Source of the DNA: Amoebophrya sp. A120
Taxonomy: Eukaryota; Protista; Dinoflagellata
Length of the DNA: 64,000 bases
Reading direction: 5' to 3'
Assembly (NCBI GenBank): GCA_905178155.1
Contig: CAJINV010000011.1
Coordinates: 2,313,331 to 2,377,330, forward strand
Shown in pieces: positions 1 to 64,000 of the stretch. How positions within the stretch are numbered: position 1 is the first letter of the stretch; the number at the start of each line of letters is the position of its first letter. The notes beneath the pieces are model-generated. The model was not told the origin of the DNA, did no database searches, and saw nothing but the letters and a program-made list of their open reading frames with translations. The translations under genes and the position numbers were made by a program.

Positions 1-1467
1 CAATAAGTCAGCAGCTGCAGCAAAGTCAAAAGCGACCCCGCCGCCGGTGAAGAAAACAGCAAATCGGGAGAAAAATGAAAACGCAGCAAAGTCATCAGCA
101 GCTGGGCCGAAACAGAAAGCGAAGAAATCGAAGGAAGCCCCCACGACTTTAACTTCTTCTTCTAGCAGCAGCCTCGACGAGGTACTAAAGGGAGGAAGTA
201 CTAGTGTACAACAAGCACCTGGGCCGAGCAAGAAAGCCGAGCTTCTAGGCAGTGATCCTCCCGCACCAGACTCTTGTTCTCCCGCGATGAAAAAGAGCAA
301 AAAACAAGGGAAACAGGGACCGACCTCAAAGGGCGGAAAAAATGTATTAAACAATGCAGCATCTTCATCATCGGCAGTGGGTTCATCTTCGAGCTTCAGA
401 CAGAATCAGAACGCAGCTGCTCCGGAGCAAGCAACCACGACGAGCAAGGCGAGCAGCAGTGGTGCTGGTAGAACTAGTGGGATGAAAAATGCGGCCGCGG
501 CCTCGCATCTGCGGGCGGTCCCTGACGCGCAGAGACAGTTGCTCAGCCGCGGGAAGAAGCAGTTCGGCGACAAGGTTCTTGCGAACAGCAACCCGCTAGG
601 ATCGCTAGGCGTCTCCGACCCGCAAGAAGCCGCAGGAGACCTCTGTCCAGTGGCCGAGCTGCCGGATGGATGTATTGAGATTTTTCTTCGTTAAGTAGTA
701 GAATGTTGAAGTACTTAAATCATAATCAATTTCGTTTCCGGAGCTGATTGCAGATGTAGCGCCAGCACAGTTGATGCATTTATTTTTGCGCAACACCTTC
801 TGCACAAATAACAATAAACCAGTTACGCAAGAGCACAACACGCAAAGCGAAGACCTTTACCTGACGAACCAAGCGCAAGGAAGCAAGCAGCCGGCCATAT
901 GAAAGTAATCTCACGCGACGAAATCCGAACTCGTATTGACAACCCCCTCGTGGCCAGCGTATTGCATTTGCAGTTTCGTTCTTCGTCTATCGGGGAGCTT
1001 TCTACGAGGCTGCGCGCTGTGGCGCTTGTTGCCATGTTCCTGAGCCTTGCTTCGACTGCTTTCTTATTCTTCATTGGTCAAGGATTCTGGCTCGGGAGTA
1101 GTACTTACCTGCAGAGCTGAGCGTGAGTTTCCTTCTCTAATAGATTTTGATGGCAGGAGTCGATAATTTCGTCCTTGGATCATGTTCCTTTCAAGCGCAG
1201 CCGCCACTACACAACCCTGGTGGCGAGGGAGCAGGGCAGTCCGCCATCGCGCCTAGCAATTTATTTGATCCCGAATTGCTTGTTCCACTCCCGTTACGCA
1301 ACACCTCTCACTGCGGTATTTGTGGGTACAATCGGGCGACCATCCTGGAAAACGCCGGCCGGCTGCGCTGTGGAAAGCACCGAGTATGTAATAATTGCGC
1401 AAAACATAATTTTCGAGACCGCGCTACCTGGCTGCAGGAGCACCAGTGCCGGTTTTGTGAGGCGTAA
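1..1467 (+). CDS. 3' part of a gene ending in a C3HC4 RING-finger-like domain; exon structure unresolved, start probably upstream of the window
   Basis: Low-complexity K/S/A-rich ORF 47-694. ORF 1147-1467 ends in CGIC...CGKHRVCNNC...CRFC, which is RING spacing. Linking the two ORFs into one gene is inferred. Confidence 0.5.
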
Positions 1468-2715
1468 CATACATACAAGCCAATAAAAATCCTATCGCAA
1501 TCCAATTATTGGATTGCGGCATGTACTTTCGCACATGTTGTTTGAAGATGTTGCATTCCAACCGACAACTTCTGAGAAGTTGCCGTCTGTAGATTCTCCT
1601 TGATACTTGCGAAGCACTGCTAAGTCCGTGAAGTTCATGAGACTACTAGTTTGTTCGTCAAAAGCTTTTCAACATTCATATCACGCATCCTATTTATTTT
1701 TTTTTGAAAAAACAAAACGCAGCGGTAGAGAAGAATCTGTGAAGGCAAGAGTAGAAAGAGTGGATTCTCGCGTAAGACGCGAACACTGTAAACTGTAAAG
1801 ACACAAGGCAAATACTCGTGGGTGCACGTGAATCCATAGACGTATTCGTATGTAAAAAAATAAGTTGTTCGTGTTCCACATAGTACATGACAAGCAGACA
1901 CGATAGCTCCATGCCAACAAGAAATTAATAGAGAGTTTTGGAGCGTAACAGGGTATTTTTTCGGTGCAGGCATGCTTTTTTGAAAATCGCTGATCCAAAT
2001 ATGAGCCGGGAACGACACTCGGGCTGCTGATGAATGTAGAAAAAGTTTGCACGGCTCAGGTGTCTGTGTCTGTACCAGTTCTGTCCGAAGATGTTAATGA
2101 GCTCAGTTGCTCTTATTTTGCACGAGGAGCGATGCTGAAGCAGATGAAGGACGTATAAGTGTTTTTCGTAGCAGCGCGGTACTGTTGGTTTATGCAGAAC
2201 TTCACATGGACCAGTCTCGATTTATTTCGACATTGGATACAGGGCCCTTTTGGATGTAGCTGTGCTGGACCTAACTTCTTGTCTCGTACTGACGTGCGGC
2301 AAGAAGTTCCTGGCACAAAAAGTAGAAGCATCACCTCTCAGCCGATTTACAAAAAAATGTAAGATTTGAACTGCGACGGACGAAGTCTCCCGTAGTAGAA
2401 CAGAGATTTATTTTTTAGTTCCGTTTCGAACATAGACATACACATAGTAGCACGGAAAAGTAGGCGAACACTGGAAAAGTCAAAGTACGCCGAATAAAAA
2501 GTGATCCATTTTCGGTGCTGCCCTTAAACGTAGTAGCGACCTGCTCCCTTGTTTTTCCCCCTAGCCCCCGGGGTGGCCGTCACCTTTCAGGATCAAAAGG
2601 CGCCCAATTTTTTGTGTAGTCATAAAACGAACGGATAATCGTTAAAACCACTTTCTTACACAACAATAAATCTGGTTATTTATCAAAGTTTTGTTGACAA
2701 ACGTGAAAAAATCAA

Positions 2716-3640
2716 ATGACCTCCACCACCTCCGCATTGTGCGCCCTGCACCGCGGGCTTCGCATGGGCAGCAGTAGCGCGTCAGGCAGTCGAGCACTTT
2801 ATAGTTTTCATCCTGCAGGGGGGCCTACCCCCACTTCGGTGTTGACGGTAGCAGGAGTAGACACAGACTTTCGAGCAAGAAATGAACCTGTGTGTAGAAG
2901 AACAAATAGGCAGCACCTACTATTTTCCACGGTAGCCGCACCTCGACACGGTCCTCGAACTGGCGATTTCGCGACCGTGCCTGCGACCAGTGGGTCATTC
3001 GTAACACGACCGGCAGAAAGCAGCTCTACAGCCTTGGTACCATCTTCGAGGAATTCTTATTTTCCAGTTGCGACCAGGATCACCAGGACGTTCCACAGGT
3101 CCTTCAGCAGTGCGGCCGCGGCGACCGCGACCGCTGCCGATATCACCATTCTCCCGAACGGGGTCGCGCAGCTGCGGAAACTGTTGAAAAAGGAGCCCGA
3201 CCGGTACCTACGATTAACCGTCAACAGCGGAGGCTGCTCCGGCTACCAGTACGAATTCAAAATGGACAAAACCAGAAAACCGGATGACATGTACATATAA
3301 AACATGAGTGTGATTCCTTGAAGATGTTGCTTACCTTCCCTGATGTATTTCTGCTGCTACACAAAAGTCGTGGACGTGGTATTGTATGCTAAGTTCTCCT
3401 GCGACGAAGCTGCACACTGAAAAGAATTTCGAAAAAAAAATCAAAATCTACTATAACAGCGTTGTCGAGCAAGACGGCGTGACGCTGCTAGTGGACGAGT
3501 TGAGTTTGGATTTTCTGGGTAGCTGCGAGATCGACTACACACAGGAGATGATTCGAGCGAGTTTCCAGGTGGTCAAGAACAGTAGCGCGGAAGCGGGCTG
3601 CGGTTGCGGTGCCAGTTTCTCCGTCTCCAGCGGTTTCTGA
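2716..3640 (+). CDS. ISCA2: Mitochondrial iron-sulfur cluster assembly protein, IscA/Isa2 type; 2 exons (2716-3290, 3460-3640)
   Basis: LRLTVNSGGCSGYQY, EMIRASFQV and GCGCGASF motifs. GT-AG intron 3291-3459 joins PDD-I-VVEQDG in frame. R/S/T-rich N-terminal presequence. Confidence 0.9.
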
Positions 3641-4368
3641 GGATACAACCATACGACCGCGGCTACATGGACAGGAGCCGTGTGCAGACTTCTTCGCTGC
3701 TCGTTGGAGAGCGCCGGGCTGCTACTTCGGTTTCTTTTTGCAATCGATGCGATAGATAGAGCACAATGCAACAGGGCTCGAAGACCAAAGAATGCGACTC
3801 AAAGCGACATAACCCACCACAGATCGGCTTCAAAGATGTTGTGTAAAATTCAAACGAACAGAAGTACTTACCATGAAATCACTGATTGTGGTCCAAGATT
3901 CCGAAAAACAAACGTTTCCGAAAAACAAACGTTTTCCGGAAGGCGAAGTGACGCAGGCGAATTTTTAAAGCGCATACAGGCTTTTCAATTTTGTATTGGT
4001 GTTTGTCTTTTTTCTATTTCTTCGATTCAACACAGTACTTACATCATGGCGCTCCTCTTGTGCCCGGTTTTAGGAAGTCTGTGCCTAAGTAGTACTGCCA
4101 CGAGCCCCTTCGTTGGAGTGAATGTTTCCCTATCGTTGCTTGGAGAGTTGTGCACTGCCGGGTTTTGTTTTCATGGGCCGCGCGATGAATCGTACCAGCA
4201 CAGAGAGTAGAATGCAAATTATTACGAGGGGGCCCTCAGTAGTGAATTCAATAAATTCTGCATATTTGTTCAAAAGTTTTGCGGTCCGCTTCCGCCGTAT
4301 GGGTCCCGCCAATAATTCTTGATCTTGCTCTCAACAACATTCGCCAAAGAAGAATTTGGAATCACAAA

Positions 4369-6216
4369 ATGAAGGCGCCTTTCTTCATTTTCGCCGCCGA
4401 TGTTTACTCGTCCACCTTGCGCTTCATTGCGACCTGTAGAGCATTCACGACTAGAACCTCGGCCCAGGTCGTGCAGCCTGTATCGCGCACTACGACTACT
4501 GCTTCGTCCAACACCGAGGACATCGTTGCTGCACGATCCGTGAAGATGAGAGAACATCTTCAGGCAGGAGAACCGCTTCCCGCATTGGAGGAGCTAGCGC
4601 GGAGATACGAGCGCGATTATCCCCAGACAGACTTGAGCAAAGTTTACGTGGGCCTCAGGAAGGACAAGGACGGCGGGGGAAGAAAAAGTAGAATTCGCGG
4701 AGTGTTTGCAAAGGTGAAAATAAAGAGAGACGAACTCGTAATGCAAATTCCGCAGCCATTGATGTTTCGCTGCCAGCTTCGCGATGTGGATCCGGCGGAA
4801 GGAATGAAACAGTGCACCTACGACTTCGTCAGAGTCATGTTAGCAGCAAAAAGGCGAGACGATGCTTTATTGTTGTTGATGTCCGAATTGGAAATAAATA
4901 AGACCACAAGCAGCGACCACGGCGGTGCTGTCTTCAACCCACAGAAGATGGCCTCGTTTCTCGACTACGTGAAATTTCTCCCAACGCCAGACGAGAACCC
5001 GTCCTTGTCCCGACTGCCCGAGCCGATTCTCCAGGACCTTGAACCCTTTTCGACCACTTTTGCGAGGGCGCTGGAACATGCGCGCAGCACAGCGAAACTA
5101 CGTGCCGATGCGCAGGAGCACGACGCTCTGGTCTCGAACGAATTGGGCCGCGGGGGCAACAAGGCGGTCTTTAGTGCGGAGGTTCTGCACCACGCGCACT
5201 TTCTCCAGACGAAGCGCAGCCAGCCCATGTTTTCCGACCCGAAGAGGGCTGCGCTGGTCCCCTTTTTGGACCTGATCAACCACCACTGGAATGACCCGAA
5301 CGTGGTGTGGGCGGGGTTTGCGGAGACCCGCGGCTTATCAAATGCAAATTAAATGTTTGGGTCTGGAAACTTGTGATGCTGACTGGTCATAGATAGTTGA
5401 ACAGCCATGCCGGTGCAGCCAGGAAAAGATGTTTTCGGCGCTCTTTCATGTATAGCGCGCAATGCAAACTGAATTTCCACTTGTATTACGCATCAAAAGG
5501 TCCTCTCGTGCTTTTGTGGGTCCGGCAACACAGATTTTACAGGAATGCCGGACAAGCAATACAAGTTCCACGTTTATTTCCGACCCAGATCGATATTTGC
5601 AAAACATACGGCTCGCCTCTGTCGGGCATCGAAGCCGTTCGGGCCACTCGAACCATTTTGCCCGGGGAAGAACTTTTGTTAAATTATTGGGCCCCGAAAA
5701 CGCTCACCGACCAGCTTCGTGTGAGCGCAGGACTCGCATACCATCCTGACTGGAGCAAGTATCCCAAGAAAAGAAATGTGGCGATATACAGTTATTTTAC
5801 GTACACATTTGCTTATAACTGGAGAACAAAAAAAAGATATGAATGAACCAGGCTTCTACCACGCCGCGTATCCGGCATGTCGACACCAGAGCCTGTCTGT
5901 TTGGCTTGGCCTGCAACACGACATCAATAATGTATTCTTTACTGTAGCTGCAGAACTTTTTTCTTTGCATAAGCTCCTACATAAATACACAGAAGGCAAC
6001 GAGACCGCGAACGAGCGCCTCGTGTCGTCCTGGCTGTTCTGCCATCCGGCGCTCATCAACAATACCGTCGCACCAAAGCTGCCCCCGAAAATGTGCCAGA
6101 CGTGGCAGCAGTGGCTAGCAACGCACCGCGCGACTTTGGCGACCGCTTTTCCGATGCAGCTTGACGTAATCGACTGCTTGTATGCGGATCTGTGTGGACG
6201 AGGTGCCGAGGAGTAG
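4369..6216 (+). CDS. SET-domain protein lysine methyltransferase (Rubisco-LSMT/SETD3-like), 2 introner introns; start approximate
   Basis: RGVFAK, LVPFLDLINH and RATRTILPGEELLLNY motifs are joined in frame once elements 5336-5608 and 5760-5971 are removed. Confidence 0.8.
5336..5608. mobile_element. Introner, family A (TATCAAATG...GGGTCTGGAA TIR)
   Basis: TAT...ATA ends, imperfect TIR, DR CGGCT/CGGCT; removal restores the SET-domain frame. Confidence 0.85.
5760..5971. mobile_element. Introner, family C (TATCCCAAGAAAA TIR), degenerate
   Basis: Ends TATCCCAAGAAAAG and TTTTTTCTTTGCATA; only a short AAG repeat; removal gives WSK-LLHKY. Confidence 0.65.
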
Positions 6217-6877
6217 TGGAGGCGCGAGGTGGACGAGAAAACGCGCCGAGTCTTTTGCAGATCTTGTTCCACCCTGTTTTGTAAGATTCGAACGGACCAC
6301 GACCACTACGACTACCAGAATCTCAATCTATCACGTTGTCCATTCCACCGATATTTAAAGAAAACGATTTCTTGCGAATGATGAATCTTAGGCGAATTTT
6401 GGAGCCTTCATCGATCGGCCAAAGCGCAAGGTTTTCTTGTGTTTCTTATAGAAGAAGAACTCTTTCAAAATCTGTGTTCTACGGACGGCTCTGGGCGATG
6501 ACTTCTATAATCGAGTTGTAAGTGTTCGTGGCGGCGCAGGCGCTCCTGTGCCCTGTGCTACTGCCTGCAGGCTGTGTTTTCCGCCAGTGAAGACTTTATC
6601 GGAGTTGTGAGTGCCCCGTCGTTCCTCGGAGAGTGTTTTACCAGTGAGCTGCCGGACCGACGTCTCCATGGGCGTGAGTCGTAATTTCTCGAGATTAGCA
6701 GTACAAGGAGCGCATCAGTACTACTTAGTATTCATTGAATTTGAGGCCGAGTTGATGTGAGATTCGAGATAACATTCATACTTCAAGTTCAAGTGGCAGC
6801 TACGCAACATTTTCCCGACGACATTAGAATTAGCTTCATTGAAGAGGAATAAACCGGCCATAGCCATACAACTCATC

Positions 6878-9492
6878 ATGGCGAGCCCTGGGACGACGAC
6901 AAAATTCGGCAAGCCGTCGAAGGCAGTAGCGTCCAAAGTCTTCGTTGTTGCGTCGGCACTTCTAGGAGGAACAATACAGCGCGGCCTCTCGTCAACACTA
7001 TCCTCTTTTCCGAGCCGGAGCCATTTCGTTCTCGCCCAGGAGTATGATCACAACGACCGAGCGTCATCTTCTTCACGTAGTAGTCCTTTGTTCTCTTGGC
7101 TGGATCAGCAAGAGCTGGAGTGGCAAAGACATGGCGACGACGACCGCCCCCTCATAGAGTCCCTCGTACCCGTCGGAGCGCTGCATGGGACCGCTTTGTT
7201 TCGGGACAAGATCAAGAAGAGACAAGAACTAGTACCTGGAATAAAGACCAGAAGAAGTACAACTTCTACAACTACTTCCGAGCTCGACGTGGCGCGGAAA
7301 AACCTCAGAACCGCGTCTACCCTGGAAGATGAACAACGACCCGAAGTCGACCAGCACGACAACTGGATGCGCATGCTCACACGAACGAAAAATGGCCGCA
7401 AAGTGCTCGCGAAGCTGTACGCGCGAAGCAAACCGGGCGAGCACCCGGACGCCGTTTTGGAGCAGCACCTCGACACGGTGATCACGGAACTCCGGGACGA
7501 GGAGGAGAGGGCGAGGGGTGGTGTATCCGAGAAGACCACAAGAACGTCCTCTGGTGCAACTACATCAAACCGAGGGGACTCGGTGTCTGCGGGAGGTACT
7601 ACGACTAGCGCCTTACAAACGAAAGAACAAGAGCCGATCCAAATCGTGCAGAATCCGGCGCTGAAGCTTTACGTGGACAATCTGGACGTGCTTTCCAAGC
7701 AGGCGGAGACCGCTATGAGACAGAGAAAAGCTAGCAGGGAATATTTGTAATGCAAAAACAAATACATGAAGGCAAGGATTTGGATTCTGTCTTGCGATGC
7801 GTGGCCTAAAAACCGTGCTATGGGCCTCTGCGCATGACAAATTTATTTGGCTAGTTATTTCTGCATTACAAATGTGGCTATGTTAGCTTTTCTCTGCCGG
7901 GATAACCGCGGACTCGCAGTTCCGAGCCGCGATGAGCTACGGGAATATGGCGTCGGCCGAGCTGGACGAGCTCGGCGTGGACGACAAAGGAAACGATTTA
8001 CCCTATCCTGAGTAAAAACGTACACACACGACCAGAGTTGTGATGGGATTTGCAAAGACAGGAAGACTTGTAATGCGCATCCCCATGAGAGCCATTTCCA
8101 ATCGTGTTTTGGAATTTGTGATGCTGTGAACAGGATGAGCAGATGAATCTGTGATGCGGCTGCACTTGCTAACCTGCACTACACTGCAGAGTGCAACTTG
8201 TCATGCGTGACTCACAAAACTCCTAGGCTTGTGCTGCACAATCCGCATCCTGACTCTGGTGTGGGTACGTTTTTACCTAGGATATACCCTACTCGAAGAT
8301 GGTGGCTATGTACTGCAAAAGTACAACCGTACGCGTATGAATTGCAGTCATGCGTGACAAATATGCTTCTTGTTCTTGCCAAGGTAAATCAGCGTCACAA
8401 CTTCTCTTTGTCATGCTGATGTTAAATTTGTATTGCAGTTTATTGCAATTACTACTAGTACGATCGATGCACTTTTGCAATTCATAGTGTCGGATGTCCA
8501 GCAAAAGCTGGACCAGCGGCGAGACAAACTGGAAAAGGAGCTGGACCGGAGCTCGCACTTGGCCGAGCACGTGCTCAGCGCTGGTCTGAAGGACACTCTG
8601 GCTGGGCGAGGCACCAGGATGCGGAAGGCGGATGAAGGGTTGGAGGAACGTACTTCTATGTCAGGTTGATGATTCTATCGAAGAGCAGGATTTCGTTCTC
8701 GTACGTAGTGCAGATTTTCGCGATGAAGAGGTGTTTTTCTGATGCTCATGCTTGTTTGTCCATGAAAGGTGTACTCGTTAAATATCGCCGTAATATCGAT
8801 AAAGCACCAGCAAAAACTTGTTCTATCAGGCGTAACGAAAAATTCCGACGGGACAAAGACGTACCACTTGACAAAGGAGGAGACAGTGGACTTGAAGAAT
8901 CAAATCGATGAGCACACGCACGTGGACCCGCGACGGCACAAGGAGGCGAATCTGAAAATCGACGAGCTCCTGCAAAACCGACTGGACGATGCGAATGACC
9001 ACTTGCGTAGCATGCAGCTGTATCAACAGAACAAACTGTTCGGGCCGCGGAAGGGGTTGGCCGAGCTGGTGGACAAAGAAACATTTCCCGCGAGGTATTA
9101 CAATGAAAAATGCTCCCACCCCCGAACTTGGGAGCATTTGTATTGCAAACCTTTCCAAATGAAACACTCGCCCGCTTGCATCTAGCAGCATCACAGATTT
9201 CCGATCGTGAGTAGCAAAAATTTGTATTGCAAAAGATCCCAGCAAGAGCGGCGCTTGTCATGTAAGCGATGCGATACACGCCTAGAATCAGCATCAGAAA
9301 GATTCATACTCCTTTCATGCATGACAAAAAGTTTATTTAATTTGGAAACTTAAACTTTGCATCACAAAATTTTGCAACTTCGGGGGTGATGGCATTTTTC
9401 CTCGCGATACGAGGTCGCACTACGAAGCTCTACCCGTGGCCCCGGCGGTGGATGCGCAGAAAGCCGTGAATTTGGACGAGGAAGGGGACTAG
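6878..9492 (+). CDS. Hypothetical protein with an N-terminal hydrophobic segment and a helical/coiled C-terminal half; 4 introners plus 1 probable GT-AG intron (8650-8829)
   Basis: Continuous frame after removing 7714-7904, 8004-8284, 8307-8486 and 9096-9409; TAG at 9490-9492. Confidence 0.65.
7714..7904. mobile_element. Introner (TAT..CAGAGAAAAGCTA TIR)
   Basis: TIR tatgagacagagaaaagctagca / tgttagcttttctctgccgggata; DR ACCGC/ACCGC. Confidence 0.85.
8004..8284. mobile_element. Introner, family B (TATCCTGAGTAAAAACGT TIR)
   Basis: DR TACCC/TACCC; reverse-complement homolog of 17375-17653. Confidence 0.92.
8307..8486. mobile_element. Introner, family D (TAT..TGCAAAAGT..GTAC TIR)
   Basis: DR GTGGC/GTGTC; frame restored (KMV-S-DVQQK). 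Confidence 0.8.
9096..9409. mobile_element. Introner, family E (TATYACAATGAAAAA..CCCACCCC TIR)
   Basis: DR CGAGG/CGAGG; inverted homolog of 15397-15726. Confidence 0.9.
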
Positions 9493-10467
9493 AAGTGGAA
9501 GTAGCTGCAATTTGCTACTGCTCCGGATAATTGGTGTATTTGCTGTGTTTAGGTTTCACTTTTTGAATAACGCTGGTTCTTCACCCGCGAGGGTCCAGAC
9601 GCGCAAAAGTCCCGCAAAAAATAATTCTTGTATGATTCTTGTTTCATCCACCGAGCGAAGTCAAAATGCTCTGCTAGCTGGCGTTGGCCGTGCCCAACTG
9701 ACTGTTTTTGTTACCCTGCGAATGTACAACGAGCACAATGTAATCGATATCGAATCTCCTGTACCGCCCGCGCACCAAGTAATCTCGGCGTAAGGAGTAC
9801 AGATACTCTATCCCCCTGCAAAATCTTCAAAAAAGTGCACCGTCTATTCCAGAGCTGCTTCAGGTTGTTCCAATTTACTCATTTTCATTCGGCAAGAAGT
9901 AGAAGACTTTCAAGAAATTTCTGTGTTTCAGTTGACGCCCTGCTCGCTGTTGCTGCGGGCTCGCGTTAATAGTTGTAATCGTGGTCGTTACCGATGAATT
10001 CGTATTCGTTGGCGTTAGGTCGTTGATGCATTGATTCGGCACCGCGTGAACCAATCGCATAGAAGTCTTGGAGACCACGTCGAGGAGAGACGAGTTGAGC
10101 TTGAGAGCAGTAACTCGGTGGTGGTCATTTTGTTGTTTTGATTATATTGGTGTTACTTATGCTTTGTGCAACAACTGCAACATGCGAAATATTTACTTCT
10201 GCCATACCATCCTGATATTCACTTTTGACGAATGGTACAACAGACAGAGAAGTAAATTAATGAACAACGAAACTCGATGTTGAAAAAGAAAAAGAAAAAC
10301 AAATGTACAACTGCTGCTGATATTGCTGCGAAAAGAATACTAACGGCCTTCGCGTAAGCTATCAGCGTTACTTACTATTGAAGCACCAAGAACACGGAAG
10401 CAGCTAAGTGCGGTGGCCGGACTTCTAAACTGACGTCGTCTACATCATCTCGTCGCGTGACTACAGC

Positions 10468-11681
10468 ATGGGTAAACTAACGACAAGCTCGTCCATGCCG
10501 GCCTTTCCGGTCGGTTCCGCCGGAAAACAGATACCGTCGGGCTTTCATATCAAAATGAAAAGTGCTTCACCTACTTCCCCAGAACTGTCATGCCAAGTAC
10601 TTTGTATTGCATTTTTCCAGTACTTTGCATTGCATTTTTACGTAGCATGCATCCCGACCATGACACGAAACTGACTTTGCAGCGCTAGTAGTAAACATAG
10701 CTGCCGCCCCGTATTCGTTCTGGGGTAGTAGGGGCCCTTTCCAACATGATACATCAAGGCGCACCTCGCTATAGTTTCGGAGCGGAAGTGTATTATCTGA
10801 AGTTTCCTTTGAATGATAGATTCACATGGCGCAAGAAGCGTTCAGCATTTATGATTTCACGCTAAAATACTAGCCGTTTTGATGTCTTTATTCGTCCATT
10901 GGGTCGCTTCAGTCTCCTTCCCACGCGGCGAACCAATGAACCCATGACATAGCATGACTGACGGCCAAATTTTTTTTCCAAACCATAAACAGCTACTGCA
11001 AAACCCGCGCAAGTCCCAGATCGGCGTACCTCGGCGTGATTGACACGCCCGGTCCGGGCACGTACGAAACCGACCTGATTCGCCCGGAGCAGAGGAACAT
11101 GCCCAAGTACAGCATACCGGTGCAATTGCGCGACAAGTCGAAGCTCACCTACATCTCCTACAAGCATTTCACCACGCCCGGGCCAGGGCAGTACGAGGAG
11201 GGTGCCGTGGGCAACAAAGTGATGAAAAAAACCGCACCACTGTACTCGCACGGGCACCGGAGACCCGAAGCCAAGGGGTACTGGACGAGGCCAAACCCCA
11301 GTCCAGTGGACTACAGGAAGGAGAACGCGCACAGTAAGATAGTTTTCCTGAATTCGGTCAATTTTTTTTTGTTGCTGTCGCATTTTCCGCCGTAGTTCCT
11401 ACCATGAGTCTAACGATTTCTCTGTTGTGTTGCGCACGTTCTTTGTTGTACTTACAATACATGCCAGTTGTTCTTGAAGCCGAGAGAGAAGGCTCATAAG
11501 TACTTACTTTACGATACTTGTTTTTGACCTCCTTCACACAGACATCCTTCTCCGCGTCTTTCCGAAATGGAAATTCGGCACAGAGCAGAAAGGCAAGTCG
11601 CTGACAGCGAAGAGCTCTACCGGACGGAGTGTGGGGCCGGGAACGTATCGACACGCGACCTGTCTGGTGCCCGCGAAATAG
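10468..11681 (+). CDS. SHIPPO/sperm-tail PG-rich repeat (ODF3-like) axonemal protein; multi-exon, internal exons approximate
   Basis: TPGPGTYE, TPGPGQYE, PSPVDY and VGPGTY repeats with PKYSI/PLYSH/PKWKFG linkers. Confidence 0.75.
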
Positions 11682-12527
11682 AATTTTGATGTTGATGTAG
11701 TAGCATTTATTACGAATTTGCCCGCTTCCCACCCCCCCTTGTAGGATGAAATTACGTGAATAAAGTTGCGCCGGTAGCAAGCTAGCAGGCAACAGAGTCA
11801 AAAATGTACCAGCCATTTACACGTACCTCTTTAACGAAGAGCTGCGCCGGAACGGAACAAGCCGCGCATTGTTAAACTACTAAGTACCACCTTGTAACGA
11901 AACGGAAAAGGAAATCACCTCAAAGCAACTTGTAGCAAATCGGACCCACCTCCCAAGACCATTTCTGTTTTCACGGTCCTCATCTGTGTAGAATTTGTCG
12001 ATTCGAGTCTCGTCCTTGTGTAAACGACAAGAACTACCACCGGTCATTTTTTTCCTGCAATTATCGGTACTATGTATCCCTATCGAGCGCTGCTCTTGCG
12101 AGCCTTGTTTAATTTAAGTCCTTCACGAGTACACGAGCGTCATGAGTAGAGAGAAACTAAACGAGGATTTTGGCGTCGTGAGAGATAGAGAAAGATGAGA
12201 AAAAGAGTTGACTCACAAAAAGTGATAGTACTGCTTTTCGACGCTTTCGGAAACACAATTCTGCTTCCCTTCGACGTCCTCACAGGTGCTGCTGAGAAGT
12301 GGCTACGATATTAATTCTTGCACCACCCGGGAGTCCCGATAAGCTTGAACTTTTGCCCTCAACAATTTCAGCCCTTTTTTGAAACAATCATAGAAGATTT
12401 GTGCTTTCCTAGATTGAAGTCAACGATCTTGGGTTTTGCTGTTTTGTGTAACTAAACGGAGCTAGAATTTTTATCGCTGTTTGCTCTAGTGTATCAAATC
12501 ACATATATATTAGAGTATTTTATAGGC

Positions 12528-13332
12528 AAGGGAGTGAAACTTCGAAGGGAGTCAAGGGAGCCAAGGGAGGAAGATAAAACTTGTACAAATTGCCTCCCCT
12601 AAAATCATCGCAAAAATCCATGCTATGGGCGCATTTACCGGCCACCGGTTTGGGCCCTGCTGCCCCCCCCGCTGCGGCCCCAGTTTTGGCCGCGTTTAGG
12701 CTTTGGCTCGCTGCCGAAGGTCCTGGCCTCTTGAAGAAGGTGAGGGCTTCTAGAGTAGCCCCCGTAAACAGAAGTCGCCGGGGCGGCCTGGCCTCTGCCT
12801 GGCAACATAGAGCGTGGAGCCGAAGGACCGCGTAAACTGTTGCCGTGGCCATGTCAAGTTTCCGCTGTCCAGGGGAAGTTGAGGCAGCCACCTCAGCAAT
12901 TTGCTTATCGAGATCTTTCGCGCGAGGTTCTGCGTGACCAGATTCAACGTCATGCCGAGCAGAGAATACGAATGAAGTGGAAATGTTGCAGCGGCCACTT
13001 CGACTTTCTTCAATCGGGAAAGAGTTGCAGCGGCCGTCGGAGCGCGCCGCAAGTGTGAGGCCCACACGCGTAGCATATGCAGCCTGCTTCGCATTGATGC
13101 TTCGCAACATTCCCACATGTGGGCGTATGTCCTACATGTTGCACGTGCCTCGCCGCGCGCGCGCGCAGCGCGCGGCCCGAAAAATTTTTGTGGTGTGCGC
13201 ACACATGTCGACTCGCGCGCGCGCAGCGCGCGCCGCGAAAAATTTTTGCTATATGGCCATCGCATTGGCGCGCGCGACTGCTTTTTTAACTTACTCCCTT
13301 GACTCCCTTGAAAAGTTGCGCTGTACTCCCTT
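12528..13332. mobile_element. 805-bp non-autonomous TIR element (MITE-like), intergenic
   Basis: Ends AAGGGAGT...AAGGGAGTCAAGGGAG and CTCCCTTGACTCCCTT...ACTCCCTT; GGC on both flanks (12525-27, 13333-35); GC-rich interior with no credible ORF. Confidence 0.7.
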
Positions 13333-13482
13333 GGCTGGCGCCAGACACTAATAAACCTAATATATGTAGTAACACAACTTCTAACAACTACAACATCGAC
13401 GACTCTCATCTTCTCCATAAACTTTTTCAATCGAATATTAAAGCGTTTTTACCGTTAAAAGAATCAATCAAAAACAAGCACC

Positions 13483-16400
13483 ATGGATCTGCTTCACGAG
13501 ATGCGCAAGCACGCGGGGCCGCGGCTGACCGTGGGCTTGTATGACAGTGCACAACTACTCCCCCTCCCCCCCCATCTGTAAGTATAGTACGAACGGCTTT
13601 ACGAGCATCAGCAAGAGTGCCGGTTTTGCATGACAGATTTGCACTGGAGTGTAGTGCTATTTGGGGCATTAGATGAACTTGTGATGCATAATAGTGAAAG
13701 GAGGGAAAGCGTGGATTTGGTATTCTGCATGAGAAATGAGAACGAGGGGGAGTTGTGCATTGTCATAGCTTGCCCCAGGAGTACATCAAGAAATTTCTCG
13801 TGGAAGACCACCAACTCGTGCTGGCGATCCAGCACGCGCACGAGAAATGGAAACAATTAGATCCCGCGCAGACGTACCGGAAGCCGGAGGGGCAGCTGAT
13901 CGCGGAACTGCAACAGGGGTGGTGCCACCTGTACCCCGAGGACACGCGGAACCCCTACGTCCCGCTGGCCGCCAAGGGGCCCTGGATCGTCACCATGTAT
14001 GGGGCCGTGCTGCACGATAACGGCGGCTACGGCATGCTCGGATTCGGCCACTCCCCGGACGCGGTGATGAAGGCCATGTCCGAGGACGTGGTGATGGCCA
14101 ACATCATGACCCCGGCCCTTATGCATTGCAAAAGAATCGTATTGTAGTATGACTTGCATGACAAATTTTCTTAAGAACAAACACAAAGGTAACTGCTACA
14201 ATTTGGCATGCTAGTCCAGGTAGAAGATCGGGTTTGTGATGCATGATTTTGATTGCAAAAACCTCGTACTGCGACGGCGATACTTTTGCAATGCATAGCC
14301 CTGTATCAACTGTAAAAATGTCTGGGTCTGGAAGAATCCAACTTGTCATGCTGATTTTGGATTCCAAAAAAATCTGTATTGCATGAGCAGCAAAGCGAGT
14401 CCAAGTTTTGCTACACGGAAAGAGCATTTGTCATGCGGTATAGGCATCAGGAAGCCCTCACAAAATCTGTGATGCTAGGGCATGCATCACAGACATCAGG
14501 AGCCATGCAAAATGTGCATGACAAACCTGGAAATCTTCCAGACGCAGACATTTTTACATTTGATACCCTGGGGCAGAAACAGTTCATCGACGCGTTGCAC
14601 AAGGAGATCGGGTACCAAATGTAAAAGTGTCTGGGTCTGGAAGAATGCAACTTGTCATGCTAAATCTGAAGCATGCGAAAATCTGTGTTGCATGATTACC
14701 AAACGTCGTCCAGTTTTGACCAAGTCGGGAAGGACTTTCTCATGCAGGATAGGCATGAGAGAGATCGCGCAGAATCTGTCATGCTAGGTCCTGCATTCCA
14801 GACCTCATGGGTCATGGAAAAGCTGCATGACAAATCGCGCATTCTTCCAGACCCAGACACTTTTGCATTTGATATCGGGCACAACCGCCCGGACGGGTGC
14901 CCCTTCAGTGGGTTTCTTCTCATGAACTCCGGTTCGGAAGGGAATTCCGTCGCGGACCGGTTGATCGACATCCACACGGGGACCGTGATGGCCGAGCCGG
15001 AAAACCGAAATAAGAAGGTGAAGTGCGTCGCGCTGAAGGGCTGCTTCCACGGCCGGACCTACCGCCCCGCCCTGTGGACGGACGCCTGCCACGAGCGGTA
15101 CAGCTCGGCGGGGGTGTACTCGATCATGAAGTTATCCGAGAAAAAAACTGTGTTAGTGTAGGTGGCGTGAGGTGACAGCATGAGAAATCTGTTCTGCATG
15201 ACAGAAAAAGCATGTCATGCGCAGCTACTAAGTGAAAACACAAATGAAATAGGACTTCATGGTTGGCTAGCATGACAAGTCTAACAGTGTTGCATGCTTT
15301 GCATCACAGACTTACACTTACACAGTTTTTTTCTTGCATAGAAGTCCTACGAAGAGGAGTACTGCTGGATCTGCGAGGTGAACGACTGCGCCGACCTATT
15401 ACCATGAAAAATGCCCCCACCCCAATAAAAGTTGCAATAATTTGTGATGCGAAGTTTCCAAATGAAAACTTTTTGTCATGCATCAAAGGAATATGAGTCT
15501 TTTCTTAATCTTATCTTTTTGGTGCAGAGTCTAGGCGTATATAGCATTGCTTGCATGCGCATGGCAAGCGCCGCTCTTGCTGGGATCTGTTGCAATACAA
15601 ATCTTCGCTATTGACGATTGGAAATCTGTGATGCTGCTAGATGCAAGAGGGCGAGTGTTTCTGTTGGAAAGGTTTGCAATACAAATGCTCCCAAGTTCGG
15701 GGGTGGGGGCGTTTTTCATTGTGATACGACCTGCAGCGGCTGTTTGACAAGGCGGTGAAGGAGAATTGCTTCATCGAGGCGATGTTTGTCGAGTCCGTCA
15801 TGGGGGAGGGAAATCCCGGCGTGGCCATCACGGCGGAATTTTTCGCGAAGGCACGGGACTTAACCCTGAAACACAACTCCATGCTGCTTGTGGACAACAT
15901 TCAGGCCGGCATCCGCACGACGGGAAATCTTTCCATCGTGGACTACCCGGGCTTCGAAAAGATTCCCGGCCCGATATCCAAGAAAAAAACTGTGTTAGTG
16001 TAACTTTCTTTGGTTGCCAGCATCACAAATTTGCTCTACATGACCGAGAAAACCTGTCATGCGCGGCTTGTAAGGGAAAACACACATGAAAAGAGGACTT
16101 CATGGCTGTCGGGCATGACAGATGTAACTCTGTTGCATATTCTGCATTACAGAGTTACACTTACGCAGTTTTTTTCTTGCATATCCGGACTTCGAGGTGT
16201 ACAGCAAGGCGATTAACGCGGGCCAATACCCGGTCTATGCATTGCGAATATGTCTAGGTCTGGAAACTTGTGATGCTGAACTGTGCACGACTGAAATACT
16301 TCCCAAGGCAGCCAAGCATGACAAGGCTGCCGAACACTTTGCCATGCGCAGTCCGCATGACAAGCTGCGCTTTTATATGACACAAGAGGGCGTTTCATCG

Positions 16401-17876
16401 TTGGTCATGCAATACAGATCTTACAGGAATGTAGAACTGCATTACAAGGTCCATGGTTCCAGACCCAGACATTTTTGCAATGCATACGGTCTCCTGCCTC
16501 GCCATCTCCCCCCGCGCGCAGGCGTTCTACAAGCACGGGGTGTACGGAAACACGATGACGGGGAACCCGCGGGCGTGCTTGGTCGCCGCGGCGGTGCTGA
16601 ACAGCATCACGGAGCCGATGCGCAAGAACATCGTGCAGATGGGCAAATATGCAGTGGAAAAGTACAAGGAACTGCAAAAGGAGTTCCCAAATCTGATCAC
16701 AAACGTGACCGGCACCGGACTACTCTACGCGGTCCAGTTGAACGAGGCAATTTTCGCGGTGGTCGCCCGGGACGGGGCGGAGTACTGGCTGCGACAGCAG
16801 GGCCTGGGCGTGATCCACGGCGGACACAACGCGTTGCGGTTCACCCCGCGGTTCTGGATCACCAAGGCCGAAATCGACTTGCAGGTGGAGCTACGCATTG
16901 CAAATATGTTTGGATCTGAAAAGAATGGGACATGTGATGCTAACTTTGAATGATACAAGAACCTGTATTGCATGAATAGCAAAAGATTTGCGTAGATTTT
17001 TGCCACCCGGGGAGTGCATTTCTCATGCGGGACAGGCATTAGCAAGCCTTTGCGAGAGCTGTGACGCTAGAGCATGCATTACAGGGGTCGTGTCGCATGT
17101 ACTATTGTGCATGACAAACTCCCCCAATCTGGTGCCAGACCCAGAAAGATTTGCAATGCATAGAAGCTGGTCCGCGCGTTTTTGAAGCGGATGGACAGCG
17201 AGGCGGTGCGGCTGTTGGCACCGAGGTTGCAGAATTTGCGAATCGCGTCGTTGCGCGACATTTCCTCCACCGCGGCGGGGTCGTCCACCGGGGCCTCTTC
17301 CGGCGAGGAAACCTTCGGCGCCTTGCCGGACAGTGGGGACAGTAATAAGCCCCCGATGAAGTCAATTCAGCTGCTATCCTGAGTAAAAACGTACCCACAC
17401 CAGAGTCAGGATGGGGATTTTGCAACACAAACCTAGAAGCTTTGTGAGTCACGCATGACAAGTTGCAGTCCGTAAGGTAGTGCAAGTTAGCAAGGAAGGC
17501 CGCATCACAAATCGACCTGCTGATCCTGTTCACAGCATCACAAATTCCAAAACACGATTGGAAATGGCTCTCATGCGGATGCGCATTACAAGTCTTCCTG
17601 TCTTTGCAAATCTGCATTACAACTCTGGTGTGGGTACGTTTTTACTCAGGATAGCTGCAGCTCAAAGGGCACCTGTTCGACGAGAACATCATCAACGAGG
17701 TGCTCAACAAGGTGGAAAAGACCGAGGGCTCGGCGCGGATGCTCAGTTTGCGGTTGGGGGACAACGTGCGCGAGCAGTCGGAGGCGAAGTTGCAGGTGTT
17801 CACCCCGGCACCGCGGAAGAACGAGTTGCTGAAGCAACTGCAAGTGATGGAAAATTGCGAGATCACGTCGTCTTGA
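13483..17876 (+). CDS. lat: PLP-dependent class III aminotransferase, bacterial L-lysine 6-aminotransferase (LAT)-like, with a C-terminal LKR/SDH-interdomain (Saccharop_dh_N-like); 10 introner introns
   Basis: Spliced protein carries NPYVPLAAKGPW, LHDNGGYGMLGFGH, MANIMTP, NSGSEG, FHGRT, ESVMGEG, LLVDNIQAG, PDFEVYSKAINAGQYP (PLP lysine), YGNTMTGNP and LRFTP, then LKGHLFDENIINEVL. Confidence 0.85.
13540..13767. mobile_element. Introner, family F (TATGACAGTGCACAACT..CCCC TIR)
   Basis: DR GCTTG/GCTTG. Confidence 0.9.
14120..14297. mobile_element. Introner, family D
   Basis: TIR TATGCATTGCAAAAG; DR GCCCT/GCCCT. Confidence 0.9.
14304..14565. mobile_element. Introner, family A
   Basis: TIR TATCAACTGTAAAAATGTCTGGGTCTGGAAGA; DR CCCTG/CCCTG; inverted homolog of 27052-27313. 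Confidence 0.92.
14613..14874. mobile_element. Introner, family A
   Basis: DR TCGGG/TCGGG; near-identical to 56415-56726. Confidence 0.92.
15133..15340. mobile_element. Introner, family C
   Basis: TIR TATCCGAGAAAAAAACTGTG; DR GAAGT/GAAGT. Confidence 0.92.
15397..15726. mobile_element. Introner, family E
   Basis: DR CGACC/CGACC. Confidence 0.92.
15975..16183. mobile_element. Introner, family C
   Basis: DR CCCGA/TCCGG; removal gives PGPDFEVYSK. Confidence 0.88.
16236..16486. mobile_element. Introner, family A
   Basis: DR CGGTC/CGGTC. Confidence 0.92.
16892..17162. mobile_element. Introner, family A
   Basis: TAC start; DR GGAGC/GAAGC. Confidence 0.85.
17375..17653. mobile_element. Introner, family B
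   Basis: 29-bp perfect TIR TATCCTGAGTAAAAACGTACCCACACCAG; DR GCTGC/GCTGC. Confidence 0.95.
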
Positions 17877-18883
17877 TAGATCTGCAACTACGGGGTTTCG
17901 ATTTCATCTACTTTCTTATGCGGTTTTTGCTACACTCCGACCACGACGACCAGAAGTACCAACGAACTGGTTCAATAGGTTGTGTGTTTTCTTATCCTAA
18001 TCTTGTAAAAATTTAGTCAAAGAATGTTCTTCAGGATCATCTGTAAAATTGCTGCATGTCGATGCGCGGCAAGCACAGTAGACTGCAGAGTTTCACACAT
18101 GATTTTGCGTAATTGTAGTCTTTAACATATCAAAGCTTCTTCCTCGCTATTCTATACCGTTTTTCCCGCTCGACTAAAAGCAACTCTTCTAAGCGCTACC
18201 CTACCCGTGTACAGAGACTTTTTCAACCGCCCATTGTGCTTTTTGTAAGCACCTTTATTTGGACAGGCACTTCTTGCTGTCTTTGATTACCATCTGATCT
18301 TTCTCTTTTCATGGGAGGAGCGGCTTTAGCTAAAGTGTATCTCCTCGTCCGTCTATTTGGAGCAAATCTTCTCCGGTATTGCTTTTTTCCCTGTTTACGA
18401 TGAATCCAGAAAGACAAAGAATGAATTTAGACAGAACTTGGAACTTTTTCTTTTCAACACAAACTAGCACGGGAGTTTGGAAAAAAAAGCAATACTACAA
18501 CTTACACTTCTTGTTTGTAATTATGCAGTACGTTCTTCTTCATGTTCATCTTCAAGGAGCGGTAGCGGGGAGATACAAGCGAAGAATTTTTCCGCTCGAT
18601 TGCTAACATCTGTAGAGACGTTGGTTTTGGAAACTTCAGCTTTCTACCAAGGGACAAGAGGCACCGCGAATCGCTGGGGCAAGGAGGTTGCGAGGCCGAG
18701 AAAGCAGCGGTGTGTTCGCGCAAGTTTTTCCCTGACAAGATGATCCGTATTCGTAGGATCGGCAAAATGGATAGGATATTCACGAGGCAGAATTGGCCGC
18801 GTAGAAGTTGAGTCAGCTTCGGACCACCTTTGTTCTTTCTGAAAGGATCATTTTCACATACAAGAGATCAATGCGCAAAGATC

Positions 18884-21800
18884 ATGCCTAATAGACAAAA
18901 ACACCTGGTGGCACATCGGTCGCCAGTGGTGGTTGCGCAGGAGGATGAGCCGCAAGCTCTGTGCGCCCTCCGCGAGCATGTGCTGGGAACTATAACTACG
19001 CGGCATCTTCCAGGAGTTGTAGACGACCACAACGAGCGCGCACAGTTCGTGGCCGGGCTTCGGAAAACCTTGCTGCAGACGTTGCACGGGAACAAGAAAG
19101 CTACACAAGTTCCTTCCTCTCCTCGGTTTGTCGCTTCCGGCGCAGAGCTGACGGGTGGATCTTCATGCTTGTCCGAAGATGTCATCGCCTGGCTTTTCGC
19201 GCAACTCGGCGGCGGGAGGCCTGCCGAGGAGAAGCTACTGCTGCAGCACTGCTTGTTCAAACACCCAGTATCATTTTCGGCGTCAACTGCCAGCACGGCG
19301 TCTTCCACCAGAGCTACAGCCGGCAATAAAACCGGCGCCGCCGCCGCGGCACAAGAACAGCAGCAACACCAGACCCGAGTCGCTGTGCGACAGCGCGTTT
19401 ACGAGAATCTGCGATCGGACCTTTTACTTTATGAGGAGGAAGAGGAGGGGGAGACAGAAACGCGACTTGTGAGATATAATCTGCTCAGGTGTTACAATCT
19501 CAAACGTTACAATAGAATATGGAAATCTGTGATGCAAGAGTGCATGAGCTAGCCAACTCTCATAGGATTGCGCATGACAAGTTCCGGAGCTCCAAACCCC
19601 ACTACAATCTGGGAAAATTTGTATTGCAAAAGGTGGAACGCTGTGCGAGTCTGTCATGCCCATCATGCAACACAAATTCCAGATTCTATTGTAACGTTTG
19701 AGATTGTAACGCTTGAGCAGGTCATATGAGAAAGCTGCTCAAAGACAGCTACAGCGATGTACCTGCCACGCCGAAGATTGCTGCCTTGAGAAGCAGCAGT
19801 AGTAATCGCGGTGGTGCGATGAAAACTTTGGTCTCAGGAATAAGCGAGGATGAAATCAATCTGACATCTACTTCTTTTTCGTACGACGACATCCTGCACA
19901 CCACCATCGTTCGCTACCAGCTCTCGGAGCAGCTTGACGACTCGCAGCTTGTGGCTATGGAGCAGGGCTACTGGGAAGTTCTGGAGAGGCGAACCAGGAA
20001 ACAGGAGCTGTTCGGCAGTGCTGGGGCAGCAGCAAGAAATCGTGAGCCGTCATATGCGGGTAATCCTGCTTTTCTTCGCGAGCATAGTTCATCATCATCG
20101 CCCCTGCTTGTTGACCAGCAACAAGCACAAGGTCTAGTCGTGTCTGCACTAGCCGCGGTGCTGATCGGCAGCCCGACGAGGAGCCCAGCACACGGTGGCT
20201 CAGCGAAGCGTGAAGCTGCGGAATCGCTAGCACAGCTCGGCGGTATTTTGAAATCGGCCGCTTCGGTTCGCGTCCTATGATTAAGGAAAAAACTGTCTCT
20301 GTCTCAGGAGGGACAGCGCTGCAGATTCGCTCAGCATGACACGATGCGCAGTTTTTTAACAGGAACAAGAGTAGAAATAAACGCGTATACGGACAAGGTG
20401 TTTCTCTATCTCTTGCCTGTCATGCATGCCAGAAGCTTCTATCAACGAGTTGTTTGCGCATTAGATTATAACAGTTGAGCATGAGACAGTTTTTTGGCGC
20501 GATAGTTCTCTTGTGTTGTGCAATACTTACTTGCCGCGGACGAAATCTTAGAGCACGAAGAGGAGTTGCTGGCCTGCCTGGCAGAATTCATTTCCGAAGA
20601 TCGAAAAAACAAAAACTGCAAGAAAAGCCGGATTCCCACCACTACTTCAGAAGTGGTAGATCTGGAAACAGCGTTGACGGCGTTTTGCCGACGAGTCGTA
20701 ATTTCCAACTCGTCGTCAACATCCGCCGAACAGGACCAAGATCGGATCGCGACATCATCATCCTCAATCTTCGGCTGCTGCGGCAATTTGTCTGGATGGG
20801 CACAAAATCTGTTCTTCCGAAACGGTCTACCCATCGAAACCAGCGTTTACATGCTCGACCAGATTGCCGTCGCGTGGAAACTGATTTTCAGGACGAGAAC
20901 GAATCAAAACTACCTTCTCGCGTCTTTTCTCGAAGCTTATTTAGCAGCGCTGTTGCTGTTCGTGTTGCGGAAAGTGATCGCAGTCAGATCGTCTTCAAGA
21001 TCGACTGCTCACGATGCTGCACCCTTTCTCTCCGCAACTCCTAATGGGCTGTCTGCTAGTACAACAACTCCTTTAGCTTCGGAGGTGTGGGACTTTTTTC
21101 TCTCCTCCGCCACTTCATCAGCTGGGTCAATCGGCAACAAAAAGGCGCGGCACCACAAGACACAACTCGGGTTCTCTACCTGCACGGCCGCGAATTTTTT
21201 GCAATTGCTGAAGGACCTGCACGCCGATGAGTTTTTGCGGAAAGAGGTAAGGTACACTGTTTCATCCGATGAGGATGACACGAATTCTGGACAACTTGAC
21301 GACCCCACAACTAGCTCCGAGGAGCGTCTTCACGATTTTCTCGAGACTTATCGTATCCAGACCTCCGCCCGCCCGGTGCTGCGGCGGACACTGTCCGGAG
21401 AATTGCGGGGCCTTCTCCCCTTCGAGAGGCTCAGCGCTGCTGCCCAGCAAGAAGCGGTACAGGCACTGCAGGTGGTTGAGCAATCGAGGGTTGTGATGTC
21501 CACGCAGAAGAAAAAAAGCTTGCTTCGCTTCAACGAAGACGTGCTCTTCCGGCCGTTTCTCAGCCTGCCGCGTTTCCCAGAAGACACAGTCCAAGAGGTC
21601 GCGTTTTTTCTCATGTCGTGTCGGAATAATTTGACGCCCAGTGGGGAAACCATCGAGAGCAGGAGGGAAGCCCAAACTTTGGAGGCATACTGTGACAAGG
21701 TGAAAGCGAATCGCCTTCTTTCAGGTAGCCAATACACCTCCGAATCAGACCAGAAGAGGTTGTCACCACGAACGGCGTCAAAAAGCACCTTTCCAGCGCT

Positions 21801-22095
21801 AATCGACGACACGTTAGCAGGTCCACCGAAAGTTTTCACTGGTACAGTAGGCATTGCACGCTATGAATTCGCCGTCTCCTCGCTGTATTGCGGCTCTGAG
21901 TCAGAGTCAACACCTCCCAGAACCGACGACTGGCCTCCTGGAGGTGCTAGTAATAGTGCCGCAGCTCCAGCTCCACAGCTGCTGCGAGGTCTGTGGAGAA
22001 ATATTTTGCGTTTACAGTACGAGAATCCAGACCTGGAACACCACATTTTCGCGGACTGCGTTTTGCAGCTACGACGTAATTCTGCTCATGCATAA
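18884..22095 (+). CDS. Large hypothetical protein, 2 introner-derived introns; start uncertain
   Basis: ORFs 18830-, 19726- and 20518-22095 join in frame after removing 19475-19726 and 20272-20505. Confidence 0.65.
19475..19726. mobile_element. Introner, family G-related (GTTACAATCTCAAACGTTACAAT TIR)
   Basis: Long TIR; DR TGAGA/TGAGA. Confidence 0.9.
20276..20504. mobile_element. Degenerate introner, family C-like, now bounded by GT (20272) and AG (20505)
   Basis: Residual TIR GGAAAAAACTGTCTC / GAGACAGTTTTTT; diverged DR CGTCC/GTTCT. Confidence 0.7.
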
Positions 22096-22862
22096 ATAAT
22101 TCACACAGAAATCGAAATGTCTTATAAATATTAAGTTGTACTATTAACACCTTCACCTTGCACTTCGATGGCATCAACTTGCACTTGGACAACTTCATGT
22201 AGGCATCTATCATGTCGAGCGAAGCAAGAACGGAAAGCAAAAAGCACGAAGTGCAGAAAGAGCAAGCATAAAAGGATTGTTGTGAAGCAGTCCGCATGTA
22301 AAAGATTTCCATCTTCATTCAGCAGCGAATGTGAAAAATCGGTTTTTTTTTTCCGTGGTTGTCTCGTGACATCTGACACTGTAATCAAGAATAAGAAATG
22401 TCACTCACAGGAGACACAGGAGAGTGGAACAGGAGAAGTACTAGAATTGAAGCAGAAACAGCGCGCCACAACTCATTGTCATTGTTTAGCAGCACTACCT
22501 CGAGATGAGGATGAGAGAGCCTCACTCGTCACCAACATTTTTTTCTCTACTAATTTCACCAAATTACAGCAGCTCCAGAACAATCTGTGGTAAGGAATAA
22601 GAGCAGGGCACCAAGTTACTTCGAGGGCAGCTTTCCAGAAGCTTCTTCTTTCTCGTAATTATGGCAGAACTCCGCAGTAGACCAGCACTGTAACGAGATA
22701 AATCTAATCGATTGAAGGAACAGACCCAAACGTAAAAAACGAAGCTCTGTACTTCTAGTAAAGTAAAGGAGCTACAGGAACCATACTAAGAACAAGCCTC
22801 CCAACATTGCTCTACTGCCCAGCCTCAAGTAGTTTTACTTGAGCTTATAAATTCTCAACAAA

Positions 22863-24680
22863 ATGTCGGATAATCCCGTGTGGAAGGCTTTTAAGCCGTT
22901 CGTGACCGGTTCTATCTCCGGTTCCGTTGCGACATGCTGCATCCAGCCGATGGACATGGTGAAGGTAAGGATCCAAGTTGCCGCGGCCGAGGGAAAACCA
23001 ACCTCACCGGTAACGATTGCAACCACGCTGGTGAAGGAAGAGGGCTTCCTGGCGATGTACTCGGTAATAATACAACTTCAGGATCGATGGCTATGGCTTT
23101 AGTTTTGCTTCCTGGTTCTTGATGGTGCTGAAGGGAAAAAATGCAAAGCAATCGAACAGTCTTCACAATACCCGAAGTCGAATTTTGTTCATCACTGTAC
23201 AACAAGAAGAAAACCTCAACGTCAACAGGGTCTCTCGGCAGGGTTGACAAGGCAAGTCATATATACCGGGGCGCGACTGGGACTCTACGACATTTTCACA
23301 GACATGGTACTGATTTTTTTGCGACGAAGTGATTCTGCTCAACATGATTCGAGATGAACATATAAGTATGTAAGTAGTTCTAGGTCGTTCTGAGGTTTCG
23401 AAATGCATGCGTGGGACGTCGTCATTGATGTTTCGATATGCAGCATGTGTGAATGTGTACTATTTTAAAAACTGTTCTATACTTCAGGCAAAAACTCCGG
23501 GTGAGAAAACCTTTCCCATGTGGAAAACCGCCGCGTGCGCCCTGTCTGCCGGTGGTTATGCAAGAAAAACTGTGTATAGTGTAACTTTGTAATGCAGAAC
23601 ATGCAACAGAGTCGCACTTGTCGTGCGACACAGCCATGAACTTCTCGGTTCCTGTGTGTCTTCCCTTACAGGCCACGCATGACAGATTTTGTCTGTTGTG
23701 TAGAGCAAATTTGTAATGCTCTCGGCCAAAGAAAGTTACACTAACACAGTTTTTTTCTTGGATACTGGGATAGCAGCGGTAATTGGTAACCCAGCAGACC
23801 TGTCGTTGATCCGCATGCAGACGGACAGCATGCTCCCAAAAGCCGAACAGGTGGGCTACAGACACGCGGGACACGCTATGTCAAGTATTGCTTTGCTGGT
23901 TCTACTCAGATGTATTTTTTCCACGTGAAGATCGACACAATATTAAATACCTGTGATCTATTGCATGCAGATGAGTACCACCTCCACCTCCTAGATTATC
24001 CGTAGATCCAACATTTTTGCATGCCGTTGTGACCAGTTCAAGTTTAAAAAAAATTTTATTGCAATGGAATTACCTCTTCAAACAAGGTATTCTGAAAGGC
24101 GAGGGCTTCGTTGGTCTTTTCAAGGGCTCTGTGCCCACGAGCGTCCGCGCGATGGCGTTGAACTTGGGAATGCTCGGCGGAAACTCCGCGGCAAAAGATT
24201 TTTTGTCCGGATCGTTTGGACTGGAAAAGTCAGGGACAGCATGCGTGTTCGGGGCATCGGCGATCGCAGGCTTCTTCGCGTCGGCATTCTCATTGCCGTT
24301 TGGTACTAAGTTGTAAAATTTCAATGATTCTATGAATTGCAAAAGAAGTTGTATCGTACTACGTAGTAATTGCAATAAAAATTCGCTTAGCATGCTGATT
24401 TCCATGGCAACAAGATTTGTATTGTGCCTGACTGCAATGTCAATTAAATTTAAATCCAGATTTCGTGAAGACGCAAGTCCAGAAGGCCAAGCCGGATGCG
24501 AACGGCAAGATGCCCTTCAACGGCCCCATTGACTGCGCCATGAAGATGTTGGCCGAGGGCGGTCCACTGCGGTTCTACGCCGGATTCCCGACCTACTACT
24601 TCCGTATCGCGCCCCACGCGATGATCACGCTCATCGCCCAGGACAAGGTGAAGAAATTCTGGCAGAGCATCGGCGCGTAG
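22863..24680 (+). CDS. DTC: Mitochondrial dicarboxylate/tricarboxylate (2-oxoglutarate/malate) carrier; 4 GT-AG introns plus 1 introner
   Basis: PFVTGSISGSVATCCIQPMDMVKVRIQ, GNPADLSLIRMQ, SLPFDFVKTQVQK and GGPLRFYAGFPTYYFRIAPH. Introns 23064-23228, 23307-23487, 23885-24086, 24303-24459. Confidence 0.92.
23557..23764. mobile_element. Introner, family C
   Basis: DR GTGGT/CTGGG; inverted homolog of 15975-16183. Confidence 0.88.
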
Positions 24681-26113
24681 GCACGACTGATAAGTACTTA
24701 TATATTTTTTCACAACGACCCACAAGTAGCAAAGAATCTGAATAACTGTGAGCGCCAGTACTAAAGGTACTCTCAGTACACGCTGGTCGTATAATTTCTT
24801 TTTGCGATAGTACAACTTCTCATGCAGGATATTAACCGCGGCTAAAGCCGCGCCGCCCTGCTGTCATGCCGGCGGGAAGATCGCTTCTTTATCTTCCCAC
24901 TCCGGTCCGATAAGCACTACTAGCACGACCTACAACGGCACGCAAATACTATGCGGTTACAAGTATATGCTGAACATCATGCCAAACACGACACGGAAAT
25001 CGAATTACGATATGAATTCTTTCTGCAGATAATTTTTTTGTTATTTACTTTTTTCGACCAAGAACTTCCACTTCGGGATTAGTGTCGTCTCGGAAGTAGG
25101 AACCACGACGAAAAAGGAGCGGGTGGGAAAAAGGGATTATAGCCAAGAAACTTGATTACTATGATTTTCCATACCGTGTGCCGAAAAGGAATTCCCACAT
25201 CAGAAGTATCAAAGCGCCGTGTGTAATACCAAGAATCCTCCATCAAGTTCGATATACAGTTCCAGCCGCCTCTTAAAGGATGAGGCGGAGCGGTCATACA
25301 ACAAGACTTCGAATTTTAATAAGGGACGAATCACAGGGGCACCAGGATGCTCTTGGAAAAAATATAACGACAGAGAAAGAATCTACGCTGAAGAAATTTT
25401 TACCGCTCCACTTTGCACTTTGAGATCTTCATAGAGGTGCAGCCCTAGTGTGTGAAAAGGAACGTAAGATCAGTCCAAGTTGCAGTGGTCAACTTTTTCG
25501 CTGTGATAAGGAATGCAGCCATAAGCAGAACCATCTCTTAATTATATCACCGACCGTATCACTACCACCTAAAAATGAATCTAAGTGCGCAAGTATAAAG
25601 ATCCTTGTCCTGCTTGATCGGAATCATGATTTCTGTTCTCTGAAACCACCCAATGTCTGGATGATCGAAGTACAAGAAAGAAAACCGACTGAGATCCGCC
25701 TGTCAGCGAATAGCGCACATTGGATCCTGATCCTGCCTGGTTGCTTGAAGTGTCTGATCCGAACAAATCAATACGGTGTACTTCTCTCATCGTGGATCGA
25801 CTTAAAGAATTGATGCAAAGAGATCTGAAAGTCCGTATTTGCATATGATCAAAGCTTCTGAACGTGATCGTGCGTAGCTCGACACAGATTTAGCCCTGGT
25901 AGGCCACGTACAATCGATAACTTCATCAAAACAAAAGCAGGTGCATTATTTGCTGGTTCGGAATCTACTCTAAGTGAACTACCACTAGATTTGAGGTTTT
26001 TCATTGCTATACATCTAGCTGTGAGAAAGCCAAAGTAAAGACAAACTTATCAGAACATTACACGAAGTTTTATTTGTAAAGCCAGCAGTTCACACCAAGT
26101 TGTAGGCGTCAAA

Positions 26114-27595
26114 ATGGGCAAGCCAGTGATGAAGAATTTGGTGAAGAAGCAAGGCGCAGCTAGCAAGGCGGACTCTGCTGCAGAGAAGAAGAAAGCCGTC
26201 GAAAACAAAACCGTCACCCCCATTGCAGCTGCTTCCGAAGAAACCACCGAAAAGAAGGCCACCTCTGAACAAGCGAAAAACATCAAAGGGATGAAGAAGT
26301 CCATGAAAAATAAGCAGCCGCTGAAGAAAGAGAAAGAACATCCAGCCGGCGAAAACCAGAAGGTGAAAATCCAAGCGCCTCCTCCGCTCGCGAAGGTCGA
26401 TGCAGCTGTTGCGCAGGATGAAAATTCGGAAGAACAAAGCGTTGACGAAGAGGAAAACAACGATGAGGATGACGAATCTGTTTCCGACGAGGAGGATAAA
26501 ATTGCGATCCAATCCGCCTTGCAGAAACACCCGAACTCCAAGTCCGACCTGAAGAACCGCGTGCATAAAACCTCCACTAAAGAAGAGCGAAACGCCCGCG
26601 GCGTGCTCTACATTGGCCACCTACCGATGGGCTTCTTCGAACCGCAGCTGAAGATTTTCTTCAGCCAGTTTGGCGAAATCTGCCGCCTGAAGCTCTCCCG
26701 ATCGAAACAAACCGGCCGCCCGAAGGGGTACGCGTTCATCGAGTTTGAGTTGAAGGAGGTCGCGGAGATTGTGGCGAGCACCATGAACAACTATTTATTG
26801 TACGGACGGAAGTTGGAAGTCGCGTTGGTGGATGCTGAGAAAATCAAGATGATCGGTAGAGGCTTCTGGAAGAACTGGAAGCAGAACATCGTGCCGGTGG
26901 CCCGGACGAACCAGAAGAAGCAGAAGGAGCAGCACAAGGTCAAAAAGACGGAGGACGGGAAGAAAACCATTCTGTCCACCCGGCAGCAGCGCCGCGCGAA
27001 GACGAAGCTGTGGAAGATGGAGCAATTGAAGAACTGCGGGTTGGAAAACACTATCAAATGTAAAAATGTCTGGGTCTGGAAGGATGCAACTTGTGATGCT
27101 GCGTGTGGATTCCAAAAAAATCTGTATTGCATGAGTACCAAAGGGAATGCAATTGTTGCTACGCTGAGAAGGCATTTGTCATGCGGAATAGGCATCAAGA
27201 AGCCCTCAAAAAATCTGTATTGCTAGGGTATCGTTCACAGACATGATGGCTCATGCAAAACGTGCATGACAAGTGTCAGAATCTTCCAGACCCAGACATT
27301 TTTACAGTTGATAAACACTAACGAAGCGACTTTGAAGAAAAACGTCGAGGTTTTATCCAAGGCGAGCGTCGTCGCGCAAAAGGTCTCGGAATTGAACCCG
27401 AAGGGGGAGTTTGAGCCGAAGAAGGAGGAAAAAATCGAGGTGGTGCCGCAAGAAAAAGCCGTGGAAAAAGATGTTGAAAAGACGATGAAAACAACCACTG
27501 CATCCTCCGAGGATAAAAACAAAGCGACTGGTGGTTCGGGAGCAAAAAAGGTCGTTGGGTCGAAGAAGAAGGTGATGAAAAAGAAGTCGGCTTAG
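26114..27595 (+). CDS. NOP15: Nucleolar RRM protein Nop15/NIFK (60S biogenesis); 1 introner
   Basis: GVLYIGHLPMGFFEPQL..FSQFG..SRSKQTGRPKGYAFIEF..VAEIVASTMNNYLL; K/E-rich termini. Confidence 0.88.
27052..27313. mobile_element. Introner, family A
   Basis: DR AACAC/AACAC. Confidence 0.92.
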
Positions 27596-28655
27596 GTTTT
27601 GTGCTGCATGTACTCATAGAACCTGGACGAGACTAAAGCTAAACACGCTCATGATTTTCGCATCCAATTCATCAGAAGATCATGAATTTGGATCTTCTGA
27701 CGAGGAATCATCTCTGCCTGCAATTATGATCGAAGAAAACGCTGTAGTTGTTGCACTAGCAGCTTCCAAGAATAAAGATGTCGCGGAAAGAACAAGAACC
27801 TTCTGCACCATCTATCACGGTCGTTGTATTCTTTGCGCACGCTATGAGGAAAAACGTATAAAAATACAAAAACTGCTACAGACGTCGTGAACGTCTCACC
27901 GTCTTGAGTGGCGCTGCGTATCAAGCTATCATGTGTGGCTACATACACTCGCTGATGCTGTTCCTGTTGCTCCGTGTAGCAATATCGTGCTTGCAGTGTT
28001 GCAAGCTAGACCTACAGCTGCTGCTGTAGGTGTTTGTGGTGTTACGAGTGTGACGAGACCGGGTACAAAAAAAACGCATTCATCAAATGGTAAAACTCGT
28101 TTGAAAAATGTTCATCGGTATTAGTTGTGTTGTTTTTTGTCGTTGTGGCAGAACAAAAAATTGCAATTTTGAGGAACAAAAGTGCTAGTTAAGTACCAGC
28201 TTTGTCAGATTTTTTTTCACGTCCATGTATGTTGTCGTTCCTTCTTTCAGAATCCATCGCTGCTGTGTGATAAAGTTTCATGTGTAGGTGTACTAGTAGA
28301 AGCGCTCAGGCCTTTGCAGTGTGTGTAGAGCTACATCAAGTACAGGATACTTCCAAAAGTGCTGCTTCCGGTTCGCTTAAGCTCATGCTGTGAGCGTGAG
28401 ACTGACGGTATGGTCGTGGTGGCATCAGCTTTTGTGTGTAGAAGCTCAGATTTACTTATGAACCTGCCTTCTTAATATCGTGGCATCTTTCGATGAAATG
28501 TAGTGCTCCTGTACTGCTCGTGCTCCCTGCTTCAGTGGCGGTTCGACGGCGTGAAAATGAACCAAGCCTACCGAGAACGACCCTGAAGATCCTGAAGTTC
28601 TTGCCGCACTTGAACATAATTCCCAGTACCACCAACCCCGATAATCATCTTCACC

Positions 28656-31600
28656 ATGGTGAAACCCATCTGGAAGCTGCAGGAGTACATCGGCCACTTG
28701 GACGAGGTTCGGTCCTGTCGGCTCGGCCAAAAGTCGGGCACAAAAATTCTTGCCACCGGCGGTGCGGACAAGCGGGTCTGCGTGTGGCAAATCGGGCAAC
28801 CGCAGCCGTTGGTGTCACTCACGGGGCACGCGAGCGTACCGCAGAGCCTCGTGTTTGACCAAGCGGAGGAAAGTCTGGTGGTCGGCTGCGCGGGGGGAAG
28901 TCTGCAGGTCTGGAATCTGGACCAGCAGAAAGTGCACGCCAGCTTTACCGGCCACAGGACCAGTTGCGAATGTACTTTTTTTGCGGAGTTTTGTTTGTTG
29001 TTTGTGTGTCACTAGGAGGTAGTAGAGTTTGTGTCGGAGTAAAGGACTTGAAATTTATTTCTAACTGCGATGACCTTCGGTTTTTCCATGTATGATGCGA
29101 TCAAATAGAAATATACGACCAGCACCAGCAACCATGTCGTGGATGCGCATGCAGCAGTGAATCGATAGAAAGTAAGCACACCTACTTCTACATCAGGTGT
29201 CGAGTTCCACCCTTACGGCGATTTTTTCGCGTCCGGCTCGCTGGATACCAACATGAAGATTTGGGACCTGCGCCGGAAAAGCTGCATCCAGACCTACAAG
29301 GGGCACTCGATGGGCATCAGCTGTGTGCGGTTTTCGCCGCACGGCCGCTGGGTCGCGACGGCGGGGCAGGACGCGACGGTCAAGCTGTGGGACCTGACGG
29401 CGGGCAAGTTGATGAAGGAATTTTCCTTGCACAAGGCCGGCATCACCAGCATGGACTTCCACCCGGATGAATTTTACCTGGTCACCGGCTCGGTGGACCG
29501 GACTTGCAAGTTGTGGAACCTGGAAAGCTTCAAAAACGTCTCCACCACGGATATGGGGTCGGGACCCGTGCAGGTACTTATTTTTCTACCTAAAAGTCTA
29601 GAGGTTTGGCTTTATTTTGAAGATGCAACTTGGCCACGACAACTGAATTATTATTATAAGGAAACTGGCGCCAAACTGTTGCTGCTTGACAATTGAAGTG
29701 TGAAGTTGAAGATTCCGCAAAAATCGAATTTTATGCACTCCTGCAGCAAGTGATCTTTCACCCGGAGCACAAAGCGGTTGTTGCTGGGTTCGCTGACGGT
29801 CTCCGTTCGTACTCCATCAGTAACCTCTATGGATGTGTCAGGATTGAAATCGACAAAGTTGAAATAACTTGTAATGCAGAAAATGGATGAAAGTTGCATC
29901 CCAGTTGCCAAGTGGCGCATGACAAATTTGGGTAGAGCCGAAGCCCAGCTTGTCATGCTGTTCGGGTAAGGAAGACGCCTTTTGTCATTCTACTTTAGCA
30001 GCTCTATTTCTACCCCGAAACAGGCTTGCAATCTGCCCCCCTTGCCTACTCTGCAAGACAGGCACTTTCTGCGTTGCATTTTATGCATGACAAACTATTT
30101 CAACTTTGACGATTTCAAACCTGACAGTTCCATAACCTCCAGGCTGCGCCGACCTGCTACGAAGCCGAGTGGGGCGGGAAATTGCATGACCTTCGGATCT
30201 CCGATACGCACTGCAAAATGACCGGAATTTCCGTCGAGAGCAGCAAAGTGAACGTGTGGGTAGGGACCCTGAATAAGAAGGAGGAGAACAACATTCTGCC
30301 AAGCGGAGCAAATGCCGGCGTCCCGCTGATGAATTATAAAAGCTCGGTACTACTACATGCAAGTATTTTAATGCAAATAAGGTGGCAGACGCAGACCATG
30401 AGCATGACCACTCAGACGCAATGAATTTTGTCTTCGTAATCGTATGTTGTAGTTCTACAACTTGTTATTTCAACTTTATTCCTCGGTTTAAAAAAAGACA
30501 GAGTAGAACTATCAACTCGGTCCTTTGTACAATTTCAGGTCGTCAGTCGCGAATCTTCTGATCTGGTAACCAAATGCGTGCGCGCGCGCGCGCAGAGCGC
30601 GCGCCGGCCCACGAAGCCGGCGCGCGCGCTCTGCGCGCTTGCGATATTGCTTAGCAAACGCAGCGCGAAGGCAGTTGCCGTTACCATATAGGGCAACCGC
30701 CGGGAGGCGTGAAGGTCAGGGAAATGGCCAGAAAGGAAGCGGGAGAAGGGAAAAAAAGCGGACCAGATGGGAAAATGGCCAGGAGGTCAAAAATGACGCA
30801 AAAACGGCAGAAACCAAGCGGGAGAAGGTGAAAAAAGAGCATTTTTGCGGTCTGGCCCACTTAGTATCTGAAAAAGAGGCGGACTATTTTTTGCTCCGCC
30901 CGCTGGCCAGCTGCGTTGGAGCAGCAGGCACGCGACCTGTCCGGAAGCCTTGGGCCGCTTCGTAACTGGAAAAAGTTGGAAAAAAATGGCAAAAAATTGC
31001 TTTATAACGTGGGGGGAAGCAATCGTCGGATTTTGTGCAGATCACCCGGGCCACTTGGAAAATGGGAAAAGAAGAAAAATCTTGCAAAAGCGCAATCCCC
31101 CCGCAGGCTTCAAAACTGCCACCCAGGTGGGGGCGGTGAAAATGCCCAGGTCGCCCGGGCCACTTGGAAATCAGGAAAAGCAGAAAAATTTCGCAAAAGC
31201 GCAATCCCTCCGCAGGCTTCGAAACTGCCACCCAGGTGGGGGCGGTGAAAATGTCCAGGTCGCCCGGGCCACTTGGAAATCAGGAAAAGCAGAAAAATTT
31301 CGCAAAAGCGCAATCCCTCCGCAGGCTTCGAAACTGCCAGTCAGCTGCGGTCGGTGAAAATGTCCGGAGCCCTTCGGCCACCTAAGAACCAGAAAAAAGA
31401 GCGAAAATTGAAAAAAATCGAGAACCCCCGGCAGGCTTACAAACTGGCCGCCAAGGGCGGTCCGGCGGGCGCGCGCTTGCGCCGTACCATCGCGATTGGG
31501 AAAAAAAAAACGCACTAGAAGCGGGCGGGGGTATGTCACAAATTCCCCATTTGCCCTGGGTTGTGGGCAGAAATTCAGCATCTTCCCCGGGTCTGAAATG

Positions 31601-34600
31601 GCCGATTTTGGTGGCCCAGCAGGGTTCGCGGGTTTGCGGTTTTCCACATACCTTCCTGGCCAGGTGGCCAGTTTGTCACGCAGGGGGCTACAAAGGATGC
31701 CCCGCTGCGAAATAGCAGACCGGATTTCGCTTTCAATGACTCGTTCCTTTGTACAATTTCAGGTCGTCAGTCGCGAATCTTCTGATAGCCAACAAGGTGG
31801 AGCTGCGTTTGGAGCGAAGCAAGGTTCTTCTCGGACCAGCACCACCACGAGCTCCACGGCCCGGCCAATGAAGAAATCGGAGTCCAAACCCGAAGTGCAG
31901 CAACCCTCCTCCGCCACAAAGCAGCAGCTGCCGCGACTGAAAGCGCCAACGGACACCGGGTTGCGCCGGACCACGACCGCTGGTGGCGTGACAAGTTCCG
32001 GAGGTGGATCCTCGTCGTCTTCCAGCAGCTCCAGTTCCTCGTCCCAGCCACAGAGCAAAAGTTCGTCTACTGGGTCTGCTTCAACGAAAGTAATGAACCC
32101 AGCGACGTCGAGCAGCAGCAGCAACAGCAGCTCTCAGGAGAAGATGCACCTCTACTACCCACACGCATCATCATCATCATCATCATCATCATCAACCCGC
32201 GAACATCAAGACAATAATTCCTTAAACGCTTTGCTCGCGGGGACGTCGTCGCGGCCGCGCCGCGCGCTGTCGGAAGACCTGGCGGACCTGGTGCCGCCCG
32301 GGGGTCCCGGGAAAAGGCACAACGAGGACGCGGTCCCAAGGCCTGGGAGCGGGATATCACAGGAAAAAAGTGCATACAGTTTCACATTTGTAGTGAATTT
32401 AGCAACACAAATTTTCTCTGCATGAGACAAAACTTGCAATGCAGAGATCATAAGGGAAAACAAAACTGAAACAAGGCTCCTATGCTTATCCGGCATAACA
32501 GAGGTGGTCTGTCTTGCTCGTTCCGCAACACAATAAATGTGCAACTGTAGCTACACTTTTTTCTTTGCATACAGGAACGCGGCAGCGTACTACAGGAGTC
32601 TGGGGATTGATGTGACGAAGCCGAACAGCGCTTCAGCATCCGTTATGTAGGTCAATTCCCAACGACCCTAAATCACTATGATCGCATTCACAAAAAGAAA
32701 AAAGAGTCGGCGCAGATTGTGCCGGGCGATTCGGATGGTAACCAGAAGCAAAGCCGCCCACCACCAGAGGCAGGCGCGCTAGGGATTTCCGTTGGCGGCC
32801 GCGTTGCGGCGGCCCGCGCCACACCATTCGCACTTGGCCCAGCGCTCCGGCGGCATTCCCTGGAGCCGTTGCTGGGGGGTGCAGGGCCGAGCCACTCGTT
32901 GCTGTGGTCGCATTAGCGAGCGGCCCACAGCAACGATAGCACGCATAGCACGCACAGCACGCATAGCACGCACAGCACCGTGCGCGGGCCAAAATTGTGT
33001 GCTATGTGTGCTGTGGCACCCCCGACACAGCAAACATAGCAAGCATAGCACGCATAGTACGCATAGCAACGAGTGGGCATTGAGCCGATTCTCTGCGTGA
33101 CTGCGCGCAGCAGGCGGGGGCGCGGCCGCAGTAGGATTAGGGTGCCAGGGGACCCAACGGGAGCAGCCGCTTATCCAGCGAACAGCGAGGAGCTCTACAC
33201 TGCAGCCGTGGAAGTTCTAATGACCCGGGGGCGTGCCACGATGCAGGGCGACAATTCAGCACTCGCTCCAGATTCGACAGCCATTTTTTTTTTCTTGTAT
33301 TGCAATCATAGCACAGAAGGGTCGTTGGGAAATTGGCCTACTCGACATCCGGTAGTATACAACCCGGAACATCCTCCAGCTCGTCCTCGTCTTCACGGCC
33401 ACGCAGCAGCCACGGTGTCCTCGACAAGAACAACGCAGCCGCTGCTGCTGCTGTTGCGAGACAGTCGTCAGGAGGTACAGTGGCAATTAGTATTACGGCG
33501 GCAGATGTTGACCGTCCGAAGGAAGATGAACTACAAGGGCAGCAGGAACTGCAACATCTGGAGCCTCTTCCTTCTGCCCCCGCTCCCAGTCATCGCCCCG
33601 GTGAATTACAATATCGGGACGAAGATTTTTTTGGTCGAGCGTCTCCCTCTCCATCACCGCCATCCCGTAGAAGCGATAGCGCTGTTGCGCTGGGGAAATT
33701 TCAGACAAGTTCCACCCATGCGATGAACAAGTCCTCCGGTTCATCATCGTCCCCAAAAAAGTCGGGAGGTAATTCAGGTAGTAGTAGTTCTACTTCATCT
33801 ACATCAACCCGAGGGGCAGTTGCTGGTCGGAACAGCGCGCCACAAGTGCTTGGCAGCATCAACAAGCCTGTCCTAGCTGCGCATTCTGGGGCTGTTCTTT
33901 CTGCAACGGGGGGCCACACAACTTCTAGTGCCTGCTCGCCCATCGCGCCGCCGGGGGAGGACTTCGATCAGCCTAAGAGTGATGGAAATTCTATCGGGGT
34001 TAGCGGACGAGAGCCCCCGCATGCCGAAGATGTCGCCCTGGTGTCCAGCGCGGCGACTGTAGTTCCAGCAGGAAGTTCGTCTACAAGGAGTCCTCCAGCA
34101 GCTGACCTTGTTTCTACTAGTGCTTCAAATAAACCTCCTGCTGCGACGACGAATAACCCTCTTCCTGCGCAGTCCAAGAAAGCGATGGCCTTTGCGGACT
34201 ACCTGCAGGACGTGCTGCCGAAGGCAAGGCTTCCGAAGAGCTTGCTTCTCGCAAACGACGTCGAGGATATGCCAGGAGGTGCAGGTTCAGCTGCAATACA
34301 CCCGCCAGCGCCGACAAGTAGCAACGTCGAGAAGCCCGACATCAAACCTTCGTCCACCGCTGGGGTGTCTAAGATGACGAAACCCGATTTCATCCTAATG
34401 ACGAATCAGAAACAGCACGACAAGACCGGAACGGGAACGACCGTTTCTACCGCCTCGAGCTCGCGCGTCGGGTCGAAAGAACTGTTGCACGGTCACCAAA
34501 ACCACTCGGTCTCCACAACGCTGCAGGAAAATTCCTGTTCCGCCTCCTCCTCGCCCCTGGAGTCCGCCCCGGTTGTGGAGGGAAGCACGTCGAATTCGGC

Positions 34601-36518
34601 GCGAGGAGGGCGAATAAATCCGTTCACCACAGGAGGAGCTGCTGCTTCGCCGCAAGAAGTAGAGCAGGATCCAGCTAATACTGCTTTTCGGGATTTAGAC
34701 CTGAGTCCGCAGCCAGCCGTGGGTGCGGTGCGGAAGACGCGCATGCTGTTTGAGCCGAAGGGGAATGGCGGTGGTGGTGTCGGTGTCGGAGCAGTGGATC
34801 AGGTACTACATCCGCCTAGCAGGGGAGATTTTTCGCTTGAGGATGAGCTGGCCGTGGCGCGCGGTTGTGGTACCATCGACGGACTGAACTTGTTACCGCA
34901 GCAGGAACAACAAAGACCCGCCCGCGCAAAGATAAAACGACAGGAAGATGGAGGTACTACACAAGCCTCCAGAGCAGCGGTTGAAAAAATCGCCGGTGCA
35001 GGAGCTGCACCCGCGCCGGGGACACACATCTTCTCTGTAGCGAAAGAGGGGTCGTCGCCGCCCCCTCCTCTAGTACCTGAGGACTCCAACACTGTAATTC
35101 CCCACGAAGACCACGTCCCCATCCCGGAAGCCAAGAAGCTACCCACCCGGCGCGCCCGCGGTGCCGTGGCGGGGATCGTGGACCAACACCGCTGCTCGAA
35201 CCACATTTTCGGAGCGGGGGCTGTGAGCGCCGCGGCGGCGGCGGATAGGGATACAGAGTCGAAATCGAGTTCGAGTCGCAGTCCCACGAAAGAACTGGGT
35301 GGTGGTGCGCAGCACGGAGGTCCTTCGGGGAGTAGAACCATAAACAACAATAATCGGACGACGCCGACTCTGGTGGACCAAGCGAGTTACTTGAGTGCGC
35401 GCTCGGAAGAGGATACAACCACTTCGCTTTCGCCGGATAGGGTGCAGCAGCAGCCAGCGGTAATATCCTCGTTGCAGAACAAGGAACAAAGAGCATCCGC
35501 AGAGCAAGAACCGCCGCGGCCAGGGTCTTCTACTTCGGGTACGGGTGCCCATCCGCGCGACCGCCGGATCACTGCGCAGGCTGCCGGGCTGCCCTCGCCC
35601 GAAAAGCCAGCGGCGAGTGCGGGCAGGAATTTGGCAAGAACCACTTCTACTGCCGGTGGAGCAGGACCTAGTAATGGTGCGAGCAGACCGACTTCCTCCC
35701 GAGGTGGACGCGGTAATATCAATAGCGCTTCGGCGTCGAACCGCACGTCCCCGGCTCGTGGTGCAGCAAATCAACAGCACAGCGACAGGAAGAACAAGCA
35801 AAGCGACCTACAACTTCTCGTCGAGCACTTCGGGAAGCAGCACAACGAGATTGCTCTGTGCTACAAACGGCGGCTGGAACAGGCACACCACGTGCTGCAG
35901 CTGTGGAACACAAATCGGACCAGCGACGTGCTGGATTTTCTCAGCCACTGCGACGGGGCGGTCTTCTGCGACTTTGCGCGCGCCCTGCTGCGCAACCGCG
36001 CGTCAAAAGCGCTCACGCTCACGGCCTGCACGAGGCTGCTGCCGTCCGCCAGGGATGTGCTGCTCAGCTCCAAGTACGAGGACTTTCGGAAAGTGGGCAC
36101 GCAATTCGTGCGCGCAATGCTGTCGCATTTCTCGGCGGTATATTTCTTTATACTTGTTTTCATCTGATACTGATAGATTCTGATCATAGCTACGCTGGCA
36201 CTATATCTGCATTACTTGTTCACAGGTGGAAGAACAAGAAACGATGCAGTTGCAAAGAGATCATGATGCCTGCCACCGCGACCTTTCTGCATACCGAAAG
36301 ACAAAAAACTGCAAACACAACAAAAATTTTTTCATCAGGTCATTGTGGAAACGCACCGCAAGCGCGGGGTAGCGAAGCCAGACCTTGCGGCCGAGGAGCG
36401 GCTGCGGAAGGTGGATGAGTGCTTGGCAGAGTTTTTCAACATCCACCGGCTGGATTCCCTGCAACCCGAGTTGCGTACCCCGCTGCAGGACCTGTTGGTC
36501 AAAACGCAGCGGCTCTGA
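28656..36518 (+). CDS. KATNB1: Katanin p80 WD40 subunit with a very long low-complexity linker and a C-terminal con80 domain
   Basis: N-terminal WD40 repeats (FHPYGDFFASGSLDTNMKIWDLRRKSCIQTYKGH, FSPHGRW, FHPDEF). C-terminal LTLTACTRLLP..LLSSKYE..DLAAEERLRKVDEC. GT-AG introns plus 3 introners. Confidence 0.9.
29828..30134. mobile_element. Introner (TATGGA..TGTCAGG..TGAAATCG TIR)
   Basis: ~39-bp imperfect TIR; DR ACCTC/ACCTC. Confidence 0.88.
30563..31738. mobile_element. 1.18-kb insertion flanked by a 48-bp direct duplication of the intron/exon boundary
   Basis: 30515-30562 matches 31739-31786 with 1 mismatch. The insert has a terminal GC hairpin and internal tandem repeats. Confidence 0.75.
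31045..31450. repeat. 109-bp tandem repeat, ~3.5 copies
   Basis: CCCGGGCCACTTGGAAA at 31045, 31154 and 31263, with a degenerate fourth copy near 31371. Confidence 0.9.
32355..32571. mobile_element. Introner, family C
   Basis: DR CGGGA/CAGGA. Confidence 0.8.
32644..33347. mobile_element. Oversized (704 bp) introner with a GC-rich interior carrying 9-bp repeats
   Basis: TIR GTAGGTCAATTCCCAACGACCCT / AGGGTCGTTGGGAAATTGGCCTAC; DR TCCGT/TCCGG; frame restored (SASA-S-GSIQ). Confidence 0.78.
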
Positions 36519-37275
36519 TGTTGAAAAAATCAGGGATAGTAGTGCCTACAACTTCTAGGGCTGCTTTAGACCACCACGACATGCGCGCGCGCTGCCAGTA
36601 CAAAGACGACACAACATCAACACGACTTTTTCAAGCGACTGCGACTCAAGAGGATCAACATTCCAAATTGCAAACACGACAGAAAAGACGGAGAGTAAAA
36701 ACGCGAGGAAAAATATATCAAGCGTAAGCGGCGGGGGGCGTGCTGTCCGGTACGTAAGTACTGCAAGATGAAGTAGTGCGAAGAGAAGTCTTTTGCACTT
36801 TCTATCGTGTTCTACGTATCATGATCTTGTAGCCCAGGAGCCGAGAGTTCTTGTCTAGGTTCGCAATTATCCGGAGCGAAGGTCAGTACGAGTATGAGGG
36901 TTGCTGGTGGCAAATGAGTAGACTCTGTGCAAAACGTGTTCTTGCAAGAAGAAGAACATAAACAATGACAATGAGAGGAGAAATCCCACCACCAAGATGT
37001 TGTCACTTTCAATCAATCTCTTCCATTTGAGAACGAGTCTGCAGCGGGGAGGCTATCGTGAGTCCCTCGTGAGGTCAGCTGTGTTTATCCTTCTGTTAGA
37101 CGGTGATGAAATTTGAGATACATACCATTACCAGACAGGTGCGGTTCTAGGGGGCCCACCTGGCGGAAAAAAGAGGATGCGTTTATTTTGTGTCAAGACC
37201 GCCATGTGAAGACCGTTTCCAACACATTAAACAAAACCCATCGCTAGGAGGACGGGACGAGGTCGAGGCCCATCG

Positions 37276-40200
37276 ATGCGGCTGCTTCTTCTTTCCGCAC
37301 ACCTGTCTGCGGTACGCCTGGCTTTTGGAGATGTCAGCGCCAGCGTCCCGGGCCACTACAAGGTGGGCGGCACTCTGCCGACCTGCAGCGCCACGACCGA
37401 GTTCGTTAACTCCCGGAGTCGCGTCTGCGAAGCCTGTCCGAGCGGCCAGATGCCCAATGCGGACGGAACCGCTTGCGTTTGCGCACCCCTGAGCGCGAGT
37501 GGTTTCAAGCTGCTTTTTTTTCGAGGAATAGACGCTTGATAATTTTAGGAGGCATAATGACTGGTCGTGTAAAAAGCAGCATCGGTTGAACATGACCGAC
37601 AAGGGTATCTACTTTTGAATGTCTACTTGGTTTCTTGTTTCCTCGGAAGTAGCTAAAAGGGCAATCTATCATTCACCACAACAGGCAATCCGCAGATGTC
37701 GTGTTATCCGGGGCAAGACTGTATCAAGCACCCCGGCGCGACCGCGGTCACGACCACCTCGGGCATCCAGTGCATCGAATGCGGCTGCTTCGATCGCAGC
37801 AACAGCACCGCCAGTGCGTACCCCGACCAAGTATCGGGACAGAGTTGCACGGGTAAGTACTTATATTCATATCATGTTAGTGTCGTTGTAGTCGTACTCG
37901 TACGATTCTGTCAGATTAGGGTGTACCTGCTCCGAAGGTTATGATCTCAACCTGAGTTGTCAGAGCGTGACCGAGTCGTGTGTAGTAAGTTCTTGTCCTC
38001 AACACGTCACGAACTACTGCGTTCTTTTCGAAACAGCAGCAATTTCACACCAGCCCGCGGCTTTGAGCAGATGGTTGCCACGGCGGACCAGTCCCGGTGC
38101 TTGCCTTGTCCCAGTGCAGCCGCGACCCTGGTATCCGTGTCTACCTCACCGGCGCGCAAAGACTGTAACTGTGGCACGAACCAGGCAATTCTGGAAAAAA
38201 GCGCCACCGGAGCCTACTTAACAGAGAAAGTTTGCCAGGTATAATTCTAGAACTGTACGTACCTACGCTCAAGGTCATCTCTGAAGTTTTCTTTGGTGTG
38301 CAGTCATGTACTAAGAATAAGGGCTGCAAATAGAGTTAACACTACCACTTCCACAAGTTACGAAGCCGGATCATTCAAAATTACGTCGCACATTATTAGG
38401 CGTGCGACTCCAGTTTGACCGTGGCCGCCGGCCAAGCGACTTGCGCCGCTTCCACCGCCTGTCCTTCTTCCACCACCACCTCGGGGCTCTGCTACACCCC
38501 CGCCTCCGACTGGACCGGGAAGGCCAACACGGCTGGCACCGCGCTGTCCTCCTTCGGGGTGCAGAGCGCGAAGCGTACCTTGTGTAACAACGTCCCCATC
38601 CGAGAGTTGTCATGCAGATTTACAATGACAGGAACATTTGTAATGCGCCTTCGCATGATGAGAAGCATTTCTAGTCGTGTTTCGGTACTTGTGATGCTGT
38701 AAACAGGATGAGCGCGCGTCTTTGTGATGCGGCTGCCCTTGCTAACCAGCACTACAATGCAGAGAGACCAAACTTGTCATGCGCGACGTCGAAAACTTGT
38801 GGAGTTGTGTTGCAGAATCACGATCTTGTTGATGACTCTGGGGTTGGGAGGTTTTTACGCAGGATAAAGCGCGTGAAGTTTTCCGCGGTGATTGCCAGTC
38901 CCGCCAAACCGGAGTGGTGGATGACAGACGCAGTGGGCTTATGGTGAGGAAAAACGTCCCCACTCCATAGTCAAGTTGGTAAATCTGCAACACAAATCGA
39001 TCCCCAAGTTTTGGGAGTTGCGCATGACAAGTTTCCATCTGCAGTATAGTTGTGGTTAGCAAGGGAAGCCGCATGACAAAGCTACTTTCCTATCCTGTTT
39101 ACAGCATGACAAATCAATGCCAAAACACGGTAGGAAATGTCTCTCATGGAGATTGCGCATTACAAATCGATTCCTCTCATTGCGCATTTGCATGAGAACT
39201 ATTGGTCGGGGAAGTTTTTACTCAGGACAGGGTTCTCTTCTCGGCTTCCAGAAGACCGACTCCAAAGCGCAGGAGATCCTCACCTCCGGGCTGGCCTCGG
39301 AGGCCACGGTCGACTCCGCAACCTTGGACTACCTGTACCAGGGGTGCGCCATTCAGTGTGCCCGGAAGGTGAACGAGGGCTGCGAGTGTTTGAGCAACCT
39401 CTGCGCGTTGCAGATGTACCACCAATATGGATTGCAAATATGTCTGGGTCTGGGAGATCGCGAGATTTGTCATGCTAGTCTGGCATGACTCTGATCTCTG
39501 TATTGCATGGCCGCGAAGACCTCCTCCTCCCTGTCATGCAAAAACGCAGTTTCTCAAGCGGAATACGCAACTCAGAACCAGGAAAAAAACTTGTCATGCT
39601 TGGCAGCGCATTATAGTGAGCTCACTATTCCCTTCATTGTATCACAAGTTTCCAGACCCAGACATTTTTGCAGTTGATAACCAAGACGCGACGGTGTGCC
39701 AGCTGTTGGAAACCTGGTTCTACACCGATGCGACGAACTACCCCGCCAGCGACTCGTCGCCCGGCATGTATGGAACTCTGCCCTGGATCATGTTCCCAGC
39801 GGGAGGTTACACCAAAACTGGCCTCACGCTCCCGGAAAGGTGTTGTTCTGGAACTGAGTACATATCTATGCAGTACCAAAGAACGATGTGCATGAACAAG
39901 TATTCTACAGCATCAATGCTTTCCCTTTCCGTCTTTTGTTGAATACGTCAGGCCCAAGAACTCCGCACGATTTTTCGCAACGACAAATTGTAAAGATGAA
40001 GCTGTGTTCTACTAACGTTGTCGCATCAAAAATACAACAGCTCCCCCTCCTTCGTCGTTGCAAAGTATTCCTTTGAAGGGCGGTATCTCGGTGAAGAGAC
40101 GGTAACAAATCACCTGCAACTTTGCGACCGATTTGGCGGATCCGCGCCGGGATTTGAGGATGATGCAAAGGTAGGTTGGTTCTTTCGCACCAGTGCCAGC

Positions 40201-43200
40201 GCAAGTGTATTAGATTCGAGAACACTCCTCCTTGACCACTTTCGAGAACTCTTGACGGCGCTTCATCTGTGTTCTTTCGAGATAAAATTCAATTGCCGCG
40301 ATGAATATACTTAATCACAAGTCCGAAAGAAGAACGCAACAACTCTTAACATCCACTTCAGGAGTACCTTTGGACGAAGAAGAACACAGTCGTCCAAGAG
40401 TGCCGTATTCCCGCCAGCACGTTTCTGAACCACGGCTTGTGCCAAGACCCAGTGCTCTACGACCTCTTCGCGGTCACCTCCAGTGGCGCCAAGACGCCGG
40501 TCCCGGTGCGCATGCTGAACACGGTCAGGGGGTCGACCAAGCCGAACGTGAACTTTGCCGAGGACCAGTTTTACGTCGACGGCTACAGTGGCTTCCTCGC
40601 CAAGCGGTTTTTTCTGTGCGACTCCGCCCTCGGGCGGACCAGCGACTTTTTGGGGATGAGCGACCCGGCGTATGTCCGGTACGCGGCCCAGGTTATCCTA
40701 TGTAAAAACGTCCCCACCCCATAGTCAAGATATTGCGAAATCTGCTAGACAAATCACTCAGCAAGCTTTGGGTGTAGCGCATGACAGATTTGGCCTCGTA
40801 GTGTAATCCTGTTTAGCTAGCTGAGCAGCGTCACAGATCTAGGACATCATGCTGGCTGGAGAGTGACAAACTTCGAAACACGACTAGAAAATGCCTCTCA
40901 TGGTGCTCCGCATGAGAAATATTTTCAGCATGCGCATTTGCATTACAACACTGGGGTGGGGACGCTTTTACTCAGGATACAGCTGTTTTTGCAGTTACGG
41001 GTGGACAGTGGGAGTCTGCAGGTGCCGGTCTTGAACATCGTCTACCTGGAAAGCACAGTGGCCGGGGGAAAGGACGCGTCGCTACCCTGCATCTTCAAGG
41101 CTGAGTATCAAATCTATCAATTATGCTGAGCGTGGTATCTGCGTTACCTTCTTGTTGTTGTTCATGAGAACGTCGTTGCGAACTTTTCGCTATTGTTTCT
41201 GTTTGTGTAGAATATTAACTCTACGTGTGCAGGAGCAGGTGCTGATATTTAGGATCTTTGTACGAACGAAAGCTGACAAAGCGACATTGTTCCCTATAAA
41301 TGAATTGAAGGTTCTCCGAGGATACCGCCGGATTCTGGAGCGCCGTCACGGTGTTTCTGATCCTCACGCTGATCCTCCTCCTTGGGCTGATCTACCTCCG
41401 TTACCGCTCCATTGAATTGCGCTACCCGTGGGAATCCGGTTTCGCGGCGGATCCGGGCCTGTTCATGGGAAAGAGCCTGCTGATGCTGTTGACGGTGGTG
41501 AAGATCTCGTTTGGCGTTTTGTTCTGGTTCCACTTTTTCATGGTGCTCTACTGGGTGGTGTCCGACGCCTACCTCTTACCCGGTTCGCTGGATGGCGACC
41601 AGTACAATCACCACGACGTCATGATGACGGTCTTGCTCGTGATGGCCTCCTATGCGTAAGAAAAAAATTTTTCTCGTACTTCTACAAGTAATTGTTCCAT
41701 GGCATGACAAATTTTTGCAGAAGCGAAAACGGCACAAGTGTTTTGTTGTCGTCGTGTGAGAGCAAGTACTTGCAAAGCACGTCCGGTACTGTAGTTTTTC
41801 CTCCATGGTATAATTGCAACAATTATTAGTTACGTGTAGTACGATAAAAATACGATGCTTTCGTCTTCCATACCACCGTCGTGATCCTCCTCTTCCTGTA
41901 CAAGCAGGCTTCCTGTTTCATTTTCCTCATAGATCGCGAGCCGAAGCCGCTGCAGGACGGCGCCTCCGGCGGGGCTAACAAAGACCAGAACGGAAACAAG
42001 GCACAGCAGAACAACCCAGCCGGGGGCGCAGATTTCGATCGCGAGCACGCGCCGGACAAGGGGATCTCGATCTGGCGGTCGCTGTTTGTCGGTACAAAAC
42101 ACAGTTCTTGTTGTCCATATCGGCGGCCTTGATGGACCTTGTTTTCTGTTTTTCCTACTTCGGAGCCTGGTGATCAATGTGTTTATTTTCTCATGACCTG
42201 CCGTGCACCATCGGGATCGGAGAAACGGAACAAACAGCTATTTTACGGGTTTGTTATACAGAAAATCCACCTATAGCTCGACTTCCCAAATATACTACAC
42301 TTCCAGGGAACGAACTTTCGGAGCGGATCGCCGCTACTAGAACGTCGGGATACGCTATGGAGGGAAAAGAGTTTGTCACAGTGACAGTCACTAAGCTGCA
42401 TAGTCGCGTGACAAATGTTTCTAGCGTCACAGCTTTGTTGTATTGCAGAAACACTAGGGAAATCCCGTATGAAGTTTCACTGTCATGCATGGTTACGCAT
42501 GACAAACATCTCATGGTTTTCTAAACCATTCCTTTCGATATTAAGATTGCAAAAATGCGCATGAGAAGTTAGTAATCGTGACGAACGTCTTTGGTTTGAT
42601 ATACGCCACCTGGATCCTGATGATCCTGTTCCTCCAGGGCTTCAATTGGGTTGACAGCTGTCGCTGGTCGGGCAGCGAGCAGAGCCCCTTTAATCCCTTT
42701 TTGATGTACGGAGTCACCGGCGGGACCTGGTTGCTCTCCGTCGCGATCCAGCTTGTCGGGCGCCATTTGATCGCCATGCGGGAGGGGCTATGCATGGCAA
42801 ATATGTCTGGAAGGTTGGAACTTGTAATGCTAGCCTTACATTCCTGTGAAATCTGTATTGCATCATGACCGGCAAAAGGTGTAGCCTCTCTTGTCATACA
42901 AAACCGCAGTTTCTGATGCGGAGTGCGTATGAGAAAGCGTTCCGCAAGACCTTTGTCATGGCTCCTTGCATGAGGAAGCGTTTTCATCATGCACATTTTA
43001 GCATCACAAATTTCCAGATCCAGACATATTTGCATTTGATAGGGGCTGGACCTGATCAACTTCGTCGATATCTGCAGTCTGGCAAACGTGTCCGTCTTCA
43101 TCATGGACGAACCCCATCACGGCTACTACATACACGGTGTCTTGAAGATCCTTTTATTTCCTTGCGCGACCGTGTTGTGCTTGTGGCAGCTGCTTTGAAG

Positions 43201-46200
43201 GAGCAAGTCGACATTGATTGATGTCGTCACAGTGTTCATGATTTTTCAAACACTGTGGTAATGATAAACATAAACGAACATCACAGGCAAAATATTGATA
43301 TTCTATTCACTCTAAAAATCTTCCAGGTCGTTGTCCCGGGGGTAAGGGTGACTGCTGCGCCACCGAGATGTCCTACACGCTCGATGAGGAGGCACGCGGG
43401 CTTCTCCCCAAGCGCGGCCTCACTCCGGACCACCCTTCGCGGGGCGAGTTGCAGACCTTCGAGGTGTTTACCCCGGGCGGGTTCAAGGAGCAGCTTTTCG
43501 GTCTGTACCGGCAGATCCTGGCCGAGCGCGGCGTCCCCGGCATGTTTGCGTCGCACTGGCACGGTGAGCACGACCAATTCGGCGGCCACCACATGGGTAT
43601 GCACTTTCCGGGCCACTTAGGCGGAGGCCAGCACCAGATGGGCATCGGGCAGACGCCGCGCGGATCCCAGATGCTCGGGCAGCAGCAGCTGGGGGGTATG
43701 GACCCGATGAGCAGCGGCCGACAGTCCCAGCTGATGAACAGCATGGGCGGCCAGCCGCAGCAGCAATTTGGCGGCTCCAGCGGCAGCAACAACTCTACTT
43801 TCGGGCAGCAGCAGCAGCAAAATGCGTTCGGGCAGCAGCAGCAGCAGTCATTCGGTGCACAACCAGGCTCCGCTTTCGGGCAACAGCAGCAGCAACCGCA
43901 AGCGTTTGGCCAGCAGTCGTCGTTCGGGCAGCAGCCGCAGGCGTTTGGAACTCCCGGATCGGCGTTCGGCGGGGGATTTGAAGGGGCACATCGGGCCGAA
44001 ATACCTGCTCCGACACCAACTTGCCGGTTCGAGCAGAAAGGCGGGAGCAGTAGCTCCACGTTTTATCGCAGCAGTAGTCGTTCTACTTTCGGGACAACTA
44101 GTACTGGAAGGAGAGCAGCGGCGCCGTGGTACCACCCCGGGAACTGGCTTCCTGGCCGGAAACGAAGCAGGTTTTTTTCTGGCGGAGTTGATGCGAGAGG
44201 TTTTTCTGCTCCGCCAGCAACAGTGTTGACGGGGAGCAACATAGCAGCCAACGCAAATACATGTGCGGCAGGAACAACGATGTTGAACCACGAGCTCCAT
44301 GCCCAGACAGACACTGTCATTTCTCCAGCGTACCAAGTAGACGAGCTACAGCACGGAAACTTTTCCAGTGTACGAAACCCGCACGCACGCCCAAGGATAC
44401 GAGACGAAGGCGAGATGACTGGTGGAGTAGAATCTCCTGTGGGTGTCGACGTCGCGGAGTTGGATTCGTCTCCAGAACTCCTGCCGTCGCGGTCCGGCGA
44501 AGACGAGACCGGTAGTAGTTGCCAACTTGTCTGGTCACACACGGCAAAAAGCGAAATAATCGAGTTGGAGCGAATATTGCACCAAGCCGATCTACAACAC
44601 GATGAACCGGCTGCAAATAACGAAGATACACATGAAGAGGGCCAGTACGACAGAAGATCATCCCACGTCGAAAAGAAGCGCAAAATATCAGACGAGAAAG
44701 TAGCGATAGTAGAAGCTTCTGCAAACGGCGTAGAGCCACGAACTGCAGCAGGTGAACTCATCGACTACGAGCTGCCGCAGCCCGAGGATCTCCACGTGGT
44801 AGGAAGTACTAAAACCGATGAGGATCATCTTCATCATGACCAACATCTCCAAGTAGAGGGCGCCCATTCGATGATGATGGACAATAACAATCGGAACTCC
44901 GGCATGAATCAGTTCCAAGGCTCGCTGAACCTCGGCAACCTGAACAACCAAGGCATGATGCCGCAAAATTCCGGGCGGGGTTCGCAGATGTCGGCTTTCG
45001 GCGGTCAGAACACGATGTCCATGTCCGGGGGGCCGCGGCCGTCCCAGGGGTCAATGCAGATCGGCTCGCAACAGTCCATGCCAAATGCGTTCGGCGGGGG
45101 AAATCAAATGCAGAACTCGATGATGCTCGGCGGAGGGAACGCTATGCACAACCATATGAAATTCAAACCGATAGAGAAGTTCGTCACGATCATCACTCAT
45201 GCGCATTTTCGCAAGACAAAATTGTCTGTCATGCGCAAAAATGCATCACAGTCAAATTCCAGAAGGCCGCTACTTCCTTTGTGCCTACGCAATTGACAAG
45301 AAAGAGCAAAAGCTGGGACGCAAGAAAAATTTGTCATGCAAATAAACCTGCAATCAAGTACTTTATGTAGTGACTCTGACGAACTTTTTTCTTCGTGATA
45401 AACCAGTTCAACCCCGGCGGAATGGGGGCGAGCATGTCGATGGGCGGTGGGCTCGGTGGCGGCGCGAGCAGCAGCGTGCGGAAACTGGCCCAGCTCCGGT
45501 ACCAAATGCAGGAAATGCTGCTGCAGTTGGTGGACGGGGTAGTGCGGGACCAGTCGATGTGCATCAAGGAGGAGATGTATCAGAGTGCCCAACTCCCCCT
45601 TCCCCTCATTTGTCATGCAAAATGCCACGTCTACCCTTTGCCCTCTGGCACCGGTTGCATGACAGGTTGCCGAAGCCGCAACAGCACTAGAATTTGCAGT
45701 GAATTTGTCATGCAAAAGCTGCATCTTTGCCAGCACTTGTGTTGCTGTGGATGCCATCCAAATGAGGCGGAGGAGGAGTTGCGCTCTCGTCATAAGATGG
45801 GTTCGATGTTTGGCGCGACGCCCGACGTGTCTGTGCCCACGTTCCCCCCGACGTTCTACGAAGATCCGTCGCACTTGCGGTGGACCAACGCGATGGCGTG
45901 TATGCATTGCAAAAGCAGCGTACTAAATAGAGATCACATGACAAATTTCGTCAAGAGGAAAATTGAAACTTGTCATGCAGAAGTAGGTATTAGAAAGTAC
46001 ATCTGTAATGCATGACTGCAATCAATAGTACGAGTACGGTACTTTTGCACGGGATAGCTTACGGGCCGGAGCTCCTCGGCGTGCCGACCGGATTCGAATG
46101 GCAGGTTTTGGTATTGGAGTACCTCATCTTCGTATCCAAGAAAAAAACTGTGTCAGTGTAAATCTGTGATGCAGAAAATGCAAAACAGTTACACTTGTCA

Positions 46201-46641
46201 TGCTCGACATGCGTGATCGGCTCGCTTCCTATGTGTTTTCCCTTCCTATCTGCGCATAGCAAGTTTTTCTTGTCATGGCAGACAAACTTGTGATGCTGTT
46301 TTCCCAAAAGACTTACACTAAAACAGTTTTTTCCTTATTCTTGGATACTTCGCCGTCTGTTTCCGCTTCAGCGAGAACCTGTGGCTGGGGATCTTCCTGG
46401 GCTTCCTGGTCGGCCAATTGGTTTTGTCGGTCCGGGCCTCGTATCCTGTGCAAAAGTGTCGTACTCGTATTGCAGTCATGCATTACAAATCCTTTCGTTA
46501 AAAAGGTAAAATCCGCATTACATCATGCTGAACAAATTTGTAATGCATTTATACGAGTACGATACTTGTGCAGCTCATACCTCGTTGGGCGAGTCGCGCC
46601 TGGCAGACACCGCCATGATTGACCATAGGTTTCTGCTCTGA
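37276..46641 (+). CDS. TMEM67: Meckelin (ciliary transition-zone protein), with 12 introners and several GT-AG introns
   Basis: Signal peptide and Cys-rich N-terminus; CECLSNLCALQMY; FLIDRE; SIWRSLFVGNELSE; NFVDICSLANVSVFIMDEPHHGYYIHGR; C-terminal LGESRLADTAMIDHRFLL*. Confidence 0.92.
38576..38866. mobile_element. Introner, family B
   Basis: DR AAGCG/AAGCG. Confidence 0.85.
38940..39229. mobile_element. Introner, family B
   Basis: Ends in ACA; DR GGGCT/GGGTT. Confidence 0.8.
39426..39679. mobile_element. Introner, family A
   Basis: DR ACCAA/ACCAA. Confidence 0.9.
40694..40979. mobile_element. Introner, family B
   Basis: DR CAGGT/CAGCT. Confidence 0.88.
41651..41872. mobile_element. Degenerate introner
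   Basis: TATG...CATA ends; DR CCTCC/CCACC; frame restored. Confidence 0.7.
42356..42601. mobile_element. Introner, family H
   Basis: DR TACGC/TACGC; inverted homolog of 45155-45400. Confidence 0.8.
42789..43041. mobile_element. Introner, family A
   Basis: DR GGGGC/GGGGC; homolog of 16236-16486. Confidence 0.9.
45155..45400. mobile_element. Introner, family H
   Basis: DR AACCA/AACCA. Confidence 0.8.
45578..45794. mobile_element. Introner, family F
   Basis: DR AGATG/AGATG. Confidence 0.85.
45901..46056. mobile_element. Introner, family D
   Basis: DR GCGTG/GCTTA; removal gives MAYGPE. Confidence 0.8.
46133..46347. mobile_element. Introner, family C
   Basis: DR CTTCG/CTTCG. Confidence 0.9.
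46442..46579. mobile_element. Introner, family D
   Basis: DR CCTCG/CCTCG; 138 bp. Confidence 0.88.
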
Positions 46642-47823
46642 TTGAAAGTGTTGAGATCAGTCGTAGACGTAGTGGCACTTTAAGCTTGTCTATCATATAT
46701 ACAAGGGGCGGTTTTTTGATTTTGTACAGTAGACGTCCTAATTAAGAATCGACGAACAGGCATATATGTATATCAGACAACAAAAACATCCGGCTCGTTT
46801 CTACATGTAGATGTACTTGAATACAATAAGTGCAATTCAAGGTGGTAGATGCTCACTGCGCCCGTGGTTGCGACGGCTTGACAACTACGTACAGAGCAAG
46901 CTACAGAAATATCTGTAGGTGTTGAAACAGTGCAAAAGGAAATTAACGCGTTTTGAAACTATACTTGAAATGAACGTAAGTATTTTCATTGTACGTATTG
47001 CCACTCGTGAACAAAGAAATGTTAGGTATGTTGTGAAATAAGAGCACTTTATTGCTAGCGCGTACAGCATTTAGGGCTTCGACCCTCGGTGAGGACGGTG
47101 TACTTTTTTGAACGGACGGATTTACTAAAGAAAAGACGGACTTTTAGCAAAGGAAAGCGAATCGCGCGGAGGTTTTTTTTTTCGTGCAAACGAAGCACTG
47201 GAAGCATAAATCATGCGGAACATATACGAACAAGAAAGGCTAAAGGAAAAGATAACGAAAGCTGTGTAGTTTTGTGCTCTGGGTTCTTGCAATTCCGTTC
47301 GCCCCCCGATCCGGAGAAATAAATAGGATGGTGAAGGAGGAGGTTCTTTATATGAAAGACAGTCGTGGCTCCTGTTGGTGTTGGAATATTCGATCCAGAA
47401 ACATTTTTTGAAGATGGACTCCGTACGGACGAAACCATAATGATCAGCAGGACAAAAGTTCACTTTTGAATCAGCGTGGCGCATTCTCATCAAAAATGAT
47501 ATGGCGTAAAAATAGAGCATAGAACGTAGACTACGGTCTAGGCATGTTCTAGCGGTCTCGACAGAAAAGGTAAAAACCGTGTTTGGCAGGAATTTTCAAA
47601 AGCCGCGTGCTGTGGAGGTAAAAATAAATGGAAATGATGTTGATGTCATCTGCAGCAACGTGCCGACCAGAAATGAAAAGATCAAGCAGGATGTCTTGTT
47701 TTCCACGATAAATTTTTGGTGTCGTCGTGTATTGAGTGAAACAGCGTGATTGTGATTTTGACACTACTTGTTCTACTCCTCTCTAGCAGCTACGAGTACG
47801 ACGGCATACAATTATTTTGAATC

Positions 47824-49719
47824 ATGTCTAACGACGATAGTGCTTGTGACCAAAGCGAGTCCGCAGTCGCTATTGCCACTCCCATCACGACCACAACGAC
47901 CACAACCCCTCTCGTTCCACAGCAGCTTCATCTACTGATCGAAGGCCAGCACACGCTCGCCCCGAGCTTCGCTGCAGATGCAGGTCGGTCTTGTGTAGTG
48001 GGCGAACAAGAAGGACAAACATGTGCACGCGAAGAACAAGAGGGGCACCAGCTCCAGAGTAGAGGAGCTGATTTTAGTAGCGTCGAGTATGATAAGAATG
48101 ATCCGAAACAAGATATAAGGTCACGACTCCACGGCGGCCTGGAGGAAGTAGATGCTGCAACAACCCAAGCTGCACACGACTGTGCCACGGGCCGCGAGGG
48201 GGGTACAAGATGTATAACCACTGCTCCCGCGGAAAGAACAGCAGAAAGCTACGACTCTCTCAAGCAGCGTCTGGCGCAGGCGGAGAAGCAGTTGCAGTTC
48301 CTGCGGAAAGAGAAGGAGCGGATGGGAAAAAATGCGCTCATCGAAGCAAAGGAGGTTGCCACGCCTCTGGAAGACGACACCTTCTTCCAGGGATACGGCC
48401 CTCAGAGGTCGTGCCTACTTCATGATGTTGTTCCGTCGCCGTCCTCAGCACCGCTATTCAGAGCAGGCCGAGGAAACGACGACGGCTGTGGGCTTGTGGA
48501 AAGGAAATCGAGGATTGGGAAGAAATTGTTCCAAGGAGGACCACCACGACTACAATCTTCATCGGGCGGATCATCCGCGTCAAGTAGCTATAGCCGCCCG
48601 CCCCCACTGTTCCGCCAATCTGACTACCTGCAAGCGACGAAGGTCGACGTGCAGCGAAGAGTGAAAGCAGAAGTCAACCAATTCATGGTCGACGCGCTCT
48701 TCGACTTGTACGAAAATTTTTACGGAGGTTCTCCTAGTGATAAAAAGCAGGAGATGAAACAAGAACACGGCAGCAGCGCGGGCAGCACGCTGAGTACTTG
48801 TAGATCCCGCAGCTCCACCGCATCTTCACGAGTTGTTGTAGCTCAAGAAGAAAAATCGCTTCTGGTCCCAGCACGGGCGGGTCGAAGAAGTTTCGATGAC
48901 GCAACTGAACCTCTGAAGACTTGTAGTTCATCTGACGCAGCTGAGCCTGATGTTGACCAAGCTTTTTTACATCAGAGTACTATCCAGGAGGAGAATTACT
49001 ATCCTTGCGGCCGTTCTCAACAAGAAGACCACCACAAGCGAAACAAGAAGAGCATTGTCCTATTAATTGACAGTCCTCAGTTTCTTTCGGCGCAAGCTGT
49101 GCTGAAAAAGTTCAACTGTGGTGGGAGAAGGAACACAAACTCAAACTCCTATAATGGTTCCAGCGACACCAGCTGCGAAAGTACAGCTGCACAATGCGAC
49201 AACGATACTACCGGTACAAGAACCTCATCTTCACGCAACAGCATGCTACATCACCTCCTTCCCCCACTCCATCCCGGGCAGATCCACATTCCCCAGTACG
49301 ACCAGCGCGACTACTTGAAGATGATCCACAATGCCGAAACCATCGCCGTCTCCGCCATGTGCAACGTCCGGTGCCAACGCATGGACCACTGGCTGATTGC
49401 GAACCGCACTGTCGGGTACGACTGCGTGTTGTTCTTCGCGGACATGGAGAGCTCTCTCCTTGGGCACAAGGAGAAACGGCTGTGTCCCGGCAAGGACATT
49501 TCCCGCTACTTCCGGTACGGCTACCCGGCGAGGCTCAGCATCCTGGCCGTGACCTTCGACCCCCGGGACGGCACGAAAAGCGGGGAGGTCGCGGAGTTTG
49601 TGGCGGAAGAGGGATGGTTGTGCGACTACGAGGTGGAAACGCTCAAGGAATTCAACTACGGCATGGGGTGCGTGGTATTCCGAGTGATGAAGAAGATGAA
49701 AGGTGGAGAACAAAGATAA
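47824..49719 (+). CDS. Hypothetical 631-aa protein, intronless, with a globular-looking C-terminal ~200 aa
   Basis: Long ORF; GC3-rich C-terminal region; no family recognised. Confidence 0.7.
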   Translation: MSNDDSACDQSESAVAIATPITTTTTTTPLVPQQLHLLIEGQHTLAPSFAADAGRSCVVGEQEGQTCAREEQEGHQLQSRGADFSSVEYDKNDPKQDIRSRLHGGLEEVDAATTQAAHDCATGREGGTRCITTAPAERTAESYDSLKQRLAQAEKQLQFLRKEKERMGKNALIEAKEVATPLEDDTFFQGYGPQRSCLLHDVVPSPSSAPLFRAGRGNDDGCGLVERKSRIGKKLFQGGPPRLQSSSGGSSASSSYSRPPPLFRQSDYLQATKVDVQRRVKAEVNQFMVDALFDLYENFYGGSPSDKKQEMKQEHGSSAGSTLSTCRSRSSTASSRVVVAQEEKSLLVPARAGRRSFDDATEPLKTCSSSDAAEPDVDQAFLHQSTIQEENYYPCGRSQQEDHHKRNKKSIVLLIDSPQFLSAQAVLKKFNCGGRRNTNSNSYNGSSDTSCESTAAQCDNDTTGTRTSSSRNSMLHHLLPPLHPGQIHIPQYDQRDYLKMIHNAETIAVSAMCNVRCQRMDHWLIANRTVGYDCVLFFADMESSLLGHKEKRLCPGKDISRYFRYGYPARLSILAVTFDPRDGTKSGEVAEFVAEEGWLCDYEVETLKEFNYGMGCVVFRVMKKMKGGEQR

Positions 49720-50618
49720 TCGGACGGGTGGAGGATGGAAGCAGGGCGAGGACCGGAGCTTGCAAATAAAGACTAAGATCAATCTTGGAGAAGGAGAAGT
49801 ATCTCGGAAGTTCAAGTTTAAAAAATTAGTACCGGGTGGTGTGGTCACTCTCAAACACCTTTCTTCAACGAGTTGTAGTGACCACAAGACCTAGTATCAT
49901 TCTCGAAATGTTTCATGAGTACAGCGACCACGACAATTCTCTCTCGCAGTTGAGGCAACTGGTGAGTTGTTGCTTTTCCTACAAAACTGCTTCATCTCTA
50001 CAAATGAATCCGAAAGGAAGAAGTTTGAATCCATGCAAGGATCGACGTTAAAGCGTCACATTGAGACCTAATGCAGCGGCAAACGAAGCGCTGGTGCTGC
50101 TTGATGTTTCGTTTCGTACTGTCATTCATTCGAGTGTTCCAATTTACAACACCGCCCCCTCGCCACAATTTCTTGTAGTGCACAGCAACAGACCGAGTAG
50201 ACTGACATTGGTCGGTTGATGTCCAAGCATCTAATATGTTGGGAGTTTTGGGTGCTAGTGCTTTCTTGAAATCATCGCTCCTACCAACCTCGGTGTCGTG
50301 TCTCGATTCTGCTTTCGATCCAATTACTTACTCCTTCGTCTTTTAAAAGAAAGTCAAAGTCTATTACGTCATACAGAAGCACCACGACATGCGGGACGAA
50401 TTTTTCCTCGTCGCCTTGTCGGCAAAGCAACACGAGCGGCAGGAATGCGACAGCAGGTGCCCCGGCCCCGGCGACACGTGCGCTTAGTCGCGAGGGGGAC
50501 AGACTACCGAGGCAGCAGTACTACTAGGGCAGAAGGAGATCACAACGACCCGTCGCGCTCGCAAGGAGCTGCGCAGCGCCCCTATAATTGAAAGGCAGCA
50601 GAAGAAGATAACACGAGG

Positions 50619-53600
50619 ATGAGCAGCACTGCGAAGAAGAATGCGGAGTTGCAAGATTGGGTGGTGGAGGCGGGCGAGGTACAACTCGACTCGCCCGAGC
50701 CCGTGGAGGTCGTGCAAAAAGTGCGCGATTATGATGTCGGGACACCAGCTTCATTGGGAACAGCGCAAAATAGTCAAAATTCCTTCGGCCGTGGCGGCCC
50801 AGCTTCGTCTTCGACGGCAGAATATGACATGAACTGGGGTCCCGATTATCCTGCAACGCCGACGTCGCAAGCGGCTTCATTGCAGAGAGAAGCGCAGGAA
50901 CAACGTCAAGGTCAAACTCTGCACGGCGCTACGCCTACGCAAGAAGTGGAGTACCAAACGAGTGCTAGCAAAAGAGCGACTTCCTGGGACAGACCGAACG
51001 ACGTCTTGGCCACCTCTCGAAAGGATAGCATAATATCGTCTAGCCCCGCTGGTGGTGCTGCTTCCTCTATGAGTGGCCTAGTAACGTCTTCCAGCTTCAA
51101 TATTGACGACATGTTTGACGCCGCAGGTAGTTCTGCGCGCGGGCGAAATAAATCGCATTCAAATTCTTCCAAATCAGCACAGCCGCCACGGTCGGACAAT
51201 CCAGCCATCCTCACATCAGCCGGCGGAACCACAAGGGCAATTCCTGCTGTGCAGAAGTCCCGCCGCGAAGCGGATACCAAGGCGCTCGACGCAGTGTTTT
51301 TGAGCCGTCGAGAAAATGATGAGTCGATCGAGGTTGCTGGGGAGAAAAGAAATTATGTTGAGAAAGGAAGAGGACTACAGGAGCAACCCGCTCTACTGGA
51401 TCCAAGCCAAAATCACGGCGGAAACGGCACGCCGACAGGGTCAGCAAGAGACGAAATATCTCCTGGCCATGCCCGGAAGGGATCGGCAGGTGTAAAAATG
51501 GCAACAGCAGAATCAGGAGGTCACCAGCACCGGGGGGAGTTGCAGCAAGTAGCTCTGGATGCGAACAGGAACGAAAAAACACTGACACATGAAGAGCACG
51601 CCGCTGATGTGGATGTCGTGCCGAAAGGAGGATCAGAAATGCAGCAGCACGACCTCCTCGACGACAGGGGACAACTACACTCGAGTGTACAACGCACACA
51701 TACAGGAGTGGCAGCCCGGACGACCGGCGCAACTACATTTAGCGAACAACGTGCATCAACTGCTGACAAGACAAGGACAACTCTATCTCCGATCCTGTTG
51801 AACCCAGCAACAGTTGGAGCCCGCCCAGCTTCAGCGACCTTTGAGCAGCAGATAGAGCAGTATAGTGACCACGCGATGTTGTCCGCAACTTCAACATCAA
51901 CTACAACATTGCGCACGAAACACTATACCAGTGAAGAACAAGATTTTATTCGCGCCGGCAAAGGTGATCTCATGAATAAAGATCAGCGAGTGGACGAACT
52001 ACAAGCGGAAGAGCAGCTGTGGATCCTGGCCGACGATCCCATGCTCGAGGAAGAGCAGGGGCCGCTGCAGCCGAGTTTAGTGTTCCCCTCCGGCGTGGTG
52101 CCGGGAGGTGCAGCTGCCTCTTTGGGCGAGCAAACCACCGCAGCAAGCAGAGACGGATTTTTGGGGACGTCGACGGCGGAACAAAATGAAAATCATCAAG
52201 AAAGTGGTCTTCTTCTGGACAACAACAATCTTTTTGCGGGTCCTTTGCAGAAGTCGTCTGACCAACAAGGAGACCACGACAGATCACAGGATGAAGAACA
52301 AGAGGGAACAAGCAACAAGATGAGCAATCTGTACAATGCGGCGCAGCTGTACGCGGAATACAACCGAAATTTGGAGGTCTGGCGGATGCTGCTGATTGAC
52401 TTTTTCCGGTTCCGGCACAAGAACCCCGAGAAAGTGAAAGAGCTGGTCCGCCGCGGGCTGCCGGAGTGCCTGCGGGGCAGCATTTGGCAGAAGCTGGCGC
52501 AGAGCCGCGAGTTGCAGTGGAAGTACCCCCGGAACCTGTACGAGTACCTGAAGCAGGTCCCGAGCGCGCCGTGCGAACCCGACATCCGGCGGGACACGAA
52601 CCGCACCTTCCCCAAGCACGTGCTGTACTGCGACCGGCAGGGGGTGGGGCAGCAGCAGCTGCTCCACGTGCTCCGGGCCTACAGCATTTTCAATCCGGAG
52701 GTGGGGTACTGCCAGGGAATGGGCTTCATCGCGGGGCTCCTGCTCTGCTACCTGCCCGAGGAGGCGGCCTTCTTCATGCTCGTGTCGTTGCTGGAGAACT
52801 ACCGCATGAGCGGCCTGTTCAAACTATCCTGAGTAAAAATGGCTCCACACCAGGGTCAAGATAGGAAATCTGCTAGACAAATCAACCAGCATTGGTTGTG
52901 TCGCATGACAAGCTTGTCCTGGTTCTGAAGCATCACAGATCTAGCGCATCATGCTGCTTGTAGCATTACAAATTCCAAAGCACGAATAGAAAATGGCTCT
53001 CTTGGGGCTCCGCATGAGAAACCTTTTCGGCATGCAGATTTGCATGGCATCCACTCTGGGTGGGGACGTTGTTACTCAGGATACAAACCCAACCTTCCCC
53101 TGTTGAGCAAGTACTTTTTCCAGCTCAACCTGCTGATCCGGATGCACCTGCCCAAACTGCACGACCACCTGCAGCTGAACTCGGTGGAGCCCACCATGTA
53201 TGCCTCACAGTGGTTCATGACGGTCTGCATCTACCAGTTTCGGTACTCGACGGTTTGTCGCGTGTGGGACATCTTCCTGGCCGAGGGCGTGAAGATCATT
53301 TTCCGGGTGGTATCAGAGTGCACAAGTAGAACTTCCCCTCGCCCTCATTTCTCATGCAAAATGCCAGGCCGACCATTTTTCTTTTTGTTTTTTGCCTCTT
53401 CGCACTCTTAGCATGACAGGTTCTGCTGGCAGCACTACAATCCTGATGAATTTGTCATGCGAAACCTGCTCAACTCTTGCCAACGCTGGTATTGCCATTG
53501 CTGTTCACACTATAAATATAAATGAGGGACGAGAGCAGGGGTGGGGAGTTGTGCACTCGGATAGGTGGCGCTGGCGCTGCTGAAGCTGAACCAGGAGAGC

Positions 53601-53981
53601 CTGCTGCAGTGCGGGTTCGAGGACATTTATCGCAAGAAAAAAGTGTTTACAGTTTTTACACATTGTGTTGCGGGGGCCGCAAGACAGACGACCTTTGTCA
53701 TGCAGGAAATACCTGCAAGCCTCGTTTCCTTCGTATTTTCCCTTATGTATGATCTTTGCCTTACTCTGCCACACTGAGAAAATTTGTGATGCAGATGAAC
53801 AAACTCCAACAAATGTGTAAGTGCAACACTTTTTTCTTGGGATAGCATTCTGCAGGTACTCAAGCTCGCCCCGGCCCAGACGGAAACGGAGCTGCTCATC
53901 CAGACCGCGCTGGGCATCAAGCTGAAAGCCTCCGTGCTCAAGGACCTCGAGCAGGAATTTTTGAAATCCGGACAGAAGTAA
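50619..53981 (+). CDS. TBC-domain Rab GTPase-activating protein (EVI5-like) with a long disordered N-terminus; 3 introners
   Basis: LVRRGLPECLRGSIW, IRRDTNRTFPKH, VGYCQGMGF, YASQWFMT, RVWDIFLAEGVKIIFRVALALL. Confidence 0.92.
52825..53083. mobile_element. Introner, family B
   Basis: DR CAAAC/CAAAC. Confidence 0.9.
53311..53563. mobile_element. Introner, family F
   Basis: DR GGTGG/GGTGG. Confidence 0.9.
53628..53844. mobile_element. Introner, family C
   Basis: DR ACATT/GCATT. Confidence 0.88.
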
Positions 53982-55497
53982 GTTTTGTACGTTCTACTCC
54001 GGGCAGCTGCAGCAGCCATCTCTTGTCCTCGTTGCGCGCTTGTGGGAGCAGCTTTTGGCAAAACTAGAAAGAAGGTTTGTTTGTCAAAGCGCTTCGATTC
54101 TTATCTTTGTACAAAGGAATTGCGGATGGACAAATAAGACGAAAACCGCTTGCTTGTTACAGCCATTCATTGTCATGGCATTGAAGATCCCTTCGACCAC
54201 TTCGAGCATGCAATAAGAGCACTGCTCGTCCGCTCTGCAGTGCCTTGACGAGAAAAAGAAAGCGAAGAAAAATATCGATGAATTGATTGCGCGGCGGATC
54301 TCAAATGATCGAAGATGCGTCTTATTGTAGTATACGGACCACTACTAGTGTTCCCGTTTCTGTTCGATTCCCAATCTACTTGTTTCTGCATTGACTAGAT
54401 AAAGCAGCAGCAGCGTCGTGAAGCACGCTGAAGTTGTTCGAAGCAGCGTCAAAGCGATTGCGGTAAGGAAGAAGAGATCCTTTACAGCGTCGAGATTTAG
54501 AATCACGTGCGTTATTGCCACATAGTGTTTGATTCACGTTAGCGCACTGTGCATTATTTGAAAGAACTTCAAGCGGATGAAGGAGCAGAAGCAGCACAAA
54601 AGCAAAACAGGATCATACATAAATTTTTCTTTGTGAGTGGTTTCCCCTCTGTGCAGTTGTTGGGGTTCAACCACCTTTTTTCGACTGTGGTTTGTAGGTA
54701 CGACAACTGAATCACTTGTGGAATGATTATGCCTATTTCATTTTCGACAGTAGGGACGTTATCGGCCCAGGAGGCGTTGGGTGTGAGAACGTTTTCGCTC
54801 GACAAACAATTAGCTTTGGCTTATGGCTTTCTCTTTTTTCTGAGAAATAAAAATTTCACTTCGTTTTTTTTTTTTTGAATGTGCCTTAACATCCGTAAGT
54901 TTCAGTTTCAGTTTCAGATGCGCTTTCCGCTCGTGTTTTGCGGGGGTTACGCCGTGTACAGCAGGTCGACACTGCCAGGAAAATCGATGTGCGCGCCGCA
55001 TTGGTCCATACAAATCAAAACCCTAAACCCTTCGGAAACATAAATCCGCGCATGCATGCAGGGGGGTCACCCCTGAACCCTTTTTCGAACTCGGACCGGA
55101 CACACGCATAGAAAATCCCCACGATATAGTTAACGTCTATAGCCGTAAGCCGCGGCGGACGTTGCTATGCTGTGGGACGAATAGCAAGGGGGTTTGATAT
55201 GGGTCGAGACTAGGCGCTATGTGCAGAAAGCCGCTGCACCTGACGGTAGTAAAGATAGGGAGGAGCCACTGTCTATGGAGATAGTTGCGCCTAGTGCGCG
55301 CTAATCGGGATCTGTGTAAACGCGGATACTGGGAACGCCCTATGCAAACGGGCTTTGCAAACCCGCGTTTGAAAAACCCAGCGGGAAACACGACCGAAGC
55401 CAGAGATGCATGGTGCGGGAAGCATATAAAAAAACGAACCATGCGGGGTGCCCTCCGTAACTTCGCTCCCGTTCGGATGTTGCGAGCTTCCCGCTCG

Positions 55498-58400
55498 ATG
55501 AGGTCTACGGCAACTACTACCCGGGCGTGCTCTCCGGAGATGTTTGCGCTTTTCCATCTGTTTCTCCTCATCTTCAGCGCGGACTTTGTGGCCTTGCGAG
55601 GCGCGGCATCCTCGACCTCCAACGAACCAGGAACAACTGCTACTTCGAACCGGTCAAGACGCATCCATCTGCCGGCCTTTTCCCCGGTCGTGCAGCCGGT
55701 CGTGTGGCCGCCCGCAGCAGCAGCTCCCTCTGGTTTGCCCGCGATCGGGGCCCCTGCTCGGGCGTTTTCGAACGCTGCGCAGTGGCTCCACACGGCCGGA
55801 CAAAGTTGTTGCAGAGCTTCCACTGCCTCGTCCTGGTCCACCTCGTCGGCTGCATCTTCGAAGGACCCGTCAGCCGCGACGAGCTCATCTAGTTCCGGTG
55901 GGGGACCACGACAAGATCACGTTTCTGCAGTACCAGCACAAGAGCAGCCCAGCACGAGGGCCGCCCCCGCGAGGACGACTACCCCCAAAGCCGAGCCGAA
56001 GAACAAGAGTCGTCTCTTTCACTGGACGAGGACCAGCACGAGGTCGTCGGCTAGCAGCGCCACCAGCACGACTTCGCGGGGAAACGCGACGATGAACTCC
56101 AGTCGATCGTCCGGTACGGGAGTTTATAATTCATCTGATCCGTTCTCTAATCCTTATCCTACGAACAGTACTGATCTTCATCTTCGACGACCAAAGCCTG
56201 AACAAGAAGCAGCAGGGCAACGAGATGTTGACCACAAGGGTGCTGCGCGGAGTAGAAGAAGCGGCCTCATGAACAAGATGACTGCGGCCACTGGCAGCTT
56301 CTCCATCTTCAAACTACGGAAGAAACACAGAATCGCACCAGCTCCCGCGAACAATGGACCGTTGCATCAAGACCAGGACGCCCTCCGGAGCGGGAGTACT
56401 ACAACTGCTCGCACTATCAAATGTAAAAATGTCTGGGTCTGGAAGAATGCAACTTGTCATGCTAAATCTGAAGCATGCAAAAATCTGTGTTGCATGATTA
56501 CCAAAAGTCGTCCAGTTTTGACCAAGTCGCGAGGGAGTGTCTCATGCAGGATAGGCATGAGAGAGATCGCACAGAATCTGTGATGCTAGGTCCTGCATTC
56601 CAGGCCTCATGGGTCATGGAAAAGCTGCATGACAAATCGCGCCTGCAAAGGTTTTTGATGTGGTGCAGTCGGGTATGCATGACAAATCGCGCACTCTTCC
56701 AGACCCAGACATTTTTACATTTGATACGCACCCCTTTAAATACAACTTCGTCCTTCACCTCCCTAGTGCCTGACCACGTCGGAGATGAATCATCTCTGCA
56801 CTGTTTCAGCCGCCAGCACACGCCCGAGGCGGGAACTTCATCGGTTTTTATTTCGACGCCAGTTGTAGTAGATCCAGCAGCTGTTGGCCTTGGCCGCGCG
56901 GACATTTTCACGAGCCCCGAGAACAACTACCTGGGCGCAGGAGGTTTGAATAACACCTCCGCTTATTTGAAGACGGGCGATTGTTCCGCAATTCATTGCA
57001 AATCAAATCAAATCAAATCAAATCAAATCAAATCAAAACACCAAGAGCACCATCAAGTGGCGGCGGGGCCGCGCCAGGTTTATTTTTCCACATGGACGAC
57101 ACGACTTTGGCCGGACAAGAGGAAGGAGCGGCTTGTTCTCAGTTGTCCACCTCTGCTGGCGAAATGGCGGCCGGATCGCAGGACTCGTCGGGCGGCAAAG
57201 CGGAGAGTTTGATCAACACGGGTGAGGACTCAATGAAGCACCGCGTGCAAACGGGCTCGACCGCAGACCCGGGGTCGTTGCTCTCTCGGCCGAGCACGGG
57301 GTGCACCCCAGAGAACATGGCGAGTATCCCATGTGAAAATAGAGCGTGCTGCCCATCTTCCCAGACTTGCTGTCATGCTGACCTTGCATGATATTCAGAA
57401 GGTCTCTGCTTTCATCCTCGGGGCAAGGATCATTCTGCCATCAGAGCCATATACTCAAATCAGGAAGTTGAGAGAGATCCTGGATTCGCATTAATGCGGC
57501 TGCGCGAGCTATCAAACATAAACATAAACAGGCACGAGTTGACGCACGCTGCGGATTTAGAAAGAGCGTCATGCTCATCATGCGCAACAGCCATAGCCAA
57601 AATAAGCCCTCGACTTTCTATATGGAGCAGCGCAGCCCAAAAATGGGTCCTCGCTGGGTAAGTACAATTTTTTCCAACAGCATACCGAGCCCGAGATCCT
57701 CCTCTAAAGTGTCCCCGACAGAGAGCGCCGGGACAGAAAACGGAAACGCAGAACAGCACAACCTGCAGACTCTGGCCGAGACAAGCGAGAAAGACTCTGC
57801 AAGTGAGCGGCATTGGGTGTCCACCTCTTCAGCAAACGAGGACGGAGCAGCAATGTCTGGGAACAAAGGAGAGGCACAGCAGCTGCAGCGCCGCCAGAAC
57901 GAGGCGCCGCCCCGCTTTGGCAGCATGGCCGCGCGCGGGGTGGCTGCCGCCCCTGGGGAGGAGCTGCACGAGCAGCCTCTTCTTTTTACCCGCGTAGGAG
58001 CTCCTGCTTTTCGAGGGGAAGGAGAAGCCCTGCCGCGCTCCAGCGCGTCTTCGCCAAGCTCGTCAACCGAGGCGGAGTGCGAAGGTTGTGCCCCCGCTAA
58101 GGAAGTTTTCAACATCTCCGCGTCGCCGTTTACCGGGCATTATGCGTTGCTAGTTACAATGTGTGGGTCTGGAAGTAGTAGCATGTAGCTCTAGCTTGTC
58201 ATGCGAAGTCCTCTCGACCAGAAAAATATATAACAAAAAAATCAAAATGTAAATGTTGCATGTCCGCGTGATGCATGACAAATCCTGCCTTCTACTTCCA
58301 GATCCATCATACACATTTGCAATGCATAGGCAGTCCTCAGTGCCTTCGTCCAATTGTCCGGCGAAGATCGTGTTCAACAGTACGGCTCGCGGCCAAAGCT

Positions 58401-61400
58401 ATGCGGACAAGAATTCTGCTGGTGAAAAGCGTTCATCTTCACCATTGATGTCGCGGGCGCCGTCGGGCCTCGACGTTGACGGAGAACCGTCATTAGGGCG
58501 CGTATTGTGCATCGCGGCCGCGGCCACCTCTACCACATCATCTCAGTGCCTAGGAAGCAGCAGCGCATCATCTTCGGCGCCAAAGGATAAAGTAGAAACC
58601 CAGCCGCCTCTTGCTGCTGCACAGCAATACTACACACCCGCCTTTTTTCTGGCGCGTGGTCGGGTTACCTCTTCTGCAACCAGTTCGGCCCCGCAGGCTT
58701 CGACTTCTTCCTCTTTGTCCTCGACAGCTGCTCCTCAACACCTTGGGGGCATGGCACCGACTTTCGGGTTCCCGCGGGCAGAGGCGGAAACAGCAACGAG
58801 AGCCGGCGCAGCAGCAGCAGCAGCCGCACTTCCTGTACAACCACGCTCAAACAACTTCGTGAGCAGTAAATCTGAAGCAGAAAAGGAAACAAACGCCCGT
58901 TTCCGCACGAAATTGTGCAACGACGAGAACAAGCAACGTGGTGGCGGTGATGTACTTCTAGAGGAACAAGAACTACAACAAGTTGCACCAGTAGCGCTCC
59001 TCAACCAGCACCCCGGAACAACAAGGAACGGCGCAAACGCAACGGCCTCGGACCTGCAACTGCACGCCGGTCGGGATCCTCACCAGAACAACAGTGGGTT
59101 CTCGTCGGCGCGCCCGTCGGCCCTTTTTGCCGTGGGGGGCGGCGGTGGACAAGAATCGCACGAGGGCCTCCACCGGCTCGGCACACGCACAATCACAGAA
59201 CCCGATCTGCTGGCGGCCTTGGACCCTAGTACGGCCCAGCTTTCGTCATCGGACAACGAAAGCGAAGGTGACGATGGTGGCCACGATGCTGGTACAGCAG
59301 GGCAGCGGAAGTCAGCTAAAAATGGTCGCGGAGATGAGGATCGCGATGTCCTCGCGAGAGCATCGCGATCTTGCGACGAGCTTCGTGCATTGATCGAGTT
59401 GGAAGCGGATGGCTTAGAGGAGAGGACCAACTACGCCGGACTGCGTTTGCCACGCCAGTGGACCGGCCACTGGATGGAGCCAGACCTGCGACCCGCCGTG
59501 CTGCCCATCAAAAAGGAAGCCGAGCGGCAGGATAAGTTTCGTCCAAAGGGGCCTCGCCCCACGTTCACCGCCGCGGGGCGGCGGGAAGCGTTATTTACGC
59601 TCTCACCCACTGCCACTCAGGTGCAGCGTGCTGCCCGGTCGGCCCGCGCCAAGGGTTGTGCTAAGCTGGGGAAGGTGCTCCGAGAGCGGCGCGCGACAGA
59701 GACGTCCTCGTCCTCGTCTGAAAACGAGTCGGCTGGAGAGGACGAAGACATTATGTTCGCGTCTGCAGAGGACCACGCAGAGGTGGACACTCAGCCCGAG
59801 GTGGACCCCACTGACCCGTCCCAAGAACAAGATCAAGTAACGGGCGAACACCGCGACGGACAGGGACAAGGCGAAGAACAGGGGCGAGAGGATATCATAT
59901 GTAAAAACGTCCCCACACCAGAGTCAAGATGGGAACTGAGCAACACAAATCCAGAAGTTTTGGGAGCCATGCATGACAAGTTGCAGTCCGTAGTGTAGTG
60001 CATGTTAGCAACGACGACCGCATCACAAATTCATCTGCTTATCCTGTTTACAGCATTACAAATTCCAAAACACGATCGGAAACGCCCCTGAAGGAGATGC
60101 GCATTACAAATCTTCCTGTAATCGCAAATATGCATGACAACTCTGGGGTGGGGACATTTTTACTCAGGATAGAGGAAATTACGGGAGGGGCGGCGGAGGT
60201 GCATCATGTTGACGACGACTGGGTTATTGTGAGGAAAAGTCCCCCCTTCCCATACCAACCCGGGACAATTCTGAAAATTTGTGATGCTGATTTGTGACCA
60301 CAAATCGACTCTGTATTGCAAGAAGGCAAATCGAAAAAACCCCGCCGCGTTCTGCAGGGAATTTGTCATGCTGTGTGGCCTACAGAGGATGCGACTGCCT
60401 TGCCAGGCGCCTACACCAAAACGCCCCTACCCAGGCTCTTTATCTGCCTGCAGTCCTCTACTGCACGACAAAGCCGATTTGTGTACAGAAATTCCGCATC
60501 GCGGATTTTCATTTCGGTATGGGGCGGGGGGATGTTTCCTTTTGATATGGGTCGCGTTTTTTTCCCCGCATGATTGGCTGTATCACGGGGTTCAGGTCAA
60601 GGACGCGAGACTGCGGTGCTGGGTTGATCACGTTGAGGCAGTTGTCTGTCCGGATCCTGAAGATTTGGCGCCGCGCAGCGACCCGTACCCTTCGGAGGCA
60701 ACGCCGGAGTCACAATGCTCGAGCAATCATGACGTCGACAACGAGTCGAGGAGCTCGACGAGCTCTAGTAGCGCTGGCGACCAGGAGGTGAGCCAGCAAG
60801 TCAACAATATTGCCTCCGTCTCTTCGCGGCCCCATGGCGACGTCGAAGAGCTCCGGCCTGCCGCGGAACAACTTTTCATTCCGCACGGCCTCGATGATGT
60901 CAATTTGGAGCGAGAACAACCCCGGAGCTGCAGTCCGGCCCCGCGGGTGGTTCTGCAGTGCCGCCGCACGAGAGCCACTCGCCTCGCGTCGCTCGCGCCG
61001 GTGTATTCCAGCTGCACACCGGTCTATCCTTTGGAAAAACGGGGCCCACAGCACGACCTCCCCAGAGTCAAGAGGGGGATTTAGCAGTAAACAAATCAAC
61101 AAGGTTTCGCTGTTGCGCATGTTGACAAGTCTGGGATCGTAGTGTCATGGTGTTTAAGTAGTTGTGCAGGCGCATTACAAATCGATCATCCTATCCAGAT
61201 TGTAGCATGACAAAGACTAAGACAACCTGCCAGGCAGCATTAGAAAGTGCCCCTTATGAACAATATGTGGAGCTGGTGTGCTGGCGCATGAGAAACTTTT
61301 ATAGACATTCCAGTTTGATGATGCAGCTGCATGACACGTCTGGGGTGTGCTTGGCCTTCTTATTTTTACTCAGGATACGGGCATCGCGGAGGACAGTTCC

Positions 61401-64000
61401 CCCTTCGTGCTCCACAGCCGCGATCTGGCGGAGCCGATTTTGGTTTCGATGCAGGGCGGCAAGCCCGACGTGGAAGAAGAAGTCGTGCAGCGGAAAGACG
61501 GGGCAGCAGTTGCTGCTCCAGGCGGGGCAGTAGCTGCTGGCACGACCTTATCTTGTGCAAAAGTATCGTACTAGTATAAGCTGCATTACAAATTGACTTT
61601 AGCATTACAAATTTAATTTGTAATGCTGATCTACCTCGAGAAGGAGATTTGTAATGCATAAATGCAATTACTACGAGTACGATGCTTTTGCACAGGATAG
61701 ACCTGGTACGTCGAACAGCTGAACGACGGATATGGTGTTCTCAACTGTTGCATTCTCAACTGTATACATGAATTTGTGATGCAAGAATGGCAAAAGTCAA
61801 AGCAGGAAGGTTGCGCCTTGAGCATTACAAATCCCGCACAGATTTAGGCTCTCTTTAGCCCTTCCAAAACTTGTCATGCGAAGTAGCTCCACCTTGTGGA
61901 TGTTGATGCTCATTTTGCATGACGAATCATGTAACAGTTGAGAATGTAACGCTTGAGAACGCCATAACGTATCTGAAACGGTGTTGTCCGACGAGGAGGG
62001 CGCTTTTCTGCACCAGCAGTCCACTGCGGTGTTATGGCGGGAGGAAAGAATATCGCAAGAAAAAACTGTTTCACTGTAAACTTGTGATCCATAGAACGGA
62101 ATGCAAATGTGTTTGTGTTACTACACATGCAAGACATTGGATTTTTTTTTTAGCTGTGTTTTCCCTCAGGAAGCACGCATGCCAAGATTTCTTTGTCATT
62201 TGTAACAAACTTGTGATGCAGATCTTGCAAAATCATCACAGTGAAACAGTTTTTTCAAGGGATAAAGAACGCCACTGTGCCCCCTGCGCGGTTCTCTGCG
62301 CCCGTTTCTGTTGGGCAACCTCTCCAGTAGGATGACGGACTTGTGTATCCAAGAAGATTTTTGTGCGTGTAACTTATATTTTTGGAGGCATTTTTAGGTA
62401 TTTTTACAGCACAAGCAGCATTACAAATGCAAATCTGTCTGGCATGATGAGAACAAAAACCTGTCATGCGCAGATGATGCGTGAAAATATAAATAATGCG
62501 GCTCAGTCGTGGACGACCTCAGAATGGCAAGGCATATGTACAGCATGACAAATGATTATCATCTTGCATGTTGCGCATCACTTAGTTACGCCAACAATGT
62601 TTTTTTCTTGCATACTGTGGGCAGCCAAAATATGGCGTTCTCAAACGTTACATTCTCAACTGTTACATGCACTTGCAATGCAAGAAAAGCAAAAGTGAAA
62701 GTGGCAACGTGGCAGCTTTCGCATCACAGATTATGATGCTGTTTAGCCTTTCGAAAATTTGTCATGCTAAGCACCTTGATCAAGTGGAGGCTGATGGCAA
62801 TTTTGCATGACAAATTCATGTAACACGACTTGAGAATGTAACAGTTGAGAACGCCATACAAAAGGGGGGAGATGTGGAAGAACCGCAAACGAGTGGACCG
62901 CAGTCTCGCGAAGGTATGAGAGTGGTTCACAACTCCCCCTCCCCTCATTTGTCATGCAAAAACGCAGTTCCACTTCCAGGCACTGCCTCTCATCGCTACC
63001 TTGCATGACAGACTTGGGAATTATTCAAACAGTACTTATAAACCGCACGCATATTCGTCATGCGGAAGCTACATTTATTCTGACCTTCTGTCTATTGTTG
63101 TTCTTGCCTTGTTCAAATGAGGGTGACTCAGGGGGAGTTCTTGTGCTGCACTCTCATAGTCGGGGTTCAAACACGAGAAGCCACCGCCTCCCTGGATTTT
63201 CGAAGTCACAGCACCACAAACGTTGCCTTACCCGGGTGACGCCGACGAGTGCGAGGAATGGGAACGCATCCAGGCCAAGCTGCTAGACGAGTTGCGCCGC
63301 GTGCATATTGATCCGCACGATAAAAATGTTATCCCAAGAAAATAAAACTTTGTAGCGTGGAACTTTGATGATGCAACTGAACTGTAATAAGTATGCAACT
63401 ATGCAGATCGACATCATGCAGAGTGAAGATGAACATGAACACCCACAGCCACACTTATGAAAATATGCGTGGAGTATGCTAGTGCGCTTCCATAATTTTC
63501 GTGGACTAGTAGTACACCCAGGGCCAGGACATTGGGCACGTCAAAAACTTTCCTACTGCCGCGCCCGCTTCAATATTTCCATCGCGCGCTACTACTCAGT
63601 TTTTACGCACGACCACAAGGCTCTTATTCTGCAGGAGTCCTCTGCAAATATTTGGGATTCATCTCATCATGCTTATGTTTTCGTTTGCATTATGAGTGCC
63701 CGCGGCCACAGTTTTAAAAACATTTCCCTTGGATATTCCAGAAGAAGAGCCCCGACGCCGACGAAGAACAGCAGCAGAACACTGGCGAGGAGCAAGGTGT
63801 CGACCGGCCTCCCGTGGCAGCCAATGTCTTGCACGGGGCCAACCTCCCTGTCCCGGACCAGGCAACCGAAGCGAACGGCAGGCGGAGAGAAATGGTTCCT
63901 CTGGATGAAATATCCTGTGCAAAAGTATTGTACTGTAGTATTGCAATCATGCATTACAAATTTTTTTCTTAACGGGAAATCCGCAATACAAGTCTATTAA
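55498..64000 (+). CDS. Very large hypothetical protein, largely low-complexity, with ~14 introners; start uncertain, runs off the window end
   Basis: ORF segments join in frame across successive TAT...ATA elements. Junctions at 57001-57035 and ~57325-57630 are unresolved, so this could be more than one gene. Confidence 0.55.
56415..56726. mobile_element. Introner, family A, with a 50-bp internal expansion
   Basis: DR CGCAC/CGCAC. Confidence 0.92.
57001..57035. repeat. (AATCA)7 microsatellite
   Basis: Seven perfect 5-bp units. Confidence 0.95.
57325..57629. mobile_element. Possible highly degenerate introner; right end uncertain
   Basis: Starts TATCCCATGTGAAAA, contains TGTCATGC, and separates two coding ORFs. 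Confidence 0.4.
58141..58328. mobile_element. Introner, family A
   Basis: DR GGCAT/GGCAG. Confidence 0.85.
59893..60171. mobile_element. Introner, family B
   Basis: DR GAGGA/GAGGA; same orientation as 17375-17653. Confidence 0.92.
60225..60547. mobile_element. Introner, family E-related
   Basis: DR TGGGT/TGGGT. Confidence 0.82.
61025..61377. mobile_element. Introner, family B, degenerate
   Basis: DR CGGTC/CGGGC. Confidence 0.8.
61549..61699. mobile_element. Introner, family D
   Basis: DR GACCT/GACCT. Confidence 0.9.
61731..61966. mobile_element. Introner, family G (TATGGYGTTCTCAA TIR)
   Basis: DR ACGGA/ACGTA. Confidence 0.88.
62051..62264. mobile_element. Introner, family C
   Basis: DR AAGAA/AAGAA. 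Confidence 0.88.
62346..62614. mobile_element. Introner, family C
   Basis: DR TTGTG/CTGTG. Confidence 0.82.
62631..62858. mobile_element. Introner, family G
   Basis: DR CAAAA/CAAAA. Confidence 0.9.
62915..63158. mobile_element. Introner, family F
   Basis: DR GAAGG/GTCGG. Confidence 0.8.
63330..63735. mobile_element. Degenerate introner, family C-like
   Basis: TATCCCAAG...CTTGGATA ends; DR not recognisable, but removing the element plus 5 nt restores the frame. Confidence 0.55.
63911..64000. mobile_element. Introner, family D, truncated by the window end
   Basis: TATCCTGTGCAAAAGTATTGTACT left TIR. Confidence 0.8.

Follow-up and report, generated by a model that had tools for sequence, protein, structure and literature searches.

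The question raised by this locus is how short inserts without GT-AG boundaries are removed from the conserved genes that they interrupt. We analysed a 64-kb stretch of the Amoebophrya sp. A120 genome (the window) and compared it with related loci. The answer that we propose, and to which we give about an even chance, is that the TAT..ATA inserts are likely non-autonomous transposons excised from pre-mRNA by a cut-and-join process that measures a stem instead of reading GT-AG.

Elements with transposon ends interrupt the genes of the window

The window holds 51 complete elements of 138–406 bp across 11 same-strand genes (Table 1, where elements bear the number of their first position): 50 catalogued in 10 genes, as originally predicted, one more in an eleventh gene and, in addition, a partial copy at the window end. 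As also predicted, nearly all of the 50 elements tallied start with TAT and end with ATA (46; three are TAC..ATA and one TAT..ACA); counted singly, 99 of the 100 ends are TAT or TAC and one is TGT. The flanking 5-bp repeat is exact for 31 of the 50, has one mismatch for 12 and two for four, and is degenerate for three, so that 43 show at most one mismatch, in line with the expected resemblance to a target-site duplication (TSD). When an exact 5-bp repeat and a terminal inverted repeat (TIR) of at least 10/22 were demanded, 26 TAT..ATA pairs were found, compared to a mean of 0.35 (maximum 3) in 20 block shuffles. We also picked 355 pairs by their TIRs, with no repeat criterion, from related loci (L001–L143, 489 kb) that share none of the window's genes: the repeat was exact over 5 bp in 240 pairs, over 4 bp in one and over 6 bp in none. 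We infer that the 5-bp repeat is a TSD. Being without coding capacity and having consensus TIRs of 28–36 bp, the elements are likely non-autonomous TIR DNA transposons of the MITE type.

Table 1. The aminotransferase gene and the elements of the window. Repeats are given as left/right copy, or once if exact.
Feature	Position	Strand	Repeat	Remarks
class III aminotransferase gene (PF00202)	13483..17876	+		621 aa once 10 elements removed; otherwise intronless
element	5336..5608		CGGCT	
element	5760..5971		degenerate	frame requires L+2, L+5 or L+8; exact motif absent
element	7714..7904		ACCGC	
element	8004..8284		TACCC	motif in single orientation
element	8307..8486		GTGGC/GTGTC	base 4 mismatched
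element	9096..9409		CGAGG	80% identity to 15397, opposite orientation
element	10548..10751		TTTCA/CATCA	deletion opens frame in 11th gene
element	13540..13767		GCTTG	aminotransferase gene
element	14120..14297		GCCCT	aminotransferase gene; next element just 6 nt on
element	14304..14565		CCCTG	aminotransferase gene; predicted end-to-end RNA stem z = -10.2
element	14613..14874		TCGGG	aminotransferase gene; TAC start
element	15133..15340		GAAGT	aminotransferase gene
element	15397..15726		CGACC	aminotransferase gene
element	15975..16183		CCCGA/TCCGG	aminotransferase gene; right-copy base 5 needed for conserved Asp
element	16236..16486		CGGTC	aminotransferase gene
element	16892..17162		GGAGC/GAAGC	aminotransferase gene; TAC start
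element	17375..17653		GCTGC	aminotransferase gene; 89% identity to 8004, opposite orientation
element	19475..19726		TGAGA	
element	20276..20504		degenerate	3/5 bases differ; frame requires L+2, L+5 or L+8
element	23557..23764		GTGGT/CTGGG	
element	27052..27313		AACAC	host is RRM gene (PF00076)
element	29828..30134		ACCTC	
element	32355..32571		CGGGA/CAGGA	
element	38576..38866		AAGCG	TAC start
element	38940..39229		GGGCT/GGGTT	ACA end
element	39426..39679		ACCAA	
element	40694..40979		CAGGT/CAGCT	cut after base 3 would permit GT-AG
element	41651..41872		CCTCC/CCACC	
element	42356..42601		TACGC	
element	42789..43041		GGGGC	
element	45155..45400		AACCA	missing in X1 contig (sum of five)
element	45578..45794		AGATG	missing in X1 contig (sum of five)
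element	45901..46056		GCGTG/GCTTA	missing in X1 contig (sum of five)
element	46133..46347		CTTCG	missing in X1 contig (sum of five)
element	46442..46579		CCTCG	missing in X1 contig (sum of five)
element	52825..53083		CAAAC	within TBC domain (PF00566); missing in X1 contig (sum of three)
element	53311..53563		GGTGG	missing in X1 contig (sum of three), kept in X6 contig
element	53628..53844		ACATT/GCATT	missing in X1 contig (sum of three), kept in X6 contig
element	56415..56726		CGCAC	95% identity to 14613 across 228 nt
element	57325..57684		GCGAG/CCGAG	
element	58141..58328		GGCAT/GGCAG	
element	59893..60171		GAGGA	
element	60225..60547		TGGGT	
element	61025..61377		CGGTC/CGGGC	
element	61549..61699		GACCT	
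element	61731..61966		ACGGA/ACGTA	
element	62051..62264		AAGAA	
element	62346..62614		TTGTG/CTGTG	
element	62631..62858		CAAAA	
element	62915..63158		GAAGG/GTCGG	
element	63330..63735		degenerate	upstream GT (2 nt away) and downstream CAG (6 nt away) permit canonical reading
partial element, left end only	63911..64000			truncated by window end

Deleting an element and one repeat copy restores the host genes

Deletion of an element together with one repeat copy had been predicted to restore the frame. Indeed, removing the element length plus five nucleotides (L+5) kept the frame open in 46 of 46 cases, compared to 1 or 11 of 46 for frame-shifting lengths; L+2 and L+8, which are in the same frame as L+5, left 45 and 44 of 46 open. 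Read with a 4-bp repeat, element 20276 fails this test, as does 5760 read as GT-AG. Because the frames had been picked under L+5, the independent check is the alignment of homologues, in which none of the 10 aminotransferase junctions shows a junction-specific gap. The aminotransferase model matches Amoebophrya sp. A25 protein P0001, the best among the 120 of 366 matches listed, at 464 of 621 residues (75%; 86% over the exon). The window's own protein is absent among these 120 of 366 matches, so annotated proteins gave no register.

We take the hosts of elements 5336, 23557, 29828 and 38576 to be SET-like (a label given by eye), mitochondrial-carrier-like, WD40/katanin-p80-like and meckelin-like genes, respectively. 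RPB1, in loci L062–L064, carries six such elements, two of them within conserved motifs. GT-AG introns, recognised by eye, are also present in these genes. The host genes are live: the 621-residue reading frame is intact and conserved, while family copies are at most ~96% alike.

The flanking repeat is free of splice signals

Base composition was flat at all five positions of 132 sense-oriented exact repeats, with purines at bases 3, 4 and 5 in 73, 78 and 83 of them. A GT-AG reading was possible in some register for 9 of 163 repeats versus 7.5 expected, which upholds the claim that most elements lack GT-AG boundaries, and a GT/GC/GA-AG reading for 16 of 163 versus 19.7 expected. Same-strand genes carry both element orientations (for example, two and five in one family). 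The direct repeat carries no splice signal and families occur in both orientations, which we did not find in print. The idea that mismatches drift to a GT-AG reading in a single register was discarded, as cases go either way.

Two contigs of a probable RNA run lack eight elements

Two assembled contigs of one probable RNA run (X1), in which depth is near zero over silent stretches, are shorter than the genomic sequence. Record 1 has 433 nt for 1430 genomic nt, a shortfall equal to five elements plus 25 nt, and record 5 has 282 nt for 1026, a shortfall of three elements plus 15 nt; the eight removals are sums over these five and three elements. This is what precise excision of DNA transposons at the RNA level, as predicted, would produce. 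By contrast, run X6 has an even depth of 26–35 over unique stretches, and its contigs cross elements unaltered at a depth of 22–28. Of the two levels of excision that had been envisaged, the contigs speak for RNA more than for DNA. Note that X1 also includes some contigs containing element sequence, which fit unspliced precursors and could be DNA. The raw RNA runs X8 and X9 left this locus uncovered and yielded just partial reads, which fell on element copies.

Mismatched repeats suggest bounds for the cut

The X1 contig that skips 53628 resumes at 53846, so repeat base 1 of this element is not from the right copy. At 16892, the presence of Asp or Glu in homologues indicates that base 2 likely comes from the left copy. 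In 15975, an Asp present in 9 of 9 homologues shown is encoded only if base 5 is that of the right copy, and in one element of locus L055 a cut after base 1 would yield a stop. Taken together, these mismatches would place the cut after base 2, 3 or 4 of the repeat. This register, which we did not find in print, draws on few mismatches and supposes that it is common to all elements. The repeats of 5760, 20276 and 63330 are degenerate, which makes a strict ruler less certain. With 24 mismatched elements, GC bias lacked the power to polarise the mismatches. Constraint on both repeat copies was also rejected: third-position mismatches (20 of 29 in the loci; 5 of 21 in the window, by hand count) jointly amount to about the prediction for one free copy. 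Sixteen of the 50 elements, those with one or two mismatches between their repeat copies, can serve as built-in reporters of where the cut falls, so that RNA reads already available suffice to decide the site.

Families share an internal motif

At least eight unrelated TIR families had been predicted. Distinct they are, but not unrelated, since they have in common an end consensus, TAT[CG]-N6-AAAA, and an internal motif, GCAT[GCT]ACA, found in 331 of 344 elements. The first motif copy lies 33–34 or 41–47 bp from the element end, a spacing that suggests DNA helical phasing; we did not find the shared motif in print. An end-to-end RNA stem is predicted for 49 of 50 elements, and conservation of the TIR columns barely exceeds that of the interior (terminal-branch ratio 0.90). 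A role of the motif in RNA pairing need not be invoked: another motif is the predicted partner of only 308 of its 1080 bases, and 82 of the 344 elements carry it in a single orientation. Relative to the interior, the motif has a substitution ratio of 0.42 for terminal branches and 0.14 for internal ones, in columns picked by consensus and sparsely sampled; this may point to selection acting during transposition.

The 489 kb of loci and the window yielded five long candidates for an autonomous copy; no transposase was recognised in the four whose reading frames were listed. Five reading frames of locus L015 had no Pfam match, and a 6.2-kb pair in L060 was dismissed because it looks like separate ends of two elements flanking host genes. 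No nuclease or ligase for removal was identified, a TIR search of viral contigs gave no match, and Rfam gave no family match for the elements.

Relation to known systems

The system is already known, having been published for A120 in 2021 (PMC7789003) and 2025 (PMC12130899), and the predicted link to reported Amoebophrya introners holds: TIRs, repeat, TAT/A-run ends and families agree. Farhat et al. 2021 (PMC7789003) described elements of ~240 nt in many families, with TIRs, 3–5-nt direct repeats and non-canonical ends consisting of TAT, seven variable nucleotides and at least three A; they left the border position unknown, reported no family-specific inverted-repeat motif and reasoned that transposases do not generally mobilise the elements of A120. 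Ours are the same in kind, with paired inverted ends, a direct repeat, TAT..A-run ends, repeated families and removal from transcripts (eight, in sum), but in our set the repeat measures 5 bp throughout and is signal-free, and an internal motif runs across families. In Gozashti et al. 2025 (PMC12130899), A120 fam38 is noted as Ginger, with a 5-bp TSD and TA/TA termini; the window elements match it in ends and repeat length, both being TIR DNA elements. Across 25 of the 58 A120 rows of that study, automated TSD calls are 2–6 bp or missing and most rows are labelled splice-site co-opting, whereas our counts in window and loci show no GT or AG co-option.

Euglena non-conventional introns (PMC12501133) need paired ends and short spacers, and direct repeats blur their junctions; non-spliceosome proteins have been suggested and circles reported. 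Our elements share the paired ends (by prediction), but they lack the N3-CDG...CH'G-N5-6 signature: the Euglena introns have CDG/CH'G, spacers of 3 nt and 5-6 nt and an exon that begins with a purine, whereas in our elements the stem opens with TAT/ATA, the spacers total 5 and no purine is required. The introners of Micromonas, Aureococcus and Polarella (PMC9860276, PMC11282704) are likewise MITE-like, with TIR and TSD and GC-rich genic insertion sites, but they bring one splice site themselves while the TSD supplies the second (GT/GC/GA-AG), a co-option that the window elements lack. Among integrase-related transposons (PMC2836005, PMC10045372), Ginger1/Ginger2 (TDD) have a 4–5-bp TSD, which fits (5 bp as in TDD-4/5), and TGT termini, which occur at 1 of our 100 ends; IS3EU/GingerRoot have fitting TA..TA ends but a 6-bp TSD (0 of 355 here); and the TNT..AYA ends of IS481EU fit. 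None of Ginger2/TDD, IS3EU/GingerRoot and IS481EU fits both ends and TSD length.

Discussion

In the mechanism that we propose, a dedicated integrase-like transposase would bind the consensus ends and the motif arrays and insert copies in either orientation through a 5-bp staggered cut. In the transcript, the ends are predicted to pair as a long stem that brings the repeat copies close, and probable RNA contigs lack the element and five bases (for eight elements, in sum). Each cut would follow base 2, 3 or 4 of its repeat copy, placing the first 1–3 nt before the stem and the second 2–4 nt after it, and no base would be needed at either one. The final step, of which we are least sure, would be endonuclease cleavage and ligation, a route suggested for the Euglena introns, rather than lariat splicing. 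A more specific proposal, which we consider unlikely, is that all families form a single transposon lineage with helically phased arrays of one protein-binding DNA site, where the bound protein, a transposase or a domesticated derivative, would also mark copies for a non-spliceosomal cut-and-join enzyme that excises them, blind to sequence, from nascent RNA.

The main rival to cut-and-join is an adapted, U1-less spliceosome producing lariats, in whose active site two arbitrary bonds would be placed by the terminal stem or by some bound protein; we regard it as possible, if doubtful. A120 is reported to have 83 of 89 spliceosomal proteins and U2, U4, U5 and U6 but no U1, so a spliceosome is on hand; GT-AG introns lie in the same genes, and tunicate spliceosomes have adapted to non-canonical ends. 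However, the tunicate case retains AG-AN ends, registers 2–4 of our repeats show no donor or acceptor base preference barring the T of TAT in register 4, and, since removal occurs in both orientations, any branch signal would be needed on both strands.

The 5-bp repeat would also permit RNA polymerase II to skip the element, a motif-bound protein or DNA cruciform letting the nascent 3' end leave the left repeat and realign on the right one, and the motif, by its orientation and spacing, resembles a duplex-DNA site. This we judge improbable: simple realignment predicts a full left copy in mRNA, whereas 15975 needs base 5 of the right copy, and some X1 contigs, precursors or possibly DNA, hold element sequence. 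Excision from DNA in some cells or stages, as with ciliate IESs, with only cleaned templates transcribed, agrees with the transposon anatomy and the precise loss of element and one repeat. We find it very improbable, as X6 contigs (maybe from a single stage, and maybe the window's source) span elements unchanged at unique-sequence depth, and none of the 15 joints listed (of 1008, the 15 including no joint of an RNA run) skips an element plus 5 nt. Finally, a hairpin with a short repeat is a known geometry of reverse-transcriptase template-switch artefacts, and cDNA-derived contigs are compatible with such switches in dead genes; this explanation is hardly credible given that coding sequence is intact and conserved around diverged elements and that RPB1 carries such elements.

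Returning to cut-and-join, the missing base preference narrows the possible chemistry, and the shared motif offers both a bait for the protein and a marker for gene prediction. If a motif-bound protein of the organism does mark the copies, its nucleus would house two splicing systems, the second of which has its introns defined at the DNA level and renders insertions harmless in any gene. An activity that excises RNA guided by structure and blind to sequence would be new to RNA biology, in a lineage whose introns lacking splice signals number in the tens of thousands.

Short elements interrupt the coding sequence of live genes

To catalogue the elements, the window was scanned for TAT..ATA pairs that are flanked by an exact 5-bp repeat and whose TIRs pair at 10 or more of 22 bases; this yielded 26 pairs compared to a mean of 0.35 (maximum 3) in 20 block shuffles. 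Further elements were added to the scan set through the similarity of their ends and by eye. The catalogue comprises 50 elements of 138–406 bp spread over 10 genes, in agreement with the anatomy of the original prediction (TIR, TAT..ATA ends, 5-bp direct repeat, about 50 elements in 10 genes). Their termini are TAT..ATA (46 elements), TAC..ATA (3) or TAT..ACA (1), and the 5-bp repeat is exact in 31, has one mismatch in 12 and two in 4, and is degenerate in 3. We also fetched 143 related loci by TIR pattern (489 kb, partly overlapping and biased to one family): among 355 pairs picked there on the TIR alone, the exact repeat was 5 bp long in 240, 4 bp in 1 and 6 bp in 0. The flanks of the insertion sites have a GC content of 0.59 versus 0.53, and only 1 of 51 sites falls in a stretch below 45% GC, although such stretches make up 25% of the background. 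A terminal stem joining the 5' and 3' ends, and common to both orientations, is predicted in 49 of the 50 elements (z = −10.2 for the element starting at 14304). The latter and its neighbor at 14120 have overlapping repeats; judging by the spacer between them, one of the two inserted a single base away from the other, which would leave a micro-exon of about 1 nt.

All host genes of the window read on the + strand, and unidirectional gene clusters are reported for Amoebophrya in PMC7789003. As predicted, deletion of the element and one copy of the repeat (element + 5 nt) restores the frame: it is open in 46 of 46 tested elements, compared to 1 or 11 of 46 when the deleted length shifts the frame, the frames being those selected under this same model. 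Stops occur in all three + frames in 39 of these 46 elements. In the aminotransferase gene (PF00202), ten removals generate a single 621-aa ORF, of which 464 residues are identical in the homologue from Amoebophrya sp. A25 (P0001), with no junction-specific gaps. Since copies within one element family are at most about 96% alike, the coding sequence stayed intact while the inserts aged. The host genes are live. The TBC and RRM labels are Pfam matches, and other genes are, as we take them by eye, those of meckelin, katanin p80, a mitochondrial carrier and a SET protein. Among the related loci, an RPB1 gene contains six elements, among them a 972-bp one, and two of the six interrupt stretches read as DTAV-KTSETG and GTIA-AQSVGEP, which are widely conserved. 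The frames on either side of the GC-rich insert with a 6-bp repeat in the katanin-like gene suggest that it is likewise removed as a non-canonical intron.

Coordinates of additional elements and neighboring features (window positions unless a locus is named)
Feature	Position	Description
51st element	10548–10751	In an 11th gene
52nd element	From 63911	Cut off at the window end
Spacer between 14120 and 14304	14298–14303	6 nt
Element with decayed repeat	63330–63735	GT 2 nt upstream, CAG 6 nt downstream; possible conversion to a canonical intron
Element end	24331	Remnant inside one of the carrier gene's GT-AG introns
Element fragment	24801–24870	Motif-bearing, downstream of the carrier gene
Long element	L015:505–1608	TIR 20/22, exact 5-bp repeat, GC-rich interior; 5 ORFs without Pfam match
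RPB1 gene	L062:2269–7790; L064:7521–7803	In L062–L064
GC-rich insert, katanin-like gene	32644–33350	About 700 bp, different TIR, 6-bp repeat CATCCG, shared motif absent
Direct repeat, same gene	30518–30561; 31745–31788	About 43 bp, on both sides of a 1.2-kb insert that contains tandem repeats and runs of GCGCGC
GCGCGC-rich DNA	About 13130–13290	Similar to the 1.2-kb insert

Eight elements are missing from probable RNA contigs

RNA and DNA were compared over positions 44001–64000 in 4 of 10 sequencing runs, of which X8 and X9 gave no coverage of the locus. The X1 run is presumed to be RNA, and its depth is near zero on silent stretches. In one X1 contig (record 1), the interval from 45149 to 46580 measures 433 nt, versus 1430 nt in the genome, a shortfall matched exactly by five elements (972 nt) plus 25 nt; in another (record 5), which has 282 nt versus 1026, three elements (729 nt) plus 15 nt account for the gap. 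Eight elements with 5 nt each are therefore absent from these contigs, the removal being seen in sum, in contigs of one run, rather than junction by junction.

An internal motif is shared by the element families

Counting both strands, the window contains 138 copies of the motif GCAT[GCT]ACA. Of these, 135 lie inside the 50 elements (12,510 of 64,000 bp), and the other three are shared between the 51st element, the one truncated by the window end and a remnant; an exact copy is absent from 3 of the 50. In the loci, 355 elements contain 1006 copies, versus 13 in shuffles. It is carried by 331 of 344 elements (294 loci elements with at most two repeat mismatches and the 50 of the window) and by 113 of 123 clusters formed at 80% identity, and is present in a single orientation in 82 of the 344. 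The first inward copy lies 33–34 or 41–47 bp from the end, and same-orientation spacings peak at 31–33. Helical phasing is suggestive only: the mean cosine falls from 0.42 at period 10.5 to 0.08 at period 11, yet reaches 0.37 at period 16. Motif conservation is higher on internal branches (ratio 0.14) than on terminal ones (ratio 0.42). We take the motif to be a putative binding site on duplex DNA, most likely that of the transposase. At least eight unrelated TIR families had been proposed; given the shared motif and a common end consensus, the families are related and therefore form one lineage. Literature searches with the motif string gave three matches, all unrelated, and none in the text of the Farhat supplement; the motif is apparently unpublished, though figures, supplements or subscription journals may yet hold it.

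The repeat carries no splice signal

Splice signals were sought in 284 loci elements with repeat and motif, 156 of which were given a gene strand, 132 of these having exact repeats. Base composition is flat across the five repeat positions of the 132. When the 31 exact window elements are included, GT-AG is possible in at least one register (cut position within the repeat) in 9 of 163, versus 7.5 expected, and GT/GC/GA-AG in 16, versus 19.7 expected, which bears out the claim that most elements lack GT-AG boundaries. The repeat thus carries no splice signal, and families sit in both orientations within same-strand genes: 8004 and 17375 (window start positions) are 89% identical and opposite in orientation, and 9096 and 15397, members of one family, are also opposed. 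In the 132 loci elements, the repeats start unevenly over the three codon phases (23, 44, 65), which is not so in the window (13, 17, 16).

Mismatched repeats were used to tell which copy the mRNA keeps. Window elements whose two copies differ include those starting at 8307, 16892, 32355, 38940, 40694, 41651, 45901, 61025, 61731 and 62915. Repeat base 1 does not come from the right copy, because X1 resumes at 53846; base 2 at 16892, where homologues have D or E, fits the left copy, and base 5 at 15975, where all nine homologues shown have Asp, requires the right copy. In an L055 element, a cut after base 1 would yield a stop. If one register holds, the cut would therefore follow base 2, 3 or 4; the three elements with degenerate repeats may break such a strict ruler.

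Removal mechanism and relation to published introners

In outline, the reading of the elements as non-autonomous transposons acting as introns without GT-AG holds. For their origin and fate, we give about even chances to a scheme in which transposase-spread elements are removed by a cut-and-join activity measuring from the terminal stem. A putative integrase-like transposase would spread them with a 5-bp duplication, and they would end up in GC-rich coding DNA; the transcript would fold its two ends together, as the predictions have it, and the stem-measuring activity would cut within both repeats and join the exons, a chemistry we infer for a removal seen in sum. Long candidate copies exist (e.g. 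the 1104-bp element of L015), and no transposase was found among the candidate elements of loci and window.

Removal by an adapted spliceosome is the main rival and somewhat less likely. PMC7789003 leaves the intron border undefined and reports U1 to be absent. It is doubtful that a protein bound at the motif marks the introns on the DNA and that an enzyme other than the spliceosome takes them out, and improbable that RNA polymerase skips the element. Contigs of the DNA run X6, possibly the window's own source, pass unchanged through 53311, 53628, 57325, 58141, 61025 and 63330 with even depth on unique sequence, and excision from DNA is very improbable. That the joined forms of X1 are a reverse-transcription artefact is scarcely credible. 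Topic searches of the literature found no paper resolving the removal mechanism, though figures, supplements or subscription journals could contain an answer.

As the original prediction stated, introners are already known from Amoebophrya. PMC7789003 describes A120 introners with inverted repeats, 3–5-nt direct repeats (5-bp in Fig. S19, by its legend) and ends of TAT + 7 nt + AAA, and the window elements resemble them in inverted repeat, direct repeat and TAT..ATA-type ends. Among 25 of the 58 rows for A120 in PMC12130899, fam38 is listed as Ginger, with a 5-bp TSD and TA/TA termini. The elements belong to the introner class already described for Amoebophrya A120 in two publications. What is added here narrows the removal mechanism and makes it cheaper to test.

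Follow-up and report, generated by a model that had tools for sequence, protein, structure and literature searches.

The aminotransferase gene at positions 13483..17876 (+ strand) of the window, the 64-kb stretch of Amoebophrya sp. A120 DNA that was analysed, is probably an intact gene with ten MITE-like insertions, which are probably removed from the pre-mRNA at a constant position in a step guided by their hairpins. Subtraction of each element plus 5 nt from the locus left 11 exons and an ORF of 1866 nt encoding 621 aa, with no internal stop codons and a GC3 of 0.86. The spliced product was a class III PLP aminotransferase with a C-terminal LOR/SDH (Saccharop_dh_N) domain located in the last exon (17661..17876, + strand; PF04455, 41.2 bits against a cut-off of 23.5). 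Two exons singly passed the PF00202 cut-off (34.5 and 56.7 bits), and the spliced protein had a YSKA motif at residue 336, which we take to be the PLP-lysine motif of class III aminotransferases. The best Atlas structure match was a cluster auto-named lysine 6-aminotransferase (TM 0.74/0.94), and the relative P0003 scored 70 bits with TIGR03251 (cut-off, 520.8); the gene product is predicted to be a lysine 6-aminotransferase. The spliced protein showed 72–77% identity with other Amoebophrya proteins and was collinear with P0227 (77%, 627 columns) and P0003 (72%, 648 columns), with no indels at the 10 junctions in either comparison.

All ten elements began with TA(T/C), closed with ATA, and had 16–20 of 20 complementary terminal bases. 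On the + strand were E1 (13540–13767; duplication GCTTG/GCTTG; 233 nt removed), a TIR element with a relative at 45578–45794 in reverse; E2 (14120–14297; GCCCT/GCCCT; 183 nt, within a 450-nt skip shared with E3); E3 (14304–14565; CCCTG/CCCTG; 267 nt); E4 (14613–14874; TCGGG/TCGGG; 267 nt), with a 95% relative at 56415; E5 (15133–15340; GAAGT/GAAGT; 213 nt); E6 (15397–15726; CGACC/CGACC; 335 nt), with an 80% relative at 9096–9409 in reverse; E7 (15975–16183; mismatched duplication CCCGA/TCCGG; 214 nt); E9 (16892–17162; mismatched duplication GGAGC/GAAGC; 276 nt); and E10 (17375–17653; GCTGC/GCTGC; 284 nt), the stem of which reached 2 bp into the duplications. E8 (16236–16486; CGGTC/CGGTC; 256 nt) lay on the − strand and was an inverted member of the family of E3, E4, and E9. 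The elements were 178–330 nt long without a transposase, and each was flanked by a 5-nt direct repeat that was perfect in eight cases and matched at 4/5 and 3/5 bases in one case each. Because each element has its own target duplication, the ten introns are separate transposon-like insertions, as the preliminary description of this DNA had proposed. Its statement that the elements make up more than half of the locus also held, since the elements with their 5 nt summed to 2528 of 4394 nt (57.5%). By similarity, E3/E4/E8/E9 (61–76% identity) and E5/E7 (80%) formed groups and E1, E2, E6, and E10 were separate, which reproduced the earlier order of families F, D, A, A, C, E, C, A, A, and B; the count of six is threshold-dependent because E6 and E10 were weakly related (57% identity, z 13).

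Across the window, a relative of at least 120 nt was found elsewhere for nine of the ten elements, E2 lacking one at that cut-off, and 18,403 contigs of run X1 matched the 64-kb stretch, in keeping with the repeated families of A120 introner elements. One family was present in both orientations within + strand genes and was excised in both. A TIR scan of the whole window gave 44 candidates, 22 with a perfect 5-nt repeat and none with a perfect repeat of 6–9 nt; a single base-shuffled window used as a control gave 5 candidates. Mismatches by duplication position were 5, 4, 3, 3, and 3 (36 candidates, some of them false), with no trend. Among 60 termini counted, 57 read TAT, and A occupied positions 11–15 in 40–56. 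When folded with its 12-nt flanks, each element was more stable than its 30 dinucleotide-shuffled versions (z −2.6 to −10.2), with predicted stems in all ten and the 3' U-tract within the stem. Base-pairing past the TA varied from 0 to 2 bp depending on the element, and the length of duplication removed was constant at 5 nt. The TIRs and duplications suggest that a DDE transposase or integrase, cutting the target with a 5-nt stagger, inserted the elements, and the TAT-N5-G-N-AAAA termini common to all families point to one mobilising system. In the pre-mRNA, the TIRs are predicted to pair as a terminal stem that brings the element ends together, and excision of the element and exactly 5 nt restores the original coding sequence.

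A single assembled contig of 2748 nt from one run (X3, guessed to be RNA) lacked all ten elements and constitutes the RNA evidence for the gene; the raw-read runs X16 and X17 yielded 7 and 0 reads. It also carried 13331..13482 (+ strand) upstream of the ATG, a likely 5' UTR in which the contig end does not mark a start site. Four of its skips were tabulated directly, at 233, 450 (183 + 267), 267, and 213 nt; the others were 335, 214, 256, 276, and 284 nt by piece coordinates, where 335, 214, and 256 were obtained by arithmetic on two unlisted contig pieces of 51 and 46 nt. An element plus 5 nt was removed in 22/22 cases, 10/10 in this contig and 12/12 in the public gene model P0259, whose 20 gaps comprised 8 canonical and 12 element introns in alternation. 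No GT-AG ends were found in the ten elements in any of the six duplication registers, nor did any register give the GT/GC-AG ends of U2-type introns. Together with the likely-RNA contig lacking all ten, this bore out the earlier view that GT-AG is not required.

Skips of this kind could be 'falsitrons', formed when reverse transcriptase jumps a hairpin from one direct repeat to the other, and the transcript data here are all cDNA-based; artefacts of this class, which PMC8240250 describes, are to be expected where a hairpin adjoins a short direct repeat. However, retention of the elements adds stops or frameshifts, whereas the exons are 72–77% conserved with a high GC3, and all ten elements were absent from the high-depth contig (depth 241, against 9–31 for bins inside the low-copy E1, E5, E8, and E9), while a minor contig retaining E8 had a depth of only 8.2. 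We therefore consider template switching very improbable. Removal from DNA at some life stage, for which the internal eliminated sequences of ciliates are a precedent, would suit the TA at both element ends and a transposon origin. Against it, X1 contigs crossed exon–element borders and spanned the whole of E2 and E9, none covered any of the four listed precise skips (some joints being uncounted), and what was lost was the element plus 5 nt rather than a TA-to-TA segment, so that we give this explanation hardly any weight.

The register of the cut within the duplication, which is not readable in the 16 of 22 elements with perfect duplications and is not fixed by codon logic alone at eight other elements, was limited by the mismatched ones. 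At E7, base 1 of the left copy and base 5 of the right copy were kept in the contig, which places the cut after base 1–4; at E9 the contig retained left base 2, so the cut falls after base 2 or later (2–5). P0259, a public gene model that supplied three of the five constraints, required at least 4 at 40694, at least 3 at 41651, and at most 4 at 45901. Register 4 was the sole value fitting all five. The element at 40694 offered a GT-AG option at register 3 that the P0259 model did not use. On balance, these five junctions favour a constant cut after duplication base 4, with introns of the form N-TAT…ATA-NNNN; cleavage would thus occur 1 base before the leading UAU and 4 bases after the closing AUA. 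Five constraints are few, and variable registers could be compatible with them by chance. A repeat-guided cut that slides within the 5-nt duplication, with an E2–E3 exon of 0–6 nt or joint removal of the two elements, is a less probable but serious alternative: the perfect duplications would hide such sliding, the Fig. 3 legend of PMC7789003 describes splice sites as variable relative to the hairpin, and the public model P0001 sets the 3' end of E7 3 nt earlier. The precise excision of E7 with only 3/5 bases matching, and the convergence of five constraints on one value, argue against sliding and for the fixed register.

P0001 is labelled A120, and one exon of the gene was 100% identical to it. 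This model retained intron E8, was frameshifted after residue 352, and had 3 nt extra at E7. Alternative splicing as the source of the extra proline at E7 is disfavoured; because the contig and the orthologs lack this proline, it is likely an annotation overlap. The errors of P0001 at E7 and E8 mean that public gene models can misplace junctions.

E2 and E3 were separated by a 6-nt spacer (14298..14303, + strand) built of their overlapping duplications. We think it fairly likely that these two elements flank a 1-nt exon and are removed sequentially around this base, E2 before E3 or the reverse. The exon would be base 14302 under register 4, and 1 nt under any constant register. E2 and E3 were each predicted to form a stem of their own (mean pair probability 1.00 for E2 and 0.91 for E3), whereas the outer pairing of E2-left with E3-right had a probability of about 1e-9. 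A single 450-nt E2+E3 intron is disfavoured, as it would remove the composite plus 4 nt, against the +5 rule of the other 20 elements. A constitutive 1-nt exon, tested in vivo, is described for Arabidopsis APC11 (PMC4674806); that exon lies between spliceosomal introns, whereas the one proposed here would result from two adjacent insertions.

As to the enzyme, our tentative preference is for a major spliceosome that works without U1 and is directed by the hairpin. PMC7789003 reports that U1 was not found in A120 and that the other snRNAs were present. The U at +2 under register 4 is set by the first base of the element and is therefore not independent support for the spliceosome. Only slightly less favoured is a mechanism without a spliceosome, in which an endonuclease cuts the base of the hairpin with a stagger and an RNA ligase joins the exons, as has been proposed for the nonconventional introns of euglenids. 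Endonuclease–ligase pairs of the tRNA-splicing or Ire1 type are models for such cutting. Neither AG nor any other constant 3' dinucleotide was found among the 22 elements, the U-tract lay within the stem, and excision was independent of orientation, all of which suit this alternative, as does the likewise asymmetric signature of Euglena (N3 at the 5' end, N5-6 at the 3' end), for which the authors suggest non-spliceosomal factors (PMC12501133). Conversely, A120 keeps nearly all spliceosomal proteins together with U2, U4, U5, and U6 (PMC7789003), canonical and element introns alternate in the single gene model P0259, and no candidate enzyme was identified.

The elements belong to a class already published. 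In the text of PMC7789003 drawn on here (Farhat et al. 2021), A120 introner elements have TIRs beginning with TAT and containing an A-run (IR motif: TAT, seven variable bases, and three or more A), 3–5-nt direct repeats (5 bp in the Fig. S19 legend), lengths of about 240 nt, repeated families, and non-GT-AG ends, and occur in NCI-only genes; this locus had the inverted repeats, direct repeats, IR motif, families, and removal with non-canonical ends, and no class-level difference from that text was found. That paper leaves the intron border open in the same text, whereas the border N-TAT…ATA-NNNN and a 1-nt exon are proposed here. The parts of Gozashti et al. 2025 (PMC12130899) used here give 58 introner families in A120, most of them TIR DNA elements among the rows listed, one family with LTR-element homology and without Ginger termini, 'tens of introns in a single gene', and, in Dataset S3, a gene carrying 16 introners that belong to 7 families. 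Duplication lengths, assigned there automatically, are 2 to 5 or NA (21/58 rows), in contrast to 5 nt throughout this locus. An all-introner gene is therefore no surprise, since NCI-only genes and a gene with 16 introners, like the class itself, are already in print, and the introner count in one gene is not new. We found no later mechanistic paper on A120 introns in the open-access literature. The nonconventional introns of euglenids (Nomura et al. 2025, PMC12501133) are likewise MITE-like, with terminal pairing, direct repeats, asymmetric cuts, and no GT-AG, but the elements here end in TAT…ATA and lack the euglenid signature N3CDG…CH'GN5-6|R; euglenids also belong to a different supergroup, and a knock-in test was done there. 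Introners of Micromonas and Aureococcus are also non-autonomous TIR transposons with target duplications, but carry or co-opt canonical splice sites, which the elements here lack (PMC11282704 and PMC7789003).

The nearest named non-dinoflagellate homologs were prokaryotic (44–51% identity, among the matches listed), and the gene was also found in Amoebophrya A25, AT5.2, and Ameob2 and in the core dinoflagellates Dinoflagellata sp. TGD and Polykrikos kofoidii (a cluster member). No intron-split ortholog was found among the best 80 metagenome loci and the GTDB matches listed, where the homologs were intact. Environmental runs had shares of 0.05–0.13, which we do not read as evidence of strain or habitat. 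In a FastTree tree, midpoint-drawn and unrooted, of 40/80 GTDB loci, 4/80 metagenome loci, and 55 proteins, 23 proteins from metagenomic contigs, most of them fused, grouped as one clade, which may be bacterial or eukaryotic. On these comparisons, the bacterial origin suggested earlier is plausible but ancient, and any transfer would long predate the strain-specific spread of introners. Because the gene is shared with core dinoflagellates, the further claim that it was originally intronless adds little; it neither explains the all-introner state nor is needed for it.

What this locus would add, judged from sequence, is removal of the element plus 5 nt in 22/22 cases, register 4, the 1-nt exon, excision of a family in both orientations, and recognition of a frameshifted public model. 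How Amoebophrya disposes of introns without GT-AG ends, of which it has tens of thousands, has been a question since 2021, one reason being that the direct repeats conceal where the cuts fall. The description of the gene as a clean test case was fair, for reasons that it did not list: two of the duplications contain mismatches, one exon is probably 1 nt long, and one family member is inverted. The locus is of RT-PCR size and offers ten substrates, among them an inverted copy and two mismatched duplications, with a likely 1-nt exon. A fixed register, if true genome-wide, would give exact substrate ends, a re-annotation rule, and a code to set directly against that of Euglena. It is quite possible, though we put it forward with reserve, that splicing in A120 also follows a second code that is blind to sequence. 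Its machinery would recognise nothing but the terminal UAU/AUA hairpin and would cut 1 nt upstream and 4 nt downstream of it; any 5-bp transposon insertion, in either orientation and even around a 1-nt exon, would in this way be undone in the RNA. If this were true, every insertion of MITE families with the shared termini would be harmless, and the gain of tens of thousands of introns would be explained.

The 621-aa class III aminotransferase gene at 13483–17876 (+) contained ten elements, E1–E10 (13540–13767, 14120–14297, 14304–14565, 14613–14874, 15133–15340, 15397–15726, 15975–16183, 16236–16486, 16892–17162, and 17375–17653), which were 178–330 nt long and had a GC content of 38–46%, versus 61% in the exons. 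All ten started with TA(T/C) and finished with ATA, with 16–20 of the first 20 terminal bases complementary, and each had a 5-nt duplication on both sides. Eight of the ten duplication pairs were perfect; in E7 and E9, three and four of the five bases matched, respectively. None of the ten elements had GT-AG ends at any register within the duplication. Removal of each element with one duplication copy (element+5) eliminated 2528 of the 4394 nt (57.5%) and left 621 codons and a stop, with a GC3 of 0.86. The preliminary description of ten introner introns without GT-AG ends, filling more than half of the locus and leaving an intact spliced ORF, was thus borne out. Its family pattern was also recovered, as pairwise identity grouped E3/E4/E8/E9 (E8 in the opposite orientation) and E5/E7, with E1, E2, E6, and E10 standing singly. 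In a window-wide scan for terminal inverted repeats, a perfect 5-nt repeat was found in 22 of 44 candidates and a perfect 6–9-nt repeat in none of the 44; the terminal consensus comprised TAT, a G as the ninth base (47 of 60 termini), and an A-run at 11–15. At 23557–23764, an element whose duplication copies differ at bases 1 and 5, as in E7, lies in a frame that resembles a putative mitochondrial carrier.

Four sequencing runs (X1, X3, X16, and X17) were matched to the window. In X3, whose RNA status is a guess, a single 2748-nt contig (depth 241) lacked all ten elements; skips of 233, 450, 267, and 213 nt were listed as joints, and skips of 335, 214, 256, 276, and 284 nt were obtained from the coordinates of its pieces. 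E8 was present in a minor contig (depth 8.2). The X1 contigs spanned exon–element borders and the entire E2 and E9, and had none of the four listed precise skips, some joints being left uncounted; seven reads matched from X16 and none from X17. The spliced protein was collinear end to end with the homologs P0227 of Ameob2 (77%) and P0003 of A25 (72%), with no indels at the junctions. Since the X3 contig, the X1 contigs, and these indel-free alignments all bear on the point, it is unlikely that the skips were an RT artefact instead of splicing, or that the elements were excised at the DNA level.

Terminal stems were predicted in all ten elements (folding z of −2.6 to −10.2), and the adjacent same-family E3 and E4 were each predicted to self-pair, with no pairing between them. 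The amount removed was element+5 in all ten elements here and in 12 of 12 in P0259, a public A120 model of another gene, although pairing past TA (0–2 bp) differed among elements; this steadiness suggests that the terminal UAU/AUA, rather than the helix end, is likely the ruler that sets the cut position. The register, counted as left-copy bases kept, was read from mismatched duplications. Possible registers were 1–4 at E7 and 2–5 at E9 in the X3 contig, and at least 4 at 40694, at least 3 at 41651, and at most 4 at 45901 in P0259, in which element 38940 was uninformative. Register 4 was the sole value compatible with all five junctions, giving an intron N-TAT…ATA-NNNN. From these sequences we lean, slightly, towards a cut fixed after duplication base 4; the leaning is slight because there were five junctions, three of them from P0259, a model built from transcripts with the pipeline described in PMC7789003 and of the kind that was wrong at E7. 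A GT-AG option exists at 40694 and is not used in P0259. E2 and E3 are 6 nt apart with overlapping duplications, and any constant register would leave a 1-nt exon between them. Their outer ends were predicted to pair with a probability of about 1e-9, and a single 450-nt cut would equal composite+4, which favours two successive excisions of E2 and E3. Excision by a U1-less spliceosome (in A120, U1 was not found and U2, U4, U5, and U6 were present; PMC7789003) and excision by a nuclease and ligase, as suggested for Euglena (PMC12501133), appear about equally likely.

Exon 2 was 100% identical to P0001 (CAD7963518.1), and the exon at 40350 was 99% identical to P0259, both labelled Amoebophrya sp. 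A120. P0001 agreed with the spliced model up to residue 352, then kept E8 and went out of frame, so the gene model of the preliminary description is better than the public one. E8 has one stop-free frame; P0001, which retains it, lacks both the C-terminal half of the protein and its LOR/SDH domain, and carries an additional proline at E7. The protein had a class III aminotransferase and a C-terminal Saccharop_dh_N domain, and no model among the matches listed reached its NCBIfam cut-off. For the A25 ortholog, the top structural match in the Atlas was a cluster auto-named lysine 6-aminotransferase, a name that would fit a C-terminal domain from a lysine-catabolic enzyme; the aminotransferase function is predicted only.

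In an unrooted FastTree tree of 100 rows, the window protein clustered with AT5.2, Ameob2, and A25 (support 99), nested in a 53-row side (support 100) with the EukProt transcript GEMP01005775.1, Dinoflagellata sp. TGD, the Polykrikos kofoidii protein's cluster, and 23 metagenomic proteins; all 40 GTDB rows were on the opposite side. Most of these 23 (among P0125–P0193, P0012, P0136, and P0138) were aminotransferase-LOR/SDH fusions. The 23 were full-length on contigs of up to 315 kb from metagenomes, and may represent a donor lineage or intron-poor eukaryotes. Of the proposed bacterial, and so intronless, origin, the bacterial ancestry is plausible from the sequences; however, dinoflagellates had the gene well before these elements spread in a strain-specific manner (PMC7789003). 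Independent insertion of all ten introns held because each element has its own duplication, and not because of the gene's ancestry.

The published 1.42 introns per kb predicts 2.6 at this locus (Poisson P = 4e-4 for at least 10), and the density from 29,850 introner elements predicts 1.2 (P = 5e-7). The gene sits in the tail of element counts; clustering is nonetheless common. P0259 has 12 elements, and a published A120 gene has at least 34 introns, with 16 introners of 7 families (PMC12130899, Dataset S3). Five candidates lie within 1.6 kb at 61549–63158, two with long internal palindromes, so clustering extends beyond the aminotransferase gene. P0259 (37276–46638, Pfam PF09773) has 20 gaps, eight with a GT-AG register and 12 TAT…ATA elements, and may fuse two genes around 43138–43326. 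Two GT-AG introns, at 41105–41310 and 38239–38399, start with G-TAT, as a register-4 element would, and could be decayed elements turned canonical. An inverted repeat around short 9-nt tandem units (GCACAGCAC-like) at 32892–33076 differs from the TAT…ATA elements. A CG-rich motif with AAAATTTTTT after it occurs twice upstream of the aminotransferase gene (13150–13260) and is a possible promoter or small repeat.

Of the six features listed for A120 introner elements in PMC7789003, whose Fig. S19 legend gives the 5-bp repeat, the five other than strain specificity were found here. Neither a fixed register for the cut nor a 1-nt exon was described in open-access literature searches or in the available text of PMC7789003, PMC12130899, PMC12501133, PMC11282704, PMC11453091, PMC8240250, and PMC4674806; Figs. 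S19–S23 of PMC7789003 may bear on both. The elements are real, rightly described, and members of the published class. The locus is of value for the cut register inferred from it, for its likely 1-nt exon, and for the correction to the gene model; existing RNA reads can test all three.

Follow-up and report, generated by a model that had tools for sequence, protein, structure and literature searches.

The window analysed here, a 64,000-nucleotide (64-kb) stretch of the Amoebophrya sp. A120 genome, carries protein-coding genes that are interrupted by numerous short hairpin elements, among them a SHIPPO-repeat gene and genes for an aminotransferase, a carrier, meckelin and a TBC protein. Hand curation across the window yielded 51 elements with TAT…ATA ends and 5-nt flanking direct repeats, located between positions 5335 and 63739. 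Every host gene is on the + strand, and no element-bearing minus-strand gene turned up within the 64 kb. The elements match the published A120 introner elements. The accessible parts of Farhat et al. (2021, PMC7789003) describe inverted repeats starting from TAT, with about seven loose bases and then an A run, together with 3–5-nt direct repeats at the junctions, a length of about 240 nt, repeated families and RNA-supported removal; TAT termini, A run, direct repeats, families, short size and removal without GT-AG all recur in the window. In two Amoebophrya strains, more than 60% of all introns are without GT-AG ends. The inserts themselves are already published; to them the window adds a single fixed register, with the intron starting one base ahead of TAT and ending four bases beyond ATA (the 1+4 rule).

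At this cut the elements measure 143–411 nt, with a median of 256 (n = 51). The 5-nt repeat is perfect in 31 of the 51 and at least four of the five positions match in 43, while 20,000 shuffles gave maxima of 6 and 9, respectively, such that the flanking repeats occur far above chance expectation. Flank identity is 0.86 at a repeat length of 5 and 0.23–0.33 at lengths 2–4 and 6–9. The terminal inverted repeats start with TAT and enter an A run about 11–15 nt in (column counts over 78 ends), and pairing of the ends is predicted for 50/51 elements with a median probability of about 0.9 for the TAT/ATA pairs. Repeated families are present, with pairs of elements 68–96% identical and occurring in both orientations. 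Related copies are also spliced in both orientations, as seen for the elements at 15133 and 23557, which are opposite-orientation relatives (71% identity over 142 nt) and are both skipped in transcript contigs. The elements are likely to be transposon-derived hairpin inserts, which presumably originated as non-autonomous transposons with terminal inverted repeats and a 5-bp target duplication.

The cut position was expressed as k, the number of left-repeat bases retained in the mRNA, and was read from transcript contigs of four runs (X1–X4) that derive from one sample of one study and whose RNA nature is our guess; minor registers would be missed in them because contigs drop rare forms. Runs X8 and X9, which consist of raw reads, contributed just 5 and 0 reads of the organism here. 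All 15 single-element joints among those listed skip the element plus 5 nt. Among the joints listed, the same contigs also skip seven ordinary GT..AG introns on the + strand, consistent with the Pfam matches, which lie on the + strand, and with the spliced region 60560–63900, which is stop-free in one + frame only. Two of the 12 listed joints, 61797->62791 and 62661->62801, both of which fall within related copies of a repeat, were excluded, and no joint was found for the element at 59893–60171 among the 12 joints listed.

The register was tested on 11 of the 20 elements with imperfect repeats, a single one of which, 63329..63739, fixes k exactly. Its flanks, AATGT and TTCCA, are alike at 0/5 positions, and the joint 63328->63740, free of ambiguity and present in X1, X2 and X4, removes an intron with ends TT..CC at k = 4. 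Two neighbouring introns, 61024..61381 (CGGTC/CGGGC; 61023->61382) and 61730..61970 (ACGGA/ACGTA; 61729->61971), are joined in X1 at k = 4–5. The joint 62912->63162 in X1, X2 and X4 (intron 62914..63162, GAAGG/GTCGG) gives k = 3–5, and 10544->10754 in X1 and X2, in the SHIPPO-repeat gene (Pfam; intron 10547..10755, TTTCA/CATCA), gives k = 2–5. Wider ranges come from 57324..57688 (GCGAG/CCGAG; 57320->57686 in X1; k = 1–5), from 58140..58332 (GGCAT/GGCAG; 58135->58329 in X2; k = 0–4), from 62345..62618 (TTGTG/CTGTG; k = 1–5), where an 11-nt exon follows and the joint 62345->62859 in X1 and X4 has GGCAGC between its sides, and from 23556..23768 in the carrier gene (Mito_carr; GTGGT/CTGGG; 23552->23766 in X1 and X2; k = 1–4). 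Two more elements were read indirectly. For 20275..20508 (CGTCC/GTTCT; k = 2–4), contig pieces in X1 and X2 start at 20507 and continue past the element, and for 8306..8490 (GTGGC/GTGTC; k = 4–5), the piece 8487–8649 has one differing letter in X1 and X2, a pattern also seen in the X4 piece 61967–62044, for which the joint is known.

Taken together, k = 4 fits 9/9 directly read informative elements, and 11/11 with the two indirectly read ones added; were the cuts random, the chance of one register fitting all would be at most 0.014 for nine elements and at most 0.0024 for 11. We therefore have high confidence that the intron is N-TAT…ATA-NNNN, and the joints support the inserts being spliced introns removed at a fixed offset from the hairpin. 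Removal requires neither a matching repeat nor GT/AG. It also leaves a 1-nt exon between two abutting inserts at 14119..14569 (14119–14301 and 14303–14569), where the joint 14115->14566 skips 450 nt, as expected for two separate removals, and not 451.

A preliminary description of this DNA had placed the cut by a fixed distance from the terminal stem, and that idea is supported by the one offset that fits all 11 informative junctions. The register that it proposed, NNNN-TAT…ATA-N (k = 1), is the mirror image of the one read here and fails the cDNA comparison that it had itself suggested, fitting 4/9 directly read elements and 4/11 with the indirect pair included. Its four diverged-repeat examples are present in the sequence: GTGGT-TAT at 23552 with ATA-CTGGG (ATA at 23762–23764), ACATT at 53623 with ATA-GCATT (53842), CCCGA at 15970 with ATA-TCCGG (16181) and GCGTG at 45896 with ATA-GCTTA (46054). 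They do not localise the cut in the manner claimed, since the expected peptides allow k = 1–5 (AGG), 1–5 (FEDIL), 0–4 (PD) and 0–4 (AYGPE), or k = 1–4 jointly. The mismatch profile along the repeat that it advised, obtained for the window only, gave 9, 7, 5, 7 and 7 mismatches; it is flat and leaves the registers indistinguishable because, whatever the register, one copy of every position is exonic and the other intronic.

At k = 4, intron positions +2 and +3 are T and A in 51/51 elements, an invariance that is partly circular because the elements were selected on TAT/ATA, and +4 is T in 48 and C in 3. Ordinary donors with RNA support are GTA in 7/7 cases among the joints listed, five of them GTAC or GTAT, and the 5' end of the elements retains U+2/A+3, resembling ordinary GTA donors. 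The three left ends with TAC, as in GTAC donors, lose one stem pair, yet the element at 14613 is still skipped. Positions +1 and -4 to -1 are near background composition, and the 3' end carries no sequence consensus. The U2-type GT at +1/+2 occurs in 14/51 elements, AG at -2/-1 in 4/51 and both ends together in 1/51. This last is 9095..9413, with the perfect repeat CGAGG and the joint 9090->9410. Where a pyrimidine tract would precede the 3' site, T makes up 65–88% at -19 to -15, mirroring the 5' A run with which it is predicted to pair. No excess of GT..AG was found at any register, the counts for k = 0–5 being 0, 2, 0, 1, 1 and 0 among the 51 elements. The preliminary assertion that splice sites are not set by dinucleotides stands for the 3' end and is only half right for the 5' end, where TA at +2/+3 resembles ordinary donors. 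An internal 8-base motif, considered as a general branch point, was not favoured, with one reverse-orientation match in the seven RNA-supported ordinary introns.

The best overall explanation, which we hold with modest confidence, is that transposon-derived hairpins are cut at 1+4, most likely by a relaxed spliceosome. In such a mechanism the hairpin would form in vivo and bring the intron ends together, its UA would be read as donor positions +2/+3, and the 3' cut would be placed by distance from the hairpin. Measurement of the 3' cut from the hairpin appears probable, and that a relaxed spliceosome performs the removal is somewhat favoured. The ruler may be a strong stem, but the most decisive element, 63329..63739, is predicted to fold weakly (z -1.7), its TAT/ATA pair being in the centroid and absent from the minimum-energy structure. 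Nearly all spliceosomal proteins have been found in Amoebophrya, an observation in favour of a spliceosome, and U1 snRNA was not found (Farhat et al. 2021, PMC7789003); in a relative whose introns are of the ordinary kind, U1 is retained (PMC12005148). Against a spliceosome are the lack of a fixed G at +1, the rarity of AG and the predicted enclosure of the donor-like bases within the stem.

With the same 1+4 register, a structure-guided endonuclease might instead cut the base of the hairpin in a staggered fashion, with a ligase joining the exons, in convergence with the nonconventional introns of Euglena; this alternative is possible, if clearly less probable than a relaxed spliceosome. It would accommodate the lack of information at +1, -1 and -2, the splicing of both orientations, the retained 1-nt exon, and the neglect of an available GT..AG at 20272–20505. 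Nonconventional Euglena introns (Nomura et al. 2025, PMC12501133; PMC11282704) resemble those described here in their paired terminal triplets and fixed unequal spacers, the 3' spacer being longer, and in direct repeats that blur the junction, which was resolved there via non-slidable junctions; an origin from MITEs is suspected (PMC12501133). They need their fixed spacers, and their authors suspect non-spliceosomal factors (PMC12501133). In Euglena CAG at +4 to +6 pairs with CTG at -8 to -6 with spacers of 3 and 5 nt, whereas here TAT at +2 to +4 is predicted to pair with ATA at -7 to -5 with spacers of 1 and 4 nt, an offset that fits all 11 informative junctions and agrees with the predicted fold of 61730–61970 (z -9.4), which leaves 1 base unpaired 5' and 4 bases 3' of the stem. 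Euglena requires a purine as the next exon base, while the first downstream base here is G in 15 elements, A in 11, C in 16 and T in 9 (purine in 26/51). Euglena belongs to an unrelated lineage, for whose introns full-length circles have been shown (PMC12501133), and the 1+4 offset parallels its spacer code. Two features speak against a cutter and ligase: TA at +2/+3 copies an ordinary donor, and the TAC left ends break one stem pair, the element at 14613 being skipped all the same. A hairpin-measuring second splicing machine in this lineage of marine parasites is a comparably tentative proposal. It would recognise the UAU/AUA stem, cut one base upstream and four bases downstream of it using no splice-site sequence, and have evolved separately from that of Euglena, with an offset fitted to the 5-bp footprint of the transposons; if it exists, it would erase any insertion, in either orientation, from the mRNA.

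The 1+4 cut could also be only the main form, the register depending on the family of the element, on its orientation or on whether a GT/AG is on offer, as a figure legend in Farhat et al. (2021, PMC7789003) states. In that paper the place of the cut with respect to the hairpin is variable or unknown (legend to Fig. 3; 1–5 nt in the legend to Fig. S23), whereas here a single register fits every informative junction, and a fixed register is not found in the accessible published text on these introns, figures aside. Polarella introner classes vary as well. We consider such variation unlikely, since all seven elements able to separate k = 1 from k = 4 favour k = 4, with differing arm sequences, and none of the 11 needs another k. 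Introners of Polarella, Symbiodinium and Aureococcus (bioRxiv 10.1101/2020.10.14.339549; PMC9860276) likewise have terminal inverted repeats and target duplications and turn into introns, some of them in either orientation, while leaving the mRNA unchanged. Their GY or GA and their AG are carried by the element or recruited from a target site under constraint, whereas the 5-nt repeats here are unbiased in composition and some slide offers GY..AG in only 5/51 elements. Amoebophrya is not mentioned in the preprint of Roy et al. 2023. The Fritillaria introns (PMC11282704; PMC13326754) are also transposon-derived and lack GT/AG, and are spliced there by an altered U2 spliceosome; their dominant ends, AG-AC and AG-AT, retain A at -2, whereas in the present elements the 3' dinucleotide varies freely and it is +2/+3 that stay constant.

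That the joined contigs represent element-free DNA alleles and not spliced RNA is very improbable: the RNA status of X1–X4 is guessed, but ordinary GT..AG introns are skipped in these contigs too, eight consecutive elements are missing from one contig and the junctions combine left-flank with right-flank sequence. Least credible is the register at k = 1, which five directly and two indirectly read joints contradict and whose three GY..AG coincidences, GT..AG at 53307–53564 and 20272–20505 and GC..AG at 58137–58329, exist as sequences at a frequency near the 2.2 expected by chance, and cannot be rescued by a strand flip because the genes are on the + strand. The GT..AG at 20272–20505 is unused, as the X1 and X2 pieces begin at 20507; the RNA joint at the GC..AG is compatible with k = 0–4; and the element 53310..53567, with the perfect repeat GGTGG, has GT..AG at k = 1 and GT..TG at k = 4, which RNA does not distinguish.

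The k = 1 register always places A at -2, and in the published data an excess of A at -2 is seen in 8/9 top A120 types (PMC7789003), with 3' counts rich in ag/ac (PMC12130899 Dataset S2). This excess may stem from mixed strands or from sliding of the aligner, and a second intron class could exist genome-wide. T is at +2 in all nine top non-canonical A120 intron types, and in strain A25 all nine top types start with TT and the inverted repeats with TTA (PMC7789003), which would again place TA at +2/+3. The published splice-site tables, in which T at +2 occurs alongside A at -2, do not discriminate between registers.

The 1 and 4 nt lost along with the hairpin add up to the length of the 5-bp duplication, so that excision recreates the host sequence exactly, wherever the element has inserted. 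This would explain how transposons enter at any exon position without cost to the protein and how coding exons came to be filled by families that share their termini but are otherwise unrelated. The paper describing these introns could not place the cuts; the fixed rule, with a 5' end still donor-like and a 3' end free of sequence, makes the splicing question testable and indicates where to seek lariats or circles. Gene models at mismatched repeats are also corrected by it. Boundaries predicted from the rule are 15974..16187 in the aminotransferase gene (Aminotran_3; CCCGA/TCCGG), 45900..46060 in the meckelin gene (GCGTG/GCTTA; Pfam Meckelin upstream), whose exon found no match among 413 candidate database proteins when used as a register check, and 53627..53848 in the TBC gene (RabGAP-TBC; ACATT/GCATT), which has an open frame of 881 aa once the element is removed. 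Read from sequence only, 40693..40983 (CAGGT/CAGCT) has GT..AG available at k = 3, and 5759..5975, with flanks GCAAG/AGCTC alike at 0/5 positions, is predicted to yield the peptide WSNLHK.

Three scans for paired ends, curated by hand and with TAT/ATA used as a selection criterion, yielded 51 hairpin elements bounded by TAT on the left (three TAC) and ATA on the right (one ACA). The end variants lie at 14613, 16892, 38576 and 39229 and are, in their small numbers, what would be expected if the constraint lay on the 5' TA; neither a left TGT nor a right GTA was found in the window, though both were allowed by the search. One more element, beginning at 63911, is truncated by the window end (63911–64000). 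The flanking 5-nt direct repeats are perfect for 31 of the 51 elements and at least 4/5 identical for 43, against at most six and nine, respectively, in 20,000 shuffles, and 5 nt alone stands out among the repeat lengths compared. The A120 introner elements described in the consulted portion of Farhat et al. 2021 (PMC7789003) have the same termini, comparable repeats and length, and are likewise repetitive; the feature is real and its class already known. The host genes, on the + strand, are those named in the preliminary description, namely a class III aminotransferase, a mitochondrial carrier, a TBC RabGAP and meckelin, and inspection of the sequence confirmed its four diverged repeat pairs and its three GT..AG or GC..AG readings. 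Taking out each element plus 5 nt leaves open frames of 621 aa for the aminotransferase and 881 aa for the TBC protein.

Transcripts show that the introns almost certainly have the form N-TAT...ATA-NNNN, with four bases of the left repeat retained in the mRNA (k=4), the mirror image of the NNNN-TAT...ATA-N register (k=1) claimed earlier. The transcripts comprised four contig sets (X1–X4) from one sample, presumed to be RNA, together with three runs of raw RNA reads that carry the same species label; the raw-read run X8 yielded 5 reads and X9 none. Regions 5000–24900 (15 of 31 joints listed) and 56900–64000 (12 joints) were compared with the contigs, from which rare splice forms drop out. Seven ordinary GT..AG introns (+) are missing from the contigs, as are hairpin elements, and, among the joints listed, the skip equals the element plus 5 nt in all 15 single-element joints.

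Hairpin introns on the + strand constrain the register to different degrees. The joint 63328->63740 (last base before to first base after the gap), present in three runs, gives exactly k=4, while 61023->61382 and 61729->61971 each allow k=4–5, 62912->63162 (three runs) k=3–5, 10544->10754 k=2–5, 23552->23766 in the carrier gene k=1–4, 57320->57686 k=1–5, 58135->58329 k=0–4 and the intron at 62345, from a two-element joint, k=1–5. Two further + strand introns were read indirectly: X1 and X2 contigs begin at 20507, giving k=2–4 and passing over the GT..AG reading proposed for 20272–20505, and the piece 8487–8649 with one other letter gives k=4–5, a pattern also shown by X4 at 61967, for which the joint itself is established. 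Among the directly read informative joints k=4 is compatible with 9/9 and k=1 with 4/9; with the indirect readings included, counts that take in 11 of the 20 imperfect-repeat elements and, among the four examples in the preliminary description, only the mitochondrial carrier, k=4 fits 11/11, k=3 and k=5 fit 7/11 each and k=1 fits 4/11, so that the cDNA check which that description itself proposed goes against its register. For random cuts, the probability of any single register fitting all is ≤0.0024 (11 introns) or ≤0.014 (direct only). Spliced 60560–63900 is free of stops in one + frame only and, therefore, the splice direction is not reversed.

The earlier reading favoured k=1 on the strength of three GY..AG coincidences, where 2.2 are expected by chance. 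When the junctions were translated for k=0 to 5, AGG and FEDIL resulted for k=1–5 and PD and AYGPE for k=0–4, and these peptides, which had been taken to localise the cut, narrow it to k=1–4 and no further. The fixed 1+4 rule appears to be unpublished; no fixed register for A120-type elements was found in the portions searched of reviews, introner surveys, a Polarella preprint, and diplonemid and tunicate papers, a search that did not extend to subscription literature, theses or two of the PMC12130899 supplement files.

At the 1+4 cut, intron positions +2/+3 are T/A in 51/51 elements, partly by TAT selection, and +4 is T or C. Position +1 and the final four intron bases are near background composition, and the flanking exon bases on both sides show no constraint. 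RNA-supported ordinary donors are GTA in 7/7 and GTAC or GTAT in 5/7, and the element 5' end therefore resembles a donor with its first base free. AG occurs at the 3' end of 4/51 elements, and by GT-AG ends the elements do not qualify as ordinary spliceosomal introns. Ends are predicted to pair in 50/51, and the predicted fold of 61730–61970 (z -9.4) leaves one unpaired base 5' and four 3' of the stem. Element 63329–63739 has flanks without any base in common and is yet cut at 1+4, which shows that the repeats need not match, and its weak predicted fold (z -1.7) tempers the idea of a strong stem as ruler. Related copies occur in both orientations, and the mutually opposite elements at 15133 and 23557 are both skipped by RNA. 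The abutting elements at 14119–14569 are spliced out separately and leave a 1-nt exon between them: RNA skips 450 nt, against the 451 nt expected of a single excision from outer end to outer end, which points to each intron being recognised on its own. Micro-exons between adjacent elements measure 1 nt (14302), 11 nt (62619–62629), 17 nt (8289–8305) and 26 nt (61704–61729), and all four are correctly bridged by transcript contigs.

The elements probably originated as non-autonomous TIR transposons that leave a 5-bp duplication. Cutting one base ahead of the hairpin and four bases beyond it would excise exactly one repeat copy and thereby restore the host sequence, whatever the insertion site or orientation; after insertion, whichever copy of a repeat base is intronic would be free to drift, and it is this drift that makes a register test possible. 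As to the machinery, we lean towards a candidate relaxed U2-type spliceosome that would read UA at +2/+3, with the hairpin juxtaposing the intron termini as a substitute for recognition by U1 and of AG, and with the 3' cut placed by distance. Several published observations count in its support: the consulted portion of Farhat et al. 2021 (PMC7789003) reports nearly all spliceosomal proteins and no U1 snRNA for both strains, T at +2 throughout the nine top non-canonical A120 types, and A25 non-canonical introns starting with TT and repeats with TTA; a relative with ordinary introns retains U1 (PMC12005148). Going by these published starts, the A25 ends would again place TA at +2/+3, at another distance from the stem.

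A less probable alternative, drawn by analogy with what is suspected for Euglena, is that a candidate hairpin-guided cutter and a ligase remove the elements. Positions +1, -1 and -2 carry no information and the donor-like bases are predicted to be paired, both of which favour this alternative; docking of the 3' site by the spliceosome normally relies on these end positions. In Euglena, according to the part of PMC12501133 consulted, fixed 3- and 5-nt spacers surround paired CAG/CTG, as shown by knock-in; the window elements work alike, yet are not members of the Euglena family. Counting against a single 1+4 register, published A120 tables, as far as covered here, show A at -2 in 8/9 top types (PMC7789003), and in 19 of 58 A120 rows of PMC12130899 Dataset S2 both gt/at at the 5' end and ag/ac at the 3' end are over-represented, the mechanism is called inconsistently and repeats are 2–5 long. 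This end pattern is what a mix of both mirror registers would give, be it from the way strands were assigned, from sliding by the aligner or from a genuine second class; no mirror-register member was found among the window elements with transcript evidence.

The motif GCA[TA]NACA or its reverse complement is present, in both orientations, in 49/51 elements (5336–63735), with 171 copies within the elements (12,714 nt) and 8 in the remaining 51,286 nt. It is common to element families that otherwise fail to align, no copy of it that points at an end comes closer than 40 nt to the cut there, and it could be a transposase or splicing-factor site. The RNA-supported GT..AG intron 10790–10992 starts G-TAT and carries ATA at 10985–10987, five bases ahead of AG, and is possibly a decayed element that became an ordinary intron; an element-like left end (24331, score 15.3) also lies within the carrier gene's ordinary GT..AG intron 24303–24459. 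In a WD40-domain gene, which we take to be katanin p80-like, a 1.2-kb block that contains tandem repeats (30521–31786) is framed by the two copies of an exact 42-nt repeat (30521, 31745), which takes in an intron acceptor; the block is seemingly an insertion or duplication of a kind other than the hairpin elements. The same gene is interrupted at 32640–33330 by an insert that has short tandem repeats, inverted ends (32677/33310) and no 5-nt repeat. An intergenic block at 12540–13330 between inverted purine-rich/pyrimidine-rich repeats, seen by eye, is possibly another MITE.

Follow-up and report, generated by a model that had tools for sequence, protein, structure and literature searches.

Amoebophrya genomes contain about 30,000 introners, which fall into nearly 2,000 families, and the genome paper left open both the mechanism of their mobility and that of their splicing, which has to do without GT-AG boundaries or U1, the snRNA having apparently been lost in Amoebophrya (Farhat et al. 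2021, PMC7789003). The non-canonical introns of A120 are described there as being about 240 nt long, with inverted repeats that consist of TAT, seven variable bases, and As, and with 3- to 5-nt direct repeats. The text of that paper reports no family-specific motif in the inverted repeats and no transposase in A120, and it rules out general mobilization by a transposase; an internal motif is absent from the descriptions in its text and supplement text.

In the classification of Gozashti et al. 2025 (PMC12130899), A120 family 38 is a TIR DNA/Ginger element with a 5-bp target site duplication (TSD), TA/TA termini, and open reading frames similar to the Copia/Gypsy integrase region, and most other A120 families (among rows 1 to 40 of 58) are listed as “TIR DNA, Unknown.” Ginger1, Ginger2/TDD, and GingerRoot are TIR DNA transposons with an integrase-like transposase; the first two (PMC2836005) have TGTNR ends and mostly 4-bp TSDs, the TSD of TDD-4 and TDD-5 being 5 bp long, whereas GingerRoot (PMC6839031) has TA...TA termini, a 6-bp TSD, and a TIR of 100 to 150 bp. 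The TIRs in these groups span 40 to 300 bp, and the text of the two reports describes no internal binding motif. Repeated internal sites are known from other transposons. The ends of Tn7/CAST (PMC10201428) contain repeated transposase sites, whose spacing effect shows a periodicity of about 10 bp and where the host factor IHF also binds, and hAT elements (PMC4763223) carry subterminal repeats. Finally, the nonconventional introns of Euglena (PMC12501133) are non-GT-AG introns with base-paired ends and a terminal CAG/CTG signature at fixed offsets.

Introner-like elements in the window

The window, i.e., the whole 64,000-nt stretch of DNA analyzed here, was scanned for combinations of TIRs and TSDs with a finder that was blind to the internal motif and required TAT ends but no A-tract. 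One of the resulting 43 candidates (22002-22393), a weak call without the motif, was discarded, another one was re-bounded, and 10 elements were added by eye, 5 of them pointed to by leftover motif matches (Table 1). Addition of elements from metagenomic loci (see below) produced a combined set of 156 elements, including 11 from short loci and one duplicate pair, that form 11 multi-member families and 13 singletons.

The elements in the window are 138 to 406 bp long and non-coding; they start with TAT (sometimes TAC), end with ATA, have inverted arms mostly of 20 to 35 bp, and are flanked by 5-bp TSDs. Among 27 candidates picked blind to the TSD, an exact 5-bp TSD is found in 19 and a 4-bp or 6-bp one in none; an exact 6-bp repeat is also absent from all 155 elements of a set partly selected on 5 bp. 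No target-site preference was found beyond a mild GC lean. In the 312 ends of the 156 elements, T1 is present in 311, A2 in 310, and T3 in 300, and an A is found at positions 11 to 15 in 214 to 281 ends. The end signature common to all families can be written as TAT-S-N6-AAAA, where TAT was imposed by the finder and the A-tract was not. The initial annotation had described the TIRs of the various families as unrelated: their end sequences are indeed different, but the shared signature and the 5-bp TSD indicate that the unrelatedness was overstated.

Element lengths show no bias to multiples of three, and 37 of the 51 complete elements lack an in-frame GT..AG pair. In silico removal of each element together with one TSD copy results in long plus-strand frames, one of 621 aa over 10 elements, with an exon that matches Aminotran_3, and another of 1,235 codons over 12 elements. 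This restoration of the frames suggests that the elements interrupt plus-strand reading frames of host genes and are removed from the mRNA.

Table 1. Elements and an interrupted host gene in the window. Sites are matrix sites in order (+, GCAT..ACA on the plus strand); scan, motif-blind TIR+TSD scan.
Feature	Coordinates	Strand	Sites	Basis	Remarks
Element, family B (F0)	5336..5608	.	-+++	scan	
Decayed element, C-like ends	5760..5971	.	0 sites	by eye	TSD shifted
Element, singleton F12	7714..7904	.	---++	scan	
Element, family A (F3), reversed copy	8004..8284	.	----	scan	
Element, family D (F1)	8307..8486	.	+--	scan	
Element, family G (F10)	9096..9409	.	-+-+++	scan	
Decayed element	10548..10751	.	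--	by eye	
Host gene, class-III aminotransferase	13483..17878	+			10 elements inside; 621-aa frame once each element and one TSD copy are removed in silico
Element, family E (F4)	13540..13767	.	+-+	scan	
Element, family D	14120..14297	.	+--	scan	
Element, family B	14304..14565	.	----++	scan	
Element, family B	14613..14874	.	----+	scan	
Element, family C (F2)	15133..15340	.	++++	scan	
Element, family G	15397..15726	.	--++-+	scan	
Element, family C	15975..16183	.	+-++	scan	
Element, family B	16236..16486	.	-+-+++	scan	
Element, family B	16892..17162	.	---++	scan	
Element, family A	17375..17653	.	++++++		Strict copies at 17453, 17502, 17535, 17583, 17614; perfect 34-bp arms including part of the TSD
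Element, family F (F6)	19475..19726	.	-+--+	scan	
Decayed element	20276..20504	.	1 site	by eye	
Element, family C	23557..23764	.	--+-	scan	
Element, family B	27052..27313	.	----+	scan	
Element, family F7	29828..30134	.	-+-++	scan	
Element, family C	32355..32571	.	+--	scan	
Element, family A, reversed copy	38576..38866	.	------	scan	
Element, family A	38940..39229	.	++++++	scan	
Element, family B	39426..39679	.	----	scan	
Element, family A	40694..40979	.	++++	scan	
Decayed element	41651..41872	.	+	by eye	
Element, family H (F8)	42356..42601	.	+++	scan	
Element, family B	42789..43041	.	---+	scan	
Element, family H	45155..45400	.	+--	by eye	
Element, family E	45578..45794	.	-+--	scan	
Element, family D	45901..46056	.	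+--	scan	
Element, family C	46133..46347	.	---	scan	
Element, family D	46442..46579	.	+-	scan	
Element, family A	52825..53083	.	++++	scan	
Element, family E	53311..53563	.	-+-	scan	
Element, family C	53628..53844	.	+--	scan	
Element, family B	56415..56726	.	---++	scan	
Decayed element	57325..57684	.	1 site	by eye	
Element, B-type ends	58141..58328	.	-+	scan	Internally deleted
Element, family A	59893..60171	.	++++++	scan	
Element, family F5	60225..60547	.	---+	scan	
Element, family A	61025..61377	.	+++++	by eye	
Element, family D	61549..61699	.	++--	scan	
Element, family F	61731..61966	.	-+-+	scan	
Element, family C	62051..62264	.	1 site	scan	
Element, family C	62346..62614	.	+-+	by eye	
Element, family F	62631..62858	.	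-+-+	scan	
Element, family E	62915..63158	.	-+-	scan	
Decayed element	63330..63735	.	0 sites	by eye	In-frame GT..AG available
Element, D-type left end	63911..64000	.		by eye	Cut by window edge

Judged by their sequences, these inserts match the A120-type introners as described in the text of the genome paper (PMC7789003): they start with TAT, followed by about 7 variable nucleotides and at least 3 As, have boundary repeats within the published range of 3 to 5 nt (5 bp in 19 of the 27 TSD-blind candidates), form repeated families in coding sequence (11 with multiple members), are mostly of the non GT-AG type (37 of 51), and lie in co-oriented genes. They differ from that description in having a TSD of exactly 5 bp outside TAT...ATA and a single internal motif that unites the families.

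The combination of TA ends with a 5-bp TSD is indicative of integrase-type transposons. Both features are shared with A120 family 38 (PMC12130899), which, however, is about 808 bp long and has TIRs of 49 to 53 bp. In contrast to Ginger1 and Ginger2/TDD (PMC2836005), the ends are TAT rather than TGTNR, and the 5-bp TSD fits TDD only. The TA...TA termini are those of GingerRoot (PMC6839031), but the 6-bp TSD and the 100- to 150-bp TIR of that group are not found here (0 of 27 TSD-blind candidates; arms mostly of 20 to 35 bp). Termini or TSD would therefore place the elements outside both Ginger and GingerRoot. With the Euglena introns (PMC12501133) they share the non-GT-AG boundaries and paired ends, whereas the motif described below is internal, multi-copy, and strand-neutral.

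An internal motif confined to the elements

The strict motif GCAT[GCT]ACAA, counted on both strands (the complement being TTGT[CGA]ATGC), has 99 matches in the 64,000-nt window, 85 of them in the span 14304..63158 where it was originally noticed, 13 upstream, and 1 downstream of it. The 52 elements (12,820 bp) account for all 99 matches, the remaining 51,180 bp being devoid of them, in agreement with the early impression that the motif is scarce in exons and intergenic DNA. The 43 candidates of the motif-blind scan already contained 92 of the 99 matches, and the 42 machine-called elements alone account for 92 matches in 10,213 bp, versus 7 outside. Markov models of order 1 to 4 trained on the elements predict 1.0, 1.3, 4.7, and 16.8 matches, respectively. 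A set of 19 GT-AG introns chosen by eye (3,589 bp) contains no core matches and a single matrix site, so that the enrichment of the motif in introners over canonical introns and exons, proposed in the initial annotation as a check, is clearly seen.

A fuller consensus of the motif is H-GCA(T/A)-B-A(C/G)A-R-R-T (9 to 11 bases). At least one copy of the strict 9-mer is present in 45 of the 51 complete elements and at least two copies in 30; the wider matrix (score of at least 10) finds two or more sites in 45 and none in 2. Thus, the statement that nearly all families carry several copies is true of the matrix but not of the strict 9-mer. As for individual examples, the four copies reported in 17375-17653 are actually five, and the “several” in 38940-39229 and 61549-61699 are four strict copies in each. 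The recurrence of the motif in the inserts is thereby confirmed and is stronger than first noted.

The motif was also found in metagenomic sequences, where a scan of contigs with a triple-motif pattern returned at least 119 stretches. Among the matches listed, 28 of 118 loci match the window elements and 90 do not. The loci are non-orthologous to the window, and, having been selected via the motif, they represent motif-containing genomes and are uninformative on its wider spread. In the 15 long ones of these 28 loci, exclusion of 15 elements that matched the search pattern left 79 unselected elements, 69 of which contain the strict motif. Its density in these loci is 7.6 per kb in the elements and 0.49 per kb outside, where the sites are mostly in clusters that resemble uncalled elements. 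In the combined set, GCAT.ACAA is the sole gapped 8-mer found in at least 50% of the members of all 11 multi-member families. A second organism carrying the motif in elements of another type did not emerge: of the 90 non-matching loci (among the matches listed), 18 that were mapped and 1 that was read are mostly tandem arrays. In a viral collection, the same pattern gave 68 stretches (67 loci) and no convincing motif-bearing TAT...ATA element, with one AT-rich candidate in L059, and the family-B TIR word had no matches.

Conservation of the motif

When site positions are assigned by means of a third sequence, identity at the fixed motif positions in six families is 0.85 to 0.94, compared with 0.48 to 0.66 at other interior positions. 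When 109 elements with perfect TSDs are each compared with the nearest neighbor, 5.3% of the motif positions are mismatched, against 21.4% of the other interior positions; for the TIR, the values are 13.6% (terminal 13 nt) and 11.9% (remaining part). The motif is more conserved than the TIRs, and its approximately 4-fold ratio to the interior is kept in every identity bin. At position 5, G, C, and T interchange freely in homologous columns, whereas A makes up 8 of 208 minor alleles; with G as the major base, G>A is seen in 5 of 106 cases, versus 490 of 1,082 (45%) in background columns. The 4-fold lower divergence and the avoidance of A at position 5 argue that the motif is a recognized site under selection.

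These observations bear on the view that all families descend from a single ancestral element rich in repeats, of which the motif would be no more than a passive relic. The common end signature and the residual similarity between family consensi (alignment scores with z≥4 over motif-preserving shuffles in 9 of 66 pairs) and between the 31- to 33-bp spacers (identity of 0.37 versus 0.30) fit such a descent, and the families probably do share deep ancestry, with the motif and its spacing kept while the remainder diverged. However, lower divergence than in neighboring sequence at every relatedness level and the free exchange of G, C, and T at position 5 largely refute the passive-relic view, the site layouts differ in each family, and we regard a relic as highly improbable. 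The initial annotation had named alignable ancestry with no extra conservation as one finding that would speak against a shared signal; ancestry is there, albeit faint, but the extra conservation is there as well.

Spacing of the sites

Neighboring sites of the same orientation are 31 to 33 bp (three helical turns) apart in 11 of 20 family representatives, a number never reached in 5,000 random placements, although this test overstates independence because the families are related and their shared spacing is partly inherited. Spacers of 31 to 33 bp deviate from their modal length by at least 2 in 9 of 93 cases, versus 32 of 124 for the other spacers. Head-to-head pairs cluster at 45 to 50 and 16 to 17, and tail-to-tail pairs at 15 to 16, 33 to 34, and 47 to 49. 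The distance to the TIR ends, another check suggested at the outset, is similarly constrained: counted from the tip, the first inward-reading TGT..ATGC site is at 36 to 37 (49 ends) or 44 to 47 (75 ends) and falls at 41 to 43 in just 3 of 177 ends. Both distance classes occur behind one and the same family-B TIR. In addition to these 177 ends, about 75 (about a third) have a site in reverse orientation first. Off-period spacings of 18, 39, and 48 to 49 also exist and do not fit a 10.5-bp period, and the number, order, and polarity of the sites vary among families. Two simpler schemes were rejected: a 12/23-type asymmetry between ends, since most families have the same distance class at both ends, and a strict alternating 16/32-bp lattice, since head-to-head pairs at 16 to 17 reach the threshold in just 2 of 12 families.

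Two features expected of subterminal repeats are present here, namely, a repeated internal motif conserved above background and constrained spacing, partly inherited, between the sites and to the end. As described for Tn7/CAST and hAT (PMC10201428, PMC4763223), short repeated sites lie inside the ends and spacing matters. There, however, the sites start 8 bp from the tip, and the arrays are polarized and specific to one family, whereas the sites in the window begin 30 to 40 bp in, in varying layouts, and serve many TIR families. Enrichment, replication, 4-fold extra conservation, and fixed spacing bear out the original proposal of a common cis signal that unites the families.

Strand neutrality of the motif

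Matrix sites in the window are split 95 to 95 between the strands, although the interrupted genes run on the plus strand, and in 108 elements oriented by frame, this asymmetric, non-palindromic motif occurs 107 and 106 times by sense strand. Family A has up to six sites, all in one direction; its copies sit both ways round in plus-strand genes (9 versus 2), and family B leans the opposite way. In family A RNA, the sites would be unable to pair with each other, the closing stem being the TIR.

An RNA signal in the pre-mRNA, such as a splicing enhancer or a branch-like or RNA-binding site, could be expected in elements that lie within coding frames and have to be removed from the mRNA, and the GCAUG core resembles known RNA-binding words. 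Yet a motif so neutral to the direction of transcription is hardly an RNA signal, and the one-way arrays of family A in two orientations, the opposite lean of family B, the inability of family A sites to pair, and the lack of core matches in the 19 canonical introns all make this reading very unlikely. With it goes the RNA-binding factor that the initial annotation had offered as one of its options.

A possible role after insertion

Every DNA-level feature described above would fit equally well a host or domesticated protein that recognizes the motif on double-stranded DNA and is required once the element has inserted, either marking the element during transcription for non-canonical intron removal or organizing chromatin. 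The 37 of 51 elements without an in-frame GT..AG need some other recognition route, with U1 snRNA apparently lost in Amoebophrya (PMC7789003). Mismatch is low at the most fixed positions (G1, 2.8%; C2, 1.3%; A8, 1.8%; 617 aligned sites) and hardly increases with TSD damage. For the motif as a whole, mismatch to the family consensus is 4.0% in elements with perfect TSDs and 4.5% in those with damaged TSDs, about half of the 7.2% mismatch between TSD copies, as neutral decay predicts, yet with barely any rise upon TSD damage.

However, the restored frames include 2 elements with no sites and 4 with one site, 4 of these 6 (at 5760, 41651, 57325, and 62051) lacking a GT..AG option and persisting nonetheless. 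Elements capable of GT..AG splicing have kept their sites (1.52 versus 1.68 per 100 nt in 26 and 82 elements, respectively; p=0.19), so that no release of the motif is seen upon conversion to GT-AG introns. In the window, site density is lower where the TSD is more damaged (rho 0.38, p=0.005), a trend absent from the metagenome set (rho 0.01). On balance, we consider a DNA-bound host factor required after insertion rather unlikely.

Proposed mechanism and candidate transposases

The reading that we favor, with moderate confidence, is that the motif is a candidate double-stranded DNA binding site, akin to subterminal transposase repeats, for one shared integrase-type transposition machinery, the elements working like MITEs of such an enzyme. 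A sequence-specific DNA-binding domain, belonging either to the transposase or to a host cofactor of transposition, would bind the 2 to 6 motif copies in each element and place the catalytic domain at the TAT tip, with the distance taking one of two values that differ by about a helical turn. Recognition would then depend on the internal sites together with a minimal tip (TAT plus the A-tract at positions 11 to 15), so that the middle of the TIR could drift freely; this would account for one enzyme serving many TIR families. Its tentative assignment to the retroviral-integrase type (Ginger-like) draws on termini and TSD. Selection would operate at each round of transposition, with the sites decaying after insertion, and removal from the pre-mRNA would rely on the element ends and their hairpin. 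The no-site elements at 5760 and 63330, located in frames that are restored by their removal, are consistent with this scheme. On the opposite side are the site layouts, which are variable, unlike the polarized Tn7 ends, and start in reverse in about a third of the ends, as well as the rejection of general transposase mobilization in the text of Farhat et al. (PMC7789003). Of the options put forward in the initial annotation, a shared transposase is the best fit, although neither the window nor the 15 metagenome loci yielded a transposase or an autonomous copy.

It is also conceivable, if rather doubtful, that the phased array of motifs is read on DNA by a single protein, either a domesticated transposase of the integrase type or a DNA-binding partner of it, which would thereby both mobilize the elements and mark them in the course of transcription. 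In that case, tens of thousands of non-GT-AG introns would be defined on DNA, not RNA, in a lineage seemingly devoid of U1.

The internal motif is apparently an unreported cis-element, as no description of it was found in the literature searched, which was largely open-access and comprised the text rather than the figures of the genome paper, two supplements, and a review (PMC11282704). It would belong to a known kind, subterminal binding repeats, with the unusual feature of being shared by many TIR families among intron-forming elements. A single phased site in the DNA, conserved from family to family, would collapse the diversity of introners into one system and argues against the rejection of a general transposase in the text of the genome paper (PMC7789003); it also suggests a transposon design in which specificity is internal and the TIRs are left free. 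In practical terms, the motif supplies a bait for pull-down (an 11-mer or a dimer spaced by 31 to 33 bp), a signature for the autonomous element, and a basis for an intron predictor.

Two long candidates from the metagenome loci, L118:505-1608 and L133:11405-12270, had no credible Pfam match in 9 frames and no integrase-like open reading frame. The former combines TIRs of the family type with a perfect TSD, but there is no site close to the right end. A TA..TA element in L133 with a 51-bp TIR lacks the motif and carries a different repeat, GTGAAA, in 11 copies; because of this element, the published integrase-like family 38 may belong to another system.

Possible recombination and remnants of introners

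In the window and the metagenome loci, a single type of family-B terminal inverted repeat (TIR) is found in front of at least two differing interiors, and the left and right ends of these elements display mixed variants at positions 4 to 7. These combinations of TIRs and interiors, together with the mixed end variants, suggest recombination between elements. An internal duplication gives one family-B copy an additional GCATBACA motif site. The canonical intron listed below holds an introner remnant, a piece of approximately 50 to 60 bp with an 84 to 86% match to the end of an element of family D. The stretch separating the two closely spaced elements, whose target site duplications (TSDs) overlap, becomes a micro-exon of approximately 1 nucleotide in the restored frame, i.e., once each element and one TSD copy are removed in silico.

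Location and motif content of the features
Location	Feature	Motif sites
Window 12525-13335	Inverted-repeat element, intergenic	None (core)
Window 14298-14303	6 nt between elements 14120-14297 and 14304-14565	
Window 24303-24459	GT-AG canonical intron	
Window 30521-31790	~1.2-kb insertion in WD40 gene	None
Window 32640-33350, 54940-55480	GC-rich, short repeats	None
Window 56627-56685	Family-B copy, 50-bp internal duplication	One more
L118:505-1608	1,104-bp element, F7-type TIRs, perfect 5-bp TSD	Four
L133:11405-12270	866-bp element, TA..TA ends, 51-bp TIR, TSD matching 4/5	None

Long elements and other insertions

Pfam searches in 9 frames returned no credible match for either of the long elements from metagenome loci L118 and L133. 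In the former, the motif sites are confined to the left end and are followed by GC-rich repeat filler. The latter carries 11 copies of GTGAAA/TTTCAC, several at 17-bp spacing, and possibly represents a parallel system having its own motif. Its TIR length and ends are similar to those in the published description of the Ginger-like A120 introner family 38 (Gozashti et al. 2025, PMC12130899).

The intergenic element contains seven copies of AAGGGAG close to its ends and a duplicated GCGC-rich 41-mer. The insertion in the WD40 gene contains tandem repeats of approximately 109 bp and is flanked by an exact 42-bp duplication of an intron-exon junction (copies at 30521 and 31745). The two GC-rich segments, of which no second copy was found in the window or the loci, resemble further insertions.
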